DNA of 64,000 nt from an uncultured Pseudomonadota bacterium (GTDB lineage Bacteria; Oederibacteriota; Muellerivitia; Muellerivitales; Muellerivitaceae): the NCBI GenBank assembly GCA_963770835.1, contig CAVYRH010000008.1, positions 96,001 to 160,000 of the forward strand, written 5' to 3'. The notes under the pieces were generated by a model. That model was not told the origin of the DNA. It searched no databases and saw nothing but the letters and a program-made list of their open reading frames with translations. Position 1 is the first letter of the stretch. Each line of letters starts with the position of its first letter. Shown one piece after another: positions 1-64,000 of this stretch. The position numbers and the translations under genes are program-made.

Positions 1-1
1 A

Positions 2-514
2 ACGCCGGGTGTCCACCGGCGCGAAGGCCGTCCTCACCTTCTCAGGATCAACGGGGCAGGTCTCGATCACGTTCCGCCGGATAAAATCGGAGCAGGCCAA
101 AAGGAGGTCCACCCGCCGGTAAAGCCAACGGTGGAGAAAATCCTTTTTCAGGATGGAGGAAGCGACGTGTTTAGAGAGGACCAGGGGGCCCTTCCAGCCC
201 TCCAAGGCCAGGGCGGGCACTACCGTCGATAAATCCCTTGAGTGGTGGAGATGGATGAGGTCCGGCGGGTCTTTCCGCAACGCTTGGCGGAACCTCCAGA
301 TGCCGAGCGGGTGAAAATGCCCGCTGAAGTGGAACGGCCCGGGGGAAAGCCCCCCCTCCACCGCCTTTCGCCCCAAAAACGAATCCGGATCGGCCCACAC
401 CGAGACTTGTTGGCCCTTTTCCCGCAAGCCGGGGGCCAGCATCAACGGGACCAATTCCATCCCTCCTTCCCCGAGGGAGGAAACGGCCTGGACGATGCGC
501 AGGTGGCTGTTCAT
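2..514 (-). CDS. Glycosyltransferase family 4 (GT-B), N-terminal part, truncated by the window edge
   Basis: Manual translation from ATG 514 (absent from the ORF track because it has no stop in the window): MNSHLRIVQAVSSLGEGGMEL...PDLIHLHHSRD...VLSKHV...VDLLLACSDFIRR; GGxE, DxIHxH and acS motifs of the GT4 N-domain. Confidence 0.8.
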   Translation of the reverse strand, partial: MNSHLRIVQAVSSLGEGGMELVPLMLAPGLREKGQQVSVWADPDSFLGRKAVEGGLSPGPFHFSGHFHPLGIWRFRQALRKDPPDLIHLHHSRDLSTVVPALALEGWKGPLVLSKHVASSILKKDFLHRWLYRRVDLLLACSDFIRRNVIETCPVDPEKVRTAFAPVDTRR

Positions 515-661
515 TTTCGAGTTTGTTCCCCTTAGGTGCGATATCCCATATTTAATTAAACGGCATTTGGGCCCGCCCATAGGTGTGGCAGGCCGGACCC
601 TTATTCAAGTCTGCCGTTTCCAATTTACACGCCGGGGCGGGGCCGGATCAATCGCCCGGCG

Positions 662-940
662 TTATTCGCCGGATGCCCGTTGAAAAAACTCCTGGACATC
701 CCGGCAGGCCTCTTCCGCGTCATCCCCTTGGAAGGTGAATTCCAATTCCGCCCCCTTGCCCGCCCCGAGCGAGACCAACCCAACGATGCTCTTGGCGTTC
801 GCCCATTTGTAACCGTTACGGACGGCAATCTCGCATTGATACCGGTTCGCGATAAGGGCCAGGTTGGGCGCGGACCTCAAATGGGGGCCCCGGGAACCTT
901 GAACGATGATCTTTTCGACGATTTCCACGCGGTTCCTCAC
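662..940 (-). CDS. HPr-family phosphocarrier, His15 and Ser46 equivalents retained
   Basis: GPHLRSA (cf. GLHARPA), ANAKSIVGLVSLGAGKG, GDDAEEA; 92 aa. Confidence 0.85.
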   Translation of the reverse strand: MRNRVEIVEKIIVQGSRGPHLRSAPNLALIANRYQCEIAVRNGYKWANAKSIVGLVSLGAGKGAELEFTFQGDDAEEACRDVQEFFQRASGE

Positions 941-1010
941 GAGCCCGGTTTACGGCCCATTCCCAAAACCAGGCCTCTTTTGCGCGCTTCGCCGCCGGTG
1001 GGATGGCTTT

Positions 1011-1193
1011 TCATTTGTTTCCTTCCCATTTCCGGGCCGAAGTTTCCTGGAGGTGAAGCCCGTTTTCCTTCTGGTCCATCAGGAAACAATCGGTGCAATC
1101 CAGGATATGGTCGGCGATGATTTCCCTTTCTTGCGCCGGCAATTTTCCGAGGATGTAGGCCTTGTATTTCTTTTTAACTTGTTCACAGTTCAT
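1011..1193 (-). CDS. Stand-alone zf-HC2 (ZAS) anti-sigma-type zinc finger protein
   Basis: MNCEQV...YILGKL...E..IADHILDCTDC = C-x(n)-HxxxCxxC; ATGA overlap with the upstream HPr-like ORF. Confidence 0.75.
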   Translation of the reverse strand: MNCEQVKKKYKAYILGKLPAQEREIIADHILDCTDCFLMDQKENGLHLQETSARKWEGNK

Positions 1194-1507
1194 GAAACAC
1201 CTCCGTTTTTAAACTGGACCCTTCCTTCTTTCGGGGCCGATGCGCTTTGGGTGATAAACCGGCTTATGCTGGAATCCCGGATGGACTTGAGGGCTTCCTC
1301 CTCGTCGATTCCATCGAGGCCCACTTCCACCCTCCACAAATCGGGGCGGATGCGGGACAGCACCTCCAGTAATTTCTTCCCGTCGATCTTAATTTCATCG
1401 TCATGGATGCTGATGTGGCAGTGAACCTCCCGGGCGATGCGGACTATGTCGGTCAAGGCCCAGGCGGGGAGCCCCGGTTTATTTTGGAGCGTTATTTTTT
1501 TTGACAT
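1190..1507 (-). CDS. Degenerate HPr-like protein lacking both phosphoacceptors
   Basis: MSKKITLQNKPGLPAWA (H15->P), IDGKKLL (S46->K), GIDEEEAL; GAGG RBS. Confidence 0.6.
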   Translation of the reverse strand: MSKKITLQNKPGLPAWALTDIVRIAREVHCHISIHDDEIKIDGKKLLEVLSRIRPDLWRVEVGLDGIDEEEALKSIRDSSISRFITQSASAPKEGRVQFKNGGVS

Positions 1508-1615
1508 TTTTTCCTCTTTTCCATGTTGGGGTTGGGAACGCGTCCGCGGATAGTTTCTTCCGGACGCGCAAAGAAAGGATCATCCCGGTGGATGACCCGG
1601 ATTTCGGAAAAAATC

Positions 1616-1972
1616 TCAGATTCGCAGGGGAATGGGGACGGTCGATGGAAAAGCCGTTCTTCCAAAAGAGGCGGGAGCCGCTTGTGCCGTCACGCGGAAA
1701 GCGAAAACGGAAAATGGGGAATTGGGAGACAATCGGGCGCAAGGCTTGAAATTGTTGAATTTATTCCCGGCTTGAAGGGATTGGCAGTTGAGCTGGCTTA
1801 AAAACCTCTTGCCGAAAGCCTGGCGGTTGGAACGGCGGAGGGTGTCTTGGGCGCCGTAATTACCGTTGGCGCGGACCATCACCATGGCCAGTTCCCGGCA
1901 GGCCAGGGGAAGCAGGGCGGCGGCCACGAGGAAAGCCAATAGGTTTTTCCGGGAAGAGGTTAACTTCGGCAT
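1616..1972 (-). CDS. LRI-stop small membrane/secreted leader protein #1
   Basis: 118 aa; hydrophobic N-terminus LLAFLVAAALLPLAC; ends PIPLRI*; clear paralog of 3554..3910; GGAGGG RBS. Confidence 0.75.
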   Translation of the reverse strand: MPKLTSSRKNLLAFLVAAALLPLACRELAMVMVRANGNYGAQDTLRRSNRQAFGKRFLSQLNCQSLQAGNKFNNFKPCARLSPNSPFSVFAFRVTAQAAPASFGRTAFPSTVPIPLRI

Positions 1973-2036
1973 ATTTTCAAACCGTCCCTCCCTAAAAGGT
2001 GGAAGCCCCGGGGTGCGCCCGGCCGTGAGGCGCCGG

Positions 2037-3290
2037 TCATCCGGCCGCCATCGCTTTCACCGGTTTCCCGTTCGCCTGGAAGGCCTCCACCGATCCGTCT
2101 CGAAGGGTCAAGAGGACCTTTAAGCCCTTCCCCGACCCGGTGAACCGGACTCCTTTCACGCCGGTATCCAGGAAGAGGGGCTTGCCCCCGGTTTCCAGCA
2201 AAAAGGCGTCCCTTGTATCGCCGACCAGCTTCACCGTGCGGCTGTTGTCGTCGCTCTGGAAGAGAATCTCACCGGCGGCTTCTTTGGGGGCGGTATAGCT
2301 GGGGGTTTCGCCGGAACGGTTATAGGGCCCCGGCCCGCCCTGGGCCTGCGGTTCCTCGCCGTTATCCAGGGGCGGGTTGTTGTAACCGCCGTCACTGTTC
2401 GAAGGCACATATTGGCCGTTTTCATTGATATAAACCGTGTTGGTCGCGGGGTTGGGCCAGTTCCAGCACCCATTGTCCCAATAGTCCCAATTGCCGTACC
2501 AGGGGTCGTTCCACCAAAACTGGCCGCCATAATACTGGGTCCAAAAGCAGCCGCCGCCGCCGTACCAGCCGTACCAGTTGCAGCCGAACCCGTCGCAATA
2601 ATTGCAATAGTTCCACCCGTTGTAGCTATGCCAGAAGTATTGGTTGCGGTTGTTTTCGGCGGTACGGTTGAACCCGTTGAGCTGGGACTTGAAGTTCCGG
2701 TCCCCGGTAATGGAGTTCATTTGGTTGCGCACGAAGCCGGAGTTCATCTGGCGGGGCGAGAAGGCCGAGCCCGAAAGGCGCTGGCCGTAGGGGCCCCGGG
2801 AGGGCATCCGCGCCGAGGAACGCTGCATATTCCCCGGGAAGGACCGGCCGTTGGAGCGCCCGGTGAGGGAATTCCGGTTGAAGAACTGGGAACCCATGGA
2901 ACGGTTCCCGTTGAAGTTATTGCCGCGATAGTTCCGGTTGAAGCCGTTGGTGTTTCCATAAGCCCGGTTGAAAGACTGGTTCCGTCCTCCCCAAAAGCCC
3001 CGGTTGCCCCGGAAAGAAGACCCGTAATAGGAACGGGAACTTCCCCGGTAAAAGTTCCCAAAACCCCGGTTGCCGCCGCTGAAGCCCCCTCGAAAACCGC
3101 CTCCCCAGCCGCCATGGCCGCTCCAGGTGGAGTTGCCGTCGCTGAAACCCCCTCCGCCGCCACGGCTGCCGCCGCTGAAGCCCCCTCCGCCGCCCCCACG
3201 GCCGCCGCCCCCGCCCCCTCCGCCATGGGATGGCAAGGCCGCCGCCGGAAGCAACAAGGTCAGGGAAAAGATGAAGATTAGTTTTTTCAT
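2037..3290 (-). CDS. Secreted Gly/Arg/Asn-rich low-complexity protein with a Trp/Tyr/Cys-rich domain, paralog A
   Basis: Sec signal MKKLIFIFSLTLLLPAAA; poly-Gly/RGG tract; YFWHSYNGWNYCNY...DPWYGNWDYW; C-terminal domain shared with 7477..8763. Confidence 0.8.
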   Translation of the reverse strand: MKKLIFIFSLTLLLPAAALPSHGGGGGGGGRGGGGGGFSGGSRGGGGGFSDGNSTWSGHGGWGGGFRGGFSGGNRGFGNFYRGSSRSYYGSSFRGNRGFWGGRNQSFNRAYGNTNGFNRNYRGNNFNGNRSMGSQFFNRNSLTGRSNGRSFPGNMQRSSARMPSRGPYGQRLSGSAFSPRQMNSGFVRNQMNSITGDRNFKSQLNGFNRTAENNRNQYFWHSYNGWNYCNYCDGFGCNWYGWYGGGGCFWTQYYGGQFWWNDPWYGNWDYWDNGCWNWPNPATNTVYINENGQYVPSNSDGGYNNPPLDNGEEPQAQGGPGPYNRSGETPSYTAPKEAAGEILFQSDDNSRTVKLVGDTRDAFLLETGGKPLFLDTGVKGVRFTGSGKGLKVLLTLRDGSVEAFQANGKPVKAMAAG

Positions 3291-3353
3291 GTCGCACCGC
3301 CTAAAGGATTCGGGCCCTTCGTACCGTTCGGCCCCAATCCCACCTCTTACTGT

Positions 3354-3383
3354 TTGGACGTTCCAGCCTGTAAAAATAATTCC
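3354..3383 (-). promoter_or_regulatory. ECF sigma-like promoter upstream of Gly-rich paralog A
   Basis: Minus strand GGAATT-N17-CGTCCAA; same spacing and a shared TTTTTAC spacer core upstream of paralog B. Confidence 0.45.
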
Positions 3384-3477
3384 GCCTTAAACCCGCCCTT
3401 CTGGATTCGGAAAATTTTATTTTTGGATCTCACGGATTTTTTCGGTTTGTTTAAAAATCACTTCATCGAAAAGGGGA

Positions 3478-3527
3478 GACGCGGAATGATCCCTTGAAAA
3501 AAACACGGACAAGGAATCATCCGCGTC
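3478..3527 (-). other. Hairpin just downstream of the LRI #2 stop
   Basis: gacgcggaatgatccctt ... aaggaatcatccgcgtc near-perfect inverted repeat. Confidence 0.6.
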
Positions 3528-3553
3528 GGGCAATCAGTATTTCGGGGGAATTC

Positions 3554-3910
3554 TCAGATTCGTAACGGGGTAAGAACAGCGGCTGGAAAAGCCCCTTCCC
3601 CGAAAGCGGCGGGAGCCGCCTTTGCCGTGACCAACTCGGCAGAAAGGGACAAGGGGGTACGGGGGGAGAACCCGGTGCAAGGCTTGAAATTCGTGAATTT
3701 GTTCCCGGCTTGGAGGGATTGATTGTTGAGCTGGCTCAAAAACCTTTTGCCGAAGCACTGGCGGTTGGACTGGCGCAAATTATCTTGGGTGCTGTAACCG
3801 GCGTTGGAGCGGATAAGCACCATGACCAGCTCCCGGCAGGCCAGGGGGGGCAGCACGGAAAGGACTATTAAAACCAGCAGGTTTTTTTGAAAACCCGTTA
3901 ACTTCGTCAT
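3554..3910 (-). CDS. LRI-stop small membrane/secreted leader protein #2
   Basis: 118 aa; LLVLIVLSVLPPLACREL; FGKRFLSQLN shared with #1; ends TPLRI*. Confidence 0.75.
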   Translation of the reverse strand: MTKLTGFQKNLLVLIVLSVLPPLACRELVMVLIRSNAGYSTQDNLRQSNRQCFGKRFLSQLNNQSLQAGNKFTNFKPCTGFSPRTPLSLSAELVTAKAAPAAFGEGAFPAAVLTPLRI

Positions 3911-4140
3911 GATTTAACCCTACTCTTCCGCCCGGTAAGTTTCAAGGCCACTCCCGCGCGGCGGGCCACTCGAGACCACAAGTCGAGTGGGGTGGTTGCC
4001 CGCGCAAATTTATTAAGAAATCTGTAGAAAAGGCCGAAGAAAGGCCTGATTGGCATGAACTGCCGGTTGTGAAAGCTTCTTTACAATGGGCCATAATCTA
4101 AAGGCCGGGCCTCTTTATTCCGAAAGGAATCGGGGCGGAT

Positions 4141-4821
4141 TTAGTGCGGCGCGCAATAAAGCACCTGGGTCGCGAGGCAGGTGCCGCAGGTGTCATAGGC
4201 GCAGCCCAGGTAGGCGGCCCAAGAAAAGGCCCCCTCCATCAGGCTTGCCTTGGATTCGCAGTCGGTGAGCACGGTGGAGCAGGGCCCCTCGCAGGCGGAT
4301 TGCAGGGAACTTTTCATGCAGGACCAAAAGCCGTGGACGGCCTGCGTCTGGTAACCCGCCGGGGTCTTGACTGCGGTAAATTCCTTGACCATCAAGGGAT
4401 CCCGGTCCTGGGCGACCTCGAGCGCCCGGTAGGTGTTGACCCCGTCCGAGAGGTATTCCAGCGCGGCCGCGTCCGGGGACCCCACTTGGTCCAGGTCGTA
4501 AACGCGCCACGTCATGGTGACGGCCTTCCCGTCGCGGGTGACCGTCCCCCCCACGCCCCAGTCCCCGTTGGACCAGCGGCTGGTGAGGGTGTAACCCATG
4601 GACGCCGCACCCGCGACCAGGGCTTTCCAGGCGTCATCCAACGCCATCATGGTCGTATAATCGCTTTTCAACTCATCCAGCCCAAGGGTTTGCAACGGCC
4701 CATTCCCGCCCGATTGCGCGCAAGCTTGGGACGCAACCCACAGGGCGAACACCGCTCCCCATGCCCAAAAGGATGCCCCCTTCGCGGGGCCGCGACAGCT
4801 TCTGCGTTTAATGAAATCCAT
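4141..4821 (-). CDS. Secreted protein with an 8-Cys C-terminal domain (possible bacteriocin-like precursor)
   Basis: Signal peptide ending ACA; C-terminus GFWSCMKSSLQSACEGPCSTVLTDC...GCAYDTCGTCLATQVLYC; AAGGAGG RBS. Confidence 0.6.
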   Translation of the reverse strand: MDFIKRRSCRGPAKGASFWAWGAVFALWVASQACAQSGGNGPLQTLGLDELKSDYTTMMALDDAWKALVAGAASMGYTLTSRWSNGDWGVGGTVTRDGKAVTMTWRVYDLDQVGSPDAAALEYLSDGVNTYRALEVAQDRDPLMVKEFTAVKTPAGYQTQAVHGFWSCMKSSLQSACEGPCSTVLTDCESKASLMEGAFSWAAYLGCAYDTCGTCLATQVLYCAPH

Positions 4822-5204
4822 GGCGAACCTCCTTGGCTCAAAGTCTACTTTTATTGGACACCCGCGAATTCCGGGAATTCAAGGCGGTGCATGCGGAAAG
4901 AGGGCCGCCTTCGGAACGTTCTTCCCATGTTTATTGAATCGGCTTATGAGAATTAGGCTGACGCCTTTTCGACACGGGTCGAAGCGCGGGCGGGAAGCCA
5001 AGCGAATGGGTATGAGTGGCCCGGCCATGAAACTGGCGGCCCCACACCCCTTGTGGGGCTGTTTCATACCATAACCCAGGGTTATCTTCCGGACGGGGGC
5101 CGGGTTTCAACTGTCTTAAAAAGGCAAATCTCCTTATGTTTAACCCAATTGCGTAACCTTTGCGGCCCATCGGCCGTCTAAAATAGGCAAAAGGAACGGT
5201 ATTA

Positions 5205-5561
5205 ATGGTACTGCAACCCCAAAACCGAGCCCAAACCCAACCCTCTTTTTTTAAAGCCGGGGCCGCTTTCCTCGTCTTCATCATCACCTTCTTATCCTTT
5301 GTTCCGGGCGGGTCCATCTCGCTTAAAGTTTCCACTATTTCCCATTCAAGCATCCCATCCACCGGCCACTGGCGGGCCAGCCGGCGCATTTATCCCAACC
5401 AGCAGGCCTCCAGCAAATCCGCAGTGGAAGTTCCCTTCAACTTCTATCCGCCCCAAACCTCCCCGGAAAGGATTTTCCGGGTGGCGCAAGACCGCAATGC
5501 CGCCGTTCCCCCTTTGAACCGCCGTTCCCCCGCCGTGCTTTTCTCCGTCTTACGCATTTAA
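5205..5561 (+). CDS. LRI-stop small membrane/secreted leader protein #3
   Basis: 118 aa; TM AGAAFLVFIITFLSFV; Pro-rich tail ending SVLRI*. Confidence 0.65.
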   Translation: MVLQPQNRAQTQPSFFKAGAAFLVFIITFLSFVPGGSISLKVSTISHSSIPSTGHWRASRRIYPNQQASSKSAVEVPFNFYPPQTSPERIFRVAQDRNAAVPPLNRRSPAVLFSVLRI

Positions 5562-5580
5562 TCTAACCCGCCGTTCCCCC
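5500..5580 (+). repeat. 13-nt direct repeat CCGCCGTTCCCCC x3 straddling the LRI #3 stop
   Basis: Exact copies at 5500-5512, 5519-5531 and 5568-5580. Confidence 0.85.
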
Positions 5581-5661
5581 GGGCATTTAAAAACCGCCCA
5601 CCCCTTGTTTCCGATTTTCCGTTTTTAAACATTTTAATTTTTACAACTGAAGGAGAAACCC

Positions 5662-5835
5662 ATGCGATGGAAAGAAATACTGATCGGCGCCGGCATTTAC
5701 CTGTTGGTCATCCTGTCGGGTTACGAAGTCCCTTTTTTCATCCATCTTGTTAAAGCCCATTGCCAAACTCTTATCGCGTTCGGAAAAGAAGAACGAGCGG
5801 TTTGGCGTTTCGCGGTTCACAGCTTCGGGCTTTAA
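5662..5835 (+). CDS. 57-aa small membrane protein (below the ORF-track cutoff)
   Basis: AAGGAG RBS then MRWKEILIGAGIYLLVILSGYEVPFFIHLVKAHCQTLIAFGKEERAVWRFAVHSFGL*. Confidence 0.65.
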   Translation: MRWKEILIGAGIYLLVILSGYEVPFFIHLVKAHCQTLIAFGKEERAVWRFAVHSFGL

Positions 5836-5905
5836 CCTCGGGCTAAAAAAACCAACCTACAACGCGGCCGGCCCCTTAGGAGCCGCCGCCAGAAAGGAAA
5901 AAAAC

Positions 5906-6559
5906 ATGAATTTTTATATCTCAATCTCCCAGCTGATCCAAGCCGCCGAGGGCCTGGAAAAAAACCTGAGTCTCCTGGCCGAAAGGGCTTTCCGGGTCTG
6001 TCCCCGGGATGCCCGCGCAAACCGGGATCTTCTGGGGCAATGCGCGGAGCAAGTGGGGGCAGCCAGGGAAACCTTGGGAAAGAAGGTCCTCCTCAGCAAG
6101 ACGGCGCTGCGCCACGCGGCCATGCTTTCCCAAATTTTCGGCCTTTGCTTCCGCCGGATGGTTCTCCTGGGGTCCACCGTGGCGGGCATCGAAAAGGAGG
6201 ATGGGGAATACGCCCAAACCGTCCTGTATTTATTCTCAGGAGCCCACCGCCACTTTGTCCTGTTCCAGGAAACCCTGGCCAAGCTGACTTGCGTTCCCCT
6301 GGCATTGGAATTTCAGCCTCCCGCGGATCAAACGGAAAGCGCCATGGGTGTTTTCCAGCGGGAGGAATCCTACCGCCGGGAGATGCTGGGCCTTTTGGAA
6401 AAAGCCCTCGAGCTTTTCAACGAGGAGCGGGAATTGTATGACTCGTTCCAATCGATCAGGCAGGATCTTTTGGAAGCGAAGCGAAAAACGAGGCGGCTCT
6501 TAATCGTCCAGGCGGCTCCCAAAGCCGTCCCGCCTTCGCCGGTATTGGCGCGGAGCTGA
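5906..6559 (+). CDS. Alpha-helical hypothetical protein, possibly a degenerate ferritin/rubrerythrin-like bundle
   Basis: AAGGA RBS before ATG 5906; amphipathic helices; HRHF and EESY segments but no intact ExxH pairs. Confidence 0.55.
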   Translation: MNFYISISQLIQAAEGLEKNLSLLAERAFRVCPRDARANRDLLGQCAEQVGAARETLGKKVLLSKTALRHAAMLSQIFGLCFRRMVLLGSTVAGIEKEDGEYAQTVLYLFSGAHRHFVLFQETLAKLTCVPLALEFQPPADQTESAMGVFQREESYRREMLGLLEKALELFNEERELYDSFQSIRQDLLEAKRKTRRLLIVQAAPKAVPPSPVLARS

Positions 6560-6611
6560 CGAGCCGTCTGTCCCTGAAGTGGTCGTGAAGTGAAGAAATT
6601 TATGTATGAAA

Positions 6612-6660
6612 AAACGGCGCCCCGGGATGTGGAATCCATCCCAAGGCGCCGTTTCCTTTT
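6612..6660. terminator. Probable bidirectional terminator between convergent genes
   Basis: aaacggcgcc-ccgggatg...catccc-aa-ggcgccgttt stem with A/T-rich flanks. Confidence 0.6.
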
Positions 6661-6672
6661 AACCCTCCGAAA

Positions 6673-6933
6673 TTAAGCAGGGGTCTTCACCGCCAGATCC
6701 ACCAGTAGTGCCATGATGGCTTCCCGGGCATCCCCTCCCTCGGCGGTGATTTCGAGATTGTTACCCTTGGCGGCAAGCAAACCGATGATTTCGACGAAAC
6801 TTTTGGCGTCGACAACCACCTTTCCTTTTTGAATCTGTATTCGGGATTTAAACCGGGATGCGGTCTTTTGAAACTCCGACAACGTCCTTATTTGAAACTT
6901 AGATGGGTGTGGAATAGTGACTTTTTTAACCAT
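6673..6933 (-). CDS. Crh-like HPr paralog (His15->Gln, Ser46 retained)
   Basis: SKFQIRT at the GLHARP position; VDAKSFVEIIGL; EITAEGGDAREA; AAGGAG RBS. Confidence 0.75.
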   Translation of the reverse strand: MVKKVTIPHPSKFQIRTLSEFQKTASRFKSRIQIQKGKVVVDAKSFVEIIGLLAAKGNNLEITAEGGDAREAIMALLVDLAVKTPA

Positions 6934-7058
6934 TGGGAGGCTCCTTTATTGAGTCTTTTTATTTGGATTTTTCGCGTAACACGCATGGGAAACGGCATAA
7001 AAATACACTAGTGCGGGGTTTGTCCGCGGAACATCAGCCACTCAATTTTGGGGAAGCC

Positions 7059-7430
7059 TCAAATGCGCAAGGGAGGAGCGGAACAACTGGGATGAACTGG
7101 TACAAACCGTGGATTAAATAAGGCGCCGTTTTTTTCATCCCCTTCCGGATTGGTGGGTTTTAAGGAAACCCTTGAATCCGAATAAGGCCTAGGGGGATTG
7201 TGGAATTTTGAATCGAATTCTTTGGCTTGGGCGTCAAGTAAATGAATCAGGGTTTTTCCAAAACGCCGGCCTTGGCCGGTGTTGGAAAAAGAAGCTTGTG
7301 AAAATAAGCGGGGACAGTGAAGGCTCAAGCTGAGAAGCTGCCGGCAGGCAAAGGGCATCAGGGTCGCCGCCAGGAGACCCGTTAGGAGAGTACGCCGTAA
7401 AAACACCCATCGTCCCATCCAGACACCCAT
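7059..7430 (-). CDS. LRI-stop small membrane/secreted leader protein #4
   Basis: 123 aa; LLTGLLAATLMPFACRQL and RRFGK shared with #1/#2; ends APPLRI*. Confidence 0.7.
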   Translation of the reverse strand: MGVWMGRWVFLRRTLLTGLLAATLMPFACRQLLSLSLHCPRLFSQASFSNTGQGRRFGKTLIHLLDAQAKEFDSKFHNPPRPYSDSRVSLKPTNPEGDEKNGALFNPRFVPVHPSCSAPPLRI

Positions 7431-7476
7431 CCTGCTTTACCCTTTTGTGGGAGCATTCATCAAAATAGTTTTCGAC

Positions 7477-8763
7477 TCACGTTTTCACGCTGCCGGCCGG
7501 TGTACCGTCCGAATTGAAAGTCTCAAAAGTGCCGTCCTTGAAGATCAATAAAATCTTCGTCGGCCCGGTGCCGGTACTGGAAAATTTCACTTCCTGTACG
7601 TTGGTATCCAGGTAAACCGGCTTGCCGGAGGCTTTTGAGTTATTCAGGTCATAAAGAAAAGCGTCTCCTGTGGCCGAAACCGCCACCTTGACCTTTCCAT
7701 CCTGGCTCACAAAATCAATTGGTTCGTTGGAGGCGTTCGCGGCGGAACCGTTGGGCTCGATATTGTTCGTTAGCTTTTGTTCCTGGTTGTCCCCGTAAAC
7801 CGGGCCGCCGTAATCATCTTGGTTGTAGGCTGAGGAGCCGTTGCCGTTGCCGGCGGAACCGCCGGCGTTGCCGTCGCCCTGGGCCGGAGTATATTGGCCG
7901 TTGTTGTAGACGTAAACGTTCGTGGTCTCGGGGTTCTGCCACCACCAGTTATTACCGTACCAATAGTCCCAGTTTCCATACCAGGGGTCGTACCACCACC
8001 AATTGCCGGCGTAATACTGGCTCCAGAAGAACCCCCCGCCGCAGTTCCAGCCCCACCAGCAATTTCCGAAGCGGTCGTAGTAGTTGCAATAGTTATAGCC
8101 GTTCCAAGAGTGCCATAAATATTGGTTGGTCCTTCCGGCGATCGGGGTGGTGGCGGCGACTTTGGCCATGAAATTCCGGTTACCCGCGATGGCGGCCATT
8201 TGGGTCCGAATCGCGGGGCTGTTCATTCCGCGAGGGGAAACCACAGAAGAAGAAAAAGACCGGCCTGCGGGCCCTTGGCTGGGCAGCCCCGGCGCGGAAT
8301 GACTGAGATTGTGAGAAAGCATCGCCGAGGAAGACAGCGGCCGGGGAATGCTGGTCACTCCCATGCGTTGCAGGTTCTGCGGAACGACATTGGAATGATA
8401 AGTGTTGGAGCCGTTGTAACGGGAATTCGTGGAGAAATTGAAATGGTGGAAGGTCCCGCTTCCCTGGTAGGACCCATTGCCGCGGTAGCCGCGGTTGTAA
8501 TTGTAGGTGCGGCCTGAGGACCGGTAATAGGCCCTTCCATTGGAATAGTGTTGACCGTGATACACGGTGTCGTTGGAAGTGTTGGAACCGGTGGACCCTC
8601 CACCGCCGCCAGCATTACCGCCACCGCCACCCCCTCCGCTGTAACCACCACCGCCGCCGGCGTTGCCGCCACCGCCGCCCCCGGACAATCCCTCGTTATG
8701 GGCCCAAACCAACCCGTAAGGAATCAATGCCAGGATCACTACCACCATTATTGTCTTTTTCAT
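7477..8763 (-). CDS. Secreted Gly/Asn/Tyr-rich low-complexity protein with a Trp/Tyr/Cys-rich domain, paralog B
   Basis: Signal MKKTIMVVVILALIPYGLVWA; poly-Gly; YLWHSWNGYNYCNYYD...DPWYGNWDYW; C-terminal GKPVYLDT...DGTFETF; GGAGG RBS. Confidence 0.8.
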   Translation of the reverse strand: MKKTIMVVVILALIPYGLVWAHNEGLSGGGGGGNAGGGGGYSGGGGGGGNAGGGGGSTGSNTSNDTVYHGQHYSNGRAYYRSSGRTYNYNRGYRGNGSYQGSGTFHHFNFSTNSRYNGSNTYHSNVVPQNLQRMGVTSIPRPLSSSAMLSHNLSHSAPGLPSQGPAGRSFSSSVVSPRGMNSPAIRTQMAAIAGNRNFMAKVAATTPIAGRTNQYLWHSWNGYNYCNYYDRFGNCWWGWNCGGGFFWSQYYAGNWWWYDPWYGNWDYWYGNNWWWQNPETTNVYVYNNGQYTPAQGDGNAGGSAGNGNGSSAYNQDDYGGPVYGDNQEQKLTNNIEPNGSAANASNEPIDFVSQDGKVKVAVSATGDAFLYDLNNSKASGKPVYLDTNVQEVKFSSTGTGPTKILLIFKDGTFETFNSDGTPAGSVKT

Positions 8764-8820
8764 GAAACCACCTCCGGTAAAGCCTTCCCCACGCCGTCTA
8801 CTTTGAAATCCTTACACTAT

Positions 8821-8850
8821 TTTGACGTTTCAAAGGGGTAAAAAGGTCCC
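8821..8850 (-). promoter_or_regulatory. ECF sigma-like promoter upstream of Gly-rich paralog B
   Basis: Minus strand GGGACC-N17-CGTCAAA. Confidence 0.45.
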
Positions 8851-8940
8851 TGCCTAAGGGGCATAACAACAATCCGTCCCTCGAAACGCCGGTTTTAACC
8901 ATCCAACCAACACTCAATCCTCTGAAAATCGAATATATAC

Positions 8941-9615
8941 TCAATTTTCAGTTTCTTCGGAAATGATCCCCTCCGCCGCATCCAATAATCTCAAGGGCTC
9001 AACACACAAGGGATAATCCGTATCGAAAAAAGCGCATCGGATGATCCCTTGGGAGCTGATTCCGTATATCGCCGGAACCGGAAGGACATAAAGGGTGTTG
9101 CCCGTGTATTCCCTTAAATGAATCCCCGCCCTTCGAAGAGTTTTCGGGTTGATCTGGAAAGCCAATCCGAACCTTCTCGTGACATCCATAATTCTATCGC
9201 AAAACAAGGGAAAGTTGAGGTGGTCCCGGTCCTCCGTCTCCTGGAGCTTTGCGGGTTCATCCGGCGAAACGGCGAGGACTTGGAATCCAAGACGGGCCAG
9301 GCGGGGCTCAATCCCGGCTAATTGCTCCAACTGTTCATTCGCGAAAGGAGACCATCCTCCCTGGTAAAAGAGGATGAAAGTACTCTTCCCGCGAACCAAT
9401 CCCTCGAAATCCACCGCTTTCCCATCAGTGGACCTTAAAGTCCCGAAAGGCAGGTCATCCCCGACGCCAAGTGGAACTACGGACTGGGGGCTATGGGCAA
9501 TCATCTTTTTCGGCTCCACCCCGCCCCACATTCCATCTCCATCCCTTGCCAGGGCCCCGTTGGCCACGCCCATGAAAACGAAAAGGAAGCAGGCCGTATA
9601 AATTTTTATTTTCAT
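8941..9615 (-). CDS. Exported AhpC/TSA (peroxiredoxin-like) protein with the active-site Cys lost
   Basis: Signal peptide; VGDDLP; FYQGGWSPFANEQL (cf. FYRGxWCPxC); LAVSPD; LPVPAIY. Confidence 0.75.
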   Translation of the reverse strand: MKIKIYTACFLFVFMGVANGALARDGDGMWGGVEPKKMIAHSPQSVVPLGVGDDLPFGTLRSTDGKAVDFEGLVRGKSTFILFYQGGWSPFANEQLEQLAGIEPRLARLGFQVLAVSPDEPAKLQETEDRDHLNFPLFCDRIMDVTRRFGLAFQINPKTLRRAGIHLREYTGNTLYVLPVPAIYGISSQGIIRCAFFDTDYPLCVEPLRLLDAAEGIISEETEN

Positions 9616-9716
9616 CCCAACCTCCCGGCCCCCGGACGAACCCGGCGTCGTTCCCCAAACCCTCCATTATTCATATTCAAAATCCGAACAATCTGTTTCA
9701 ACCCTGTCCGCTTTAG

Positions 9717-11198
9717 TTATTTTACCGCGTCGGACGTTCCGCCCCCTAAAAGGTACTTCTCCCCCATCGCCGATAAAAGTTGCGTTTTAGCCTCGGCCGT
9801 TTGAAGGCCGACGTTCACCATGTCTTTCAAGGCCTGCTGAAGGTCCGAAAGGGGCCCCAGGAAGGCCAGGTATCTCTGGCGGGCCAGGGCCGCGGCCTTT
9901 TGAGCCTGATCCTGTTCCACCGACAAGGTTGCCAGGTCCTCGCGGGCCTCTTGCATTTGTTCCAGGTAGCGGACGTTTAAGTCGTCCAAAACCAGCTGGT
10001 CGGCGGAAACCTCTGCTTGCCGGGCCTGAGTCTCCGCCCGCGCCGCCTTTTCCTGGGCGTCGATGCGGAAGCCCTCGAAAATCGGCAGGCTGACACCCAC
10101 GAACAAGGAATAGTCCTGGGAGCCCACCAGGCGGGTATCGCTTAAATAGCCGGCGCCCCCGGCCACCTCCAAAACCGGGAGGTTCTCGGCGGAATACTGG
10201 GCAGTCGTCTCGTTGGCGGATTTGGTTTCCAATTCCGCTCCCGCCACCAGGGGATTCATCCCCGGCACCGTCAGGTTCGCCAGGTCCGCTTCCGACAACT
10301 CGGAGGGCGCGGGGCAGGAAATGCCCTTGGCGTCCAGCCCCGTCAAGAGAGCCAGGCGTTCCAGGGTTGCTTGGTACTGGCGGTTGAAGTCCGAGGCCTT
10401 CATGGCCGCGTCGGCCAACTGGTCGTCGATCAAATAGCCCTGCACTTGCGAGTACTGGCCGTTACGGACGAACCGAGCCACGGTGGTCTTGATGCCGGTG
10501 AGTTCATCGGCCAGGGCCTGCCACGCGTCCCGCTCCCCCCTTTGCCGCACCGCCTCCAGGTAAAGGCCCAGGGCATGTTCGTCCACCAGCTCAGCCTGGA
10601 ATTTCGTCCTTTGCCGGCTGGCGTCGTATTCGTAGTGGGCGGCGGACGACTGGTGCCAGATGGATAAGTCCAGGAGATCCCATTTGGCGTAGGCCCCGGC
10701 GGCGGCGCCCTGGCGGTAAGGAGAGGCCACCAGGCCTGGAAAACTGTTCAATCCGGAAGTGCCGAAACCCGAGGCCGATCCCGGGAAGCCGGTGGAATCC
10801 ACCGCATCAGCCCCCAGGTCCGGGTAAAAGCCCGAATCCGCGACCCGGGAGAATTCCCGGGCTTCGTTTTCGCGCGACGCGACGGCCTGGAGGGCGGGGC
10901 TTGTTTTTTCCGCCAGGCGCATGGCTTCGCCCAGGGTCAGGACTTTCCCAGGATTCTCCTGTGCGGTGGCAATCAACGGCAAAAGCAAAAAGAAGATTCC
11001 ACCGCCAAGACGCCAAGACGCCAAGAAAAATCTTTTCTTAAAAAACACACAATATCTAAAAACATGGTTTCGAAAAAATTCAACAAGGGATTCTGTTTTA
11101 GTTTTGAATTTTCGCCTCTCTTGGCGTCTTGGCGTCTCGTGCTTTTTACTGCCCTTGGCCGAAGGCCAATGGGTGGCGGTAGCTGTTGTCTTTCTCAC
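9717..11198 (-). CDS. TolC-family outer membrane efflux protein
   Basis: LTLGEAMRLAEKTSPAL, YPDL, SLPIFEGFR, A..RY..G motifs; follows two RND genes; N-terminal extension contains a palindromic insert so the start is uncertain. Confidence 0.85.
   Translation of the reverse strand: MRKTTATATHWPSAKGSKKHETPRRQERRKFKTKTESLVEFFRNHVFRYCVFFKKRFFLASWRLGGGIFFLLLPLIATAQENPGKVLTLGEAMRLAEKTSPALQAVASRENEAREFSRVADSGFYPDLGADAVDSTGFPGSASGFGTSGLNSFPGLVASPYRQGAAAGAYAKWDLLDLSIWHQSSAAHYEYDASRQRTKFQAELVDEHALGLYLEAVRQRGERDAWQALADELTGIKTTVARFVRNGQYSQVQGYLIDDQLADAAMKASDFNRQYQATLERLALLTGLDAKGISCPAPSELSEADLANLTVPGMNPLVAGAELETKSANETTAQYSAENLPVLEVAGGAGYLSDTRLVGSQDYSLFVGVSLPIFEGFRIDAQEKAARAETQARQAEVSADQLVLDDLNVRYLEQMQEAREDLATLSVEQDQAQKAAALARQRYLAFLGPLSDLQQALKDMVNVGLQTAEAKTQLLSAMGEKYLLGGGTSDAVK
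11003..11137. repeat. REP/MITE-like element: 19-bp inverted repeats built from (CGCCAAGA)n around an AT-rich spacer
   Basis: agacgccaagacgccaaga (11008-11026) is the exact reverse complement of 11119-11137. Confidence 0.75.
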
Positions 11199-14100
11199 TT
11201 CGAATCCTCCTTGTAGTAGGCGCTGTGGGGATCCTGGGGATCCAAGGACGCCGTGTGTGCGGCCTTATTCTGGTGCCAAAGGGCGTAAATGACCGGCATA
11301 ATCAGAAGCGTCGTGACCGTGGAGCCGCAAAGGCCCCCAATAACCCCCCGGGCCAGGGGCGCGCTTTGCTGGCCGCTGTCGGAGAGGCCCAGCGCCATGG
11401 GAATCATGCCCACCACCATGGCGATGGCCGTCATCAAAACCGGCCTCAGGCGGCTTTGGGCCCCGTACATGGAAGCCTCCCAGGAATGCCATCCCGCCAG
11501 CCGCGTCATATCCGCGAAAGTTACCAGGAGGATCGAGTTGGAAACCGACACTCCCACGGCCATGATGGTTCCCATGAAGGATTCGATATTCAGGGTCGAA
11601 CCCGTGAGGTAAAGAAGGGTCAAGGCCCCCGTGAGAACCGCCGGGACGTTGGAAAGAATGATGAGCGAGATGGGAAAGGACTCGAAGGTACCCGAAAGCA
11701 GCAGCAGCATGACCACCACCGCGAATAGCAGGCCGGCCGAAAGCCCTACAGTCATTTGTTGGAGGGTGGCCATCTGTCCCCGCACGTAGATCTGGACTTC
11801 CTTAGGCGCCGAGCGGCGAATAGGCTCCAGTACTTTATCCAAGGCCTCCGACGCGTGCCCCATGTCCAGCTTCCATAGATTACCGGTCACGCTGGCCATG
11901 CGGGCCATGTTGTAACGGTCGTATTCGGCCACTTCGGTGCCCGGTTTCACTTGGGCGAAGGTGTCCAAGGGCAAGGAGCCCTCGTTGACAGGGATAGGCA
12001 TTTTTTCCAGGTCCCCGACGGAATGAATGTCCCGTTCCGGCACTTCCACCTGCACTTGGTAATTCACGCCGTCCTTAGGGTCTTCCCAGTAATTCAACAG
12101 GGTGAAACGGCTGGACGAAGTCACGGGCACGAGGGCCCTGCCCACGTCGGTGACGTGCACGCCCCGGATACCCGCCTTTCGGCGGTTCACGTCCACGTCC
12201 AGGGTGGGGTATTCCCACGGCTGGCCGTATTGAAGGTCCCGGACGGAGGGGAGCGAGGCGGCCAGCGCCTGCTGGATTTGGGCGGCCACCTGCCGGTCGT
12301 GGTCCAGGTTTTGGCCGTTCACGTCCACCTCCACCTGCGTGGGCGAACCCTCGCTCATGACCTTGTCAATGAGCCCGCTGGCCTCGAAGGAAACCTCCAC
12401 GTCGGGCAGTTCCCGCTTGAAGACCGTCCTCAGTTTTTCCGCCAGTTCGGCGGTATTGACCTTGGACTCCTTTTTAAAAGCCACCTGGAGAACGGCCTCT
12501 TGGGGTCCGGAGGTCCAAAGGAAAATGGTGTTGATGGCGTATTGGGTGGGCTGGATCCCCACATAAGCCAATGTGGTACGCAAGCTATCGGCCCCTGCGG
12601 CCTGTTTGATGAGGTCAATAGCCTTGAGCAGGATTTGCTCGGTCTTGTCGATATGGGTTCCGGTGGGCGCGCGCAGGCGGATTTGAAGCTCATGGCTTTC
12701 CACTTTCGGGAAGATTTCCCGCCCGACACGGCTTCCCACGGTGAGGATCACGGCGGCCGCCAACAAGCCATAGCCTCCAATGAACAACCACCGCTTTTTG
12801 AAGATAAACTCCAGGAGCTTGCCGTGGACCCGTTTCATCTTACTGATTACCGTGTTTTTCCCAGGCGCATGGCCCTTTTCCTTTTCCAAAAGCCAAGTTG
12901 CCAGGATGGGCACCAGGGTCATGGAAAGGAAAAAGGCCCAGATGATGGAAAACCCGACCGCGAGCGTCAACGGCACAAAAAGGGCCTTGGTGATTCCCCC
13001 CATGAAAAAGGCGGGGATGAACACGGCCACGATGCAAAGCATGGTCACCAGGGCGGGGCTGAAAATCTCGCTGGCGCCGTTCAAGGCCGCCTCGGGCAGC
13101 CTTTCCCCCTTTTCCATGCGCACGTGGATGTTTTCAATCGTGACGGTCGACTCGTCCACCAGAATGCCGATGGCCAAGGCCAGGCCTCCCAGGGTCATGA
13201 TATTGATGGTCTGGCCGGCGGCCTTGAGGCTGGCAATAGCGCCCATGACAGCCAAGGGAATATTGATGATCACGATGAGGGCGCTGCGCCAGTCACCCAG
13301 GAACAAGAGGACCATCAGCCCCGTCAGCAAGGCCCCCATGGCCCCCTCAAAGGCCAGGGAGGAGATGGAGTCCTTGACGGCGCCCGATTGGTCGAATTCG
13401 TAGCTTATTTTGATGTCGTCCGGCAGGACATTCTGGAACATAGGAAGGTGGTCCTTGACGTCCTTCACCACCGCGAGCGTCGAAGCGTCGGCGCGCTTCA
13501 AAACCGGAAGGTAGATGGTCCTTTTGCCGTTCAAGAGGGCGTAGCCCACCTGGATGTCGGTGGCGTCCTCCACGGTCCCGACGTCCCCGATGAAAACCGT
13601 CGGGTAAGTCCCCAGGCGGATGGGAACCTGGAGCAGCTCGTTGATGTCCCGGACGATGGAATTCATGGGCACGGCGGGATACATATCGCCGATCCTGACG
13701 TTCCCCGCCGGCTCGATCTGGTTGGATTTGGCCAGGGCCTGCACCACGTCCTCCGGGGAAAGGTTGTAGGCCTGGAGCTTCTTGGGATCCACCCGAATGA
13801 CGATGGACCGGGGGCTGGAACCGAAGGAGTCCGAAACCAAAAGGCCAGGCAGTGTGGCCACCATCGGGCGGACATAGTTGAGGGCGTAATCCTCGACCTG
13901 GCCCAAGGGGCGGGTTTCGCTGGAGAAAACCAGGTCCCCCACGGGCAGGTTGCCGCTGTCAAAGCGCAGGAGAAGGGGCGGAAGCGTCCCGGTCGGCATG
14001 TTCTTGAGGGCGCGCATGGAGCGGGACACCGCCTCGCCCATGGCCGCGGACATGTCGGTGTCCGGGTAAAACTCCAGCTTGACCAGGGTCATGCTCCCGA

Positions 14101-14404
14101 TGCTCTTGGAGGTGATGTTCCGGATACCGTTGACGTAGGAAAACTGTTTCTCGAAGTTATAAGCGATGAAACTCTCCATTTGGGCCGGATCCAGCCCGCC
14201 ATAAGGTTCCACCACGTAGATCTGGGGCGTGCCCAAGTGGGGAAAGATATCGAACTGCATGTTGAGAAGGGACCAGGCGGCCCCCAGGGCCACGGCCGCG
14301 GCCAGGACCATGATGGTGATGGGGCGGCGCATGGCCAGCTTGACCATCCAGACACGCAGGACGCGTTGGATCATCAACTTTTGAAGGTTCTTAAGGGTCG
14401 TCAT
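11195..14404 (-). CDS. RND efflux permease (AcrB/CzcA/MdtBC superfamily), copy 2
   Basis: 1069 aa; MRRPIT, GILVDESTVTIENI, RLRPVLMT, APLARGVIGGL. Confidence 0.95.
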   Translation of the reverse strand: MTTLKNLQKLMIQRVLRVWMVKLAMRRPITIMVLAAAVALGAAWSLLNMQFDIFPHLGTPQIYVVEPYGGLDPAQMESFIAYNFEKQFSYVNGIRNITSKSIGSMTLVKLEFYPDTDMSAAMGEAVSRSMRALKNMPTGTLPPLLLRFDSGNLPVGDLVFSSETRPLGQVEDYALNYVRPMVATLPGLLVSDSFGSSPRSIVIRVDPKKLQAYNLSPEDVVQALAKSNQIEPAGNVRIGDMYPAVPMNSIVRDINELLQVPIRLGTYPTVFIGDVGTVEDATDIQVGYALLNGKRTIYLPVLKRADASTLAVVKDVKDHLPMFQNVLPDDIKISYEFDQSGAVKDSISSLAFEGAMGALLTGLMVLLFLGDWRSALIVIINIPLAVMGAIASLKAAGQTINIMTLGGLALAIGILVDESTVTIENIHVRMEKGERLPEAALNGASEIFSPALVTMLCIVAVFIPAFFMGGITKALFVPLTLAVGFSIIWAFFLSMTLVPILATWLLEKEKGHAPGKNTVISKMKRVHGKLLEFIFKKRWLFIGGYGLLAAAVILTVGSRVGREIFPKVESHELQIRLRAPTGTHIDKTEQILLKAIDLIKQAAGADSLRTTLAYVGIQPTQYAINTIFLWTSGPQEAVLQVAFKKESKVNTAELAEKLRTVFKRELPDVEVSFEASGLIDKVMSEGSPTQVEVDVNGQNLDHDRQVAAQIQQALAASLPSVRDLQYGQPWEYPTLDVDVNRRKAGIRGVHVTDVGRALVPVTSSSRFTLLNYWEDPKDGVNYQVQVEVPERDIHSVGDLEKMPIPVNEGSLPLDTFAQVKPGTEVAEYDRYNMARMASVTGNLWKLDMGHASEALDKVLEPIRRSAPKEVQIYVRGQMATLQQMTVGLSAGLLFAVVVMLLLLSGTFESFPISLIILSNVPAVLTGALTLLYLTGSTLNIESFMGTIMAVGVSVSNSILLVTFADMTRLAGWHSWEASMYGAQSRLRPVLMTAIAMVVGMIPMALGLSDSGQQSAPLARGVIGGLCGSTVTTLLIMPVIYALWHQNKAAHTASLDPQDPHSAYYKEDSK

Positions 14405-14471
14405 GGGTGCACTTCCTTTCCCCGCCGGGGAACGCCCGACCGGAGGTTGGATGGGAAAAACCCACCCTTTC

Positions 14472-17400
14472 TCACTTCAACCGGCCCTCGTAAAAGGCGC
14501 TTTGGGGATCGATCGGGTCCAACGACGCCGTGTGGGTAGGTTTCTCATGGTGAACGATGGCATAGATGACCGGCATGATGAGCAACGTGGTGATAGTCGA
14601 ACCCAGTAGCCCCCCGATGACCGCCCGGGCCAGGGGCGCGCTCTGCTGGCCGCTTTCGGAAAGCCCCAGGGCCATGGGGATCATGCCCACGATCATAGCG
14701 ATGGCCGTCATCAAAACCGGCCTCAAGCGGCTATGGGCCCCATGAACGGCAGCCTTCCAGGAATGGACGCCCGATCGCCGCGTCAGGTCCGCGAAGGTCA
14801 CCAGCAGGATCGAATTGGAAACCGATACTCCGACGGCCATGATGGTCCCCATGAAGGATTCGATATTCAAGGTCGAGCCGGTGAGGTAAAGAAGCGCGAG
14901 GGCCCCGGTGAGGACCGCCGGAACGTTGGAAACCACGATGGCGGCAATTGGGAAAGATTCGAAACTTCCCGCCAAAAGCAGGAGGATGACGATGATGGCG
15001 AAGAGCAACCCCGCCGAGAGGCCACCCACCATGGTATCCAGACTCTTAACCTGGCCCTGTACCCGAATTTGGGTTCCCCGCGGCAGGCCTTCCCGGATGG
15101 GTTTCAAGGCTTTTTCGATTTTTTGATCGGCGTGGCCCAAGTCGATGCCGAAAAGATTGCTTGTGACGGTGGCCATGCGCAGCATGTTGTACCGGTCGTA
15201 TTCCGCCACGGCGGTCACGGGTTGGACCTCCGCGAAATTGTCCAACGGCAGGGATGCGCCGTTGAAGGAGATCGGAACCTTTTTCAACTGGTCGACGGAG
15301 GTGACCAGGTTTTGGGGGACCTCAACCTGCACCTGGTAATTGATGCCGCTATGGGTGTCTTCCCAGAAATTCAAAAGCGAGAAGCGGCTGGAGGAAGTGA
15401 CGGGGATGAGGGACCGCCCGATGTCCGCCACCTGCACGCCGCGCAAGCCCGCCTTCCGGCGGTCCACTTGCACCTCGACGGCCGGATAATCGAAAGGTTG
15501 GCCGTACTGGATATCCCTTAAACCCGGAATTCCCTCCAGTGCCTGTTTCACCCGGGCCGCCACTTGCCGGTCGGCGTCCAAGTCGTGCCCGCTCACGGCG
15601 ATTTCAATGGGTTTGGGTGAGCCCTCGCTCATGACCTTGTCCACCATACCGCTGGCCTCAAAGGAAATTTCCACCCCCGGCAATTGCTGTTGGAAAAGGG
15701 GCCTTAACTTTTCCTGCAGTTGGGCGGTCGATATCTTGGAATCCCCCTTCAGCTGTACCTGCAGGCTCGCCTCTTGGGGGCCGGAAGTCCAAAGGAAGAT
15801 GGAATTGATTGCGTATTGGGTAGGCTGGGTGCCCACGTAGCCCAAGGTCGTTTCCACGTTGTCCGCCCCAGCGGCTTGCTTGATAAGATCAATCACTTTA
15901 AGCGTGATCCGCTCGGTTTCGTCGATGGCGGTGCCGGTCGGGGCCCGGACCCGCAAGGCCAATTGGTGGCTATCCACCTGGGGAAAGATTTCCCGTCCGA
16001 TGAGGGTTCCCAGGCCCAAAATTGTGAGGACGGCCACGATAATATAGAGCCCTTGAAAGGGCCATCGGTACCGGTAAATGAATTCAAGGATGCGGCCATG
16101 GGCCCGCCGCAGCTTTTCAATGAAAGGCTCCTTCTCATCCTTGCCTTGGGACTTTTTCGCGCGTTGCCCGTGGCCTTGGGGCAAAAGCCAGGTAGCCAGG
16201 ATCGGCACGATGGTCATGGAAAGAAAAAAGGCCCAGATGATGGAAAAGCCGACCGCCAGGGTCAGTGGCACGAAAAGGGCCTTGGCCATACCGCCCATGA
16301 AGAAGGCGGGAATGAAAACCGCCAGGATGCACAACATGATGAGGAAAGCCGGGCGGAAAATTTCGCTGGCGCCGTTGATGGCGGCGGTGGCCAGGTTTTC
16401 ACCTTTCTCCAGGCGCACGTGGATGTTTTCGATGGTGATGGCGCTTTCGTCCACCAAAATGCCGATGGCCAAAGCGAGTCCACCCAGGGTCATGATATTG
16501 ATGGTCTGGCCCGCGATCTTCAGGCTGAAAATGGCCCCCATGACAGCCAAGGGGATGTTGATGATGACAATGAGGGCGCTTCGCCAGTCGCCTAGGAACA
16601 ACAGGACCATGAGCCCGGTCAGGAGGGCCCCCATCGCCCCCTCAAAGGCCAGGGAGCTGATGGAGTTCTTGACCGCGCCCGATTGGTCGAATTCGTACTG
16701 GACTTCGATGTCCTTCGGCAAAACGCTTTTGAAGAGCGGGATGCTGTTCTTGACCTCGTTGACCACCGTCAAAGTGGAAGCGTCCGAGTGCTTGGTGACC
16801 GGCAGATAGATGGTTCGCTTGCCATTCAAGAGGGCGTAGCCCACCTGGATGTCGGTGGAATCGGAAACCGTGGCGATGTCTTTGAGGAAAACCGTGGGAT
16901 AGGTCCCCAGCCGGATGGGCACGGTCAAGAGTTCGTCGATCTTTTCCACAATGGAATTCATGGGCACCAGGGGGTACTGGGTGCCGATTTCCAAGTTGCC
17001 GGCGGGTACAATCAAGTTGGATTTTGCCAGGGCCACCGCCACATCCTCGGGCGAAAGGCTGAACTGGCTCAGTTTACGTGGATCCACGTTGATCACGATC
17101 GTGCGGGGGGATGAGCCGAAGGGGTTGGGCGCCAAGATCCCGGGCAAGGTGGCCAACAGGGGTCTGACGTAATTGAGGGCGTAGTCCTCAATATCCCCTA
17201 GGTTGCGGCCGGGACTGGAGAAGACCAAATCGCCCACCGGCAAACTTCCGCTATCAAAGCGCAAGATGAGCGGCGGCAAGGTGCCCGCCGGCATGTTCTT
17301 CAAGGCCCGGCTGGAATAAGCCACCACTTCCGCCATGGCCGCGGCCATGTTAGTTCCGGCGTGGAATCGCAGCTTAATGATCGAAGTCTGGGCGATGCTC

Positions 17401-17705
17401 TTGGATTCGATATGCTCAATACCGTTGACATAGAAGAATTGGCTTTCGAAGTTATAGGTGAGGAAACTTTCCACCTGGGCCGGACTTAAGCCACCGTAAG
17501 GCTCCACCACGAAAATTTGGGGCGTACCCAAATCCGGGAAGATATCGAACTGCATGTTAAAAAGTGCCGAAAGGGCTCCCAGCGCGATGGCGATACAAAG
17601 CACCACCATGGTGATCGGGCGGCGCATTGCCAATTCCACGAGCTTCACCCGAAAGACACCCGCAAGGCTTTTGTTCTTATCATTCAATCGTTTTTTTAAA
17701 GGCAT
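14472..17705 (-). CDS. RND efflux permease, copy 1
   Basis: 1077 aa; same motifs; close paralog of 11195..14404. Confidence 0.95.
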   Translation of the reverse strand: MPLKKRLNDKNKSLAGVFRVKLVELAMRRPITMVVLCIAIALGALSALFNMQFDIFPDLGTPQIFVVEPYGGLSPAQVESFLTYNFESQFFYVNGIEHIESKSIAQTSIIKLRFHAGTNMAAAMAEVVAYSSRALKNMPAGTLPPLILRFDSGSLPVGDLVFSSPGRNLGDIEDYALNYVRPLLATLPGILAPNPFGSSPRTIVINVDPRKLSQFSLSPEDVAVALAKSNLIVPAGNLEIGTQYPLVPMNSIVEKIDELLTVPIRLGTYPTVFLKDIATVSDSTDIQVGYALLNGKRTIYLPVTKHSDASTLTVVNEVKNSIPLFKSVLPKDIEVQYEFDQSGAVKNSISSLAFEGAMGALLTGLMVLLFLGDWRSALIVIINIPLAVMGAIFSLKIAGQTINIMTLGGLALAIGILVDESAITIENIHVRLEKGENLATAAINGASEIFRPAFLIMLCILAVFIPAFFMGGMAKALFVPLTLAVGFSIIWAFFLSMTIVPILATWLLPQGHGQRAKKSQGKDEKEPFIEKLRRAHGRILEFIYRYRWPFQGLYIIVAVLTILGLGTLIGREIFPQVDSHQLALRVRAPTGTAIDETERITLKVIDLIKQAAGADNVETTLGYVGTQPTQYAINSIFLWTSGPQEASLQVQLKGDSKISTAQLQEKLRPLFQQQLPGVEISFEASGMVDKVMSEGSPKPIEIAVSGHDLDADRQVAARVKQALEGIPGLRDIQYGQPFDYPAVEVQVDRRKAGLRGVQVADIGRSLIPVTSSSRFSLLNFWEDTHSGINYQVQVEVPQNLVTSVDQLKKVPISFNGASLPLDNFAEVQPVTAVAEYDRYNMLRMATVTSNLFGIDLGHADQKIEKALKPIREGLPRGTQIRVQGQVKSLDTMVGGLSAGLLFAIIVILLLLAGSFESFPIAAIVVSNVPAVLTGALALLYLTGSTLNIESFMGTIMAVGVSVSNSILLVTFADLTRRSGVHSWKAAVHGAHSRLRPVLMTAIAMIVGMIPMALGLSESGQQSAPLARAVIGGLLGSTITTLLIMPVIYAIVHHEKPTHTASLDPIDPQSAFYEGRLK

Positions 17706-17949
17706 TTTCTCCCTCAGTATTTGGCCTTTGAAAGGTCCTTTTTAAACAGCTCCATTATTTTTTACGTTTATTCCTAATATTTTGTCCGTTCACGGGTGGA
17801 AAAGCCAAGTCCCGGAAACGTAGAAATGGCGCCTCGCCTTGCGCCTTCCCATCCTAAAACGGCGGCAAACTTCAAGGTTTTGGCGTTATGGGTCCTGGAG
17901 TCCATGGACATTCCATGGACGTCAACAGATCCCTTTATCGTTGGAAATT

Positions 17950-18294
17950 TTAAATTCTTAAAATGCGGAAACTAGGAGGAAGAACGAGGCAAGAGACAGC
18001 TATGGGGCCTGGCCTCAGTGATCGAAGGCCAGGGACAAAAAGCGAATCCTTTGAAATACCTAACCAAACATTCAGGAGACAAAAACCGCGTTTCTCGGTT
18101 TTTTCAAAGGAACTGCGGTAATGGAGGCCTCCCGTGGTCGAATGAACATTGGCGAAAGGGGCTGCCTCCGTAATGGATGCTCCCGTTTTCGGAAACAAAG
18201 AATCCGCCCGATTGGTCAGGCTGGGCCGCAAAGACAAAAGGACAAGGCCGAGGGCCAAGGCCGTTTGGAAAATGATTTTCACCGTGTTTTTCAT
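17950..18294 (-). CDS. LRI-stop small membrane/secreted leader protein #5 (upstream of the RND operon)
   Basis: 114 aa; IFQTALALGLVLLSLRPS; ends PPSFRILRI*; N-terminus resembles #6. Confidence 0.65.
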   Translation of the reverse strand: MKNTVKIIFQTALALGLVLLSLRPSLTNRADSLFPKTGASITEAAPFANVHSTTGGLHYRSSFEKTEKRGFCLLNVWLGISKDSLFVPGLRSLRPGPIAVSCLVLPPSFRILRI

Positions 18295-18425
18295 CGGTAA
18301 TAATTATGGGGGGTCCTGAATTTTTTTTCAAGACGTCTGTCCGAAAGCTGATCTTCCATAAATAACTTCCGGGCTTCCAGAATGGGTTTCGAGGGATTCA
18401 AGGCAAAAACCAGGGGTACAGCGGC

Positions 18426-18674
18426 TTAAGAAAACAGCCTGAGCGCCTTTTTCCTTAAAATCCATTCATCCAAAAGATCAAGCGACTCTTCCTGGGTTTT
18501 GCCCACCATTGCCTTCTTGAGCCACCTAAAACCCAAGACATCATTCAAGAAACTTCTCTTTTTCGGCCGTCTTACGGTGCTGCCAACCTTGTTTCGCCTG
18601 GATGAGGTTGATTTGGCCGTGGATTTAGTTGAAACCCTTTTGGCCGGTTTGACGGCCAGTATGGCTTTTTTCAT
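18426..18674 (-). CDS. Small basic hypothetical protein
   Basis: 82 aa Lys/Arg-rich; GAGG RBS; 15 nt after the PAP2 gene. Confidence 0.5.
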   Translation of the reverse strand: MKKAILAVKPAKRVSTKSTAKSTSSRRNKVGSTVRRPKKRSFLNDVLGFRWLKKAMVGKTQEESLDLLDEWILRKKALRLFS

Positions 18675-18689
18675 TTAAGGCCTCGGATT

Positions 18690-19235
18690 TCAAAAATTCA
18701 ATTGGAAGGCGTAGTGGAGGAATAATAACCCGCTTTGGGCGCTGAAAATTCCCAAGCACATTCCAGCCAGGACATCCGTGGGATAATGCACCCCCAGGTA
18801 AATCCTGGAAAAACCGACCAGCATGGCCCAAAGCAAAGCAGGGGCAATCAAAGCCGGGAATGCCATTGAAACCAGCGTGGCCATCAGGAAGGCCGCCGCC
18901 GTATGGCCCGAGGGAAAGCTGAATTCATCCGGCGGCACGATCAGGCACTGGATGCCTTGAATCCTCATGAAAGGCCTGGGGCGCTTGATGTTTTTCTTTA
19001 ATAGATAGTAAAGGCTCAGCTCGACGGCGAAAGCCACGAGCCCCGCCGCCACAAAGGGCAGGGTACGGGAGTCGATCAGGGCCCAAAGAAGACCCATCAA
19101 AGCGCAGGAATAGCTTTCCGCGCTACGCGATAGGACGTAAAAAAACCTTGTCCAGGATTTCCGGTCCGCGTCACCGAAAATTTTCCCGAACAACCGGACA
19201 TCCCATTGGGTCACTTGTTGAATAAGGCTGGCCAT
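18690..19235 (-). CDS. PAP2-family phosphatase (UppP/BcrC-like)
   Basis: KxxxxRxRP, SFPSGH, SRIYLGVHYPTDV. Confidence 0.92.
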   Translation of the reverse strand: MASLIQQVTQWDVRLFGKIFGDADRKSWTRFFYVLSRSAESYSCALMGLLWALIDSRTLPFVAAGLVAFAVELSLYYLLKKNIKRPRPFMRIQGIQCLIVPPDEFSFPSGHTAAAFLMATLVSMAFPALIAPALLWAMLVGFSRIYLGVHYPTDVLAGMCLGIFSAQSGLLFLHYAFQLNF

Positions 19236-19497
19236 AACTATCCTTTCAGGGCCCTTAAGGTAAGAGAACCCTGTTTCGCTCGTGTAAATCCGCCATTAAG
19301 CTTCAGCAAAACCCGAAAAGGCTCAAAAACCCTTGAGAAACAGGAAATTTAACATTAGAAACCGTTCCTAAAAGGCTAAAAACTGTTAAAATAAGCCCCT
19401 TTTTGGGCCCTTGTCATCGTTGAAAAGAATGCCCCTACGGTTTTTCACCAATTTTTGGCAGCTATAGGCCACCTAACATTCATTCGATTGGAGTTCC

Positions 19498-21011
19498 ATG
19501 CCTACTCTTTGCGCTATTGACGTCGGCTCCAACGCCATGAGGCTGGCTATCGGCTTCATGGACCATAACCGCAAGCTCCACGTCGTAGAGGACCTGCGCG
19601 AGCCCGTTCGCTTGGGTTTGGACGTCTTCACCAAGGGTTCCATTTCGAAGGAAACCACTCGACGTTCCATCGAGGCTTTTAAGCGGTTCAAGGAAGTCAT
19701 CGAACAGCACCACGTCCTGAAAATCCGGGCGGTGGCCACCAGCGCCTTGCGGGAAGCCCAAAACCGCGACGCTTTCATCAAGAAGATCCATCCAGGCCAC
19801 AGGCATCGAGCTGAAGACCATCACGGCCGAGGAAGAGGCCCTGCTGGTCTACCTGGCGGTTTCCAAGAAAATCCCCCTGGAATCAAAGACCGCGATGCTG
19901 GTGGACATCGGCGGTGGCAGCGTGGAAATCACCTTGGCGCGAAACGGCAAGATCCTGGCCACCGAGAGCTTCCAGATGGGCGCCGTACGTCTCCTGCAGG
20001 TATTGGAGCGCCAAAAATACGGTGAGAAAAAGTTCAATCTCATGGTGCAGGAATACGTGGAGGCCGCCCGCAAGCGCTTCAACCAGAAACTTGCCGGGGC
20101 GAAAATCGAACTGTGCGTGGGCACGGGCGGGAACCTGGACGCCCTCCTGCTGCTCAAGGACCAGTTGCTGCACAAAAAGGACACCAGCTTCGTCACCCGC
20201 CTTGAACTGCAGTCCATCCTGGCCCGGGTGCGTAAATATTCCTACGACGACCGCATCACCAAGCTGGGCCTGCGGCCCGACCGCGCGGACGTCATCATCC
20301 CCGCCGCCACCGCCCTTTTGCAAATCCTGGAAGTCAGCCGGTCGAGCCGGGTTTATATCCCCAATGTGGGCGTCAAGGAAGGCCTCCTGATCGACATGGT
20401 TTCCGAGCTCTTGACCGGAGGCCCGCCACTTCACCGGGACGAGGTATTGAACTCCATCCGACGCACAGGCGAGAAATATTCCTACGACGAGGCCCATGCT
20501 GAAACCGTGGCCCGGCTGTCCCTCCAGCTTTTTGACAAAACCCGGAATCTCCACCGTCTTGGAGACGACAACAAGCTCATCCTGGAGGCTGCGGCCCGCC
20601 TGCACGACATCGGCCAGTTCATCAGTTACGCCGCCCATCACAAACATTCCTATTACCTCATCAAGGCCTCCCAGCTCATCGGCTTGAGCCCGGAACAAGT
20701 GGAGCTGGTTGCCAACATCTCGCGCTATCACCGAAAGGCCATGCCCAAAGCCACCCATGAGAGCTACCGACTCCTCCAGCCGAGGGAAAAGCTGACGGTC
20801 TGCAAGCTGGCCGCCCTTTTGCGGCTGGCCGACGCCATGGACCACGATCATTCCAGCCGCGTACAAGATTTCAGCATCCAGTACAAGAGGCCCCATTTCT
20901 CTGTCAAAATGACGGGCCAAGGTGATTTGCTTTTGGAACGTTGGGCGCTTGTTGAAAAAGTGCGACCTCTTCGAAAAGGTCTTCAAGATGAAGTTCAACG
21001 TCAAAAGTTAA
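19498..21011 (+). pseudogene. ppx: Ppx/GppA exopolyphosphatase with HD domain; two +1 frameshifts (pseudogene or sequencing error)
   Basis: AIDVGSNAMRL, ATSALREA, then a frame change near 19790; DIGGGSVE, RADVII, LHDIG, LRLADAMD; second frame change near 20948. Confidence 0.85.
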
Positions 21012-21056
21012 CGGCAGTGGAACAACAACGTTTCTGATCAAGCGAAGGAGTTATTC

Positions 21057-21752
21057 ATGTCAAAAGTAAAGGTCAGCAAAGAAATTGAGGGAAAGCTCGT
21101 CGCCGTGGAGGGGCTGGACGGATCGGGCAAATCCACCCAGATCCGGCTCCTGAAGCGCTGGTTGGAGTTGGAAGGCTATAAGGTCTTCTTCACGGAGTGG
21201 AACTCCTCCGACTTGGTGAAAAAGGCCACCCGAAAGGGCAAAAAAAAGAAGCTCCTGACACCCACCACCTTCTCCCTTATCCACGCCACCGATTTTGCCG
21301 ACCGTTATGAGCGCCAGATCCTGCCCCTTTTAAAAGGGGGTTACGTTGTGTTGGCGGACCGTTACGTTTACACCGCCTTCGCCCGCGACTCGGTGCGCGG
21401 CTGCGACCGGGACTGGCTGAGAAAGCTTTACCGTTTCGCCCGCAAACCCGACATCACCTTTTTCTTCGAGCTGCCCCTGGAGGTGGCCTTGGGGAGGATA
21501 TTGGAGGGCCGGCCCGCCCTCAAATATCACGAAGCCGGCATGGACCTGGGGTTTTCCAAGGACCCTTATGAGTCCTTCAGGGTTTTTCAGGGAAAGATCT
21601 ACGAGGAATACGGCCGCATCTTCAAGGAATTTCCGGCCGAGCGTATCAACGCTTGCGACCCTTCCGAGGGGCAGCAAGCCCGGATGCGGGAAACCGTGCG
21701 AAGGCTTATCGACTTGAAAAAGTTCAAATTGAAACGGGGGATGAAAGTATGA
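21057..21752 (+). CDS. Thymidylate kinase-like P-loop kinase 1
   Basis: VEGLDGSGKST, LADRY, PDITFF. Confidence 0.88.
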   Translation: MSKVKVSKEIEGKLVAVEGLDGSGKSTQIRLLKRWLELEGYKVFFTEWNSSDLVKKATRKGKKKKLLTPTTFSLIHATDFADRYERQILPLLKGGYVVLADRYVYTAFARDSVRGCDRDWLRKLYRFARKPDITFFFELPLEVALGRILEGRPALKYHEAGMDLGFSKDPYESFRVFQGKIYEEYGRIFKEFPAERINACDPSEGQQARMRETVRRLIDLKKFKLKRGMKV

Positions 21753-22576
21753 AACCCAAACGTTTTTATGGCAAGGGGCTTCCCAATGTCGACCCCACCC
21801 AGTTGATGGGGACCTTGATCGTCATCGAGGGTTCCGATGGCGCAGGGCGGTCCACCCAGATCGACTTTCTTTTGAACTGGCTGGAGCGTAAAGGCTATCC
21901 CACAGTACTCGTTGGCTTGAAACGCTCTGAGTTGGTGGGAGAAGCCTTGGCCGAGGCCATGCAGGGGAATACCCTCAACGCTATTACCTTGAACCTGTTC
22001 TATGCCACCGATTTCGCCGACCAATTGGAGCGAGTCATCATCCCAGCGCTAAAAGCCGGCTTCGTAGTCTTGGCCGACCGCTATATCTATACCCTCATGG
22101 CCCGAGACATCGTCCGGGGCTCCTCCATGGAATGGCTTAAGGAAATCTACGGCTTCGCCCTCGTTCCCGACGCCGTCTTCTACCTGAACACCAGTCCCAA
22201 GATCCTGGCGGAGCGGAATTTCCAGAAACGCGGATATCTCGATTACTGGGAATCGGGAATGGATATCCAACGGGTGGGGGGTATGTATGACAACTTCATT
22301 AAATACCAGAACCGCCTGCACAAGGTTTTCCAGGTCCTCCAGAGGGAATACAGCTTTTACAGCATCCAGGGGAGCCGTCCCGCCTTTTCCATCGCCAAGG
22401 AAATCCGGGGTCGGGTGGAAAAAATCCTGACCGCCATCGGGGAAAAAACCGTTGAAAAAGCTTTGGAAAAAAGCCCTTCCATCCCGGCCAAGGAGCCTGT
22501 TTCGGCAGCCATGGAAAAACCCGCTCCTGAGCCGGTCCAGGAAAAAACAAACGGAGCCGACAAGCCTAAGGCTTAA
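21749..22576 (+). CDS. Thymidylate kinase-like P-loop kinase 2 (P-loop Lys->Arg)
   Basis: IEGSDGAGRST, LADRY, PDAVFYL; ATGA overlap with kinase 1. Confidence 0.85.
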   Translation: MKPKRFYGKGLPNVDPTQLMGTLIVIEGSDGAGRSTQIDFLLNWLERKGYPTVLVGLKRSELVGEALAEAMQGNTLNAITLNLFYATDFADQLERVIIPALKAGFVVLADRYIYTLMARDIVRGSSMEWLKEIYGFALVPDAVFYLNTSPKILAERNFQKRGYLDYWESGMDIQRVGGMYDNFIKYQNRLHKVFQVLQREYSFYSIQGSRPAFSIAKEIRGRVEKILTAIGEKTVEKALEKSPSIPAKEPVSAAMEKPAPEPVQEKTNGADKPKA

Positions 22577-22599
22577 AACGGGCCGTCACGAGAACCGGT

Positions 22600-23127
22600 T
22601 TAGCCAGCCAGAAACATCCTGAAAAAAGCCAGGTAATGCTTGTATTGAAGATACATGAGTTCGAAGAGGGCGTCGTGGAGTTCGTAATTGGTCCCTCCTC
22701 CCAGCCGGGAAAGGACCTCCTTCACGCAATAATAGCGGGGCCCGGGGCCCGAACCTTGGGGATCTATCGTGTCCTTCCAAAACCGTTGCAAATCTCCGAC
22801 GATTTTCATTACTTCCTCCCGCAGTCCCTCGATTTCGTCTTTCCCTTTCAGTTGAATCAAATCCTGGTTGCGGAAGGATTCCAGGATGTAGTCCCGTGTA
22901 ACGGCTTTGCGTTCTTCCTCTGAAAGTTTTTGGACAACGAAGTCGGCCTTCAAGGTTTGGACCAGGTTGCAGGTACTGAGCGCCATGACGAGTTTGAGGA
23001 CGTCCTTGGGCGGCGCGGAGAAGGGGTGTTTCTTTTGTTTCAGGATGCCCAGGTTCTCGTCCAGACCGGTATTTTTGATGATCTGCCGGGCAACCACAAG
23101 GCTGTTGAACTTTTTGTCGAAGAACAT
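22600..23127 (-). CDS. Hypothetical protein
   Basis: 175-aa ORF downstream of and co-oriented with phoR; no motif recognised. Confidence 0.55.
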   Translation of the reverse strand: MFFDKKFNSLVVARQIIKNTGLDENLGILKQKKHPFSAPPKDVLKLVMALSTCNLVQTLKADFVVQKLSEEERKAVTRDYILESFRNQDLIQLKGKDEIEGLREEVMKIVGDLQRFWKDTIDPQGSGPGPRYYCVKEVLSRLGGGTNYELHDALFELMYLQYKHYLAFFRMFLAG

Positions 23128-23213
23128 GGATGCCTATCCTACCAAATAAAGCGCCCTTGGAAGTAGGCCAGCTGGGGGAAAAACATGTTGGAAAATTTGA
23201 GGCTCCGGACCTG

Positions 23214-24539
23214 CTAGGAAACACCCGGGAGGGCCACGGTGAAAGTACTTCCCTTCCCTTCCTCGCTGGCTAGGAAAACCTCGCCGTTCATCTTCTCCAC
23301 CAAGTGCTTCACGATGGAAAGTCCCAGACCCGTGCCGCCCGCTTCGCGGCTGCGGGACACATCCACCCGGAAAAACCGCTCGAATACCCGCGATTGGGCT
23401 TCCTTGGGGATACCGATGCCATGGTCCTCAACGGCAATCTCCACTTTACCGTCCTCCCGAATCTTGGCCCCCAGCAGGATTTCGCTCTTTTGCGGCGAAT
23501 ACTTGACCGCGTTATCCAGCAAATTTTCCAGGACGTGGAAAAGGCCCTCCCGGTGGGCTGTCGCCTTGGTGCCCGGGGGAATCTCCTGCTGGAGGACGAT
23601 CCCCTTGGCTTCCAGCTTAGCCTTCAATAGTTCGACCGCCTGCTGCGCGACATCCGCCACTTCAACCGTTTCCAGGGAGTTAATGTACATACCGCTTTCG
23701 ATGCGGCCCAGTTCCAGGACGTCCGAAATGAGGGCGTTCAACCGCTGGGCTTGGTCCGAAATTTTCTGGAGAAACTGTCCCCGGTTCTTCTTATCGTCGA
23801 TGGCGCCCGAAAGTAGGGTTTCCACGTAGCCTAGGACCGCCGTCAAAGGTGTCTTCAACTCGTGGGAAACATTGGCCACGAACTCGGTGCGCATGCGCAT
23901 GAGGCGCTTGAAAGGGGTGATGTCGGAAAGAACCACGATCTGCCCCAGGAGATGCTCCCGTTCCACGCGGATGGCGGCCACGCTGACCGCGAAAGTCTTT
24001 TCCTCGCGGCCCAAGGTAAAGTCGATTTCACCGCTGGAAAGATTCTCTCGCTTGGATCGGGCCAAAAGATCCGCCAAAACCGGATTTCGAACCACTTCGA
24101 GGTAGTGGCGCCCCAGGGTTCCCTTCTCCGCTGTGCCTAATATCTTCTCGCCCATGGGATTCATGAGAACGATTCGGTCGGCCTGGTTGAGCAGCAGCAC
24201 GCCTTCCCCCATACTATTCAAAACGACGTTCAGCATAGATTCGTTGGACCCCAGCCTCTCCAGCATTTCCTCGAAGTTGCGGCCGGGAATGAAAACATCC
24301 CTATTGTCCTCCGCAGGGGAAATTGAGGGGTCGGGCTGAACAGGGGATAGGGATTCCTTTTTACTGTTGGGGGAAGGGTTTTCCCCCAATAGAAGACGTG
24401 CACATCCCAAACCCAAGAAAATCCCGGACAATACGAAAAACGGATCTTTCCAAGCGGTTAAGTTCAGTCCGAGGAAAAAGAACCCCACGGCAAAGACGGC
24501 CCCTAGGACCGCCCAAAGGAGACGGGAATTTGGTTTCAT
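23214..24539 (-). CDS. phoR: PhoR-like sensor histidine kinase (TM, PAS, HisKA, HATPase)
   Basis: EFVANVSHELKTPLT, NLLDNAVKY, DHGIGI, ERFFRVDVSRSREAGGTGLGLSIVKH. Confidence 0.85.
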   Translation of the reverse strand: MKPNSRLLWAVLGAVFAVGFFFLGLNLTAWKDPFFVLSGIFLGLGCARLLLGENPSPNSKKESLSPVQPDPSISPAEDNRDVFIPGRNFEEMLERLGSNESMLNVVLNSMGEGVLLLNQADRIVLMNPMGEKILGTAEKGTLGRHYLEVVRNPVLADLLARSKRENLSSGEIDFTLGREEKTFAVSVAAIRVEREHLLGQIVVLSDITPFKRLMRMRTEFVANVSHELKTPLTAVLGYVETLLSGAIDDKKNRGQFLQKISDQAQRLNALISDVLELGRIESGMYINSLETVEVADVAQQAVELLKAKLEAKGIVLQQEIPPGTKATAHREGLFHVLENLLDNAVKYSPQKSEILLGAKIREDGKVEIAVEDHGIGIPKEAQSRVFERFFRVDVSRSREAGGTGLGLSIVKHLVEKMNGEVFLASEEGKGSTFTVALPGVS

Positions 24540-24640
24540 TAAAGAATTTCCGGAGAAGTTTTGAGTCGCATAGTTTTTAGGCAGGAACAGGCTTGGACCC
24601 CAAGCTTTTTCTATTAAGCCGAAAAGGCGAACTCAAATCC

Positions 24641-25330
24641 TTAAGATGTCGCTTCCTCTTTGAAGAGGTAGCCATAGCCCTTGACGGTCTGGATGTGCTT
24701 GTCGTAAGCGCCCAACTTTTCCCTCAAGCGCCTCACGTGGACGTCCACCGTGCGGGTCGTACCGAAATAATCATAACCCCAAACGTTGTTTAAGAGAACG
24801 TCCCGGGAGAGGACCCGTCCCGAGTGGGTGAGGAAATAATCCAAAAGCTCGAATTCCTTGGCGGTCAGGTCTAATTTCTGCGATTTCAGGATCACCTCGT
24901 GCTTGGCCCGGTTGAGGGTCAAATCCTTGAACTTTTGAACCGCCTCGCCTTCCTGTGCCTTGCTGAAACGCCTCAACACAGCCCGCACCCGTGCTAAAAG
25001 TTCCTTCACCGAAAAGGGTTTGGTCACGTAATCATCGGCCCCCAATTCCAGCCCCACGATCTTATCCGATTCTTCGCCTTTGGCCGTCAACATCACAACG
25101 GGAATGTGGTTGGTTTTAGGGTTGGCCTTCAAGGTCTTGCAGACGGTAAGGCCGTCCACCTTCGGAAGCATCAAGTCCAGCAGCACCAAGTCCGGCATCT
25201 TATCCGGGATTTTTTTGAGGGCCGTTTCGCCGTCCATTTCGGAAAGAACGCGGTATCCGTCTTTTTCAAGGTTATAGGTCAAAAGCTCCACCAGGTCCTT
25301 CTCGTCCTCAACAACAAAAATCTGTTTCAT
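24641..25330 (-). CDS. phoB: PhoB/PhoP OmpR-family response regulator
   Basis: VEDE, LLDLMLP, GADDYVTKPF, TRTVDVHVRRLREKL. Confidence 0.85.
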   Translation of the reverse strand: MKQIFVVEDEKDLVELLTYNLEKDGYRVLSEMDGETALKKIPDKMPDLVLLDLMLPKVDGLTVCKTLKANPKTNHIPVVMLTAKGEESDKIVGLELGADDYVTKPFSVKELLARVRAVLRRFSKAQEGEAVQKFKDLTLNRAKHEVILKSQKLDLTAKEFELLDYFLTHSGRVLSRDVLLNNVWGYDYFGTTRTVDVHVRRLREKLGAYDKHIQTVKGYGYLFKEEATS

Positions 25331-25391
25331 GATTTTTCCTTAAAACTCTCACTCAATTCCGGGGGATTATAACGAAGGCTTCCAGAGGTGA

Positions 25392-25487
25392 TGTTAAACC
25401 GGTGTTAAACCAATTTACATAACATAAAAGAAATAACGGGAACTCAATGAAGTTAAAACCGGGCCCACAATTAACTCCTTATTTACC
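25392..25487. promoter_or_regulatory. Pho-box-like 11-bp-period repeats in the divergent phoB / receiver intergenic region
   Basis: TGTTAAA at 25392 and 25403; TTAAC/TTTAC at 25471 and 25482. Confidence 0.55.
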
Positions 25488-25551
25488 CTTTCTTCAAATC
25501 ACCGGGCTTTGTCATCCCTATCTTACACCCAAAAAAGTGAGGAGTTGCCCA

Positions 25552-25947
25552 ATGGAACGAATCATGATCATCGACTCCGATATCAGGCAAATGCAGGAAT
25601 TAAACCATGGTCTTTCCGAGAATTACCAAATTTTGAATTGCAGCCGGGGTTCCAAAGCCATGGATTTGTTCAAACTGTACATTCCTTCGGCCTTGGTGTT
25701 GGATCCCGCCACTCCCGAACTAAACGCCCGGGAGTTTATCCATCAGGTTCGATCCCTGCCCGCCGGTTGGCGCTTGCCGATCCTTGCCTTGACCCGCATT
25801 ACCACCCTGCGGCGCATCGAGGAAAGCTTCGACTGGGGGGTAGATATGATCTTTTCCAAGCCATGTTCCGGAGAAAGGGTCAAAAAAAAGCTGGCGGAAT
25901 GTTTTTCTGGGGTGCAAAGGCACGAGGAATTGGCGGGAGTGGACTGA
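25552..25947 (+). CDS. Single-domain response regulator receiver
   Basis: GAGGAG RBS; IMIIDSD, LVLDP, PILALT, FSKP. Confidence 0.75.
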   Translation: MERIMIIDSDIRQMQELNHGLSENYQILNCSRGSKAMDLFKLYIPSALVLDPATPELNAREFIHQVRSLPAGWRLPILALTRITTLRRIEESFDWGVDMIFSKPCSGERVKKKLAECFSGVQRHEELAGVD

Positions 25948-26032
25948 AGGCTCAAGTCTGGAAACCGACGTTTTTTGAGGCTGCACAACCTTTGACCTAG
26001 TAAAAAGCCGAGTTTCGGTCAAAACGCCTCTT

Positions 26033-26060
26033 TTTAACCTGGATTTAACTATCATTTGAC
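26033..26060 (+). promoter_or_regulatory. Pho-box-like triple repeat upstream of the PHP gene
   Basis: TTTAAC 26033, TTTAAC 26044, TTTGAC 26055 (exact 11-bp period). Confidence 0.65.
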
Positions 26061-26098
26061 TTTTAACTTACAAGAGGTCATTACACTCAGGTTCCGGA

Positions 26099-26809
26099 AT
26101 GGCCAAAGCTGACTTACACCTCCACACCGACTTTTCCGATGGGCTTCATGCCCCCCGCCAAGTGGTTCAAGCCGCCTCGAAAGCTGGTCTCCCCATCATT
26201 GCCGTCACCGACCACGACACCATGGAAGGTGCCTTGCGCGCCCATGAATACTCCCTCCGCCGGCCTGATTTGGGCGTTCAGGTCATCCTGGGTGAGGAAG
26301 TCAGCACCCTCAACGGGCACGTTATCGGGCTTTTCCTCAAAAAATTCATTCCGGCGCGTCTTTCGGCGAAACGCACGGTAGATCTCATCCACCACCAAGG
26401 CGGCGTCGCAATCCTGGCCCATCCTTTCCATGTATATACAGGCAAACATTCCGACCACGCAAGGGCAGTTGATTTGCTTTCTGAAATCCCTTTCGACGGC
26501 ATGGAGACCATCAATCACGGGGACGCTCTTTCCTTCTGGAGCAATAAAAAAGCCCGAAAAATCATCGGCCAGCACCGTTTGGCGGCCATCGGTTGCAGTG
26601 ACGCGCATAATTCCCGCTTCATCGGCATGGGTTACACCGAATTCGACGGAAGGACGGCGGAAGATTTGCGGGCCGCTATCCTGACCCGTCGCACCCAGGC
26701 TCGTTACAACCGTTCCTGGAAAATCAACGACATCCTGGTCCATCTCAGGGATGCCGCTCCCGTCTTGAGCCGCTACTCCAAAAAAATGGCGACCGTCTCC
26801 ACCAGCTGA
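26099..26809 (+). CDS. PHP-domain metal-dependent phosphoesterase
   Basis: DLHLHTDFSDG, VTDHD, GEEVS, AHP, SDAH. Confidence 0.9.
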   Translation: MAKADLHLHTDFSDGLHAPRQVVQAASKAGLPIIAVTDHDTMEGALRAHEYSLRRPDLGVQVILGEEVSTLNGHVIGLFLKKFIPARLSAKRTVDLIHHQGGVAILAHPFHVYTGKHSDHARAVDLLSEIPFDGMETINHGDALSFWSNKKARKIIGQHRLAAIGCSDAHNSRFIGMGYTEFDGRTAEDLRAAILTRRTQARYNRSWKINDILVHLRDAAPVLSRYSKKMATVSTS

Positions 26810-26820
26810 AAATCAATTTC

Positions 26821-26919
26821 GAATTATGAATGTTAAACTTTGAATGATGGTCATTTTCTTCCGGTTTTTTTCGGAAGAAAAATTTTCCTAAATTCAAAAT
26901 TAAGAATTCAGAATTAAAA
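26821..26919. repeat. Inverted arrays of degenerate heptamers between convergent genes
   Basis: gaattat-gaatgtt-aaacttt-gaat ... aattcaa-aattaag-aattcag-aattaaa. Confidence 0.45.
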
Positions 26920-26940
26920 ACTCCGCCGTCTTTGCGGGAA

Positions 26941-27669
26941 TTACCAGTGTTGGCATTGTTCCTTCAAAGCGTTGTAATTTTCAGGTGTATCCAACTTAGC
27001 CTGTTCGGTCTGCACCGCGTCCTTGAACTGGTCGAAGGGCGGGTCCAGAACCCCAGATACAATTTCGCTGATCCTCTTTTTTCCCTCCGGAATCGATTCC
27101 ACCACGATGGGGCTGGAAACCAGAGGAATTCCCTGGGCTTGCCCCAAAGCTTCCTGAAAAACCTTTTGGTATTGCTCGTAGACCCGTCGGTGGACGGCGA
27201 CATGCTGGTTTTCATGGTCCAGGGTCACCTGGTATTCACAGCTCCCCTCCGGGTAAGCGTTGGTCACGTAAACGTTGAGGGTGTCATAAGTGAATTCCAC
27301 CCTGAGGTTCTCGACCCACATCTTGTACTCGGATTTGAACCATTTTTTGGACCAATTGACCTCATAGAGGGTTCCCGACGAATATCCGGCCTGGGTCAGC
27401 CCGTAAACGTGATAATGTTCCGCTTCCGCGCTGCTTTCGCTCAATTGTTCGATCTGGGCCGTATTAAGGTTATGGGAATAAACCGGGTCCGGAAAATGGA
27501 AGATGAACTGAACGCCGGCAGATCCCCCACCTCCCGAGTCCACAAGGGCATCCCTCGGGGTACCCTCCTTCTCAATGGACTGGGAATCGCTTTTCCAGTC
27601 GTAATACATCCACCCAAAGAATGGGAGAAGAAGCAGGACGATCAATAGGGCGAAAAGCCTGTTATTCAT
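26941..27669 (-). CDS. Membrane-anchored putative Zn metalloprotease (DUF922-like)
   Basis: N-terminal TM; GLT; LDHENQH (HExxH); Q..LD near the C-terminus. Confidence 0.55.
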   Translation of the reverse strand: MNNRLFALLIVLLLLPFFGWMYYDWKSDSQSIEKEGTPRDALVDSGGGGSAGVQFIFHFPDPVYSHNLNTAQIEQLSESSAEAEHYHVYGLTQAGYSSGTLYEVNWSKKWFKSEYKMWVENLRVEFTYDTLNVYVTNAYPEGSCEYQVTLDHENQHVAVHRRVYEQYQKVFQEALGQAQGIPLVSSPIVVESIPEGKKRISEIVSGVLDPPFDQFKDAVQTEQAKLDTPENYNALKEQCQHW

Positions 27670-27867
27670 GACATTAGCTTACCAAAGTTTGAGGCACAGA
27701 GGAGGCAGGGCGTAAGGAAGGTAAAAACAAATAATCGGATAGGTCAATGGCGCCCCTACTAGAAAAGTAAATCGGAAATAGGGTACGCCATCTGGTTTTC
27801 CCATCGTTGAAGATATTTTTATTTTGCCTTACTCTGTGTCCTCCGTGAACTCTGTGGTGAAAGGGCT

Positions 27868-28839
27868 TTGTTGTCCGAAGAAACAGTCCTGCAATCCAAG
27901 GTCCCGGCCCCCATGGCTGGAAATATCCTGATCGATTATCTCTCCCAACGGTTCCGCTACCAAACGAAAGACGCTTGGTTGGATTTGATTCGTTCGGGAA
28001 AAGTCACCGTCAATGGGAACCAGGCGTCCCCGGCCCTTCCCCTTAAAAAAGGCGACCGGGTGGCCTATTCGGTAGTCCTCCGGGAGCCGCCCATTGACCC
28101 GAATATCCAAATCCTCCACGAGGAGGAATCCTTCCTGGTGGCCTCAAAGCCCGGCCAGCTCCCCTCTCACGCCGACGGGAACTTCATCAAGAACACCCTC
28201 ATCTACTTACTGACCCAAATGCTTCGGGACAAGGGTTGGAAAGGGGACGTGCGCCTAGTCCACCGCTTGGACCGGGAAACCAGCGGGCTCATGGTGGTGG
28301 CAAAAAATAGGGCCGCCCACTTGAAGCTTGTGCGCCAATTCGAGCAGGGGTCGGTTGAAAAGGAATATAGGGCCGTGTCGAAAGGGCGGATGGAGGAGAA
28401 GACCTTCGAGGTCACCGGTGCCATTGGCCGGGACCCCGAAAGCCAGATTTCGGTGCGTCAAAAGGTGGTCCCCGCGGGGACCCCTTTTTCCAAGCCCGCC
28501 TTGACCCTTTTTGAAAAGCTGGCGGACTTAAAAGACGCCACCTTGCTCAAGTGCATCCCCAAAACGGGCCGAACCAACCAGATTCGCGTCCATTTGGACT
28601 CCATCGGCCATCCTATTGTGGGGGACAAGCTCTACGGCAGGACTGACGGGGAATTCCTGGAATTCATTAAGCATGTGAAAGCCGGAGGCGACCCCGCTTT
28701 TGTGGGTCACGCGGAAACACCCCGCCACCTTTTGCACGCCTCCAAACTTTCCTTCGCCCACCCCGAAACGGGCGAACTCCTCAGCTTTGAGGCTGAAATA
28801 CCGGAAGATATGAAAAAGTTCGTTAAAAGCAATGCCTGA
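27868..28839 (+). CDS. RluA/RluD-family pseudouridine synthase with S4-like domain
   Basis: KPGQLPSH, HRLDRETSG, TGRTNQIRVH, GHPIVGDKLYG, LHASKL; start uncertain. Confidence 0.92.
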   Translation: MLSEETVLQSKVPAPMAGNILIDYLSQRFRYQTKDAWLDLIRSGKVTVNGNQASPALPLKKGDRVAYSVVLREPPIDPNIQILHEEESFLVASKPGQLPSHADGNFIKNTLIYLLTQMLRDKGWKGDVRLVHRLDRETSGLMVVAKNRAAHLKLVRQFEQGSVEKEYRAVSKGRMEEKTFEVTGAIGRDPESQISVRQKVVPAGTPFSKPALTLFEKLADLKDATLLKCIPKTGRTNQIRVHLDSIGHPIVGDKLYGRTDGEFLEFIKHVKAGGDPAFVGHAETPRHLLHASKLSFAHPETGELLSFEAEIPEDMKKFVKSNA

Positions 28840-28873
28840 TCCAAAAAGATGAACCGGTTTGTTTAAGGGCGTT

Positions 28874-29662
28874 TCAAAATTTTAGGGACATCTCAGCGCC
28901 AGGAAACATATGTTGAGGGGAGTCGTTTAAGAGGGTGAGGTGCATATTAAAATTATTGGAAGAACGCATTTGATAAGCCAATTCCCCATTGATATCGGCC
29001 GACGAAAGCGGCGCGTCGATGACTGACCAGAGATAACACCCGCCAATAGTTAACACCTCCAAATAATCAAGCCCTCGATCGTTATAAGAGGAACTGTTGA
29101 GACCGAAAGAGCCCAATATTCCAGCGTCCTGAATTACACCCTTAATAACTTCATTTTCGGTGCCATTGTAATATTGCCCTAGTCCAGGAACCACCGCTGA
29201 CATTAAAAGTGAAAGAAAAGGAGACTTCCTTCCTTCCGCGCCGTAATGAGTGCCGGGATTCATTCCTATTGGAAGCGGCTTCTCCTGGAGCAGATCCTTG
29301 TTTATCTGATCCGAGGAAAGGGGGGCGTCTACGAAAGACCAAACCCAGGAACCGAAAGCAAGACCGATACCCAAGACACCTGCGGCAGAAACACCCCCCG
29401 GCTTGGTAAACAATCCATTAGAACCGCCGGTAAAGGAATTGACTCCCTCCGCCTCCGCTATAACCGCGCCACCGATAAAACCCCCGTCTTGAAAAATACC
29501 CTTGATCACCTCAGCATCGGTTCCGTTGTAATATTGCCCCACGCCGGGCAACGCTATGGACAGCACGCAGGAAAGAGCCGGATTTTTTCTGTCTTGCCCC
29601 CAAACCATATCCCCCGGCAAACCCAGCAAAACAACCAATAGAAAAAAAGCTTTCATTTTCAT
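28874..29662 (-). CDS. Secreted/membrane protein with two DUF5683/TM2-like repeats
   Basis: RKNPALSCVLSIALPGVGQYYNG and RKSPFLSLLMSAVVPGLGQYYNG, each followed by WS.VDAPLSS..IN. Confidence 0.7.
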   Translation of the reverse strand: MKMKAFFLLVVLLGLPGDMVWGQDRKNPALSCVLSIALPGVGQYYNGTDAEVIKGIFQDGGFIGGAVIAEAEGVNSFTGGSNGLFTKPGGVSAAGVLGIGLAFGSWVWSFVDAPLSSDQINKDLLQEKPLPIGMNPGTHYGAEGRKSPFLSLLMSAVVPGLGQYYNGTENEVIKGVIQDAGILGSFGLNSSSYNDRGLDYLEVLTIGGCYLWSVIDAPLSSADINGELAYQMRSSNNFNMHLTLLNDSPQHMFPGAEMSLKF

Positions 29663-29757
29663 TTAAATACCCTCACGCATAAAACCGGTAGCCGGCCCGC
29701 TTCACAGCAATTCGCTAAGAACGACATAAAATGATTATACGGCCGGAACCAAAAAAA

Positions 29758-30540
29758 TCATTTTCTAAGAACAGCAACCATGTTCCCATCCTCGACGTCA
29801 AAAGCCTCAAAATATTCCATTTTTTTAAAGCCTATTTTCCCCGCAAAACGCTTGAGGTTTTTCCGGTTAAAGAGATGGAGATGTTCCCTGGGTTTCAAGG
29901 CTCCCCATTTTTCCTTCAACTCAACAGCCTTGGCATTGTCCGTATCCGGTGTTTGGAGCAAAAGGATACCGCCGGGCTTCAAGATGCGGTAAATATGACC
30001 CATTTCACGCGTGGGATCCTCGAAATGCTCGATCACATCGATGGCCGTAACGGCGTCGAACATCCCATCCCCCATTTTCCCCTGGGCCTCGGAGAAATTA
30101 GAAGAATGTATTTGTCCCGCATATTGGGGAAATCGGCGTTTGAAAGGCAGGGTCAATTCCGGGACCAGTTCCACTCCGGACACATCCCAGCCATGGGCAA
30201 TCGCCGCCGCCAGCAGGAATCCCTTGTTGCAGCCGATGTCGAGAAAAACAGGCCGGGTGTTCCGGGGGGCGTTGGAAAGGACCCGATCGAATATTCGGTT
30301 GGCCCGTTCCATGGATTGCCGGAAATGGCGGGCTCCCTCGAAACTTCGGAAGGGCATCAACAACTTGCGCCGCAATGATTTCCAAAACCCGCCGTCGTAT
30401 GAGCTGTAAAGTTGGTCTGCGGTCTCGATTTTATCCACGTAAACCAAGCCGCATTCCAGGCATTTCAAGTATTCGTGCGAGCCCACCTTCGCGTAAACCT
30501 TTCCTGTCCCTCCACATAGAAAACAATCACGTCGATCCAT
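29758..30540 (-). CDS. Class I SAM-dependent methyltransferase with an N-terminal Cys4 finger
   Basis: CFLC..CLECGL, LDIGCNKG, DVIEH, LKPGG. Confidence 0.88.
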   Translation of the reverse strand: MDRRDCFLCGGTGKVYAKVGSHEYLKCLECGLVYVDKIETADQLYSSYDGGFWKSLRRKLLMPFRSFEGARHFRQSMERANRIFDRVLSNAPRNTRPVFLDIGCNKGFLLAAAIAHGWDVSGVELVPELTLPFKRRFPQYAGQIHSSNFSEAQGKMGDGMFDAVTAIDVIEHFEDPTREMGHIYRILKPGGILLLQTPDTDNAKAVELKEKWGALKPREHLHLFNRKNLKRFAGKIGFKKMEYFEAFDVEDGNMVAVLRK

Positions 30541-30543
30541 GCC

Positions 30544-31506
30544 TCACAGACCCATCATGAATTGGAATGTCTTGTCGGACCAATCCCTCAAGTGCTCATG
30601 CCCGTAGTCGGGATAAATGGCCGTCTGCTTGGGGGCCTTGATGTTATTGAAGGCGGCGAACTGGGTGGAGGGGGGACAGATCGAATCCAGGAGGGTAATA
30701 GCCATCAGGGTCTGCGCCTGGATACGGGGCGCCAGGTGATGAACGTCGATGTAACCCAATTGGGTGAAAATCTCCTTTTCCCTTTCATGCAGGGGGTCAA
30801 AACTCCGGAAGTAATACCGCAATTCCTCATAAGCGTCCTTGTCCAAATCCATGTCCCAAACCCTTTGGTAGTCGGAAAGGAAGGGATAGCAGGGTGCGAT
30901 CCGCTTGATCCTGGGTTCCAAAGCCGCGCAGGCCAGCGTCAAGCCGCCGCCTTGGCTCCCACCCATGGCTCCCACCCGTTTGGGGTCCACTCCCGGCAGG
31001 TCCATGATAATACGGGCCATTTGGGCCGTATCCAGGAACAACTGGCGGAAAAGAAGCTTGTCCGGGTTTTCCCCCAGGCCGCGGATGATGTGCCCCCTCA
31101 AGGTCGACCCCTGAACCCCGCCCTTTTCCTCGGAATACCCACCCTGGCCGCGGCAGTCTAGGGCCGCCACCGTGAACCCCTCGGCCACGTAACCCAGCTT
31201 CTCGCTCCAATCGCCCGAGGACATACTGTAGCCGTGGAAAATCAGGAGGGCCGGCCCGGACTTGGAAATTTTTTTGGGCCGCAGGAGTTTGGCGTGGATT
31301 TTGGCTCCGCCTACGCCCGACCAATAAAGGTCGAAAAAATCCGCGTAGGATACTTGGATGGTCTTGTTGGGTTTCATTTCGACATTGGGTTCAACCGCCC
31401 GCATTTCCTTCAGGGCCTTATCCCAATAAGCGTCAAAATCTTTGGGCTTGGGATTAATCCCCTTGTAGGCTTTCAGCTTGGCCAGGGGCATATCCAGAAG
31501 TGGCAT
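30544..31506 (-). CDS. Acetylxylan esterase / cephalosporin-C deacetylase (CE7)
   Basis: FHGY, DCRGQ, GGSQGGG, D.ICPPSTQFAAFN, GHE. Confidence 0.92.
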   Translation of the reverse strand: MPLLDMPLAKLKAYKGINPKPKDFDAYWDKALKEMRAVEPNVEMKPNKTIQVSYADFFDLYWSGVGGAKIHAKLLRPKKISKSGPALLIFHGYSMSSGDWSEKLGYVAEGFTVAALDCRGQGGYSEEKGGVQGSTLRGHIIRGLGENPDKLLFRQLFLDTAQMARIIMDLPGVDPKRVGAMGGSQGGGLTLACAALEPRIKRIAPCYPFLSDYQRVWDMDLDKDAYEELRYYFRSFDPLHEREKEIFTQLGYIDVHHLAPRIQAQTLMAITLLDSICPPSTQFAAFNNIKAPKQTAIYPDYGHEHLRDWSDKTFQFMMGL

Positions 31507-31555
31507 CGTCGGCTCCTTTAGAAAAAATCCACCGTAAAGCTATTGGCTCAACTCG

Positions 31556-32296
31556 TTAAAGACTCTTATCCTGTTGTTCCCAAAGGGTGATCCCCCCCAG
31601 GATACCCGCATCATTCGAGACGGCTTTCGTGTTGGGGTCCAGCTTGAAGTCAATATTACGGGCATTCCCTCCGCCGATATAAACCCGGTCGGGGTTCAAG
31701 AGCGTGTTCAACAGCTCCAGGGCGTGTTGCACCCGTTTGTTCCACTTCTTTTTTCCCTTTTTCTTGAGGACCTTGTCCCCGATGTATTCGTTGTAGGTCT
31801 TGTTGTCCCAGGCGGGGTGTTGGGCCAATTCCATTCGTTGCATCAATTCCCCGTTCCGGAAAAGGGCCGTCCCCACCCCGGTGCCCAGCGTCACCACCAA
31901 CTCCACGCCCTTGCCGCCGATGACCGCCGTTCCCTGCATATCGGCGTCGTTCAGGATGCGCACGGGCTTGCCCCAACGGTCCCCCAAAGTCTTGGCCAAT
32001 GGGAAGTTCCGCCACACGTCGTTGCCGAAATGGGGCGCCGTGACGACTTGCCCTTCCCGCACCACCCCCGGAAAGCCGATGGACACCCGGTCGAAAGCCG
32101 GCAGCGGTTTCACAAGCTCCACCAGGGCTTCCACCATCACCTTCGGCGGGCAAGGGCTGGGCGTTTCCACGCGCACCCGGTCCACCACCATCTTCCCTTT
32201 GGCATCCAGCACCGAAGCCTTTAAACCCGTTCCGCCGATATCAATGGATAAGGTAAAGGGCTTTAAGGATTTCGATTCTTTTTTCCCTTCCGCCAC
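31556..32296 (-). CDS. ROK-family kinase, polyphosphate glucokinase-like
   Basis: DIGGTGLK, GFPG, NDAD, TLGTGVG, ELAQ, YIGGGNA, N.AGILGG. Confidence 0.8.
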   Translation of the reverse strand: MAEGKKESKSLKPFTLSIDIGGTGLKASVLDAKGKMVVDRVRVETPSPCPPKVMVEALVELVKPLPAFDRVSIGFPGVVREGQVVTAPHFGNDVWRNFPLAKTLGDRWGKPVRILNDADMQGTAVIGGKGVELVVTLGTGVGTALFRNGELMQRMELAQHPAWDNKTYNEYIGDKVLKKKGKKKWNKRVQHALELLNTLLNPDRVYIGGGNARNIDFKLDPNTKAVSNDAGILGGITLWEQQDKSL

Positions 32297-32446
32297 GATG
32301 TCCCCCTATTGCTAAATTAGAACCGCAGTATTTTACTGGATAAGGCATCGCAAGCCAGCCTTTGATTTTTGGCTCCAAGCGGTTCCACTCGAAACGGCTA
32401 TCCGTCCGAATTCGAAAGTTGTATGCTCCATGCGGAAATACATACT

Positions 32447-34045
32447 ATGAAGGAGACTTCCTTGCGCCTAAAAAGCCTGCCGATCTTGGCCCTTTTGTTG
32501 TTCGTCTCGACTCCTCTTTTGGCTAAAGACGTCCCCTTTGAGGTGATTCCCTGGAACGGCTACAAAGCCGCCCTTTCCCTTACCTACGACGATGGCGATC
32601 CCATCCACTTGGATTTAGTGATCCCCGAAATGAACAAACGGGGTTTGCGCGGCACTTTCTACCTGATCACAGGCAAGCTGGACCGGGTGGAGGATTGGAA
32701 AAAGGCCGTCGCCTCCGGCCAGGAAATCGGGAATCATACCATCACCCACCGGCACACTTCCCAGCTCTCTCCCGACGACGAGAAAAACGAAGTGGTGAAT
32801 GCCAAGCAAAAGCTTGAAATGCTGTTCAACGTCCCGATCCTGACCCTGGCCTATCCTTTCGTGGAAATCTCGCCGGGCCTCAAAAAATGGGTGGAAGCCG
32901 AGGATTTCGCCGCCCGCGGCGGGGGCGGCAACGGCTACCTGACGCCGGATATGGACCCCGACTGGTACGACATCCCCGCCCAGGTCACCATGACCAGCTA
33001 TGCCTACGAGACTTACAAGAATTGGATCGATCAGGACTTGTCGTCCGGGGCCTGGACGGTCCTGATGATTCACGGCGTCGAGGGGACCACCTGGGGCTGG
33101 CAGCCCATCACCAAGACCAATTTCCTCCATTTACTCGACGACCTGGTCAAAAACAAAAAGGACCTTTGGACCGCGCCCTTTGGCGAAGTCGCGGCCTATT
33201 GGCGCGCCCAAAAGGTGCTGGAGAAGGCGGAGCCTCAAAAGAACGGGACCACGACGACCCTCAAATGGGATATACCCGTGAATTTCCCTCAAGGCGTAAA
33301 GGTGAAATTGTCCATCCAAGGCGATGGGCTCAAGGTCTCCCAGGCCGGAAAAGCAATCGAACCCCTTTCCCCCGGCATCTATGCCATCTCCTTTGACGCC
33401 AAGGAATTGACGTTGGAAAACGCGTCATGGAAGCCCCAAGCTGTCTCAACGCCTAAAACGGTGGCGGCCCAGGCACCGGTGGTGGCCGCCGGCCCTTCCG
33501 TCGCCCCTCCCGACAAGGACGTCTTAAAGGTGGATGATTTCGAATCCGGTTCGCCGGCCTATGGCGGCGGATGGACGGAAGGCTGTGATTCCAACGGGGT
33601 CACCAAGCTCTCCCCTACACCCTTTGCCCCCCTGCCGGGCGGTTCCCCCAAGACTCCCGGCCATTGCGCGGGCATGAAAGGCCATATGGGCCCCATGCAG
33701 GCCCCCTGGCCCTGGGCCATCCTGTCCGAGAATCTGGACGCGGGCGGCAAGCCCGTGGACCTCTCGGCTTACCGGGCTATCCGGTTTTACACGAAGGGGG
33801 ACGGCAAAACCCATTCGGTGGCCCTCAACAAGGCCGCCATCACGGATTATGCCGACTATCAGGCGGGCTTTGTCTCACCCCCTGACTGGACCCAGGTCAC
33901 CATTGCCTTCGCGGATTTCGCCCAGCCCAATTGGGGAAAACAAGTGGAGAAGAAATTCAACGACGTGGTCAAGCTGAGCTTCAGCCCCAACACGCCCGAT
34001 GCGGATTTTGATTTCAAGATCGACGACGTGGAATTCCTGAAATAG
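32447..34045 (+). CDS. Secreted polysaccharide deacetylase (CE4) with a C-terminal CBM11/CIA30-like domain
   Basis: SLTYDDG, EIGNHTITH, AYPF; VDDFE...VDLSAY..IRF..KG...IDDVEF. Confidence 0.85.
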   Translation: MKETSLRLKSLPILALLLFVSTPLLAKDVPFEVIPWNGYKAALSLTYDDGDPIHLDLVIPEMNKRGLRGTFYLITGKLDRVEDWKKAVASGQEIGNHTITHRHTSQLSPDDEKNEVVNAKQKLEMLFNVPILTLAYPFVEISPGLKKWVEAEDFAARGGGGNGYLTPDMDPDWYDIPAQVTMTSYAYETYKNWIDQDLSSGAWTVLMIHGVEGTTWGWQPITKTNFLHLLDDLVKNKKDLWTAPFGEVAAYWRAQKVLEKAEPQKNGTTTTLKWDIPVNFPQGVKVKLSIQGDGLKVSQAGKAIEPLSPGIYAISFDAKELTLENASWKPQAVSTPKTVAAQAPVVAAGPSVAPPDKDVLKVDDFESGSPAYGGGWTEGCDSNGVTKLSPTPFAPLPGGSPKTPGHCAGMKGHMGPMQAPWPWAILSENLDAGGKPVDLSAYRAIRFYTKGDGKTHSVALNKAAITDYADYQAGFVSPPDWTQVTIAFADFAQPNWGKQVEKKFNDVVKLSFSPNTPDADFDFKIDDVEFLK

Positions 34046-34111
34046 CCGGGTTCTTGCCCGATCACCAATTAAACGCTTCCGATGGTTTTCCGGTCCCCAT
34101 CGGCGGAACCT

Positions 34112-35140
34112 TCAAGGTACGATTAAAAACTTGCCCCGTTTCAAGACCGTTTGTCCGTTCTTAATGGCGTAAAAGTAAACGCCGGGCGAGACCGTGGCCC
34201 CGTTTTGGTTTTTCGCCCATTGCCACTCCGTGGGATCCCCCGATCGGTTGACCGCATTCACCAGTTCACCCGAGAGGTCATAAATGTAAACCTGGGAGTT
34301 GGGGGGCAAACAGCTGATCTTCAGGGAATGGTCATGGGCGTATCGCAGGCTGTAAGGATCGGGCCAAACGTTGATGGGGCAGGTGGGGGTAAAAGTAAGC
34401 GTCGGCGTGAAGGTGTTGGTGATGGTGGGTGTCATGGTAATGGTGAACGTGTTGGTGGGCGTGAAGCTGTTCGTTGGCGTGGGGGTTACGGTGGGGGTAA
34501 AGCTGTTGGTTGGCGTCAAAGTCGGCGAAGGGGTAAAGGTGAAGGTGGGTGAAAGGGTTTGTGTCGGCGTCAAAGTGATGGTGGGGGTCGGCGTCAAAGT
34601 GGGCGTGAAAGTAATGGTGGGGGTGTTGGTCGGGGTATCGGTCAGGCAACTGACTGAATAAACCAAAGGCGCGGCGTTTGCCACCGTTGACGGCGAAGAC
34701 GCGCTAATGGACGTGAAGATCGTGACGGAATTGGTCGCGCAAGAACTGACCGTCGCATTATAGGAAACGGTGAGGGATTGGTTCGGCGCGAAGGTTCCAA
34801 CATCCCAGGTCACAATCCCCGCATTTTCAGAGCAGAAAATTCCACCCGTGCAGAAATTGTACGTGAAATCGGACGGGACACTGGCCGTAACCGTGACACC
34901 GTTCAGGGGCATCGCCCCGTTAGTCCAGGTAACGCTAAGGCTGCCCGTTTCTCCGACAACCAATTGGGCTTTGGCGCCGGAATAACCCAGGAACAAAAAA
35001 AACGTCGAAGCCCAAAATATTTTCCAAATCCGCCCGGTTTTGATCCTTGTGGAAGCGGCGGGCGCCGGCACCTTTGAAGGCCCATCAGGGCGCTGGAAAT
35101 TCTTCCCCGGCAAAACGAATTTGGATAAAAGGTTCCACAT
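34112..35140 (-). CDS. Secreted Ig-like (DUF11-like) protein with a Thr/Pro linker and FlgD-Ig/CTD tail
   Basis: VTWDVGT; (TPT)n linker; VWPDP...IYDLSGELV...W..KNQNG..VSPGVY; start uncertain. Confidence 0.7.
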
Positions 35141-35384
35141 TTATAAAAACGACCTTCAAGATTTATGTTCCGGCTTTCCCCAAACCCAGAAGCTACAACC
35201 GGGTCAGGAAAACTGTTGTAAGTTTATCACGCAATTTAAAATACGATCCTTCACCAGGGACAACTCATCCCACCGGGTGGTGAACCGATCGATTAAACCT
35301 GGGATTTCACGCTCCAATGCCGCGCAAAGCCCTCCGTCGCCAAACGCAAGGCCACTCCTCCCTTTGGACATTTCAACCTCCCCG

Positions 35385-36362
35385 TCACTTGTTTGAGAAC
35401 ACCCATTCCAAAAAAAGTTGCTGGGCAACCTGGTTCCGGCCGTTGATCCACGGGTCGCAATGGCCGCAAGTCACGGGCTTATCTTTCACGCGCTGCAGTT
35501 CTCGGCGGTATTGCGCCATCTTATCCGCCAGGCCCAAACGGCGGCTCAGGGAATAGCAATCGCTGAGGGCGCAAAAATCACCCGGGTGGCTGGAATAATA
35601 GTCCTCAAAATAGGCCAAATCCTTCGGGGACTGGGCATGGAGGGGATGGACGCTGTCATAGGTCTGGACCAGGTCCAAAAACCCGTCCTTGTCCCGGGTG
35701 AATTCCTTGCCGGTCCACCGGATGGGCCGCCCGTAATAGATTTGGAACTCATCCCCGCTTTTGATCATGGCCCTCTGGTAATCCACCAGGATCGGCTTGC
35801 CCGATTCCTTGGTGACCCGTGGCCCTTCCCCGAACCCTTGGAAGGATGCCAATTTTTTAAAACTCCCGGCCTCAGGGCTGTCCTTAAAGGCGTAAATATC
35901 CGCGATTTGCGTCGTGCCGGAAGAGGAATAAACCACCAGTTGGTCCCTGCCCGCGACGGTCAAGTCGGCGCCTTCATAACCCTCGTATTTTTTGCCGCCG
36001 CCCAGTTCAACCTGGATGAGTTTCCAATCGCCTTGGACCTTATGGAAATAGGCAAAACCCGATCCCGCGTCCTCGACCATTTGGCGTTCGGAATTGTAAA
36101 CCACCCCCACGTCCCGGTAGCCGGACACCCCGATAATAACGTCGGTTTCGGGGGTTTTTGAGAACTCATGGTAGGCGGTGCCGGCGATGTTCCAATAGGT
36201 CCCCTTTTGGGAGGGGTATTTTTTGGCGATCCTATCGTTGATATCCCCCAAGCGGATCTGGCCCATCGCAATGAGCATGCAGGCTGTTTCATCCGTCGCG
36301 AAAGCCGGAAACACCGGCATCAGCAGCAATAGCAGAACGAATATTTTTTTCATTTTTGTCAC
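35385..36362 (-). CDS. Secreted hypothetical protein (downstream of LRI #6)
   Basis: Signal MKKIFVLLLLLMPVFPAFA; C-terminal CGHC. Confidence 0.7.
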   Translation of the reverse strand: MTKMKKIFVLLLLLMPVFPAFATDETACMLIAMGQIRLGDINDRIAKKYPSQKGTYWNIAGTAYHEFSKTPETDVIIGVSGYRDVGVVYNSERQMVEDAGSGFAYFHKVQGDWKLIQVELGGGKKYEGYEGADLTVAGRDQLVVYSSSGTTQIADIYAFKDSPEAGSFKKLASFQGFGEGPRVTKESGKPILVDYQRAMIKSGDEFQIYYGRPIRWTGKEFTRDKDGFLDLVQTYDSVHPLHAQSPKDLAYFEDYYSSHPGDFCALSDCYSLSRRLGLADKMAQYRRELQRVKDKPVTCGHCDPWINGRNQVAQQLFLEWVFSNK

Positions 36363-36477
36363 CTCAATGGATGGTTAAAAGTTGGTGGTTTGGTGGCTGG
36401 AGAATCGAAGGAAACCGGAACTATCCTGCCCCCGGCTTCGCGGAGCGGGAGTAGCCCTCAACGCTTGGGAAAATGGA

Positions 36478-36813
36478 TCAAATTCTTAAGCAGAGAAAAC
36501 CGTGGGGACATCCAAAGGCAGCTTTTTTAACCGGCACAGCGCCATAGGAGGGCGCAACTTCTAATGGGAAGGAGCCGGGTGATTTCGATAGAACCTCCCA
36601 AAAGTGGGTTGTTTTCTCGTCATCCCGGTCGCATTTTAAAAAAACGTAACGGTAGGAAACCGGTGGGTGATTTGCTTTAGAAAGGTAGCTTGGCGCGGAG
36701 ACGGGCCCCGTGGAACCCCCTTGCGCCAAAACGGTCACACTGGGTTTTAAGGAATATAAAAGTAATCCGAGGATTAAAACCATTTGAATGAAAGGTCGAT
36801 AGCGAGGAATCAA
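36478..36813 (-). CDS. LRI-stop small membrane/secreted leader protein #6
   Basis: 111 aa; IQMVLILGLLLYSLKPS; ends FLCLRI*. Confidence 0.6.
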   Translation of the reverse strand: MIPRYRPFIQMVLILGLLLYSLKPSVTVLAQGGSTGPVSAPSYLSKANHPPVSYRYVFLKCDRDDEKTTHFWEVLSKSPGSFPLEVAPSYGAVPVKKAAFGCPHGFLCLRI

Positions 36814-37032
36814 TTGATCATCCCCATGGAATGGTCCATTTGCCGCCCAACGCTTAACAACATGGGCTCATCTTGCCTGTATCTATTTTTCCACTTACCG
36901 CCCGCTTAAACAATCCCCTTCAATCTTTCAATTTGTCCATGAATTTACCCGATTTTATCCTTTAGAGGACAGGTTGTTATAGGGGTCCGTCGTTGCTATG
37001 GTTAGTCAAGAGGCGAAAACAAGGAGTCGGTC

Positions 37033-37455
37033 ATGGAACAGGAAAACATGCGGGTTGCCGCGATCGAAGAAACGACGAGAATTGGGGAGGCCCGGGAAAG
37101 TTTGAGGATCGCCGGGGAATATCTTGCGGCGGTGAACGCCCGCAATCTCCAAGCGGTCGGTAAAACCCTGCATCCCGACCTTCATTTCGTGGGCCCGGCG
37201 GGCGAAGTGCACAATCGCGAAAGCTTTTTGGAGGTTTACCACAAGGTGTTCGCCAATTTAGGGAAGTTGGATATGACGACCGAGGCCTTGTCGAATAACC
37301 TGATTTATTTCAAGTATTACATGGTCATGCCCGCCCCCATCGGCCCGATCCAAGGCACGATGAAGACCACTCACGCGGAAGACGGGCTCATTAAAAAAAT
37401 TGAAATGATCTATCACTCCGCGGCGCTTGAGAATAATTCAAATCCCCCCAAATAA
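37033..37455 (+). CDS. SnoaL/NTF2-like protein
   Basis: YLAAVNARNL...LHPDLHF.GP...DGLIKKI; AAGGAG RBS. Confidence 0.7.
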   Translation: MEQENMRVAAIEETTRIGEARESLRIAGEYLAAVNARNLQAVGKTLHPDLHFVGPAGEVHNRESFLEVYHKVFANLGKLDMTTEALSNNLIYFKYYMVMPAPIGPIQGTMKTTHAEDGLIKKIEMIYHSAALENNSNPPK

Positions 37456-37483
37456 CCCAAGGGACTAGGACCCTTTTTTGTTC

Positions 37484-37511
37484 AAAGCTTGTCCCCTCGG
37501 GGACAAGCTTT
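37484..37511. terminator. Palindrome between convergent genes
   Basis: aaagcttgtcccc-tc-ggggacaagcttt. Confidence 0.55.
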
Positions 37512-37526
37512 CGAATCAAATCCCGG

Positions 37527-38153
37527 TCATCTTACCCTCATCTTTTCCTTTTCCCATTCCATAAACCGGACCAGTTTGGGCAACAGTTTCTTTCCATCGT
37601 TCAGGATGACTTCCATGATGAAAATCCCCCTGGAGCCGTGGTAAAGGATCTCCGCCCGTTCATTCAATTTTTTCCCCAAGGGCTCGATTTCCCCGCGCTG
37701 GACCCCCCGTTCCAGGAACTTCCTGCACAGGTCGATGCCCAGGGCATTGAACCGCCGGATGATCTTCAGTACTTCCCTGTCCCGCACCGCCAGCAAATAA
37801 AGCTCGACCACCGCCTTCACGGACTGGGCGGTGAACATCATTTTTTTCACCTTCGCGGACTCGAGGTATTCCTTGAGGACCTCCTCATTCGATAGGTCGT
37901 TTCGGAAACCCCGTTCCATCCCCTTGAAAGCTTCTTCCATCAGGATCTCGAACATCTGGAGGAACAGCTCGGATTTGCTTTTGAAATGGTGGTAAAAGCC
38001 TCCCTTGGACCGCTTGGCCCGGAGCACCACGTCGTCCACGGAAGTTTCGTGGTAACCCTTCTCGCAAAACAACTCAAAAGCCGCCTGGAGGAATTCTTGG
38101 CGGGAAGCTTTCGGTTCCTTAGGCCGCCTCAATCCGCCCTTTCGGTCAGTCAT
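37527..38153 (-). CDS. TetR/AcrR transcriptional regulator
   Basis: AAFELFCEKGYHETSVDDV...SKGGFYHHFKSK. Confidence 0.9.
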   Translation of the reverse strand: MTDRKGGLRRPKEPKASRQEFLQAAFELFCEKGYHETSVDDVVLRAKRSKGGFYHHFKSKSELFLQMFEILMEEAFKGMERGFRNDLSNEEVLKEYLESAKVKKMMFTAQSVKAVVELYLLAVRDREVLKIIRRFNALGIDLCRKFLERGVQRGEIEPLGKKLNERAEILYHGSRGIFIMEVILNDGKKLLPKLVRFMEWEKEKMRVR

Positions 38154-39411
38154 AAAAACTCGCCTCCAAGATAAAAGTGGGTGGAACCGCCCCAAATTGG
38201 CTTTGGGCAACCGTATTGAGGGAGGCCGCGCCGTAGGCGAAATAAACCGCCCCTAACACGGTGATGTTCTGGCCCGCGTCCCAGGACAGGGATGGGACCA
38301 AAACCCCCGAATCGTCGATGAGGCTTTGCAGGACTTCCAGGTTGCCGTGCCAGAAACCGTCCAGGTCATAGCTCGCCTGGAATCCCAGGGCCTGTCTTCC
38401 GGTGATCTGGGTATCGCCCCGCTCGATGCGGTTCAAATAATCCGGGTTGGCCAGCAAGGCCGGTAAGCCGCCGGCCTTCGCCACCCCGAAGCCCGAATAG
38501 TGGTATTCCAGGAGGATTTTCAAACCCGTTCCGATATTGAAGTTGTTGGAAAAACCAAGGAGGGTCTTGGGGACGAGGCCGGGGTCGCCGAACATGCCCG
38601 AACCGGGCACGTCCCCGGGCGTCTGGAACACCGCGAACTCGCCATGGGCTTCCAGGTCCCCGATCACGACCGAACTGGTGGCGCCGTACATCATGTCCTG
38701 CGCCCTCTTGGCGACCAACAGTTCCTCATCGATGTTGCCCTCATAACCCCGGAACCTTACCCCCAGGGCCGATTGGTCCCAGGTGGGTCCCCAGGCCGAA
38801 ACCATATCCACCGAAGTGGTGTCGGTGGTCTTGATGTCCGCCCGGATGGCGTCCACGCCGCTGCGCCATTCCTTATCGAGCTGGAGCGGGGTGAACGGCG
38901 AGAAAATATCCACCGCGCTGAAAAGTGTTCCCCGGCCCCAGCCGATGGCCTGCCGCCCGATCGTCAGGTTGATATTTTGGGTTTGATAGGCGAAGGAAGC
39001 CCGGTCCAATTCCTGGTAATCCAGGGTTTTCCCCGTTTGAAAAAGGTTTCCGCCGATTTGGGTAATGCGATAGGGAACGGGATAGGTGGTCAAGAGCGCG
39101 GAGGAGATTCCCAGCGAGGAACCGTTCACCCCGATGACCCGGTTGTCATAGGCGGCGTCCAAAACGATTTCGGATTTCTGGCTGTAAATAGCCTCAAACC
39201 GGATGCGGCCGAAGAGGGCTTCCGACGGGCCCATGCCCTCCAGCGAAGGGTCCGAGGAGGGAGCGGAGACGAACCCGAATGTTTCCAGGGCCGAGTTGAA
39301 CTTGAGTGACGAATCGCCTTCCTCGTCGGTCCAAAGGTCCCTGGCGGGACAGACCGTATATAGGAAGAGGAATGCCAGGCCCAGCCATAAACCCAACCGG
39401 GCCCTCTTCAT
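38146..39411 (-). CDS. Putative outer-membrane beta-barrel in the ABC operon
   Basis: Signal peptide; LDRA, GRQAIGWG, D.FSPF, GVDA; aromatic C-terminus. Confidence 0.7.
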   Translation of the reverse strand: MKRARLGLWLGLAFLFLYTVCPARDLWTDEEGDSSLKFNSALETFGFVSAPSSDPSLEGMGPSEALFGRIRFEAIYSQKSEIVLDAAYDNRVIGVNGSSLGISSALLTTYPVPYRITQIGGNLFQTGKTLDYQELDRASFAYQTQNINLTIGRQAIGWGRGTLFSAVDIFSPFTPLQLDKEWRSGVDAIRADIKTTDTTSVDMVSAWGPTWDQSALGVRFRGYEGNIDEELLVAKRAQDMMYGATSSVVIGDLEAHGEFAVFQTPGDVPGSGMFGDPGLVPKTLLGFSNNFNIGTGLKILLEYHYSGFGVAKAGGLPALLANPDYLNRIERGDTQITGRQALGFQASYDLDGFWHGNLEVLQSLIDDSGVLVPSLSWDAGQNITVLGAVYFAYGAASLNTVAQSQFGAVPPTFILEASFYD

Positions 39412-40097
39412 TGCGGATGGTCCTCCCGGATCACCCCGTCTTCCAGGGTGACCACCCTCGCCGCCCGGTTCATCATCCTCTGGTCATGGGTGGCGAAGAG
39501 GAAAGTCATGCCGTATTTATTTCTAAGCCCCAGCATCATGTCCATCAAGGATTCGGCGTTGGCGCCATCCAGGTTGGCAGTGGGCTCGTCCGCCAGCACC
39601 AATTTGGGCCGGGAGACGACCGCCCGGGCCACCGCCACCCGCTGCTGTTGGCCGCCTGAAAGTTCCGCGGGCCTGCGGTCGGCCAGCTCGGCCAGCCCTA
39701 ATTCATTCAATATTTCCATGGCCCGGTCCCGCCTTTCGGACCCTACGCCTTGCAGTTCCAGCACGAACTCGACGTTTTCAATGGCGGTCAGGACCGGCAC
39801 CAGGTTGTAGGCCTGGAACACGAACCCCAAACTATGCAGGCGCAGGTCGGCGCGTTGTTGCTTGGAAAGCTTGGAGACTTCCTGTCCCAAAACGTGGAGT
39901 TCCCCGCTGGTCGGCGAATCCAAGGCGCCGATCAGGTTCAGGAAGGTGCTTTTGCCGCTGCCGCTGGGTCCCACCAGGGCCGCGAACTCGCCTTCCTTGA
40001 GTTCGAAATCGACGCCCTTCAGGGCCTGGACCTCAAACTTCCCGGCCGTGAAGGTCTTTTTCAAGCCTTTGGCTGAAATCAACAAGGAGTCGCTCAT
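39408..40097 (-). CDS. ABC transporter ATP-binding protein (LolD/MacB-like)
   Basis: GPSGSGKST, LSGGQQQRV, LADEPT, ATHD. Confidence 0.92.
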   Translation of the reverse strand: MSDSLLISAKGLKKTFTAGKFEVQALKGVDFELKEGEFAALVGPSGSGKSTFLNLIGALDSPTSGELHVLGQEVSKLSKQQRADLRLHSLGFVFQAYNLVPVLTAIENVEFVLELQGVGSERRDRAMEILNELGLAELADRRPAELSGGQQQRVAVARAVVSRPKLVLADEPTANLDGANAESLMDMMLGLRNKYGMTFLFATHDQRMMNRAARVVTLEDGVIREDHPQ

Positions 40098-41350
40098 AAG
40101 GCCGTCCTTAGGGCTTCCGCCGGATCCAGCCGCACCGCGAACCAGGCCGGATAGAGGGAAGCCAGGAATGTGGACGCGTAGGCTAAAAAAGCCGCGTCGG
40201 TAAAAAACCAAAGGCCGAAACTTCCATACATGACCGGGTCGATGACCGTTCCCACCGCGGTCATGGACTGTCCGGCCAGTGGGAGTCCCACTTTGGCGAA
40301 GTAGTAAGTAATGGGGCCCGCCAGGGCCAGGATGAGCGCCAGCGAGATCGTGCCCAGCGCGAAAGCCTCGCTCAAGGCCAGCTTAACGACCGAACGGCTC
40401 CCCATTCCCAGGGCCGAAAGGATGGCCAATTCCTTCCGCCTCTCCAGCATGGCGGTCAATTGGGCGCTGGCCACTCCCAGGAAGGCCACCGAAACCAGGA
40501 GGACGGTGATCAAACCGGCCATGACCGCGTTCATTTGGACCGCCTCCTGGCTTTGGGGGCTGACCTCGGCCCAGGTCCAGGCCTTGTCCCCCGCCGGAAG
40601 TTGGGACTGGATCCAGCCCCGGACCGAATCCGCCTTGTCCGCGTCCTTGAGGATGACCGTGATTTCCCCCGCGCCCGGGATCCCGCTGAGGTCCTCCACG
40701 TCCTCCATCGTCGTTTGGCAGATCAATTGGTCCATTTGCTTGGTCCCCAGGTTGACGATGCCCACCACGTCGAACATGTCGCTTTTCATGGCGCCCAATG
40801 GGTCCACCACCGTGGCCTCCACCTGATCGCCCGTGGCAACCCCCAAATGATCGGCGATTGATCTTCCCAAAACCATCGCGTGCCGGTCGCCCGTTTGCAG
40901 GTACCGGCCCGATTCCATTTGCCGCACGTAACGCAGGGCCTTGGGCTCGTTCTGCGGGTCCACCCCCGTGATTTCCACGCCGCTGAGCCGGGTGCCCATG
41001 GCAAGCATGCCCTGGATTTTGACCCGCGGCGTGGCCACCTTGACCTCGGGGTTGCCGCGCAATTGGCCGAGGACTTTCTGCCAATCGGCCAGGCGAAGCT
41101 GGTCGTTGCGCCCGATGATCCAATTGTCCGCGGCCACCTTGATGTGGCCGGTCCCTCCCTCGGCTACGTTGCGGATGAGCATCTCGACCTTCCCCTTGGA
41201 CAGGCCGATGTCGATGAGCGCGATGGAGCACCCGATGGCGACCCCCAGGGCCGAAAGGAGGGTGCGCCGGTGGTTGCGGCTCAGGTTCCGGACGGTGAAT
41301 TTGGAGGTGATGGAAAGCCGGTCCATCCCATTAAAAAGTTTTAATGGCAT
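40094..41350 (-). CDS. ABC permease, FtsX/LolE-like
   Basis: RNLSRNHRRT, ERRKELAILSALG, YPAWFAVRLDPAEALR. Confidence 0.88.
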   Translation of the reverse strand: MPLKLFNGMDRLSITSKFTVRNLSRNHRRTLLSALGVAIGCSIALIDIGLSKGKVEMLIRNVAEGGTGHIKVAADNWIIGRNDQLRLADWQKVLGQLRGNPEVKVATPRVKIQGMLAMGTRLSGVEITGVDPQNEPKALRYVRQMESGRYLQTGDRHAMVLGRSIADHLGVATGDQVEATVVDPLGAMKSDMFDVVGIVNLGTKQMDQLICQTTMEDVEDLSGIPGAGEITVILKDADKADSVRGWIQSQLPAGDKAWTWAEVSPQSQEAVQMNAVMAGLITVLLVSVAFLGVASAQLTAMLERRKELAILSALGMGSRSVVKLALSEAFALGTISLALILALAGPITYYFAKVGLPLAGQSMTAVGTVIDPVMYGSFGLWFFTDAAFLAYASTFLASLYPAWFAVRLDPAEALRTAL

Positions 41351-42591
41351 GAGCGCATGGCCTCCACCGGTTCCAGCTTGCCGATCCTTTTGGCGGGCCA
41401 AATAGAAGCCAGGAGGGACGTGACGCAGACGGCCACGACGCCGCCCAGGACGTCCTGGAGCTTCAGCACAAAGAAGATGTTCCCGTTGAGGTTCATCCCC
41501 TCGATACCGAAACCCCCGTTCTTGAACGCCGGCCCCAAATCGAGGCCGTGTTGGACGAAGTGCCAGGTGACGCCCAATCCGATAAGGGTGCCGGCCCCGA
41601 CGCCGACGATCCCCAGGGTGAGGGACTCGAAGATCACCATCCGCAGAAGGCGGAAGGGCTTGCAACCCAGCGCCAGCAGCATGCCGAATTCATGGACCCT
41701 CTCGAAAGTGGCCATCAGCATCGTGTTCGCCACGCCCGCCATGGTGGTGAGAAAGACGAGAAGGAGAATGACGACGTTCATTTTTCCGATCATTTGAAGC
41801 AGGGTCACCATGTAGGGAACCAGTTGGTCCCAGCTGAGGATTTCATAGGGCTGGAGGGCCGGGAGGTTTTTGAGCGAGGATAAAACGCCCGGAATAGCCG
41901 CCTGGCTGTCCGCGTGGATGGCCAGTTCGTGCACCTGGTCCCCCATGGCCAGGAAGTCCTGGGAGGCCTTCAGGTCCATGACGATCCCGCCCTGGTTGAT
42001 CTGGTCGATGGGGGTATTGATGACCACCTTGATCCGGTAGAGCCCGCTGGTGATGGATCCGTCCACCGCCTGGCCCATCAAAGCCAGGGTGTCGCCCGGT
42101 TTAAGGCCCATATCCTCGGCCAGTCCCCGGCCCACCAGCACCTCGGCGGAACCCGGAATTTGCTGGGGGGAAAGTCCCTCCAAAATACCCCCCGGCGCGC
42201 TTTCGGAGGGCACATTCAATCCTGTCACCTCGGCGACGTGCCCCATTTCCTGGAGCGAAGCCAGGACGGGGGCGTAAATCCTGGCCGAAACGCTTTTAAC
42301 GTGGGGTTGTTGCAGGATGAGGCTTTCCAGGGCGGAAGCCTTGTCGATCACGCGTTCCATGGCGCCGTCGTCCCTGTATTTCTTGGCGTGGATTTGGATA
42401 TGGCCCAGCAGGGGGCCGGTCAAGGTGTCGAAAATCTTCGCGTCTTCACCGTTCATGAAACTGTTGATGAAGATGAGGGTGGCTTGGGCGATGGCGATGG
42501 CCAGGCAGGCCATGGCCGTTCGTTTCGGGTTTCGGCCCAAATTGCGCCAGCCGATGAGGGCGTCCGAGCGCCAGCCGGCGGGGGCGCCCAT
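41341..42591 (-). CDS. ABC permease, FtsX/LolE-like
   Basis: WRNLGRNPKRT, FERVHEFGMLLALG, WPA...LEPVEAMR. Confidence 0.88.
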   Translation of the reverse strand: MGAPAGWRSDALIGWRNLGRNPKRTAMACLAIAIAQATLIFINSFMNGEDAKIFDTLTGPLLGHIQIHAKKYRDDGAMERVIDKASALESLILQQPHVKSVSARIYAPVLASLQEMGHVAEVTGLNVPSESAPGGILEGLSPQQIPGSAEVLVGRGLAEDMGLKPGDTLALMGQAVDGSITSGLYRIKVVINTPIDQINQGGIVMDLKASQDFLAMGDQVHELAIHADSQAAIPGVLSSLKNLPALQPYEILSWDQLVPYMVTLLQMIGKMNVVILLLVFLTTMAGVANTMLMATFERVHEFGMLLALGCKPFRLLRMVIFESLTLGIVGVGAGTLIGLGVTWHFVQHGLDLGPAFKNGGFGIEGMNLNGNIFFVLKLQDVLGGVVAVCVTSLLASIWPAKRIGKLEPVEAMRSCH

Positions 42592-42592
42592 C

Positions 42593-43351
42593 TTATTGCC
42601 TTTCCAGTTGGGACAAGCTGAAGGTGCTGTCGGGAACCGCCGCGTTGAACTGCATGTCCAAATAATAAATATCCGTTTGATGCCCCGGCTGGTCCACCGA
42701 TTCCAGCGAAAGATGGGTCGGCAATAACCGCCCCCCCATGTTTTTAACGTCCAGGAACTTCATGGTCCGGGCCAATTGCCCCTTGCGGTTGAAATATTGG
42801 GCCTGGATGGGCAATGTGCCGGCTTCATTCAGGATAAACACGATTTTCTGCCACCGGCCCACCACCCCGGGCCGGACATCCATCGTCATCTTCCAACCCG
42901 CCGGGTCGGCCGAATGCCCGTCGAGGCGGGTGTCGAAATCGTTCAAGTAGGAGGTGCTTTTGACCAGGTCGTCGTTGGTGAAGTCGGTTCCCATCCAGGA
43001 ACTGAGCATCATGGAGGGGGGAATGCGGATGGTGCGGGATATTTTGGGGAGGTAATTCCAAAGGTTGTTCCCGACTTTCAGGGTGGCGGTTCCGGCCTCC
43101 CTGGCCGGGTCGTCGATAATGATCAGGGACTTTTCCGTTCCCTTGGTCCAAATGCGCATTTTGAGGATGCGGTTTTGGGTCTCGGTTTTGGCGGTCAATT
43201 TCATTTCGCCGGTGGAGGCCGACGACCGGAACAAGTCGTCCAGGAGGTGGACGACAGCCTTCACGTCGGGCGGCGTCCCGGCGGAAGTGTTTGAAACCCA
43301 CAGGAGGAACATCCCCAGCCCGGCAATAAAGGTTTGAAATTGATTTTTCAC
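42593..43351 (-). CDS. LolA-like outer membrane lipoprotein-sorting protein
   Basis: LWNYLPKISRTIRIPPSMMLSSWMGTDFTNDDLV. Confidence 0.85.
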   Translation of the reverse strand: MKNQFQTFIAGLGMFLLWVSNTSAGTPPDVKAVVHLLDDLFRSSASTGEMKLTAKTETQNRILKMRIWTKGTEKSLIIIDDPAREAGTATLKVGNNLWNYLPKISRTIRIPPSMMLSSWMGTDFTNDDLVKSTSYLNDFDTRLDGHSADPAGWKMTMDVRPGVVGRWQKIVFILNEAGTLPIQAQYFNRKGQLARTMKFLDVKNMGGRLLPTHLSLESVDQPGHQTDIYYLDMQFNAAVPDSTFSLSQLERQ

Positions 43352-43410
43352 GATTCACCTCCCACGCCTTCACCAAATTAACGGGTCTTCAGGGGCAAAG
43401 CAACCCCAAT

Positions 43411-43426
43411 CAGACTAATGAGTCTG
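43411..43426. promoter_or_regulatory. Candidate TetR operator of the ABC operon
   Basis: CAGACT-aatg-AGTCTG perfect inverted repeat about 60 nt upstream of the first gene. Confidence 0.6.
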
Positions 43427-43670
43427 TTTTAACACATCATTGAGACAGCTACCGAATTGATCTTCTTGTATTCCTGGTGAACATGATAAACCGCTCTCAA
43501 TAAGATGGATCCGTCCGGGATGGATTTTGTCTACGCATAGGGAAAAATAATTCGGGGCGGGGTAAATTTCATTAGCAACAGCGATTGCCTTCGGCTTTTT
43601 CTTTGTCCAATGCAGGTCCCCGTCGTGGACAAGCTTTTATCCCACAGCAGACGTGCCATCAAAAAAGTTC

Positions 43671-44321
43671 TTACAGATCATATTTCAACCCTATGTCGAA
43701 GGATTCAAAGTCATAACCTTGATATTCCTTATTGAGGATGCCGTTCCAATCCCACTGAAAGAGGAGATAGGTTTGGGGCCAAAGCTTGACGTCCATCCCA
43801 ACCCCGGCCAAAAGGGCGATGCCCACCCCGCTATCCGCCGGACTGGTGAGAGAAAAGGGATAGCCGTAATTCGGATTGGTAGTCGTCAACCCTTCCAGGT
43901 TGAAGAGGTGCATTCCCGTGCCGAACGAGGCATAGGGCACCACCGGATTATCCTGGGCGAGGAATTTGAATTTCCCATTGATCAGGAAAGCGAGATCCTC
44001 CTCCCCTCCCCCCGAGACGGTCGCCCCCCCATTGTTTTTGTAATAATCAGGATTCACCGGCAAAGAGTAATAACGGACGTTGAATACCAGGGAGAAGAGC
44101 TGGGAGAGATCGACGCCCAAACCCAAACCGAAATTGTATCCCGGGTTTACCTCGGTTTCGTCACTGGCGTCCGTGGTTGTCCCGCCGCCAAAAACATAGA
44201 GGGAGTAGCGGTGCTCCACGGGGGCCGGGGCGTTGGGTGGAGGAAGGTTGTCGGCTCGCAAACAAGAAAATGAGATCACGACCCAAAGAATAAAAACCAA
44301 GAATAGTGATCGGCGGTTCAT
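43671..44321 (-). CDS. Outer membrane beta-barrel protein (OmpW/OmpA-TM-like)
   Basis: Signal peptide; PYASFGTG; AGVG.D; C-terminal GLKYDL. Confidence 0.7.
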   Translation of the reverse strand: MNRRSLFLVFILWVVISFSCLRADNLPPPNAPAPVEHRYSLYVFGGGTTTDASDETEVNPGYNFGLGLGVDLSQLFSLVFNVRYYSLPVNPDYYKNNGGATVSGGGEEDLAFLINGKFKFLAQDNPVVPYASFGTGMHLFNLEGLTTTNPNYGYPFSLTSPADSGVGIALLAGVGMDVKLWPQTYLLFQWDWNGILNKEYQGYDFESFDIGLKYDL

Positions 44322-44439
44322 GAATCCCCTTTTACAACTCTCAGAATCGAATGACATGGCTCCCGATATTAAACGGTTTTCAAATTCTCTTGTTCTTGTC
44401 CACTACACCTCCCCGTCGCGGACAAAGTTTTAGCCAGGC

Positions 44440-45732
44440 TCAGCTTTTACGCATTTCCAGGAAACTCTTGAAATCCATCGTGACCTGGTCGGCATAGGCG
44501 TGGGCGATCACCTGCAGCATGCTCAGGAACTTCTTTTCCCTTCCCTTCAGGCGCTTCCAGGTCTTGGCGGCGAAATTTTTGCGCGCCCGCGCGTGGGCCC
44601 GGGCCAGCACCTGGCCCATCTGCTGGGTGACGCCGGCGTCCACCTTGCCGAAGGGCAGGGCGTCCTTATAGGGCGACCTCTCCCTCACGCAGTATTCGCC
44701 GTCCTCCAGCTTCAACCAGCCCAGCCAGGGGTCCACGTCCTTCCCCAGGGCCTGGTAGGCCAGCACGACGCGAAAGGCGTGGTGGCCGCCGCAGGCTTCC
44801 TTGGTTTTGTGCTTGTACTTCTTCGGCAGGTAGGCCCAGGGGCTGGGTTTGGGTTGGAGCTTGATGTCCAGGATGCGGTAATACCCCTTGCCGCCCGCCT
44901 CCACCTCCGCCAAAACGTAATAGCGGTTGAACCCGTAGGATCCCACGCCCTGGTGAAGGCGCAAGGCGATGTCCTTCACCTCAAAATAACCGATTTGCTT
45001 GACGGGCCAGGGTTTCAATTCTTCGGCGTAATCCTTCAGGGCCTCCCGGATCTTGGTGTCCATTCCCGGCGGGATCGTGTCCAGGTCGGGGTTTTTCCGG
45101 TTGAAGACCAGGTCCCCCTGCTCCTCCACCGTCCAGCGGTCCAGCATCCTTTTGCGGTCGTGCTTGGCATAGACGTGCTCCAGGAAATGCCTCAAGCCGC
45201 CCTTGGCGGTCTTGTGGTCCATGGGCTCCCAGGCGCAATCCGGGTCCTTGGCGCAGCGTTCCACTTCCCGCAGGTATCCCTTGGCGCAGGCCTTCACCAG
45301 CTCCCGGCGGTGGTGGGGCTTCAGCTTGTTTTCCCTCGCCAAGAGGTTCAGGCTCACCACCAGCCGCCACAGGTCGAACTGGTAGTCGGCCACCACGCTT
45401 TCGTCAAAATCGGTCACGTCGTACACCAGCCGGCCCTTGGCGTCGGTGAAGGCGCCGAAGTTGCCGCAATGCATGTCCCCACAAAGCCAGGTGCGGTTGC
45501 CCATTTTGCCGCCGAAATACTTGGTCAGGTGGGTCGCGCCGAAATCGGCCCAATACAAATGGTCCGTTCCCCGGAAAAAAACGAAGGGCGACGACGACAT
45601 TTCCTTGAATTTCTCGTCGCGCCTTACGGGAATGAGCTTATGGTTGAAGAGGTCGATCTCTTTCCTCACCCAGTCGGGGCGGGGTTGGGGGAAAAGAACG
45701 TCGGCGTGGGGGTCCACGAAAGGCTTAGCCAT
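44440..45732 (-). CDS. DUF2252 family protein
   Basis: MSSSPFVFFRG, CGDMHCGNFG, DFDE, GVGSYG, LARAHAR, AYADQV..D. Confidence 0.85.
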   Translation of the reverse strand: MAKPFVDPHADVLFPQPRPDWVRKEIDLFNHKLIPVRRDEKFKEMSSSPFVFFRGTDHLYWADFGATHLTKYFGGKMGNRTWLCGDMHCGNFGAFTDAKGRLVYDVTDFDESVVADYQFDLWRLVVSLNLLARENKLKPHHRRELVKACAKGYLREVERCAKDPDCAWEPMDHKTAKGGLRHFLEHVYAKHDRKRMLDRWTVEEQGDLVFNRKNPDLDTIPPGMDTKIREALKDYAEELKPWPVKQIGYFEVKDIALRLHQGVGSYGFNRYYVLAEVEAGGKGYYRILDIKLQPKPSPWAYLPKKYKHKTKEACGGHHAFRVVLAYQALGKDVDPWLGWLKLEDGEYCVRERSPYKDALPFGKVDAGVTQQMGQVLARAHARARKNFAAKTWKRLKGREKKFLSMLQVIAHAYADQVTMDFKSFLEMRKS

Positions 45733-46038
45733 GGTTTATCCAATCTGGAAAAAATGAAGCCACAAGTATCAAGATACGCCCGTCATTCGCGGTGGACAAC
45801 GGCAAAAAACGGTTCCACGCCGCCCGCACTCAAGCGGGCGAAGCGTTGTGCAGAAGTCGCGCGAATCGGCGAAGCCGAAGAGCAAAAAAGGACTTCTGCG
45901 AAGCCGCCCGCCCTCAAGCCACTTTGCCGAGGCCACCAGCCGAGGCATAAGACTTGAGTGTATTGGAGCCAATATAAAAAAGGCTCCAATGAAAACTATT
46001 TTAAATTTGTGGAACCGCGGGTGGGGGATTCGGGAGGC

Positions 46039-46542
46039 CTATTCCGAAACCCAGGAAACGGGCAGGTTGGATTGGGGCACAGCCACCACGGACTGTAAAA
46101 AAGTGGTAAAAACGGAATTGCAGGTGACCCCCCCGGGAGTCGGGCAAGTTTCCCCTCCGTTGTGATAAAGCACTTGAATATGGTCCGGATAGGTGCAAAC
46201 GGAGACGATCACCGGCGGATTCGCCGAGCACATGCAATCGAAGACAACGGTTTGGCTTAATTCCAGGATCATTTGGGTTGAAAAATTGACCGCGGGAACC
46301 GCCGTTCCGGTCCCATTGACGTTGGTCCATTGCGTTTGGTTTTGGATCACATAATCTCCGCTGGCGACTCCCCAAGCGGGCGTGGAGGCGAGTGGCGTGA
46401 AACCGCAAACCGGGGTGGCAATGACGGTGGGGCTAGGGGTCGCGGTGGGCATCGGGTTCGGGCCGACGCCAATCGGTTGTTGGCAAGCCCAAGGCGCAAT
46501 GCACAAAACGATGAACACCGATGGGATAAGGAACCTTTTCAC
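46039..46542 (-). CDS. Lipoprotein with a PrcB C-terminal-like domain
   Basis: GGAGG + GTG start; PWAC lipobox-like; PAVNFSTQMI; Cys-rich. Confidence 0.55.
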   Translation of the reverse strand: MKRFLIPSVFIVLCIAPWACQQPIGVGPNPMPTATPSPTVIATPVCGFTPLASTPAWGVASGDYVIQNQTQWTNVNGTGTAVPAVNFSTQMILELSQTVVFDCMCSANPPVIVSVCTYPDHIQVLYHNGGETCPTPGGVTCNSVFTTFLQSVVAVPQSNLPVSWVSE

Positions 46543-46794
46543 GCGCCGCCTCCGGTTTAATATTGCCTTGATTATACCACTCAAAAAACATCCCCCAACG
46601 GAACAGCCAATTCCCAAACCGCTTAACCTTTCTCTCCGTATAGTGAACCGGCCTTCTTATTCCCGTTTAATCCTGAAAACAAACCGCAAAAACACCAAAT
46701 ATTCATAAGGCAACCTTAAAACCGGCCCAAATAGCTTAGCGATTCGAGTGGCTGGCTTGAGGTTCTTCTTGTTTGGATGCGGCTTTTGAACCGC

Positions 46795-48612
46795 CTATCT
46801 CCTTCGAGCCAGTAAAACCCCGGAACCTGATTTGATTTGCAATTCCTGTCCCACCCGGATCGCGGAAACGTCGGAAAAAACCAGCCTCACCTTCACTTTA
46901 TCGTTGGAAAACTCCAAAACCATGTCTTTCGGCAAAACCCGGTTCCTGATCACATCGTTGTAATTATATTTCACCAGCCGGTCGGCTAATGTCCCCACGG
47001 GTATTTTCCCCAGGGTTTGGTTCCCATATTCGACCAGGAGGTATTGGCTTTGGATTGGGAATTCAAGGACATAGCCTGTTGCATTCTGATTTCCCGGACG
47101 CTTGGGGTTGGCGCCTTGGTTAAATTGGTTAAAGCCGAAATTTTGCTGCCAATCATAACCGGCAATGTCTCCGATCAAGCTGGTTTTCCAGGCGTGGTAA
47201 TAAGTTCTCCCGCTATAAGGATTGTTGGGGAAATATTTCACCGGGTCCAGCCCGAACCAATCCATCAGTTGGGGTAAATGGGAGAGACTGTTCTCCTTGT
47301 CCCAGTTCAACCCCCGTAATTCCTCCGGGAGCCAATCTCGGAGAGGTTTCAGGCCGTACTCATAGGCCATTTGGCGGAAATCCCAATAAATCCTGTTTTG
47401 GGTTTTGGCGTCGGGTTGGGGAGAAACTTTGACCAACCGCCCATTTTTTAATAATCCAAATTCGATCAGGTCCTGTTTCAGCGCGTCTTGTCGGTCCTGG
47501 CGGGTAAGCTGTGCCGGGCTCAAAGGGCCCACGGAAGTGACGCCTAACATCACCACGAGGGAGAGAACGGGCCTTTTCCAACCCGGCTTTTTTACCAAAA
47601 GAAAATAAAAGAAAACCGCTCCCAGCCAAACCATCGTGAACAAGGAATCATAATCCCAGACGTTCCAACCTCCCCCGTGATGCATGACGAGCGGGGCAAA
47701 TGCCATGGCTGACAGCAGCAGGATCGAGACGAGGGCAAGGATCTTGGGATAAAGGGCCATCCAAGGACGGTTTTTCCCCAAGCGAAGGATGGCTATTAAG
47801 CCGATGGAATAAAAGGCCAGGGCAAAGAAGAAAATCCTTTCATCAACAAGGTAGTTTTGAAACCACCGGACCGCGAAGTACCCATGGAAGGATTTAATGA
47901 ACTCAAAGAGATAACCCCCGCCAAGGACCAGAAGCGCCCCGGCCAACCACCCAGAGCCCGTTAGGGTGTTTCCGGCTCCCTTTTCTTCCGGGGCATAAAA
48001 GCTTTTTTCCAGGACCCCCAGGAGATACCAGGAAATAACGAGGTAACGGGTTATGGGGAAAATAAGTCCTTGATTGCCCGAGTATTGCAATTGGGGAAAG
48101 AAAGGGAGCAGGGACCGCACCACTCCATCCACCAAAAACAAAAGAAGGTAGGCCGCGGCCAGGCCTTGGATCAAATTCACCACAAAGGCCCAAAGCTTTT
48201 CCGGTGAATATTCCCTCTGGGTCAGGGGGAACAACAGGGCGGTCAAAGAAACAAAATGTAATAACCGTTGGTGGGAAGGGCTCAGGGAATAATCGCTGTT
48301 AAAATAAAAATAAGCGGCTTCCACCACCGCGAAGCCCAAGGCATAAGCGGCCGATCGGTACTTGAAGTTTTTTAACCGCGGGCTCGCGAGCCATTGATGG
48401 AGAAGCGCGAAAAAAGATATTCCGAGGAGAAAGCTGTCCAGCAGGTTATAAAAATCGATAGAAACGGAAAAAGTTGGAAAGTATCGGGAGAAAAACATCT
48501 GGTATCCCGACCCGATGGCGTAGAGAAAACCGAAAAGAAGGACAAAGGGATATTTCTTTACATAACTAAAAAACCCGATTCCGGGGTAAAACCAAGGGCC
48601 TTGGCGGTCCAT
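46795..48612 (-). CDS. Polytopic membrane protein (DUF4153-like)
   Basis: About 11 hydrophobic segments, then GPLS...Q...L..GLLKNG soluble domain. Confidence 0.6.
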   Translation of the reverse strand: MDRQGPWFYPGIGFFSYVKKYPFVLLFGFLYAIGSGYQMFFSRYFPTFSVSIDFYNLLDSFLLGISFFALLHQWLASPRLKNFKYRSAAYALGFAVVEAAYFYFNSDYSLSPSHQRLLHFVSLTALLFPLTQREYSPEKLWAFVVNLIQGLAAAYLLLFLVDGVVRSLLPFFPQLQYSGNQGLIFPITRYLVISWYLLGVLEKSFYAPEEKGAGNTLTGSGWLAGALLVLGGGYLFEFIKSFHGYFAVRWFQNYLVDERIFFFALAFYSIGLIAILRLGKNRPWMALYPKILALVSILLLSAMAFAPLVMHHGGGWNVWDYDSLFTMVWLGAVFFYFLLVKKPGWKRPVLSLVVMLGVTSVGPLSPAQLTRQDRQDALKQDLIEFGLLKNGRLVKVSPQPDAKTQNRIYWDFRQMAYEYGLKPLRDWLPEELRGLNWDKENSLSHLPQLMDWFGLDPVKYFPNNPYSGRTYYHAWKTSLIGDIAGYDWQQNFGFNQFNQGANPKRPGNQNATGYVLEFPIQSQYLLVEYGNQTLGKIPVGTLADRLVKYNYNDVIRNRVLPKDMVLEFSNDKVKVRLVFSDVSAIRVGQELQIKSGSGVLLARRR

Positions 48613-48716
48613 ACAGACTCCTTGAGCGGCAAATATTTAAAAGAAACCATAAACGTGGCGGCGATGTGTTCAGCGGAGAATAGCGCTCCGTTTTTAACTG
48701 ATCAACCCTTAACCCG

Positions 48717-51700
48717 CTACCTCAATACCAGCAACTTACTGATCCGGCGGCCCTGGGTGGTGGTCACCACCACATAGTAAAGGCCGTTGGCCAGGGCGGT
48801 TCCCCCGTTGTCGGTCAAGGGCAGGCTCAACTGCGTTCCCGCCGCCGCCTTGGCAAGGTTGATTTCCCTCACTTTCCGGAAAGCCAGGGTGAACACCTGG
48901 ATCTTTACGCTGGAACCCGTCGTCACGTAGCCCCGCAGGGTGACCGGCCCGGGCCCGGTCGCCGGGTTGGGATAAATCCCGATGACTCCGCCGGGAGTGG
49001 AAGTGATCGTTGGCGTAGAAGTAAAAGCCGGAGTAAGCGTGATCGTCGGGCTGAAGGTCGGTGTGGATGTGGGTGTGACGGTCCAGCTTGATGTTGGGGA
49101 AGCGGTCGGTGTGCTGGAGGCTGTCGCCCTGGGCGTCCCCGTGGGCGTCGGCGAGGCCGTTAAGGTCGGGCTCCGGGTGGGTGTGGGGCTGGGGGTCTGC
49201 GTGGCGCTGGAAGTGGGGGTAAAGCTGGGGGTTGGTGTTCCACTTGGGGTCGGCGTCCCACTCGGCGTCGCCGAAGCCGTCAAGCTGGGGGTGTTCGTCA
49301 CCGTGTAGCTGAACAGGGGGGTGGGGGTGATGGTCCCGGTTGCGGTGGCCGAGGGGGTCAGCGTGGGAGTGCGGGTCACGGTGAGGGTCGGCGTAGACGT
49401 CATTGAACTGCTTGCGGTGAAGGTCGGCGAAGCCGTCATCGAACTGGTGGCCGAGGCCGTCGGCGTGGCCGTGGGGCTTTTCGTGGGGGTGGCCGTGGGG
49501 CTGGCCGTAGCCGTCAACGTATTGCCCGCTGTGGGGCTGGGCGTGGCGGTCGCGCCGGACGCCGCGTTGGCCATTTTCCAAACCCCTCCGCCGAAGGTGC
49601 CCACGTAAGTGGCGTTGTTGCCGAAACCCACGTGCTGGATGGAGCTGAAAGGCAGGGTGGTCACCCGGGCCCAGGTGCCGCCGCCGTCGGTGGTCTCGAA
49701 AAAGCCCTGGTTCTCGGTTCCGTAATAAACGGTGGTGGGGTTGGAGGGGTCGATGCTGGGGGCGTAGCCGTAGGGCGTGTGGCCGGGGGGCATGGCCATG
49801 AGGGTCCAGCTGGTGCCCCCGTTGGTGGTGCGGTAACAGCCCCCGCTTGAGGTCTTGGCGTCCTGGGCCGCCAGGAAGATCGTGGCGGGGTTGGAAGGGT
49901 TCACGTCGAAGTCCGTAGGGTAATAGGGCGCCACCCCGTTCACGTTGGCGGCGATGTTGGTCCAGGTGCCGCCGCCGTTCGTGGAAAGAAAGAGCCCCCC
50001 GGGGTTGGCGTAACCCGACTGCGCCGACAGCAGGCAGTAAAGGTTGCTTCCCACGATCTTCAACGAATAAACGTCCTTGTTGGTTCCGATGGTGGGCTGG
50101 GTGGCGCAGGCGGCCCAGCTGGCGCAATTGTTGGCGGATTTATAGACGCCCTGCCCCCAGAGGGCCGTGTAAAAGACCTGGCTGACCGGGTCGTAAACGA
50201 TGGAAGTGTCGGGCGCGGAAGGCAGGCCCGTGGCCGAATTGGTCCAGGTTCCGCCATAGTTGGTGCTCTTGATCACCCCGCCTGTGCCGGCCTTGCCGAT
50301 AGGGTTGGAATGGTCCAGGTCGTGCAGGCTGGAAACCGCCGCGAAGACCGTACCGGCGGTGGCGTTGAAGGCCAAGTGGTAGAAGGTTTCGGTCCATCCC
50401 GAGGGGAAAGAAGCGTCGTTACGGCGGGCCGTGTTGTGCCAGGTGGCCCCCGAGTCGCCGGACCAGCAAAAGCCGATGTCCGAGGCGCAGATATAGTTGT
50501 AATTGGCGTTGTTGGGGTCGAAGGCGTATTGGAAAACGCTGGTGACCTCCAGCCCCCGCGAGGACCAGGCCTGGCCCTGGGAGGGCGGCGCGGTCCCGGC
50601 GAAGTTGGAATAGGCCTCCGTCCAGCTCACCCCGGCCGTGTCGCTCTTGAAGGTCTCCCCCAGGTCGCTGAACATCACCTGGCTGGAATTCGCAGAATTC
50701 ACCCCCAGCCCGTCCACCGGCGAGCCCCAACCCGAGAAGCTCAGGTCGAAATCGATCCACCCGTCAAAAAGGTTGGCCACGGGGGAAGCGTCCACGAATA
50801 CCTGGGCCCAGGAAGTCCCGCCGTTGGTGGTCTGCCAAACGGTGCGGTTATTGTTGTTGGTGGCGTAGGCGGTGCTGGTGTCGTTGTCCGCGCCCGCCAC
50901 CATGGCGAAGGTGTCGGCGTTGCTGGAAAGGGTCCAGGCGGCGGCGTTGGTGGAGGTATAAAGCTCGTTGGTGTTGGCGTCGATGGCGAAAAGCCGGGTT
51001 CCCCCCGCCGTTCCCGTGCTGGCCCCCGTGAACCCCAGCACGTTGGCCGGGGTGGACAACCCCGTGTTGGCGGCGGCCCAGCTACTTCCCTCGTTGGCCG
51101 ATACGAAAACCCCCGCCGAGGTGCCCACGTAACAGGTGCGGTTCCCCACCGGCGTGGATTGGTCCACCATGAACCCGCTCACATAGCCGGAAGTTCCCGT
51201 TCCCGCGCTAAAACTGGTGCCCCCGTTGGTGCTCACCCAAACGCCGTTATCCGTCCCGATCAAAATGAAATTGGCGTTGCCCCGGTCGATGTAAATGAGG
51301 GTCACCCTTCCCCCCGTGTTCCCCCAGGCGGGCCAGGGGGCCGGGTTTGCGCCGGACACCACCGACCAGGTCAACCCGCCGTCGTTGCTCACCAGCAGGT
51401 TGGGCGGGTTGTTTTGGGTGTCCTGCTGGGCCCCGAAGCCATAGACGATGTTGGCGTTGGTGGGGTGGAATGCCATGGGGCACATCACCCCGTCGTTGTA
51501 GCCGTAATCCACCGCGGTGCTGATCTGGTAGAAATCCAGCATGGCCCAGGTGTTCCCGCCGTCCGCGCTGCGGTACCAGCCCGACATGTCACAGCCCACA
51601 AAGCGCAGGTTGGAATTAAGGGGAGAAATGGAAGGCGCGTATTGGGCCCCGCCGCCGCCCATCCCAACCGTGGTCCAGGTTTGGGCATGCAGGAAGTCCG

Positions 51701-51791
51701 GGCAAAGGGCGAGGAGGCCTGAAAAGGCGAGGGCCCCTATCCAGGCGGGGAAAGAACCCTGTCCCGGGGTATGAAAGGCGCGATAGGGCAT
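48717..51791 (-). CDS. Secreted BNR/Asp-box beta-propeller glycoside hydrolase-like protein (GH74-like) with Thr/Pro linker and CTD
   Basis: GGGG, CDMSGWYRS.DGG..W, many S.(D/N).G.(T/S)W boxes; YPNP...LANGLY tail. Confidence 0.8.
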   Translation of the reverse strand: MPYRAFHTPGQGSFPAWIGALAFSGLLALCPDFLHAQTWTTVGMGGGGAQYAPSISPLNSNLRFVGCDMSGWYRSADGGNTWAMLDFYQISTAVDYGYNDGVMCPMAFHPTNANIVYGFGAQQDTQNNPPNLLVSNDGGLTWSVVSGANPAPWPAWGNTGGRVTLIYIDRGNANFILIGTDNGVWVSTNGGTSFSAGTGTSGYVSGFMVDQSTPVGNRTCYVGTSAGVFVSANEGSSWAAANTGLSTPANVLGFTGASTGTAGGTRLFAIDANTNELYTSTNAAAWTLSSNADTFAMVAGADNDTSTAYATNNNNRTVWQTTNGGTSWAQVFVDASPVANLFDGWIDFDLSFSGWGSPVDGLGVNSANSSQVMFSDLGETFKSDTAGVSWTEAYSNFAGTAPPSQGQAWSSRGLEVTSVFQYAFDPNNANYNYICASDIGFCWSGDSGATWHNTARRNDASFPSGWTETFYHLAFNATAGTVFAAVSSLHDLDHSNPIGKAGTGGVIKSTNYGGTWTNSATGLPSAPDTSIVYDPVSQVFYTALWGQGVYKSANNCASWAACATQPTIGTNKDVYSLKIVGSNLYCLLSAQSGYANPGGLFLSTNGGGTWTNIAANVNGVAPYYPTDFDVNPSNPATIFLAAQDAKTSSGGCYRTTNGGTSWTLMAMPPGHTPYGYAPSIDPSNPTTVYYGTENQGFFETTDGGGTWARVTTLPFSSIQHVGFGNNATYVGTFGGGVWKMANAASGATATPSPTAGNTLTATASPTATPTKSPTATPTASATSSMTASPTFTASSSMTSTPTLTVTRTPTLTPSATATGTITPTPLFSYTVTNTPSLTASATPSGTPTPSGTPTPSFTPTSSATQTPSPTPTRSPTLTASPTPTGTPRATASSTPTASPTSSWTVTPTSTPTFSPTITLTPAFTSTPTITSTPGGVIGIYPNPATGPGPVTLRGYVTTGSSVKIQVFTLAFRKVREINLAKAAAGTQLSLPLTDNGGTALANGLYYVVVTTTQGRRISKLLVLR

Positions 51792-52003
51792 GTCTGTCCC
51801 TTAGGTTGGAAAAGTTCTCGGTTCTTGCCTTCAAATTTTAACACCGATTTCCAAACCGGCAGGACAAAGGACAAAGGAATAAGGGACAGGCGTTATACCC
51901 TGGCTAAAAATGAGGCATCGGGGGCGGTTCGGGGGGAAAGGGCCTGCCCTGCGGAACTTCAGGTTAGCAGGGCTGCACATGACTGGGACCTTTGTTTAGA
52001 TCC

Positions 52004-52342
52004 TCAATCGCCGATGATCTCGCTGAGACCCTCAACGATTTGGGAAAGTTCCTCAGGGGTGGCATGACCTAATTTACCCCCAAGCCGTTCGACGGAGAGG
52101 GTCCTGATTTGGCTGATTTTAACCCAGGATTTCTTGGGAAGCCTTTTTCCACTGAGCTCAAAAGTAAGCGGGAAGCCGGCCTTGGGTTCCTGGCTGGTGA
52201 GGGCCAAGGCGATAACCGTGCCCGATCTTTCGTTGAAAATATCATGGCTCAAAACCAGGACCGGCCTTTGGCCGGATTGCTCATGGCCCTTGGCCGGGTT
52301 TAAATCGGCCCAGAGAATGTCTCCCCTTAATATTTTGGCCAA
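52004..52342 (-). CDS. mazF: MazF/PemK endoribonuclease toxin
   Basis: RGDILWADLNP..GHEQSG.RPVLVLS...N; SQIRTLS.ERL. Confidence 0.9.
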   Translation of the reverse strand: MAKILRGDILWADLNPAKGHEQSGQRPVLVLSHDIFNERSGTVIALALTSQEPKAGFPLTFELSGKRLPKKSWVKISQIRTLSVERLGGKLGHATPEELSQIVEGLSEIIGD

Positions 52343-52569
52343 TTTTTTAACTCGCCCGCTAACCCCTCATCGGCCAGGGCCTGTTCGGCTTTCGGGTTCA
52401 ATTTCGCGCATTCCTTGGCGAGGCGGCCGCGGCCCAGGTGGGCGATTTTTTCCACAAGGGCCTCGTTGATGGCCCGGCTTCGATTGGAAAAAACTTTCTT
52501 TTCCACCAGTTGGTCGACGGTTTTAAGGATTTTTTTGTCGAGCGAGATGGCGATTTTAGCGGTGGACAT
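52327..52569 (-). CDS. Ribbon-helix-helix antitoxin
   Basis: KIAISLD...NRSRAI..A; overlaps mazF. Confidence 0.85.
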   Translation of the reverse strand: MSTAKIAISLDKKILKTVDQLVEKKVFSNRSRAINEALVEKIAHLGRGRLAKECAKLNPKAEQALADEGLAGELKNWPKY

Positions 52570-52671
52570 CCCTACCTCCGGTATGACTTTTTATCATACC
52601 TTCAATTTATCCAAGGGGGTGCCGGTTGTCAAGGATTGGCCGGGAGTCAGGCCCCTTTTCGACTGCTTTTT

Positions 52672-53322
52672 TTATTGGATCTGGTAACCCGCCTGGAGCG
52701 AAAGCGTGCTGTTTTGGGGGCCGTTGGGATAGTTGGGATAAACCGAGGTCAGGCCCAGGTCGTAACGAAGGTCGATCAAAAACCCGTCGATGTCCAACCC
52801 CGCCCCGAACAGGACGCCCCCCTCCAGCGTGTTGGCGTTGAGCGAAGCGTTGCCCGTGGCCAGGTTTTGGACCGAATAATGCTCAAAGGCCGTCAAAAGA
52901 ACGTCCACGGCGGGGCCGGCTGACAGGCTGCCGGTGAGGTGAGGCGAAAGCGGGGTGTGCGCCTTGAGAAGCAGGGGGAATTCCAGATAATTAAAGTTAA
53001 AAGTGTAGTTTGCATTGGTGGTGCCCATTTGCAGGCCCGGGCCGGTCACCGGAATATTTTTAAAGTTGATGGTCCTCCCCTTCATGGTGAAGTCCGCCTC
53101 GGGCTGGAAGGATAAAAAATCGGAAAGCCCGAACTCGGCGAAGACCCCGCCGGTCAGGCCGAAGAGGACATCGGGTTGAACTTGGGAGGACGGTCCGGAG
53201 TTAGCGACGACCTGGTTGGCCATGTTGGCCCCGGCGTGGAAGCCCAAACCCACAGGGTCGCCCCAGGCGGAGTGCCCAAACCCGAAAACCAGCAATATCA
53301 GCGCCGGCAATAATTTTTTCAT
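52672..53322 (-). CDS. Outer membrane beta-barrel (PorT-like porin family)
   Basis: G..AGAN, FQPE, NYLEFPLL, DLRYDLGL, SLQAGY. Confidence 0.75.
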   Translation of the reverse strand: MKKLLPALILLVFGFGHSAWGDPVGLGFHAGANMANQVVANSGPSSQVQPDVLFGLTGGVFAEFGLSDFLSFQPEADFTMKGRTINFKNIPVTGPGLQMGTTNANYTFNFNYLEFPLLLKAHTPLSPHLTGSLSAGPAVDVLLTAFEHYSVQNLATGNASLNANTLEGGVLFGAGLDIDGFLIDLRYDLGLTSVYPNYPNGPQNSTLSLQAGYQIQ

Positions 53323-53720
53323 TTCGTCATTCCTTTTCTATTATATAGAAATACACCGCCAGGGAGTTCAGGTTCAGGCCGCTTTCCAGGAAAGTTGTCC
53401 TCAAACCTTTCCCTATTCCCATCAAGCTTGATCCCGATTCCCTTGTCCGAAATCAGTATAAGGGGGGGAATCCGGCTAAACACTTTTTAAAGCAGATCTT
53501 ATTTTGGCGCACCAACGTTCCCAAGCAGAAGCCGTGATGGCGGCCGTGGACCGGCTCAACGATAACCACGGGACGGTTGAAAAAGTCCTATCGCGATTTG
53601 TTTCATCTGAGTTTTCAACCATAAATAACGGTTTTTCGCGGATGCCGGCTCCATTGTGAGGGGTCCCGGATTGCGGTAAAATAATTTGTCCCGCAAGCCT
53701 CTTTCCGTGAATATGAAAAG

Positions 53721-55796
53721 GTGCCTTCTTTGAAACGAACTTTATTATTCTTATTCATGGCTGCTTCGTTTTTGATAACCCTGTCCCTTGCCTGCAGTAA
53801 AAGCTATTCGGTTTTGCCCGTCTCCGCCCCCGCCCCTCCGGCCTCCACGGCCTCTTTCACGCCGACCTCCTCGCCCTTTTTCACGCCGAGCCCCACGTCC
53901 ACCTCCACCAAGACGCCCACATCCACGGTCTCAGCCACCGGTACTTTCACCAGCACCGTTACGAACGCCGGCACCCCCACCAACACGGCCACCAACACAA
54001 CCACTTCCCTGCCCACCAACACGGGTACGTCCACCACCTCCAGTACCCCTACCCCCACGCCCACGATCAGCCCCACCCCCTCCAACACCAAGACTCCAAC
54101 CTTGATCCCCACGTTTACCTGTACCGGTACTCCGACGAACACCCCCACCATTACGGATACTCCCACCATCACCTACACGCCCACCATCACGGACACTTTT
54201 TTCCCCACCTACACCTACACCTTCACCCCCACTTCCACGGTCACCAACACCATAACACTCACTTTCACCTTCACCCCGACGGGCACCATCCCCACCTTTA
54301 CGCCCACCAGCACCTACTCGCCCGCGCCCACTCCCCTTTGCGGGAGCGGCGCCACCACCTTCGGGGTAACCCTGGCCGGGGAGTACGCGGCCGGGCCTTT
54401 CGCGGGCCAGGGTATTTTCTGGCAGACCGCGAGCCTGTCGCAGCCCGCGACCCTGACGGGACTGGTTTTCCAGTCCAGCGGCGGTGGCGGTAACGTCCGC
54501 GTGGCCATCTACGGGGGATCGGGTCTGGTCGCCCAATCCTCCCCCATGGAGACGGTGGCCGGGTGGAATATCTTCCCCATGCCGAATACCTACCTGGCCC
54601 CGGGCGGGTACACCCTGGCCTTTCAAGTGGAAGGCGTGGCCAACGCGCCATCGGGGGAGGCCGGCCTTGTCGCCACAGGCACCACCCTGGGGTACACCGG
54701 TTATTACGCTTACGCGCCTTTCCCGGCCGCCTTGCCGGCCGCGGCTTACACCAACAGCACCGAGTACATCGGCTTTTACGCCCTCGGTTGCCCCGCCCCC
54801 GTTTGGACCAATACACCGACGCCCAATGCCACCCTCTTCACCTCGACGCCCACGGTCACCATAACCCCCACGGCGGTCATCCATTGGAGCCAGGCGGCCA
54901 CCTCGGTGAGTGCCGCCGGGGGCCGTTACGGGCAGTCGAGCGCGGCTTTCAACGGCGACATGTGGGTCATCGCGGGGGATAAATCAACCGGGGCCGCCAA
55001 AGATGTGCTTTATTCCAGTGACGGCGCCAATTGGAACATCGCCACCTCCAGCGCGGCCTTTCCCGCCCGCCTGAACCACCAAACCGTGGTCTTTAACAGC
55101 CTCCTGTGGGTCCTCGGCGGAATCAGCAGCGCGGTGCAGTCGGTGGCCACCACGTACAACGACGTGTGGTCCTCGCCCGACGGCGTGAATTGGACCTCCG
55201 TGAACGCCAACGCACCCTTCGCCACCCGCGAATTGTTTTCCTCCGTGGCCTTCAATCCCTACACCGGCGGCAACGATGGGGCCCTCTGGGTCATCGGCGG
55301 GGTGGGCGATAGCTCCGGAAATTCCACTTATTTGGGGGATGTTTGGTATTCCCAGGATGGGGCCAATTGGACCGAAGCCACGGCCAACCCCGCTTTCGGC
55401 GCCCGGTACGCGCATTCCAGCGTTGTTTTCAACAACAAGATCTGGGTCATCGGCGGGGTAAGGCCCGGGTCGGGCGCGTTCAGCGACGTTTGGTCCTCGT
55501 CCGACGGCGTCAATTGGACCGAGGCCACGGCCAACGCCCCCTTCACGCCCCGGTGGGAATTCACGGCCTTGGCCTACAACAACCTTATGTGGGTTATCGG
55601 CGGGTTCACTAATTCCGGGGCGCCTTTAAATGACGTCTGGTCCTCACCCGACGGGGTGAATTGGACCGAGGAAACCCCTTCGGCGGAGTTCAGCGCCAGG
55701 GGGCTTCATTCCAGCGTGGTGTTCAACAATGAAATGTGGGCCATATGCGGTTCCACAGGTTCCACTTCCCTCAACGACACCTGGCATTCGCCTTAA
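53721..55796 (+). CDS. Lipoprotein with a Thr/Pro linker and C-terminal kelch-like repeats
   Basis: SLAC lipobox-like; repeats R..H..VVFNN..WVIGG...DVWSS.DG.NW. Confidence 0.8.
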   Translation: MPSLKRTLLFLFMAASFLITLSLACSKSYSVLPVSAPAPPASTASFTPTSSPFFTPSPTSTSTKTPTSTVSATGTFTSTVTNAGTPTNTATNTTTSLPTNTGTSTTSSTPTPTPTISPTPSNTKTPTLIPTFTCTGTPTNTPTITDTPTITYTPTITDTFFPTYTYTFTPTSTVTNTITLTFTFTPTGTIPTFTPTSTYSPAPTPLCGSGATTFGVTLAGEYAAGPFAGQGIFWQTASLSQPATLTGLVFQSSGGGGNVRVAIYGGSGLVAQSSPMETVAGWNIFPMPNTYLAPGGYTLAFQVEGVANAPSGEAGLVATGTTLGYTGYYAYAPFPAALPAAAYTNSTEYIGFYALGCPAPVWTNTPTPNATLFTSTPTVTITPTAVIHWSQAATSVSAAGGRYGQSSAAFNGDMWVIAGDKSTGAAKDVLYSSDGANWNIATSSAAFPARLNHQTVVFNSLLWVLGGISSAVQSVATTYNDVWSSPDGVNWTSVNANAPFATRELFSSVAFNPYTGGNDGALWVIGGVGDSSGNSTYLGDVWYSQDGANWTEATANPAFGARYAHSSVVFNNKIWVIGGVRPGSGAFSDVWSSSDGVNWTEATANAPFTPRWEFTALAYNNLMWVIGGFTNSGAPLNDVWSSPDGVNWTEETPSAEFSARGLHSSVVFNNEMWAICGSTGSTSLNDTWHSP

Positions 55797-55911
55797 GGCA
55801 AACCCCTCCTATTCTTTTCCCGGGATGCCCCCTTTTCCCCCCGTGGTAAAATCGCTGGGCTCTGCGGATACCAAAATAAGCGGTAGTGGTCAGTTTTAAA
55901 ATACCACTTCA

Positions 55912-56041
55912 CCCTCACCCCGCCCTCTCCCCTCGAGGGAGAGGGAAATTTAATAAAACCATCGCCCTTTGGCTTTGGTTTTGTGGGTACATAAGGGATT
56001 TCCCCTATGAGAGCCGTTTGGGAGATGGGTAGGGTGAGGGG
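55912..56041. repeat. REP-like palindromic element (CCCTCACCC..CCCTCTCCC..GGGAGAGGG family)
   Basis: Hairpin 55912-55945 and an inverted partial copy at 56020-56040; related to 58029-58120. Confidence 0.7.
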
Positions 56042-56098
56042 TACTTTTGGTTTCTTCGTAAATCAAATTGACCCACTACAAAATAAGCGGGGGAAAAT

Positions 56099-57703
56099 AT
56101 GAAAATCGAATCGTTCACGCCTTATCTCATCAAACGGCTGATGGCGGAAGGTTACGGGGAAAAAACCGTCCCTGAGGCCAAAAAGCTCGAAGCCGAATGC
56201 GATACCCTCCTGACTTACTCCGACGGGTTCACCTTCAAAATGGCCTGCGTCATCGACCGCGAAAAGGCGAAAGCCCGGGGCTTCCAAATGCCCTTCGAGG
56301 AACTGCTGGCGATCGGGAAAGCCTGCCTGAAATACGCGGGGAAAGTCAATTCCGCCCAAATGCCCATCTATCTCCAGGTGATCGAGGTGGGCCCGGCTTC
56401 GGGGGAGGACCAGCAAAGGCTCCAGCCCTTGAGGACGGGTGTTTTCTCCAAGGCCCATATTTCATCGTGGATCCTTGACCCTTCCACCTCTTCGGTTTGG
56501 ACCAACGCCCCCGCGAACCTCCGCTGGTGGATGCGCCGTAAGTTCCAGAAAATGATGGCCGAGCCGCGCTTGAGCGACGAGGAAATGTTCAAGCCCCCCG
56601 TCCTCGTGCGCGAAAACCCCGGCCCGCCCCTTTTGACCTACGGCATGCTGGCCCTTTTGGCCGCCGTTTTCATCGCCGAGCAGGTTTTCCACGTTGGCCC
56701 GCCCTCCACGGGCCTGCTGTCCCCCAGCCTCCAGACGCTCATCGCCATGGGGGCCTCGGGGCGAGACCTGGTGGCCGTCCATGGGCAATGGTTCCGGCTT
56801 TTCACGTCCATCTTCCTGCACTCCGGCCTCATTCACCTGGCCTTGAACGGCATCGCCTTTTATTTCGGGGGCATCGTGCTGGAAGCCCTTGTGGGGCGCG
56901 CCTGGATGTTTGCCATCTTCATCCTCAGCGGCCTGGCGGGTTCCGTTCTCTCGATAGCCGCCAACCCGCCCGAGCTGGTTTCCGTGGGGGCCTCCGGGGC
57001 CATCATGGGCATGATGGCCGCGGCCTATGTTTTCGCTTCCCGCCTCCCGCGCGGCGCCGCACGCACGCAAATCCAAATGCGGCTCATGGGCGTCCTCATC
57101 CCCTCGCTGCTGCCTTTCCTCAACCACGTTCCTGGGGAACACGTGGATTTCAGCGCCCACCTGGGCGGGGCCGTCATCGGCCTGTTCCTGGGCCTCGCCG
57201 TTTACAGGGCCTGGCCCAAGGAAAACCCCCTGCCCGGCCTGATGGGCCTGGCCCGGGCCGCCGCCTTCGCGGGGCTCGCCCTTTGCCTGGTCGCGGGGTT
57301 CCTGCAGGCCAGGGTTTATGACCAGATGAGCCAGGTTTCGGCCCTGGTGATCCCCGACGACCAGATGCCCAACTCGGATAAGGAAGGCGCCGCCCGTTCC
57401 GCCGACCTGGTGGCCCGCTACCCGCACGACCCCCGGGCCCTTTACTTCCGCGCGGAAGCCTTCATGGACGCCCGCCAGTACCCGGACGCCGAGAAGGAAT
57501 TGCGGCTGGCCCTGGATGAAAAGGTAATCCTCAGCACTTATTTGGATAAAAGGATGGAATTCAGCATCCGGGGGGTCCTGGCCGGGCTGCTGGCGGACCA
57601 GAAGCGCTGGCCGGAGGCCAAGGAAGTGGCCAAGCCGGTTTGCGAGGGTGACCCGGACGGGAAGATGGGCAAGTACCTAAAGGAACATGGATTTTGCGAC
57701 TAG
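56099..57703 (+). CDS. Rhomboid intramembrane serine protease with an N-terminal domain and a C-terminal TPR-like region
   Basis: WFRLFTSIFLH...HL..N, GASGA, AHLGG. Confidence 0.9.
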   Translation: MKIESFTPYLIKRLMAEGYGEKTVPEAKKLEAECDTLLTYSDGFTFKMACVIDREKAKARGFQMPFEELLAIGKACLKYAGKVNSAQMPIYLQVIEVGPASGEDQQRLQPLRTGVFSKAHISSWILDPSTSSVWTNAPANLRWWMRRKFQKMMAEPRLSDEEMFKPPVLVRENPGPPLLTYGMLALLAAVFIAEQVFHVGPPSTGLLSPSLQTLIAMGASGRDLVAVHGQWFRLFTSIFLHSGLIHLALNGIAFYFGGIVLEALVGRAWMFAIFILSGLAGSVLSIAANPPELVSVGASGAIMGMMAAAYVFASRLPRGAARTQIQMRLMGVLIPSLLPFLNHVPGEHVDFSAHLGGAVIGLFLGLAVYRAWPKENPLPGLMGLARAAAFAGLALCLVAGFLQARVYDQMSQVSALVIPDDQMPNSDKEGAARSADLVARYPHDPRALYFRAEAFMDARQYPDAEKELRLALDEKVILSTYLDKRMEFSIRGVLAGLLADQKRWPEAKEVAKPVCEGDPDGKMGKYLKEHGFCD

Positions 57704-57728
57704 AGGACTGGATTCGATTCGGGGCGGG

Positions 57729-57948
57729 CCACCCGAGGCCAGTAAGGGCGTTTCTAGTGCCGGTCCAGTGAGGAGCCCACAAGGCGAGTCACAAGGTTTG
57801 GTCCCATCCATTCCAATGGAATGGATGCAAGCTGAGGGTGAAGGTCCCCTGTACCGAGTCAACAAGACGAGGTACATGTTTTGGGTGTGCTGATGCCTAA
57901 GCAGGCATCAGCGGCACCGTGCAGATTCAAAAGGAATCTGTAGGCGGG
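57729..57948 (+). ncRNA. Structured RNA-like insert, possibly a group II intron domain I remnant
   Basis: Several hairpins (catccattcc-aat-ggaatggatg; gctgatgcct-aagc-aggcatcagc); absent from the homologous flank at 60723-60800. Confidence 0.35.
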
Positions 57949-58028
57949 GGGATTTGATCGGCCGGACAAAGAAAGGGGAAGAACTTTCTTTTTCGGAACT
58001 ATGCACTTGGCGTACTTTAAGTCAAAAA

Positions 58029-58120
58029 CCCTCGCCCCTTGGGGGAGAGGGTAGGGTGAGGGGTGACTTAGCCGTCAAATCCACCCTCATCCCGGCCTTC
58101 TCCCCTCAAGGGAGAAGGGG
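58029..58120. repeat. REP doublet (inverted pair)
   Basis: ccctcgcccctt-gggggagagggtagggtgagggg ... ccctcatcccggccttctcccc-tcaa-gggagaagggg. Confidence 0.7.
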
Positions 58121-58290
58121 AAAGCAACGGCAAATGGCCTCGCTTAAATGGGTGACGTCAAAGCCATAGTTCCGTTCTTTTTTTAGGCCTGGCCCCGTTT
58201 ACCGGCGGAGCCGGGCCAAGCCGCCTTGCCCGGCGGCTCTTTCGCCGTTGAATCCCTTGACTTCCTAATTGCATATGCAAGAATATATGC

Positions 58291-58590
58291 ATGTACGGCA
58301 TCGAATTTTCAACCGGTGTTGGGGAGGACATGAAGCCCATCCCGGCCCGGGACCAACGGATCCTGATGGACGCCATCGAGGAACAGCTGGCCCACCAGCC
58401 GGGCGTCCGGACGAAAAACAGGAAGGATCTTGTGAACCTGGTTCCCCCCTGGCGGTTTGTCCCCCCCGTTTGGGAGCTGAGGGTTGGGGATTACCGGGTT
58501 TTTTACGACCTTGATGAGGGGAAAAAGGTGGTTTATGTGCGGGCTATCCGGTTGAAGCCGCCCCACAAGCGAACGGAGGAAATTTTATGA
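58291..58590 (+). CDS. RelE/HigB-family toxin
   Basis: MYGIEFS, WELRVGDYRVFY, V.VRAI. Confidence 0.85.
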   Translation: MYGIEFSTGVGEDMKPIPARDQRILMDAIEEQLAHQPGVRTKNRKDLVNLVPPWRFVPPVWELRVGDYRVFYDLDEGKKVVYVRAIRLKPPHKRTEEIL

Positions 58591-58835
58591 AAACAGTCAA
58601 TGTCCGCGAACTCCAGAAAAATGTTAAGGGGTATTTGGCCGCCTCCCAGAAAGACCGGGTGGTTTTGACCCGGCACGGCAAGCCGACGGCGGTGCTTGTG
58701 GGCGTCGAGGGGGAGGACTGGGAAACGGTCGTCCTGGAAACGAACGCCAAGTTTTGGGACTTGATCCAAAAACGCCGCAAACAAAAGACCATTTCCCTGG
58801 CGGAAATGAAAGAACGTTTAAAACTGAAAAAGTAA
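58587..58835 (+). CDS. Phd/YefM antitoxin
   Basis: MKTVNVREL, VVLTRHGKPTAVL; ATGA overlap with the toxin. Confidence 0.85.
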   Translation: MKTVNVRELQKNVKGYLAASQKDRVVLTRHGKPTAVLVGVEGEDWETVVLETNAKFWDLIQKRRKQKTISLAEMKERLKLKK

Positions 58836-58865
58836 GCCGCGCAGGCCAAATCTTTAGCGGAAGGC

Positions 58866-58943
58866 GGCCAAGCCGGTTTGCGAGGGCGACCCGGACGGGA
58901 AGATGGGCAAGTACCTAAAGGAACATGGATTTTGTGATTAGAG
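58866..58943 (+). repeat. Second (about 78 bp) copy of the rhomboid 3' end
   Basis: Near-identical to 57628-57705 (AKPVCEGDPDGKMGKYLKEHGFCD*). Confidence 0.9.
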
Positions 58944-58979
58944 AAGGTCCTGGCCGGTTATGAAGGAACTTCAGGGCCG

Positions 58980-60326
58980 TTAAGGCCCAAATACCTGGAC
59001 CAGGCTATCGCCCGAATCCGCCACGAAATAATCCCCGGACGCGCTCGAGGCGATCCCTTCGGGATACAAGAAATAACCGTGGCCGCCGGTATTGCCGTAA
59101 GACCCCCATTGGCCGAGGAAATTGCCGCCGGACCCGAATTCCTGGATCACCCAATTGCCATAGTCCGACGTAAAGACGTTCCCCGACCCATCCACCGCGA
59201 CACCCCACGGGTCGTGGAACGTCCCATTGCCATTCCCCAGGCCGCCCCATTGGGTGATCAGGCTGCCGGAAGCGGAATACTCATAAACATAAAAATAATT
59301 CCGGTCGGTGACATAAACGTTGTAGGGGGAAACGGGGCTGACCGCGACCCCTTGTGGGAAAATCGACCCGCCCCAGCGCGTGACGGTCACCCCCGATGCG
59401 GTGAATTCGTCAATGTAATTGTTCTCGGCGACGTACAAATTGCCGTTGGGAGCCGCGCTGATCTCGTCAATGATGCTGAAGGTACCGGACCCATAACCCG
59501 TCCAGGTGGCGACCGGCACGCCCGCCGGGGTGTATTCGTAGACGGCTCCATTGTTGATATCGGTGACATAAACGTTGCCGTTCACCGGCCCGACGGCGAT
59601 CCCATAGGGGTCGGACAAGGAAGTCGCCCCATAGGTCGACCAGCCGGTGATCGAGGTCCCGCCCGAGGTGAAAACGGAAACTTGCCCGGGGCCCTCGCCG
59701 ACAACGTAAACGGTCGTCCCGCTCGAATCCACGGCGACTCCCTGGGCATGGGGGAAGGCCCATTGGGTCTTGAAAGGCGGAAGGGGGACGTAGGTGTTGG
59801 TGGGGGTGAAGGTGAAGGTCGGGGTGGGGCTGTTGCTCGGGGTGTTGGTGGCTGAACTCGTCGGGGTGAAAGAACCCGTCGGCGAATCCGTGACGGTGGG
59901 CGTGGAAGTCGGGGTAGCGGTGGCCGTACTCGTCGGCGTGGAAGTAAAGGTAAAGGTGTCGGTCACGAAGATGGTGACGGGTGTCCAAGTGGCGGAGGGG
60001 GTCCAGGTGGAGGTAAAAGTGCCCGTAACGGTGGGGGTGGCGGTGTTGACCGGGGTGGAAGTCGGCGATCCCGTCCGGGTCGCCGTAGAAGTGATGAGGA
60101 TCGTCACCGGGGTCCAGGTGGAAGTGGGGCTTAAGGTGATGGTGAAGGTCGCTGTGGCCGAACCCGTGGGCGTGAAAGTGGCCGTGGTGAGGATAGTCAC
60201 GGGCTGGTCGACCGTAACCGGCGCGGAAGGGCTGGATTTGCTGGTGCAAGCGACCGGGGAAAACCACAAAAACGAGAAGGCGATGAAACTAAACCCGGCG
60301 AAATAAATGATTCGGCGCATGATCAC
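58980..60326 (-). CDS. Lipoprotein with a Thr/Pro linker and NHL-repeat beta-propeller
   Basis: PVAC lipobox-like; P.GVAVD..GNVYV.D repeats. Confidence 0.82.
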   Translation of the reverse strand: MIMRRIIYFAGFSFIAFSFLWFSPVACTSKSSPSAPVTVDQPVTILTTATFTPTGSATATFTITLSPTSTWTPVTILITSTATRTGSPTSTPVNTATPTVTGTFTSTWTPSATWTPVTIFVTDTFTFTSTPTSTATATPTSTPTVTDSPTGSFTPTSSATNTPSNSPTPTFTFTPTNTYVPLPPFKTQWAFPHAQGVAVDSSGTTVYVVGEGPGQVSVFTSGGTSITGWSTYGATSLSDPYGIAVGPVNGNVYVTDINNGAVYEYTPAGVPVATWTGYGSGTFSIIDEISAAPNGNLYVAENNYIDEFTASGVTVTRWGGSIFPQGVAVSPVSPYNVYVTDRNYFYVYEYSASGSLITQWGGLGNGNGTFHDPWGVAVDGSGNVFTSDYGNWVIQEFGSGGNFLGQWGSYGNTGGHGYFLYPEGIASSASGDYFVADSGDSLVQVFGP

Positions 60327-60422
60327 TTCCGGCGAAAGGCGGCTTTCGAAAAGCGCCTTAAGCTTACCACCCCCACCTGGTGGAGGGTGGAATTTTTCGG
60401 GGCCAAAAGCCCCTTAATTGGG

Positions 60423-60725
60423 CCCGGGGCCCTTTACTTCCGCGCGGAAGCCTTCATGGACGCCCGCCAGTTCCCGAACGCCGAGAAAGAATTGCGGCTG
60501 GCCCTGGATGAAAAGGAAATCCTCAACAATTATTTGGATAAAAGGATGGAATTCAGCATCCGGGGGGTCCTAGCCGGGCTGCTGGCGGACCAGAAGCGCT
60601 GGCCGGCCTGCCTGCCGAAGCCTTGGCGAAGGCAGGAGGCCAAGGAAGTGGCCAAGCCGGTTTGTGAGGGCGACCCGGACGGGAAGATGGGCAAGTATCT
60701 AAAGGAACATGGATTTTGCGATTAG
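60423..60725 (+). pseudogene. Third (about 300 bp) copy of the rhomboid 3' end with a 30-nt palindromic insertion
   Basis: Near-identical to 57432-57703; insert 60606-60635 encodes ACLPKPWRRQ. Confidence 0.9.
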
Positions 60726-60842
60726 AGTCCTGAGTTGGATTCAAGGTTTGGATGGGTTGATCGACCGGGCAAAGAAAGGGGGGAGAAATTTCTTTTTTCA
60801 GGCCCGACTCCGTTTACGTGAAACCTCGCTACTGTCGTACCC

Positions 60843-62096
60843 CTATATTCTTAAATTTTTATTTACATTTAGCTCTAGTTCTTTTGCAGCAAGCTCTCTC
60901 TGCAACTGCTCATTGGCCCGCCTCTGCTCCTCTTGTTTTTCCATCTTCATATTGTATGCATAGCGAGCAGTCGCTGTTGGCAACCACTGTTTAAAATATT
61001 CGATAACCCTCTGCACATTATTCGCGTCGACCCCGATTCTTGCATTGTCGTGAACGATACTAAATGTTTGTGGTTCATAACCCATGGCATTTGAATAACT
61101 CCCCATATTCTGAAGAGCAAATACCCATTTATTATTCACTGGCTGACTCAATTCTAATAATAATTGACCATCACGCCATTGAGCATCTATTAAGCGAACA
61201 GGATCGGTTATCAATGGATCCTCTTCTTGATTTACAGGAACAACCTTTTTAGCATTTAACTCGCTTATTTTTTGCCGTGTAACAAATTCATTTTTATGTG
61301 CAATAAGTTTGTTTTTTACTACCTCAATAGTCTGTGGCCTTTCATCCCGATTTTGCCTGATCATTTCCGCAATTATTTGGTCCAGATACCCATATTGGTT
61401 AGCTAAACTTGCAACAGTTTTATATTCAGTCCCCTGGGCTATTTCGCCAGTAAACATTTCATTTAAAATTAGTCCCAAAGCATAAATATCTGTCGCCTCA
61501 TTTGCGCTTTGACCCCTCTTTTTTTGTTCTGGCGCTGCATATTCGAAGTTCGCCATACGTGCGCCGGAACGTGTTTCAACGAATGTGTAATGTTCATCTT
61601 CAAGAAACCGGGCTATACCGAAATCGGCAACCACAAGTGTATCGCTTGGCGAATCGAACAAAATGTTCTCGGGTTTTAAATCTCGGTGGATCGCCTTTCT
61701 CAAATGAGCTGCCTCTACTCCGTCCAATATTTGGCTAAAGTAATGTAATACCTTTTCTGGGCTTATTTTCCTTTCCATAAGATCGCGCGCCGACCCCGAA
61801 TAAAGCGGCATAACATAAAAAAGGCTTTTTTCTTTTCCCTGATGAACCCCGCGATCAATTATCGTCAATATGTTCTTATGTTCGTTTTGTTCGCAAAAAG
61901 CCATTTCGCGCTTGAATCTTTTCACTTTTTCCCAAGTTGCTTTGTCCGGTGATAAAAGCTTAATTGCAATTGGTTTGCCTTCGTCATCTGTTCCACCATA
62001 TACACGTCCAGCTCCACCTTCACCGATAATTCTGTCGACCGTATAAATTCCGTAGGTAGTTTCAAATGAGATTGATTTTTTTAAATTCACCGTCAT
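60843..62096 (-). CDS. Hanks-type Ser/Thr protein kinase (AT-rich)
   Basis: IGEGGAGRVY, AIK, HRDLKPEN, DFG, YAAPE, DIYALG; no TM segment. Confidence 0.92.
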   Translation of the reverse strand: MTVNLKKSISFETTYGIYTVDRIIGEGGAGRVYGGTDDEGKPIAIKLLSPDKATWEKVKRFKREMAFCEQNEHKNILTIIDRGVHQGKEKSLFYVMPLYSGSARDLMERKISPEKVLHYFSQILDGVEAAHLRKAIHRDLKPENILFDSPSDTLVVADFGIARFLEDEHYTFVETRSGARMANFEYAAPEQKKRGQSANEATDIYALGLILNEMFTGEIAQGTEYKTVASLANQYGYLDQIIAEMIRQNRDERPQTIEVVKNKLIAHKNEFVTRQKISELNAKKVVPVNQEEDPLITDPVRLIDAQWRDGQLLLELSQPVNNKWVFALQNMGSYSNAMGYEPQTFSIVHDNARIGVDANNVQRVIEYFKQWLPTATARYAYNMKMEKQEEQRRANEQLQRELAAKELELNVNKNLRI

Positions 62097-62114
62097 AAAT
62101 CATACCCTCCGATT

Positions 62115-62858
62115 TTAACTTGCAACTTTTTTCAAACACCATTCGCAATCGCACTCCACCTCGTGGAACACTACCGTAAAAAAAATCGACCCCCAAAACC
62201 GCATAATAATTACATGTTCTTTTGGCGTGTCGGGCCGATAACCATATTTGTAAACAAAGATATCCTCATGAACACCAGCCGCCGTTATTTCTTAGAGATG
62301 TCCTTTTAAATGTTCAGGCAACGGAACACCCGGTGGATAAACATTCGTTACAAACTGGTGATTGGAGGGTAGTGTTTTTTTGAAATTAAGATAATAAATT
62401 CCACGAGCTATTTTCAAAACGACTCGGTCGATTCTCGGCCCATCGATTGGGTAGAACATTTTTCTTTGGGGAAGAATAATGCCGGTAACAGTTCTCCTTA
62501 AAAAATATTGGGTTTTATTCATAATTTTTGAAAACCACCTAGTCTTGTCAGGATATTTCAACATTTGATTTCTAAGGTCTCGGAACAAAGCCAAGCCTCC
62601 CGGACTCCGATTTATCACCAAAGGAGCAAGGATCATTGCGAAATATTGTTCGTCAAGTTTGTATTGTCCATTACACCCTTGGTGAGCTGGCGCTTTAGGC
62701 AATCTTCTTTTTAACTTTCCGTTTTTTCTGTATTCCTTTGGATAAAAAACCTTAGCTGGAACATGGTCGTCACTCTGTCTGTCAGCCTCGTTAGTGCTTT
62801 TGGGATCTATTGTTTGACCGCAAAGATAACAAATTTGGTTTTCTTGAGGTGCTTCCAT
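62115..62858 (-). pseudogene. HNH-like nuclease with an in-frame TAA at 62292-62294
   Basis: CYLCG, DDHVP, PAHQGCN; the frame continues 58 codons past the TAA to a stop at 62115-62117. Confidence 0.6.
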
Positions 62859-62890
62859 AGTCGCACTTTCATTTAAATTACTCCGGACAT

Positions 62891-62917
62891 AAAAAAACCC
62901 GGGATTTCTCCCAGGTT
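62891..62917 (-). terminator. Intrinsic terminator directly upstream of the HNH-like gene
   Basis: Minus strand aacctggga-gaaa-tcccggg-TTTTTTT. Confidence 0.75.
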
Positions 62918-62994
62918 GCGTTTGAGTCGTAGGTGTTGTTTTAGTAGTGGGCCACGCGCTCGTGAGGAGAAAGCTTTTAGTAGTCCTGCCAGTA

Positions 62995-63051
62995 ATTATA
63001 GTTGGCTTCACTTTAAGATCAACCAAAAAAGTATACACCGGTATACTTTTT
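62995..63051 (-). promoter_or_regulatory. Sigma70 promoter with an adjacent palindromic operator
   Basis: TTGATC-N16-TATAAT; AAAAAGTATAC-N4-GTATACTTTTT at 63026-63051. Confidence 0.6.
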
Positions 63052-63144
63052 AACATGCCCAAAACAAGCTCTTTTAAAACCAAATATCTTTTTGGCTGCT
63101 TCCCCGGTGGCGGCAGCAACCGTAACCGGCGGAGACATCCCCCT

Positions 63145-64000
63145 CTATCCCTTGCGGTAGGGATATCCCTTCATCTTGTTCTTGAACTCGGTGATGGGCG
63201 GCGTGTTGTTTTCGGTCGAAATATCCCTGAATTCCTCCAGCTTTTGCCTCTGCTCATGGCTCAAGTTCGTCGGCACTTCCACCATGGCCTTCACGAACAA
63301 ATGGCCCTGGCCCGGCCCCTTGGGGTTCTTGATGCCCTTATCCTTCAGGCGAAAGACGAGGCCGGTTTGGGTGCCGGAGGGGATCTTCATCTTGACCGGG
63401 CCTTCCAAGGTGGGCACCTCGATCTCGGCGCCCAGGGCGGCCTCGGCCAGGGTGACGGGGACCTCGCAATGAAGGTCCAGCCCCTCCCTTTTAAAGAAAA
63501 CGTCCGGCTTGACGCGCAGGTAGACGAAAAGGTCCCCGGCGGGGCCGCCGTTGGGGCCCCCTTCCCCCTCGCCGCGGAACCGCAGTCGGGCGCCATCCTC
63601 GGCCCCGGCGGGAACCTTCACGGAAAGGGTTCGTTCTTTTTCCAGGCGACCGTTGCCGTGGCAGTTGGGGCAGGGGGAGCCGGGGATGCGCCCCTGGCCG
63701 TGGCAGCGGCTGCAGGCGCGGGCGAAGCTGAAAAAGCCCTGGGATTCGTGGATCTGGCCCGACCCGTGGCAAACGGGGCAGACCACCTGGCCCGAACCGG
63801 CCACCGCCCCGGTGCCATGGCAAACATCACAGGCCGAGAGTTTCCGGAACCGGATTTCATGGGCCGTCCCGAAGGCCGCGTCCTGGAAAGTGACGTCCAA
63901 ATCGAAACGCAGGTCGTTGCCCGTTTCGGCCTGGCCGCCGGAGCGGGCGCCGCCGCCGAACATGTCGCCGAAGATATCCCCCAGGTCGGGCGCTTCCTGC
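63145..64000 (-). CDS. dnaJ: Chaperone DnaJ, C-terminal part (J domain outside the window)
   Basis: DIFGDMFGG, four CxxCxGxG repeats, GDLFV, AALGAEIEVPTLEG, IPSGTQ. Confidence 0.93.
   Translation of the reverse strand, partial: QEAPDLGDIFGDMFGGGARSGGQAETGNDLRFDLDVTFQDAAFGTAHEIRFRKLSACDVCHGTGAVAGSGQVVCPVCHGSGQIHESQGFFSFARACSRCHGQGRIPGSPCPNCHGNGRLEKERTLSVKVPAGAEDGARLRFRGEGEGGPNGGPAGDLFVYLRVKPDVFFKREGLDLHCEVPVTLAEAALGAEIEVPTLEGPVKMKIPSGTQTGLVFRLKDKGIKNPKGPGQGHLFVKAMVEVPTNLSHEQRQKLEEFRDISTENNTPPITEFKNKMKGYPYRKG

Follow-up and report, generated by a model that had tools for sequence, protein, structure and literature searches.

Leader ORFs ending in Leu-Arg-Ile-stop recur ahead of HPr-like, RND and other operons and may act as translational attenuators

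Introduction

The window analysed here, a stretch of 64,000 nucleotides from an uncultured bacterium, carries the same minus-strand order twice: an ECF-type promoter, a gene for a secreted, Trp/Tyr-rich protein (WYC protein), a short ORF ending in Leu-Arg-Ile-stop (LRI ORF) and an HPr-like gene. The initial annotation described a duplicated module and proposed a signalling cassette linking secretion or envelope state to HPr-type phosphorelay regulators. The question is which element of this block is the recurring unit, and what it does. All ORFs of both copies were found where they had been annotated, as were the additions to copy A: an LRI ORF in front, and a zf-HC2 gene and a second HPr gene behind. 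The features are as follows.

8819-8850, minus: predicted ECF-type promoter, copy B; -35 GGGACC, 17 nt, -10 CGTCAAA; matrix score 16.5
7477-8763, minus: WYC protein B, 428 aa; ORF of no Pfam or PDB family
7059-7430, minus: LRI-stop leader B, 123 aa; alternative start 7406; dN/dS 0.28 against the G002 orthologue
6937-7060, minus: spacer B; predicted pairing of the anti-SD (7060-7052) with the HPr-like SD (6944-6937)
6673-6933, minus: HPr-like B; His15 replaced by Gln, Ser46 kept; dN/dS 0.16
5152-5183, plus: predicted ECF-type promoter of the plus-strand leader; matrix score 18.4
5205-5561, plus: LRI-stop leader, 118 aa, heading the next two ORFs
5662-5835, plus: 57-aa membrane ORF
5906-6559, plus: 217-aa protein of no known family
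3554-3910, minus: extra LRI-stop leader, 118 aa; 64% identity to leader A
3352-3383, minus: predicted ECF-type promoter, copy A; -35 GGAATT, 17 nt, -10 CGTCCAA; matrix score 16.8
2037-3290, minus: WYC protein A, 417 aa; dN/dS 0.31 over the C-terminal half
1616-1972, minus: LRI-stop leader A, 118 aa; dN/dS 0.59 against the G001 orthologue
1502-1618, minus: spacer A; predicted pairing of 1618-1606 (stop and anti-SD) with 1514-1502 (SD and AUG of HPr-like A)
1190-1507, minus: HPr-like A; His15 replaced by Pro, Ser46 by Lys; dN/dS 0.17
1011-1193, minus: stand-alone zf-HC2 protein, 60 aa (Pfam PF13490); overlaps the HPr-like A stop by 4 nt
662-940, minus: HPr paralogue; His15 and Ser46 both kept
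17950-18294, minus: LRI-stop leader, 114 aa, heading two RND genes, one TolC-type and one peroxiredoxin-like gene
36478-36813, minus: LRI-stop leader, 111 aa, heading a 325-aa protein of no known family with a signal-peptide-like start

Age and promoters of the repeated block

The two copies are old paralogues. Identity between A and B is 37% for the WYC proteins (362 columns), 24% for the leaders (54 columns) and 20% for the HPr-like proteins, and at the DNA level only 241 bp align at E<0.001. Such low identity rules out a recent tandem duplication of the module. Decay of either copy is also ruled out, dN/dS being below 1 in both, which indicates purifying selection. A Pfam scan of 52 window ORFs identifies PTS-HPr in all three HPr ORFs and zf-HC2 in 1193-1011, gives no match for the WYC or LRI ORFs, and finds no EI, EII or HPrK among the 52, in line with the annotation.

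The ECF-type promoters begin as annotated, with -35 elements at 3383 and 8850 and the -10 CGTC at 3360 and 8827. They were scored with a matrix trained on relatives only, and both copies were recovered; in the relatives, 22 of 29 WYC genes have the -10 site ahead of them. The motif lies ahead of 22 of 71 leaders compared with 39 of 3,136 genes, and the other top-scoring genes encode mostly exported proteins, judged by their N-termini. ECF sigma factors of the sigmaM, sigmaW and sigmaE type, which respond to envelope stress, recognize an AAC-type -35, a 16-17 nt spacer and a CGTC -10, and the leader/WYC motif resembles this consensus. The genome has 20 matches to the sigma-70 family, none of which could be paired with the motif; no sigma gene was recognized on reading 30 loci, and a scan for sigma-70 promoters stayed at chance level.

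The LRI-stop leader family

The recurring unit of the block is the LRI ORF. Nine LRI-stop leaders occur in this genome and 74 were collected across its bacterial family, a set gathered partly by the LRI ending itself. The bare ending is no commoner than chance (13 of 22,428 ORFs, against 5-9 for permutations of the tripeptide). The family is real, because a profile of 65 relatives that lacks the last 15 residues still places the nine LRI-stop ORFs ahead of all others among the 26,417 ORFs in the genome. A search of 1.84 billion proteins gave 56 matches, and the LRI ending is present in 48 of the 49 that were retrieved. Values of dN/dS in nine leader pairs range from 0.22 to 0.59.

In an alignment of 25 leaders (23% mean identity) the sole invariant columns are L, R and I, and the middle is unconserved; constraint falls mainly on the final three residues, and a milder preference for Pro/Ser is seen at -6 to -11. 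Among the 74 leaders every Leu and every Arg codon (six each) is used, along with two Ile codons and three stops, and selection therefore acts on the peptide. An N-terminal hydrophobic segment, either cleavable or anchored, follows a basic N-region in the aligned leaders and lies 80-99 residues (median 93) from the C-terminus in the 74 collected.

Behind the leaders lie operons of several types, with HPr-like, RND, TolC and CusCBA-like genes and small membrane ORFs among them. Leaders of a Cys-rich subfamily, in which CxxC and CC are invariant and PP near the end is usual, precede TolC/CusA-type genes. The window holds three LRI ORFs beyond those first annotated (5205-5561, plus; 18294-17950 and 36813-36478, minus). 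The operon behind 18294-17950 leads into copy B, and an orthologous leader precedes an RND gene at two other loci (L016, L024); orthologues of 5205-5561 are found at L026 and L028.

With these queries, the leader profiles gave no match in 43 near-complete genomes of the phylum outside family f1, and the Cys-rich profile gave only two weak partial matches. Over 99 phylum genomes, a pattern of motif plus anti-SD was so degenerate that its matches beyond the family could not be interpreted, and a metagenome scan with motif and anti-SD gave no leader among the 80 matches listed. There was no LRI-stop leader in four plasmid RND/TolC loci whose upstream ORFs were read, and no Rfam match at the gathering threshold in positions 1-20000 of the window.

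Spacer RNA and control of the next gene

Pairing of the next gene's Shine-Dalgarno (SD) sequence peaks at +1 to +12 after the leader stop (0.54 against 0.02). At least four SD bases pair with this post-stop segment in 33 of 54 leaders and in 6 of 200 ordinary gene pairs. With a simulated ribosome footprint in place, opening the next ribosome binding site costs at least 2 kcal/mol less (more than 2 in each case counted) for 36 of 74 leaders, against 15 of 142 controls. As the leaders are related to one another, P values for such comparisons are too optimistic. The RNA signal is weaker at HPr genes: the pairing test is passed by 6 of 17 HPr-led leaders and by 27 of 37 others, and in only 5 of 21 HPr-led cases does the SD pair best with the post-stop segment. 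Covariation is modest: double changes affect 5 of 9 pairs of a helix picked by eye in one subfamily, and 21 of 500 shuffles equal this.

In both spacers the pairing is predicted in the MFE and centroid structures. That of spacer A encloses two hairpins (z -2.87), with a duplex of -16.5 kcal/mol and a footprint gain of 4.0 kcal/mol. Spacer B has a duplex of -19.4 kcal/mol, a footprint gain of only 0.7 kcal/mol and a whole-segment z of only -0.06, no stabler than shuffles. Leader 5205-5561 gains 4.3 kcal/mol, yet its post-stop segment does not pair with the SD. Leaders 3910-3554, 18294-17950 and 36813-36478 show no footprint gain; the first lies outside the SD-unmasking geometry in a calculation that mis-picked the start.

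The position of the anti-SD under the terminating ribosome favours a cis-acting leader over a signalling partner as the reading of the LRI ORF. The LRI-stop leaders are probably translational attenuators, in which a predicted arrest at the stop codon unmasks the start site of the next gene.

An anti-SD behind the stop is compatible with plain termination without arrest. Plain translational coupling, with the terminating ribosome briefly melting the hairpin and LRI serving as a C-terminal tag for a protease or other binding partner that would clear or exploit the peptide, would need just a terminating ribosome to account for the anti-SD position, and the constraint in the last three residues with its weaker Pro/Ser bias suits a C-terminal recognition motif. 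However, it leaves unexplained both the fixed distance from hydrophobic segment to stop, a feature reported for the arrest peptides MifM and CliM (PMC13183943), and the placing of the CxxC subfamily before metal-efflux genes. We regard it as unlikely.

It is a good deal less probable that the leaders stall the ribosome chiefly to set transcriptional read-through, as CruR or TnaC would, with SD masking secondary. The extra leader 3910-3554 fits such a scheme: a terminator-like hairpin and T run (3527-3502) follow it 27 nt later with no near gene, and WYC A lies 264 nt on with its own promoter, an arrangement that recurs at L021. A terminator-like hairpin also occurs in the leader A spacer (1598-1577), and many HPr-led spacers lack a strong anti-SD. 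Yet the region shows no enrichment of terminator-like sites, with 15 where 17.9 would be expected, and the family-wide signal is the SD pairing just after the stop.

The WYC and HPr-like proteins

The order WYC, LRI ORF, HPr-like is kept intact in seven related FCPU426 genomes (G001, G002, G004, G020, G021, G043, G044) and occurs twice here, as a dedicated trans-envelope chain from WYC protein through LRI peptide to a PTS-type phosphorelay would predict; the near confinement of one HPr clade to LRI-led operons (below) also fits. The neighbourhood check, however, shows that in loci selected for WYC only 5 of 20 evaluable WYC genes have LRI and HPr genes behind them and 15 do not, and 4 of the 6 WYC paralogues of this genome lack them. 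Conversely, LRI-HPr pairs occur without an upstream WYC gene at six loci (C8:173571, L040, L042, L044, L048, L050), and LRI ORFs also head RND, TolC and other unrelated operons. The cassette is not obligatory, and the WYC protein appears to be a co-regulated exported passenger rather than a required partner of the leader and HPr-like protein.

The phosphorelay part of the proposal fares no better. Of the HPr-like proteins encoded immediately after a leader, 17 of 21 lack His15, compared with 5 of 25 others; those without it cannot therefore be phosphorelay carriers. The proteins without His15 group in a single clade that is nearly confined to LRI-led operons, and within this clade position 15 varies freely (Q, P, E, Y, R, N). 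Both HPr-like A and B lack His15, and A also lacks Ser46. With the leader middle unconserved as well, the signalling chain is about as doubtful a reading as read-through control. The conserved gene order, the ECF-type promoters and dN/dS below 1 in both copies support the initial proposal, and it is plausible that the state of the envelope or of export is linked to HPr-fold proteins; the dedicated cassette and the phosphorelay are not supported.

The genome does encode EI and HPrK, on another contig (C19), which rules out a missing PTS core. Crh of Bacillus subtilis is an HPr paralogue with Gln at position 15. HPr-like B resembles it in fold, Gln15, retained Ser46 and HPrK in the genome, whereas HPr-like A has lost Ser46 too; the Crh-like combination of absent His15, present Ser46 and HPrK in the genome is found for copy B only. 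Copy B could thus still be an HPrK substrate like Crh, and copy A could not. In the zf-HC2 protein, C3, H29, C33 and C36 are invariant in 22 homologues and match the Cys plus HxxxCxxC zinc ligands of the zinc anti-sigma (ZAS) domain. A complex prediction for HPr-like A with this protein (score 0.01, mark 0.32) weighs neither way.

WYC protein B has a signal-peptide-like start, a Gly/Asn-rich disordered region, a Trp/Tyr-rich beta-meander and a C-terminal domain. This domain resembles two propeller blades (Z 8-9, rmsd 2.2-4.4, 67-84 aligned), a generic arrangement matched by two-blade parts of many propellers and by H. pylori IceA2. Searches with WYC gave nothing meaningful in Pfam, NCBIfam or PDB sequences, no Foldseek match in the PDB at E<=0.001, and only unnamed clusters in the ESM Atlas, at 0.90 or below. 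A single-sequence fold of the C-half was set aside (pLDDT 41).

The last alternative likens LRI to the C-terminal strand of the genome's large secreted proteins, many of which end in [VI]LR, and makes it a signal for export or sorting. It draws on VLR and ILR being the two commonest endings of genes above 150 aa (18 and 12 of 2,404), on the common C-terminal domain of those proteins and on V or I at leader position -4 in 44 of 74, but is barely tenable, since the leaders lack the LASGLYY-type core of that domain and have an extra invariant Ile and an anti-SD needless for sorting.

Comparison with known leader peptides

The putative LRI stall motif was not found in the arrest-peptide literature searched, subscription journals and bioRxiv supplements being outside its reach. 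According to PMC13183943, MifM of Bacillus subtilis and CliM of Clostridia are YidC-monitoring arrest peptides with an N-terminal hydrophobic segment, a conserved spacing to the C-terminal motif and a stem-loop that masks the SD of the next gene, and when C. difficile CliM stalls, it is the stop codon that occupies the A site. As described there, they share with LRI-stop leaders the hydrophobic segment, fixed spacing and SD-masking stem-loop (predicted here). They differ in motif and in the genes behind: no secA, secDF or yidC lies directly behind LRI leaders, which number nine in this one genome, head unrelated operons and in many cases follow an ECF-type promoter. Arrest is here predicted from anatomy.

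The exported uORFs before secA or secDF (PMC10987492; LudP preprint, bioRxiv 10.64898/2026.10.26.761930) also arrest through their last residues and stop codon, and so resemble LRI leaders, although the latter precede other genes. In the secA/secDF uORF study 'LRI' is absent from the main text, and 'FCPU426' and 'LRI-stop' from its 12 supplements.

CutF/CruR/DUF2946 and CutF-like leaders, also CzcI, are under 150 aa, with an export signal and an SD-shielding stem-loop upstream of OEP/RND genes (PMC9973294 and 10.1101/2025.02.05.636593). Like them (PMC9973294), the Cys-rich FCPU426 subfamily sits before efflux genes. Neither the window leaders nor any of 19 Cys-rich members matches DUF2946 in Pfam. 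The invariant element of LRI leaders, unlike that class, is LRI at the stop; they lack the RAPP/PPP end, and PP within 15 residues occurs in only 24 of 74. PP together with a Cys motif is found in 17 of 74 and in none of the window's leaders, from all of which CxxC, CxxxC and CC are absent (His-only motifs were not scored).

A model and its implications

If the leaders are attenuators, an ECF sigma factor would transcribe WYC, leader and HPr-like gene as a single message under envelope stress, and the hydrophobic segment of the leader would engage the Sec/YidC machinery. Efficient insertion would pull the chain free and let the hairpin re-form (off); with slow export the stall would last longer (on), which is how MifM and CliM work. 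The HPr-like outputs may act by binding rather than phosphotransfer. The sensed signal is a guess, because no operon here controls Sec/YidC, unlike those of known export-monitoring leaders.

A broader reading, possible though doubtful, is that the bacterial family has made the single termination-arrest motif LRI-stop into an all-purpose plug-in switch, with as many as nine uses in a genome. A membrane-export checkpoint would thereby stand inside an ECF envelope-stress regulon, releasing a phosphorylation-dead HPr clade and free cytoplasmic anti-sigma domains, while the CxxC branch would sense metal for efflux pumps. In the CutF class, proline motifs serve to control metal genes. Each known secretion-coupled arrest peptide governs one or two export genes, and we know of no second, translational gate inside the operons of ECF envelope-stress regulons.

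With only three invariant residues and the stop, many operon types and dozens of natural variants, LRI leaders are well suited to testing how termination can be blocked by a short C-terminal sequence. The HPr clade without His15 offers another lead. If the attenuator reading is true, arrest-peptide control reaches from export housekeeping to general stress signalling, and screens limited to sec/yidC neighbours or PP motifs would overlook whole classes.

The repeated module

Both copies of the module lie on the minus strand of the window, which belongs to contig C8 of a genome of 4.58 Mb, and each runs from an ECF-type promoter through a secreted Gly-rich, Trp/Tyr-rich protein (WYC) and a short ORF with an N-terminal hydrophobic segment and the ending Leu-Arg-Ile-stop (LRI leader) to an HPr-like gene:

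Copy A
3383-3352 (-), ECF-type promoter
3290-2037 (-), WYC
1972-1616 (-), LRI leader
1507-1190 (-), HPr-like
1193-1011 (-), zf-HC2
940-662 (-), HPr
Copy B
8850-8819 (-), ECF-type promoter
8763-7477 (-), WYC
7430-7059 (-), LRI leader
6933-6673 (-), HPr-like

The repeated module is a genuine feature. All ORFs named in the initial annotation are found in the window, Pfam backs three HPr-fold proteins and one zf-HC2, and the promoter coordinates are exact, scoring 16.8 (copy A) and 16.5 (copy B) with a matrix trained on relatives alone. Judged by sequence identity (WYC 37%, HPr-like 20%, and 24% for the leader, where the comparison covers only a short stretch), the copies are old paralogues. Neither of them has decayed, since every component finds its nearer orthologues elsewhere, at dN/dS values of 0.16-0.59. 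A copy in a related genome (L028, G001:C175) does have its leader and HPr gene broken by stops and frameshifts.

WYC homologues are present in 24/24 genomes of its FCPU426 family, 1/1 in the order and 1/15 other genomes of the phylum searched, with several per genome. WYC has no family match in Pfam, NCBIfam or PDB sequences and 63 homologues, one of which is labelled Elusimicrobia; its predicted fold (mean pLDDT 81) opens with a helical lead-in, continues as a beta-meander rich in Trp and Tyr and closes with a C-terminal domain resembling two propeller blades. Upstream of WYC relatives, CGTCTAA and an AAC-type -35 stand 16-17 nt apart, this -10 site preceding 22 of 29 relatives.

The WYC>LRI>HPr order is conserved but optional. 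In loci chosen by WYC score alone an LRI ORF follows 6 of 20 evaluable genes, and LRI plus HPr only 5 (one gene, too close to a contig end, being excluded); in a second set of 11 WYC genes, 3 have the LRI ORF and 2 have both. The genome has six WYC paralogues, and LRI and HPr follow none but the two in the window. The proposal of a signalling cassette linked to HPr-type phosphorelay is partly right: the conserved gene order is supported, whereas a dedicated cassette and a phosphorelay are not, His15 being absent from both HPr-like genes. The presence of WYC in the module is put down to co-regulation by the ECF-type promoter.

Several other genes may be recorded here. At 18294-8941 (-) an LRI leader stands ahead of two RND permease genes, followed by one gene of TolC type and one that is peroxiredoxin-like, and this block leads straight into WYC copy B; leader>RND order recurs in loci L016 and L024, and RND/TolC>WYC order in L012, L017 and L024. 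Beyond the His-containing HPr of copy A, a gene of 383-405 aa, glycosyltransferase-like as judged by eye, runs from 495 (-) out of the window; in G001, too, it comes after the module. A 226-aa protein at 4821-4141 (-), with a signal-peptide-like start and Cys-rich C-terminus, is present once in the genome and was assigned no family in the Pfam scan of window ORFs. Eight copies of one repeated gene (G000:C4:729847, C4:81420, C26:863302 and five more), transposase-like judging by dispersal, each lie 48 nt behind one of the top-scoring ECF-type promoters.

The leader as the recurring unit

The recurring unit is the LRI ORF, of which there are nine in the genome, six of them inside the window. The raw number of LRI-ending ORFs is close to chance; with a profile of 65 relatives lacking their last 15 residues, these nine are the top nine among 26,417 ORFs. 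At E<=0.1 the profile has matches, a few of them weak, in 26/31 family genomes, and among near-complete genomes in 13/16 of the family vs 0/43 others of the phylum. A search of 1.84 billion protein representatives gave 56 matches, with the LRI ending in 48 of 49 retrieved.

Selection on the leader is at the level of the peptide. In 25 aligned leaders (mean identity 23%) only the L, R and I columns are invariant, and the 74 distinct leaders, a set gathered partly by the LRI ending, use all Leu and Arg codons and three stops. The distance from the end of the hydrophobic segment to the stop is 80-99 residues. The ECF-type motif precedes 22/71 leaders vs 39/3,136 genes, and leaders directly behind WYC mostly have no promoter motif of their own.

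What follows a leader varies: 21 of the next genes are HPr-like, and others encode exported proteins (TolC/CusA-type and related), RND pumps, small membrane ORFs preceding LysM proteins, and more. The first gene behind many leaders is a short ORF with a single hydrophobic stretch and no family match (window 5662-5835 (+), L035, L067, L070, L071, L085, L086); after it comes the gene of a LysM protein, of a diverged HPr or of a 217-aa protein. The 217-aa protein (window 5906-6559 (+), G000:C26:253936-254652, L014, L026) has no match in Pfam or NCBIfam, and in G020 lies between a zf-HC2 gene and a His-containing HPr.

A Cys-rich subfamily of 19 leaders, with CxxC and CC invariant (LTPCxxC, CC and a further C; L036:1414-1767 = G000:C26:396413-396766, alignment A2), precedes TolC/CusA-type and related exported-protein genes, has no ECF promoter ahead of it, and is found before TolC/CusA-type operons in 23/30 family genomes. 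It is the best candidate for a metal-sensing leader. The nearest language-model neighbours of one member are unnamed Acidobacteriota clusters (0.96-0.97), then DUF6769 and DUF8199, a lead towards a range beyond the family. Candidatus Manganitrophus plasmids (L125, L278, L279) carry an unannotated hydrophobic Cys-rich ORF ahead of a TolC-CusA operon, seemingly frameshifted in 3/3 records; another frame ends LHRTLLL-stop and is possibly an analogous leader.

The LRI leaders would work in the manner of MifM, CliM and CutF (PMC13183943, PMC9973294, 10.1101/2025.02.05.636593, PMC9426467) and of stop-dependent uORFs (PMC10987492). By those classes' own tests, however, LRI leaders are not members, having no sec/yidC target, DUF2946 match or RAPP; the CutF-like rule holds partly for the Cys-rich branch, PP and Cys motifs occurring together in 17/74 leaders. 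The LRI-stop motif was not found in the open-access literature searched. Separately, some 40 large proteins on many contigs (window 51791-48717) share a C-terminal domain with a LASGLYY-type core and the ending [VIL]LR/K, weakly matching FlgD_ig and Por_Secre_tail and likely to be a lineage-specific secretion signal.

Predicted pairing at the leader stop

An anti-SD stretch, complementary to the SD of the next gene, follows the leader stop. In 54 of the 74 leaders (gap 75-135 nt, clear SD), predicted partners of that SD cluster just past the stop, between +1 and +12 (peak 0.54, vs 0.02 for 200 ordinary gene pairs put through the same procedure), and at least 4 SD bases are paired in 33/54 vs 6/200, statistics that treat related leaders as independent, which they are not. 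This stretch is covered by a ribosome whose A site is occupied by the stop codon. A simulated footprint lowers the cost of opening the following RBS by >2 kcal/mol in 36/74 leaders vs 15/142 controls. In a 15-member subfamily the SD helix is the consensus structure, with double changes at 5/9 pairs, a level equalled by 21/500 shuffles.

The signal is weaker ahead of HPr genes, where 6/17 leaders pass (mean duplex -7.9 vs -5.0 kcal/mol). Both window spacers are predicted to fold with anti-SD:SD pairing; the footprint gain is only 0.7 kcal/mol for copy B and nil for three window leaders.

HPr-like outputs and a proposed mechanism

The genome has eight HPr-fold genes, with EI and HPrK on contig C19. 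His15 is absent from the three directly behind leaders and kept in the other five; over all loci it is absent from 17/21 leader-led HPr proteins vs 5/25 others, these five being two fragments, one contig-end gene and two genes further down leader-led operons. Full-length His-less proteins fall mostly in one clade (FastTree support 0.89). The copy B protein retains Ser46, which copy A lacks along with His15. A 60-aa zf-HC2 gene lies behind the His-less HPr in 7/30 loci and elsewhere in the rest. Stand-alone zf-HC2 proteins of 50-90 aa (L253-L277) occur in 21/31 family genomes, their genes often adjoining a putative sfsA or pilin-like genes.

The main rival, plain coupling plus a C-terminal tag, is unlikely. 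What the analysis shows is the anatomy, selection acting on the peptide, the spacing, where the anti-SD lies, the promoter motif and the loss of His15. The mechanism that we favour, with moderate confidence, is as follows. An ECF-type sigma factor would drive transcription of the operon and the leader would engage the membrane; the ribosome would stall at LRI-stop until released by pulling, and the SD of the next gene would be exposed during the stall. The non-phosphorylatable HPr-fold proteins so made may then act by binding.

Follow-up and report, generated by a model that had tools for sequence, protein, structure and literature searches.

LRI-stop leaders, a family of small ORFs for candidate termination-arrest peptides with a signal-like N-terminus, often with a predicted RNA switch behind the stop codon

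In known arrest peptides that bear an export signal, the motif is RAPP-like, rich in proline or one of a few confined to particular lineages, and the genes under control are mostly sec, yidC or copper genes. CutF of Rhodobacter capsulatus is described as an exported small leader whose stalled ribosome unfolds a stem-loop covering the Shine-Dalgarno (SD) sequence of the next gene (PMC9973294 = bioRxiv 10.1101/2022.11.11.516240); stalling occurs on a proline-rich motif, and the neighbours of CutF-like leaders include OEP and ACR_tran genes (PMC9973294; bioRxiv 10.1101/2025.02.05.636593). CliM of C. difficile combines an N-terminal localisation signal with arrest at termination, an SD-masking stem having been shown for cliM of C. 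kluyveri (PMC13183943), and uA_NSP-stop, uDF_NAP-stop and uDF_DGMK-stop are reported with a localisation signal, conserved spacing and the stop codon in the A site (bioRxiv 10.1101/2023.09.02.556018). CruR and RAPP-type leaders are small, secreted and located before envelope and metal genes, with a long spacer and a proposed RNA polymerase (RNAP) pause (PMC9426467; PMC12992588). A clash of the penultimate residue with the release factor is the published mechanism for CliM and PepNL (PMC13183943; PMC11890864); ErmDL and TnaC are cited as having Arg at that position (PMC11890864; PMC13183943).

ORFs ending in LRI-stop and their targets

In a 64,000-nt stretch of contig CAVYRH010000008.1 (the window), a sequence-only reading had singled out six ORFs of 111-123 aa ending in Leu-Arg-Ile-stop (LRI*), with varying codons. 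All six are present at the positions given there, with that length, ending and variation in the last four codons; five lie on the (-) strand and only #3 on the (+) strand. The spacing to the next co-oriented start, put at 100-263 nt, measures 108, 263, 100, 125, 244 and 124 nt for #1 to #6, and the downstream genes are also as described: HPr-like behind #1 and #4, ACR_tran behind #5 and no Pfam family behind #2, #3 and #6. The features are as follows.

1616..1972 (-): LRI leader #1, a subfamily A member of 118 aa
1606..1614 (-): anti-SD strand behind the stop of #1 (+2..+10), predicted to form 9 bp with the SD/start of the HPr-like target
1577..1598 (-): hairpin P2 in the spacer of #1 with a U-rich run after it, resembling a terminator or a pause
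1564..1576 (-): YGCGY motif in the spacer of #1, without the G-10 that the full pause consensus has
1506..1516 (-): SD and start of the HPr-like target, predicted to pair with the anti-SD of #1
1190..1507 (-): target of #1, HPr-fold protein (PF00381), His15-equivalent absent on by-eye sequence reading
3917..3945 (-): sigma70-like promoter of #2, TTGAAA-17-TAGGGT, a consensus match only
3554..3910 (-): LRI leader #2, a subfamily A member of 118 aa sharing 64% identity with #1
3478..3527 (-): long spacer hairpin behind #2, from structure prediction
2037..3290 (-): target of #2, a Gly-rich protein of secreted type without a family match
5205..5561 (+): LRI leader #3, 118 aa, divergent, with a homologue in G001:C175
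5539..5546 (+): coding-region anti-SD of #3, paired in the minimum free energy (MFE) structure with the SD at 5652-5658
5662..5835 (+): target of #3, 57-aa membrane protein, related to the longer gene (144 aa) that follows the C4 leader (42% over 31 aa)
7059..7430 (-): LRI leader #4, a subfamily A member of 123 aa
7041..7058 (-): anti-SD strand behind the stop of #4 (+1..+18), 8.7 expected bp, duplex -17.0
6939..6953 (-): SD region of the HPr-like gene behind #4, partner of its anti-SD
6673..6933 (-): target of #4, HPr-fold protein (PF00381), His15-equivalent absent
17950..18294 (-): LRI leader #5, a subfamily B member of 114 aa
14472..17705 (-): target of #5, the leading member of a pair of RND permeases, after which comes an outer-membrane efflux protein (Pfam)
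36478..36813 (-): LRI leader #6, 111 aa, TTG start, subfamily B-like
35385..36353 (-): target of #6, a secreted-type protein of 322 aa without a family match

The source genome contains nine such ORFs, three of them outside the window, and matches were found in 28 of the 31 genomes of the same family; these relatives carry the label FCPU426. LRI ends are in excess over chance genome-wide, occurring in 13 of 17,139 ORFs of 60-200 aa (4.7 expected) and in 8 of 140 frames with one N-terminal hydrophobic run (Poisson ~1e-16, the filter having been chosen after the ORFs were known). The LRI leaders, as we call them, are 105-123 aa long and comprise a net-positive N-terminus, a hydrophobic run of 12-23 residues (median ~15-16) ending at a near-invariant Pro, a variable middle and LRI-stop. 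The N-terminal hydrophobic segment noted earlier is real, but its labelling as a transmembrane helix gives way to a signal-peptide- or signal-anchor-like segment, since the run is uncharged and follows a net-positive N-terminus. A lipoprotein reading was rejected because subfamily A does not conserve a Cys behind the hydrophobic run. From the Pro to the end there are 81-99 aa; this length and the invariant LRI agree with the conserved C-terminus and the spacer of more than 30 aa after the signal in Sec/YidC monitoring substrates.

Fifty loci were classified into subfamilies A (18), B (8), C (16) and D (8), with 20 loci held out and 170 gene pairs serving as controls. The two-subfamily division proposed for the window holds for #1, #2 and #4, which belong to subfamily A; #5 (subfamily B) and #6 (subfamily B-like) are only 27% identical. 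Subfamily C, located outside the window, has six invariant Cys including a CxxC; A, B and D have no invariant Cys. Across 38 pairs at >=45% identity, dN/dS is 0.28-0.40 overall and ~0.22 in the last 12 codons, and by this sequence-based measure the LRI leaders are under purifying selection. The targets of the 50 leaders are PTS-HPr (16), proteins of no family (15), OEP (11), ACR_tran (6) and YtkA/FixH-like proteins (2), and secA, secDF and yidC are targets in 0 of 50. The catalytic-His equivalent is missing in 15 of the 16 HPr-like targets, L022 retaining it. Subfamily C leaders precede CusA/CzcA-type pumps, homologues of #1 precede the same HPr-like gene in G001, G002, G004, G015 and G020, and leader type and target can switch, D-type leaders preceding HPr-like genes in L245 and L247.

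The LRI leaders might be small proteins of the membrane or periplasm that act in trans through a shared partner of their C-terminal LRI, gene position reflecting only co-expression; conservation of the middles within each subfamily and a second predicted helix in subfamily A (helices 4-40 and 50-70 in the model of #2, mean pLDDT 59) are in keeping with this. However, that model, built from 18 sequences, has no confident fold (pTM 0.22, with residues 74-108 of the low-confidence tail below pLDDT 50), the subfamily profiles overlap only in the N-terminal segment and tail, and at 70 of 70 loci a co-oriented gene lies within 54-263 nt (80-263 nt at the 50 classified), together with the stop-anchored RNA features described below. 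We consider such a trans role very improbable.

The subfamily A profile matched 0 of 68 genomes of other families in the phylum, the subfamily C profile gave 28 matches among 1.84 billion representatives, and a plasmid tblastn search returned a single match at E=10. A pattern joining LRI to an anti-SD had 33 matches in the 31 family genomes versus 10 in the reversed control, and 22 outside the family, of which the 20 inspected included no hydrophobic-leader ORF; a metagenome pattern scan (at least 118 stretches, mostly chance) contained no clear leader among the matches listed and so does not bear on the range. Pfam and NCBIfam hold no family for the LRI leaders. In the ESM Atlas, #5 falls near unnamed Myxococcota/Bacteroidota clusters and a subfamily C leader near DUF6769, DUF6660, DUF8199 and DUF2946 clusters, both with low shared-feature counts that make them leads only. 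DUF2946 (PF11162) matched 0 of 50 LRI leaders at E<=1, its matches in the genome being other genes, and HYC_CC_PP (NF047658) matched none of the 50 and 0 of 99 genomes, in a search that gave no control match either.

Comparison with described arrest leaders

Like CutF, the LRI leaders are small, carry a putative export signal (a basic N-region and the hydrophobic run), in part precede OEP/ACR_tran genes and in many loci have a predicted SD-masking strand. All 50, at 106-123 aa and 80-263 nt from the next gene, fall within the size and spacing rule for CutF-like proteins (<150 aa, same-strand gene within 1000 nt). Two Pro in the last 15 residues, a further CutF-like feature, occur in 18 of 50 (C 14/16, A 3/18, B 1/8, D 0/8) and within the window in #4 and #5 only, so that four of the six fail the rule. 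A candidate metal motif, the six Cys, is confined to subfamily C, which, judged by these features, fits the CutF-like rule; the 5,334 CutF-like proteins listed in PMC9973294 may include its relatives. The family as a whole differs from CutF in that 32 of 50 leaders lack PP, the part held constant is LRI at the stop, most members have no metal motif and most head HPr-like, membrane or secreted-protein genes, in up to nine copies per genome.

With CliM and the NSP-stop, NAP-stop and DGMK-stop leaders the LRI leaders share a signal-like N-terminus, conserved spacing and a motif at the stop. Those leaders precede sec or yidC and their arrest is demonstrated, whereas the LRI leaders have another motif and other targets, and would arrest by analogy. 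RAPP leaders use elongation arrest with a Rho output, and an RxPP-like motif occurs in only 1 of 50 LRI leaders; separate RAPP leaders are present in the same genome (C19:405841 and C26:877573). In TnaC, PepNL and ErmDL the A site is obstructed by the residue before the last, which is Arg in TnaC and ErmDL, in an RF2/UGA context, comparable to the penultimate Arg and TGA/TAA of the LRI leaders, but these are short cytoplasmic peptides without a targeting segment. The architecture, a signal or transmembrane segment plus termination arrest, is already known, being published for CliM, NSP-stop, NAP-stop and DGMK-stop (PMC13183943; bioRxiv 10.1101/2023.09.02.556018); the new part would be the LRI-stop motif itself. 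The literature searched, mostly outside subscription journals and including the supplements of PMC10987492 by whole word (which misses LRI inside sequences), contains no LRI-stop leader.

Conservation at the stop codon and RNA elements behind it

LRI* terminates 38 of 40 extracted HMM matches, the exceptions being one TAG-broken frame and one false match, as well as 12/12, 26/28, 38/40 and 12/13 protein-database matches. It is found in 20 of 20 held-out loci, recovered with an HMM that itself includes LRI, and is kept in 7 of 7 homologues recovered through the N-terminal part alone. The stop is TGA or TAA in 70 of 70 loci, with TAG in 0/50 and 0/20 versus 401/2582 genome-wide, and the Ile codon is ATA in 0 of 70; among 17 representatives at <35% identity the absence of TAG and ATA is not significant (p ~0.06 and ~0.07). 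The codons do differ, as claimed, but are constrained: 31/50 loci use AGA for the Arg and 25/50 use TTA for the Leu, against 5% and 7% genome-wide, a strong bias showing that part of the constraint acts on RNA. Each of the two codons is used by 12 of the 17 representatives, and two of four long proteins ending in LRI by chance also have TTA AGA. A DNA repeat or RNA-only motif was rejected, as the Leu and the Arg are each written with every one of their six codons and dN/dS is <0.5.

Predicted partners of the downstream ribosome-binding site (RBS) are concentrated at +1..+15 from the stop (1.18, 1.71 and 0.90 bp per 5-nt bin, falling to 0.05 at +16), versus 0.13, 0.08 and 0.08 bp in the 170 control pairs. 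Pairing of at least 4 bp is predicted at 21/50 loci and 12/20 held-out loci, against 13/170 controls, and is unevenly spread (C 13/16, D 4/8, A 4/18, B 0/8); in subfamily A, unrelated sequence solutions give the pairing. A covariation test used 18 C/D loci picked because their spacers are short and their pairing is visible: 84% of cells pair, both partners change in 19 cases, and 0 of 500 shuffles score as high, a result inflated by kinship; slid controls pair at 42-73%. A hairpin with an RNAP pause consensus occurs in 26/50 loci and 13/20 held-out loci (7/170 controls; shuffles mean 4.1), with G at -10 in 23/31, although the hairpin-to-pause spacing is unspecific (22/26 on site, 18-21/26 when shifted by +6 to +12). 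Among the 17 representatives, the helix is found in 6 and the pause pattern in 4. Rfam covariance models gave 0 matches in the window and none over the spacers of 8 loci, and our RNA model R1 recovered only its two training loci in the source genome.

Within the window #4 has a clear predicted switch, #1 and #3 have part of it and #2, #5 and #6 have none, and the full pause pattern occurs at 0 of 6 loci. Blocking the ribosome footprint at #4 lowers the RBS opening cost from 10.1 to 5.8 kcal/mol. The anti-SD of #1 is in the MFE structure (3.9 expected bp in the ensemble; duplex -12.4 kcal/mol), and at #3 the cost falls from 15.1 to 9.8 kcal/mol only if the footprint is widened. RNA folding predicts no stop-to-SD pairing at #2 or #5, and the RBS downstream of #6 is predicted to be open already (2.1 kcal/mol). 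The promoter of #2 ends 6 nt before its ATG, which makes a leaderless mRNA probable.

These elements would also serve any terminating ribosome, as under plain translational coupling, in which normal termination briefly opens the helix and LRI is a hydrophobic C-terminal tag marking the exported by-product for destruction. A PDZ protease of the Prc/Tsp or HtrA type is a candidate for degrading such a tag. The LRI C-terminus is non-polar, and only three residues are invariant across subfamilies. Degrons, however, accept substitutions, whereas LRI is exact in nearly all of >100 sequences (one LLI). Pattern matches to FRI and LSI proved not to be leaders, and the lack of TAG and ATA at 70 of 70 loci is not predicted by a degron. 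Rapid degradation has been proposed for CruR and reported for CutF (PMC9426467; PMC9973294), and a degron or PDZ ligand, offered earlier as an alternative, is conceivable as a second role that leaves the RNA features unaccounted for; as the whole explanation we regard coupling with a degron as unlikely.

Stalling might also be real with a mainly transcriptional output, Rho loading being blocked by TnaC/CruR logic or a terminator shifted, and the anti-SD helix a later addition in some subfamilies. CruR is reported to work in this way (PMC9426467). Rho is encoded in the genome, positions +5..+10 hold a pyrimidine in 42-45 of the 50 loci, irrespective of subfamily, C>G-rich windows occur at 9/29 helix-less loci versus 1/21 with a helix and 9/170 controls, and a terminator-like hairpin lies behind #1. 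Yet helix-less subfamily B also has no C>G bubbles (0/8), and terminator-like sites in positions 1-9800 of the window number 15 versus 19.2 in shuffles. This account appears quite improbable as the main output.

Proposed mechanism and implications

The near-constant LRI-stop and the frequent RNA switch behind it suggest that the LRI leaders are probably ribosome-stalling control switches. We put at roughly 70% the reading that they act in cis, a ribosome dwelling at LRI-stop unmasking the downstream start. To this extent the earlier proposal of a termination-stage leader gains support, from LRI retention in homologues found by their N-termini, TAG avoidance and RNA elements keyed to the stop. 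The N-terminal segment of the nascent peptide would engage the translocon, and the ribosome, reaching L-R-I with TGA or TAA in the A site, would terminate slowly or stall, keeping the first ~10 post-stop bases single-stranded. In many loci these bases would form the anti-SD otherwise paired with the RBS of the next gene, 80-130 nt away, so that the dwelling ribosome would turn that gene on. The hairpin and G-10...Y-1 G+1 element, 45-65 nt past the stop, may pause RNAP before the SD is made, and we propose that the lead ribosome would thereby arrive in time. The variable middle would be the sensor, of metal in six-Cys subfamily C, as in CutF, and probably of export status in the subfamilies found in the window, which are linked to HPr, RND and membrane-protein genes. 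Helix-less loci such as #2, #5 and #6 would need another output, possibly Rho, or have none.

More tentatively, and with doubt prevailing, LRI-stop may be a proline-free three-residue termination-arrest code in a portable cassette, copied up to nine times per genome, that wires the state of the translocon and periplasm to a regulon without transcription factors. Its parts would be a targeting segment, a swappable sensor, LRI-stop, the anti-SD, an RNAP pause and often a leaderless mRNA, and its targets metal and drug efflux, secreted proteins and His-less HPr regulators.

LRI-stop arrest is directly testable in a cell-free system, given that >100 variants occur in nature and that the predicted RNA switch covaries, and a hydrophobic N-terminus, ~115 aa and LRI* give a simple rule for finding unannotated leaders elsewhere. 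If the proposal is true, LRI-stop, shared by four unrelated sensor bodies, would be a new and very short termination-arrest signal, and arrest leaders would form a multi-copy regulon in which an exported peptide controls cytoplasmic HPr-fold proteins.

The LRI-stop leader family

A sequence-only reading had described six small ORFs in the window, each ending in LRI-stop and lying 100-263 nt before a co-oriented gene, and all six are as described:

1616..1972(-), leader #1
3554..3910(-), leader #2
5205..5561(+), leader #3
7059..7430(-), leader #4
17950..18294(-), leader #5
36478..36813(-), leader #6

The window spans C8:96001-160000, and three further LRI ORFs lie outside it (C8:173571, C4:756040 and C26:396413; C-numbers are contigs), and a joint profile retrieves exactly nine LRI leaders in this genome. 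Among frames with one N-terminal hydrophobic run, 8/140 end in LRI, which is far above chance under a filter set post hoc; the commonest ending of the same 140 frames is AGG. No family match for the LRI ORFs was found in Pfam and NCBIfam. Profile search of related genomes extracted 40 non-self loci, 38 of them ending in LRI-stop; of the other two, one frame is interrupted by TAG and the second match is spurious. The same ending is found in all seven matches aligned over the N-terminal part only, and therefore the tail did not drive their selection. Protein-database matches carry it in 12/12, 26/28, 38/40 and 12/13 cases, and apart from one LLI the exceptions look shifted, truncated or spurious. 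Of the 31 genomes of the same family, 28 are matched by the joint profile; relatives that have a name bear the label candidate division FCPU426 or unclassified. In a same-genus genome, the #4 homologue (L026 / L237, G001:C175) is broken by an in-frame TAG, with an HPr-like target frame downstream.

A working set of 50 leaders (106-123 aa) falls into four subfamilies, A to D, whose common parts are limited to the tail and the N-terminal segment. dN/dS is 0.28-0.40, with its minimum in the tail, across 38 pairs from A, C and D, B contributing no sufficiently close pair. Judged from sequence, the LRI leaders are a real, selected, multi-copy family. The structure predicted for #2 consists of two helices, the last 45 residues being of low confidence; that the leaders are trans-acting proteins is very improbable.

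Leader stops are TGA in 39, TAA in 11 and TAG in none of the 50 (genome-wide, TAG ends 401/2582), and the Ile codon is never ATA; 20 further loci gave 16 TGA, four TAA and no ATA. This bias is weakened because the loci are kin: in a set of 17 representatives sharing less than 35% identity, p for the lack of TAG or of ATA is about 0.06-0.07, and AGA (12/17) and TTA (12/17) are still strongly enriched. The genome seems to encode both release factors, with prfA above cut-off and a second paralogue. A 417-aa kinase-like ORF, 60843-62096(-), ends in LRI with ATA and TAG, two codons seen at this place in none of the leaders; it is a useful chance control.

Target genes

Within the working set, the subfamilies follow their target types. 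Subfamily A (#1, #2, #4) precedes an HPr-fold gene in 16/18 cases, B (#5, #6) an RND permease in 6/8, and C, with six Cys, an outer-membrane efflux protein in 11/16, with a CusA/CzcA pump in this genome; targets of D, of which #3 is a divergent member, are small membrane proteins. The loci concerned include:

1190-1507(-) and 6673-6933(-), HPr-fold targets of subfamily A leaders, with that of locus L011 and 13 homologues
1011-1193(-), a Cys/His protein of 60 aa with the pattern H-x-x-x-C-x-x-C, which relatives also keep behind the HPr-like gene
C26:396413-396766(+), six-Cys LRI leader L013, the best example of the system

GLHARP is the HPr motif used as reference for His15. Read by eye, the His15 equivalent is missing in 15/16 HPr-fold targets and kept in that of L022; the His-less proteins may form a family of regulators that are not phosphocarriers. 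An HPr of canonical appearance comes next, at 662-940(-). The Cys/His protein, without an NCBIfam match, resembles an anti-sigma zinc finger. At L013, a leaderless-type promoter, the leader, a 12-bp anti-SD helix and a pause motif are followed by TolC-like, adaptor and CusA/CzcA genes. The stretch 9717-17705(-) carries genes for two RND permeases in tandem and an outer-membrane protein, then an AhpC/TSA-family gene, and the ORF list shows no evident periplasmic adaptor between these genes. Paralogous-looking Gly-rich, Trp/Tyr/Cys-rich secreted proteins without family, 2037-3290(-) and 7477-8763(-), each lie immediately before an LRI leader; the same arrangement occurs in the related genome G004.

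RNA features between leader and target

We folded the 50 leader-spacer-start regions against 170 control pairs drawn from 557 co-oriented gene pairs. Partners of the target ribosome-binding site (RBS) sit at +1..+15 after the leader stop and are gone at +16. This zone matches the stretch that a ribosome holding the stop codon in its A site would cover, the footprint reaching to about +10. At least four expected pairs occur in 21/50 leaders versus 13/170 controls (C 13/16, D 4/8, A 4/18, B 0/8). For the 10-bp helix, 84% of cells are paired across 18 selected C/D loci, which also show 19 double changes; no shuffle out of 500 and no slid control reaches this level. Locus selection and relatedness inflate these values. 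Subfamily A members achieve the pairing by unrelated sequences. Held-out loci, 20 of about 24 new full-length matches found by protein profile alone (duplicates and contig ends skipped), have the helix in 12/20. The putative RNA switch is well-defined in about half of the loci.

Downstream of a hairpin, a YGCGY motif occurs in 33/50 loci versus 12/170 controls, with G at -10 in 23/31. The motif fits the elemental pause signal, G-10, Y-1, G+1 (PMC12288461), and the full pattern is present in 26/50 loci versus 7/170 controls, and in 13/20 held-out loci; hairpin-to-pause spacing is compatible with pausing, not specific. A TAnnnT element 6-7 nt before the ATG (21/50 leaders versus 99/1433; all 16 of C and five of A, including #2) suggests leaderless mRNAs. 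The mRNA of #5, which lacks an SD, is possibly leaderless too; a TTGAAA-17-CATAAT promoter-like match, 18303-18331(-), ends 8 nt before its ATG.

These features are uneven across the six window loci. The helix is clear in leader #4 (8.7 bp), where blocking the footprint lowers the opening cost of the RBS from 10.1 to 5.8 kcal/mol, and partial in #1 (3.9 bp); in #3 the RBS pairs with the last leader codons, at the footprint edge; folding predicts none in #2, #5 and #6. The full pause pattern is found in 0/6, and the YGCGY core in #1, #2 and #4. C>G-rich windows occur in 9/29 loci without the helix versus 1/21 with it and are not commoner in subfamily B; a Rho gene is found in the genome. A transcriptional output is improbable, and coupling plus a degron is an unlikely, slightly better alternative.

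Proposed mechanism and known systems

We favour, with a probability of about 0.7, a scheme in which the ribosome would dwell at LRI-stop for a time governed by what befalls the exported N-terminal part of the leader, the dwelling ribosome would release the SD of the next gene, and an RNA polymerase pause would keep the timing right. The chemistry is plausible because, in the published structures of CliM and PepNL, the penultimate side chain obstructs the GGQ loop of the release factor (CliM: PMC13183943); this residue is Arg in ErmDL and TnaC. LRI-stop, absent from the literature searched (supplements covered in part), is probably a new termination-arrest motif.

The leaders would work like CutF (bioRxiv 10.1101/2022.11.11.516240; 10.1101/2025.02.05.636593) and, in their proposed arrest, like the termination-arrest monitoring substrates CliM and those ending in NSP-stop, NAP-stop and DGMK-stop (PMC13183943; bioRxiv 10.1101/2023.09.02.556018; LudP preprint 10.64898/2026.10.26.761930). 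By the CutF-like rule, subfamily C would be included, whereas the whole family falls outside on the PP criterion (18/50). It belongs to neither DUF2946 nor RAPP (PMC12992588; PMC9426467), and, unlike sec/yidC monitoring leaders, its members are not upstream of sec/yidC. Ordinary RAPP leaders occur separately in the genome, among His-rich leaders with weak DUF2946 scores:

C19:405841-406137(+), C26:877573-877863(-) and C19:410657-410836(+), two RAPP and one SPP leader

By its sequence signature, a classical leader class thus coexists with the LRI class. The LRI leaders probably vary a known theme, that of arrest leaders such as CutF and CliM, with a probable new motif.
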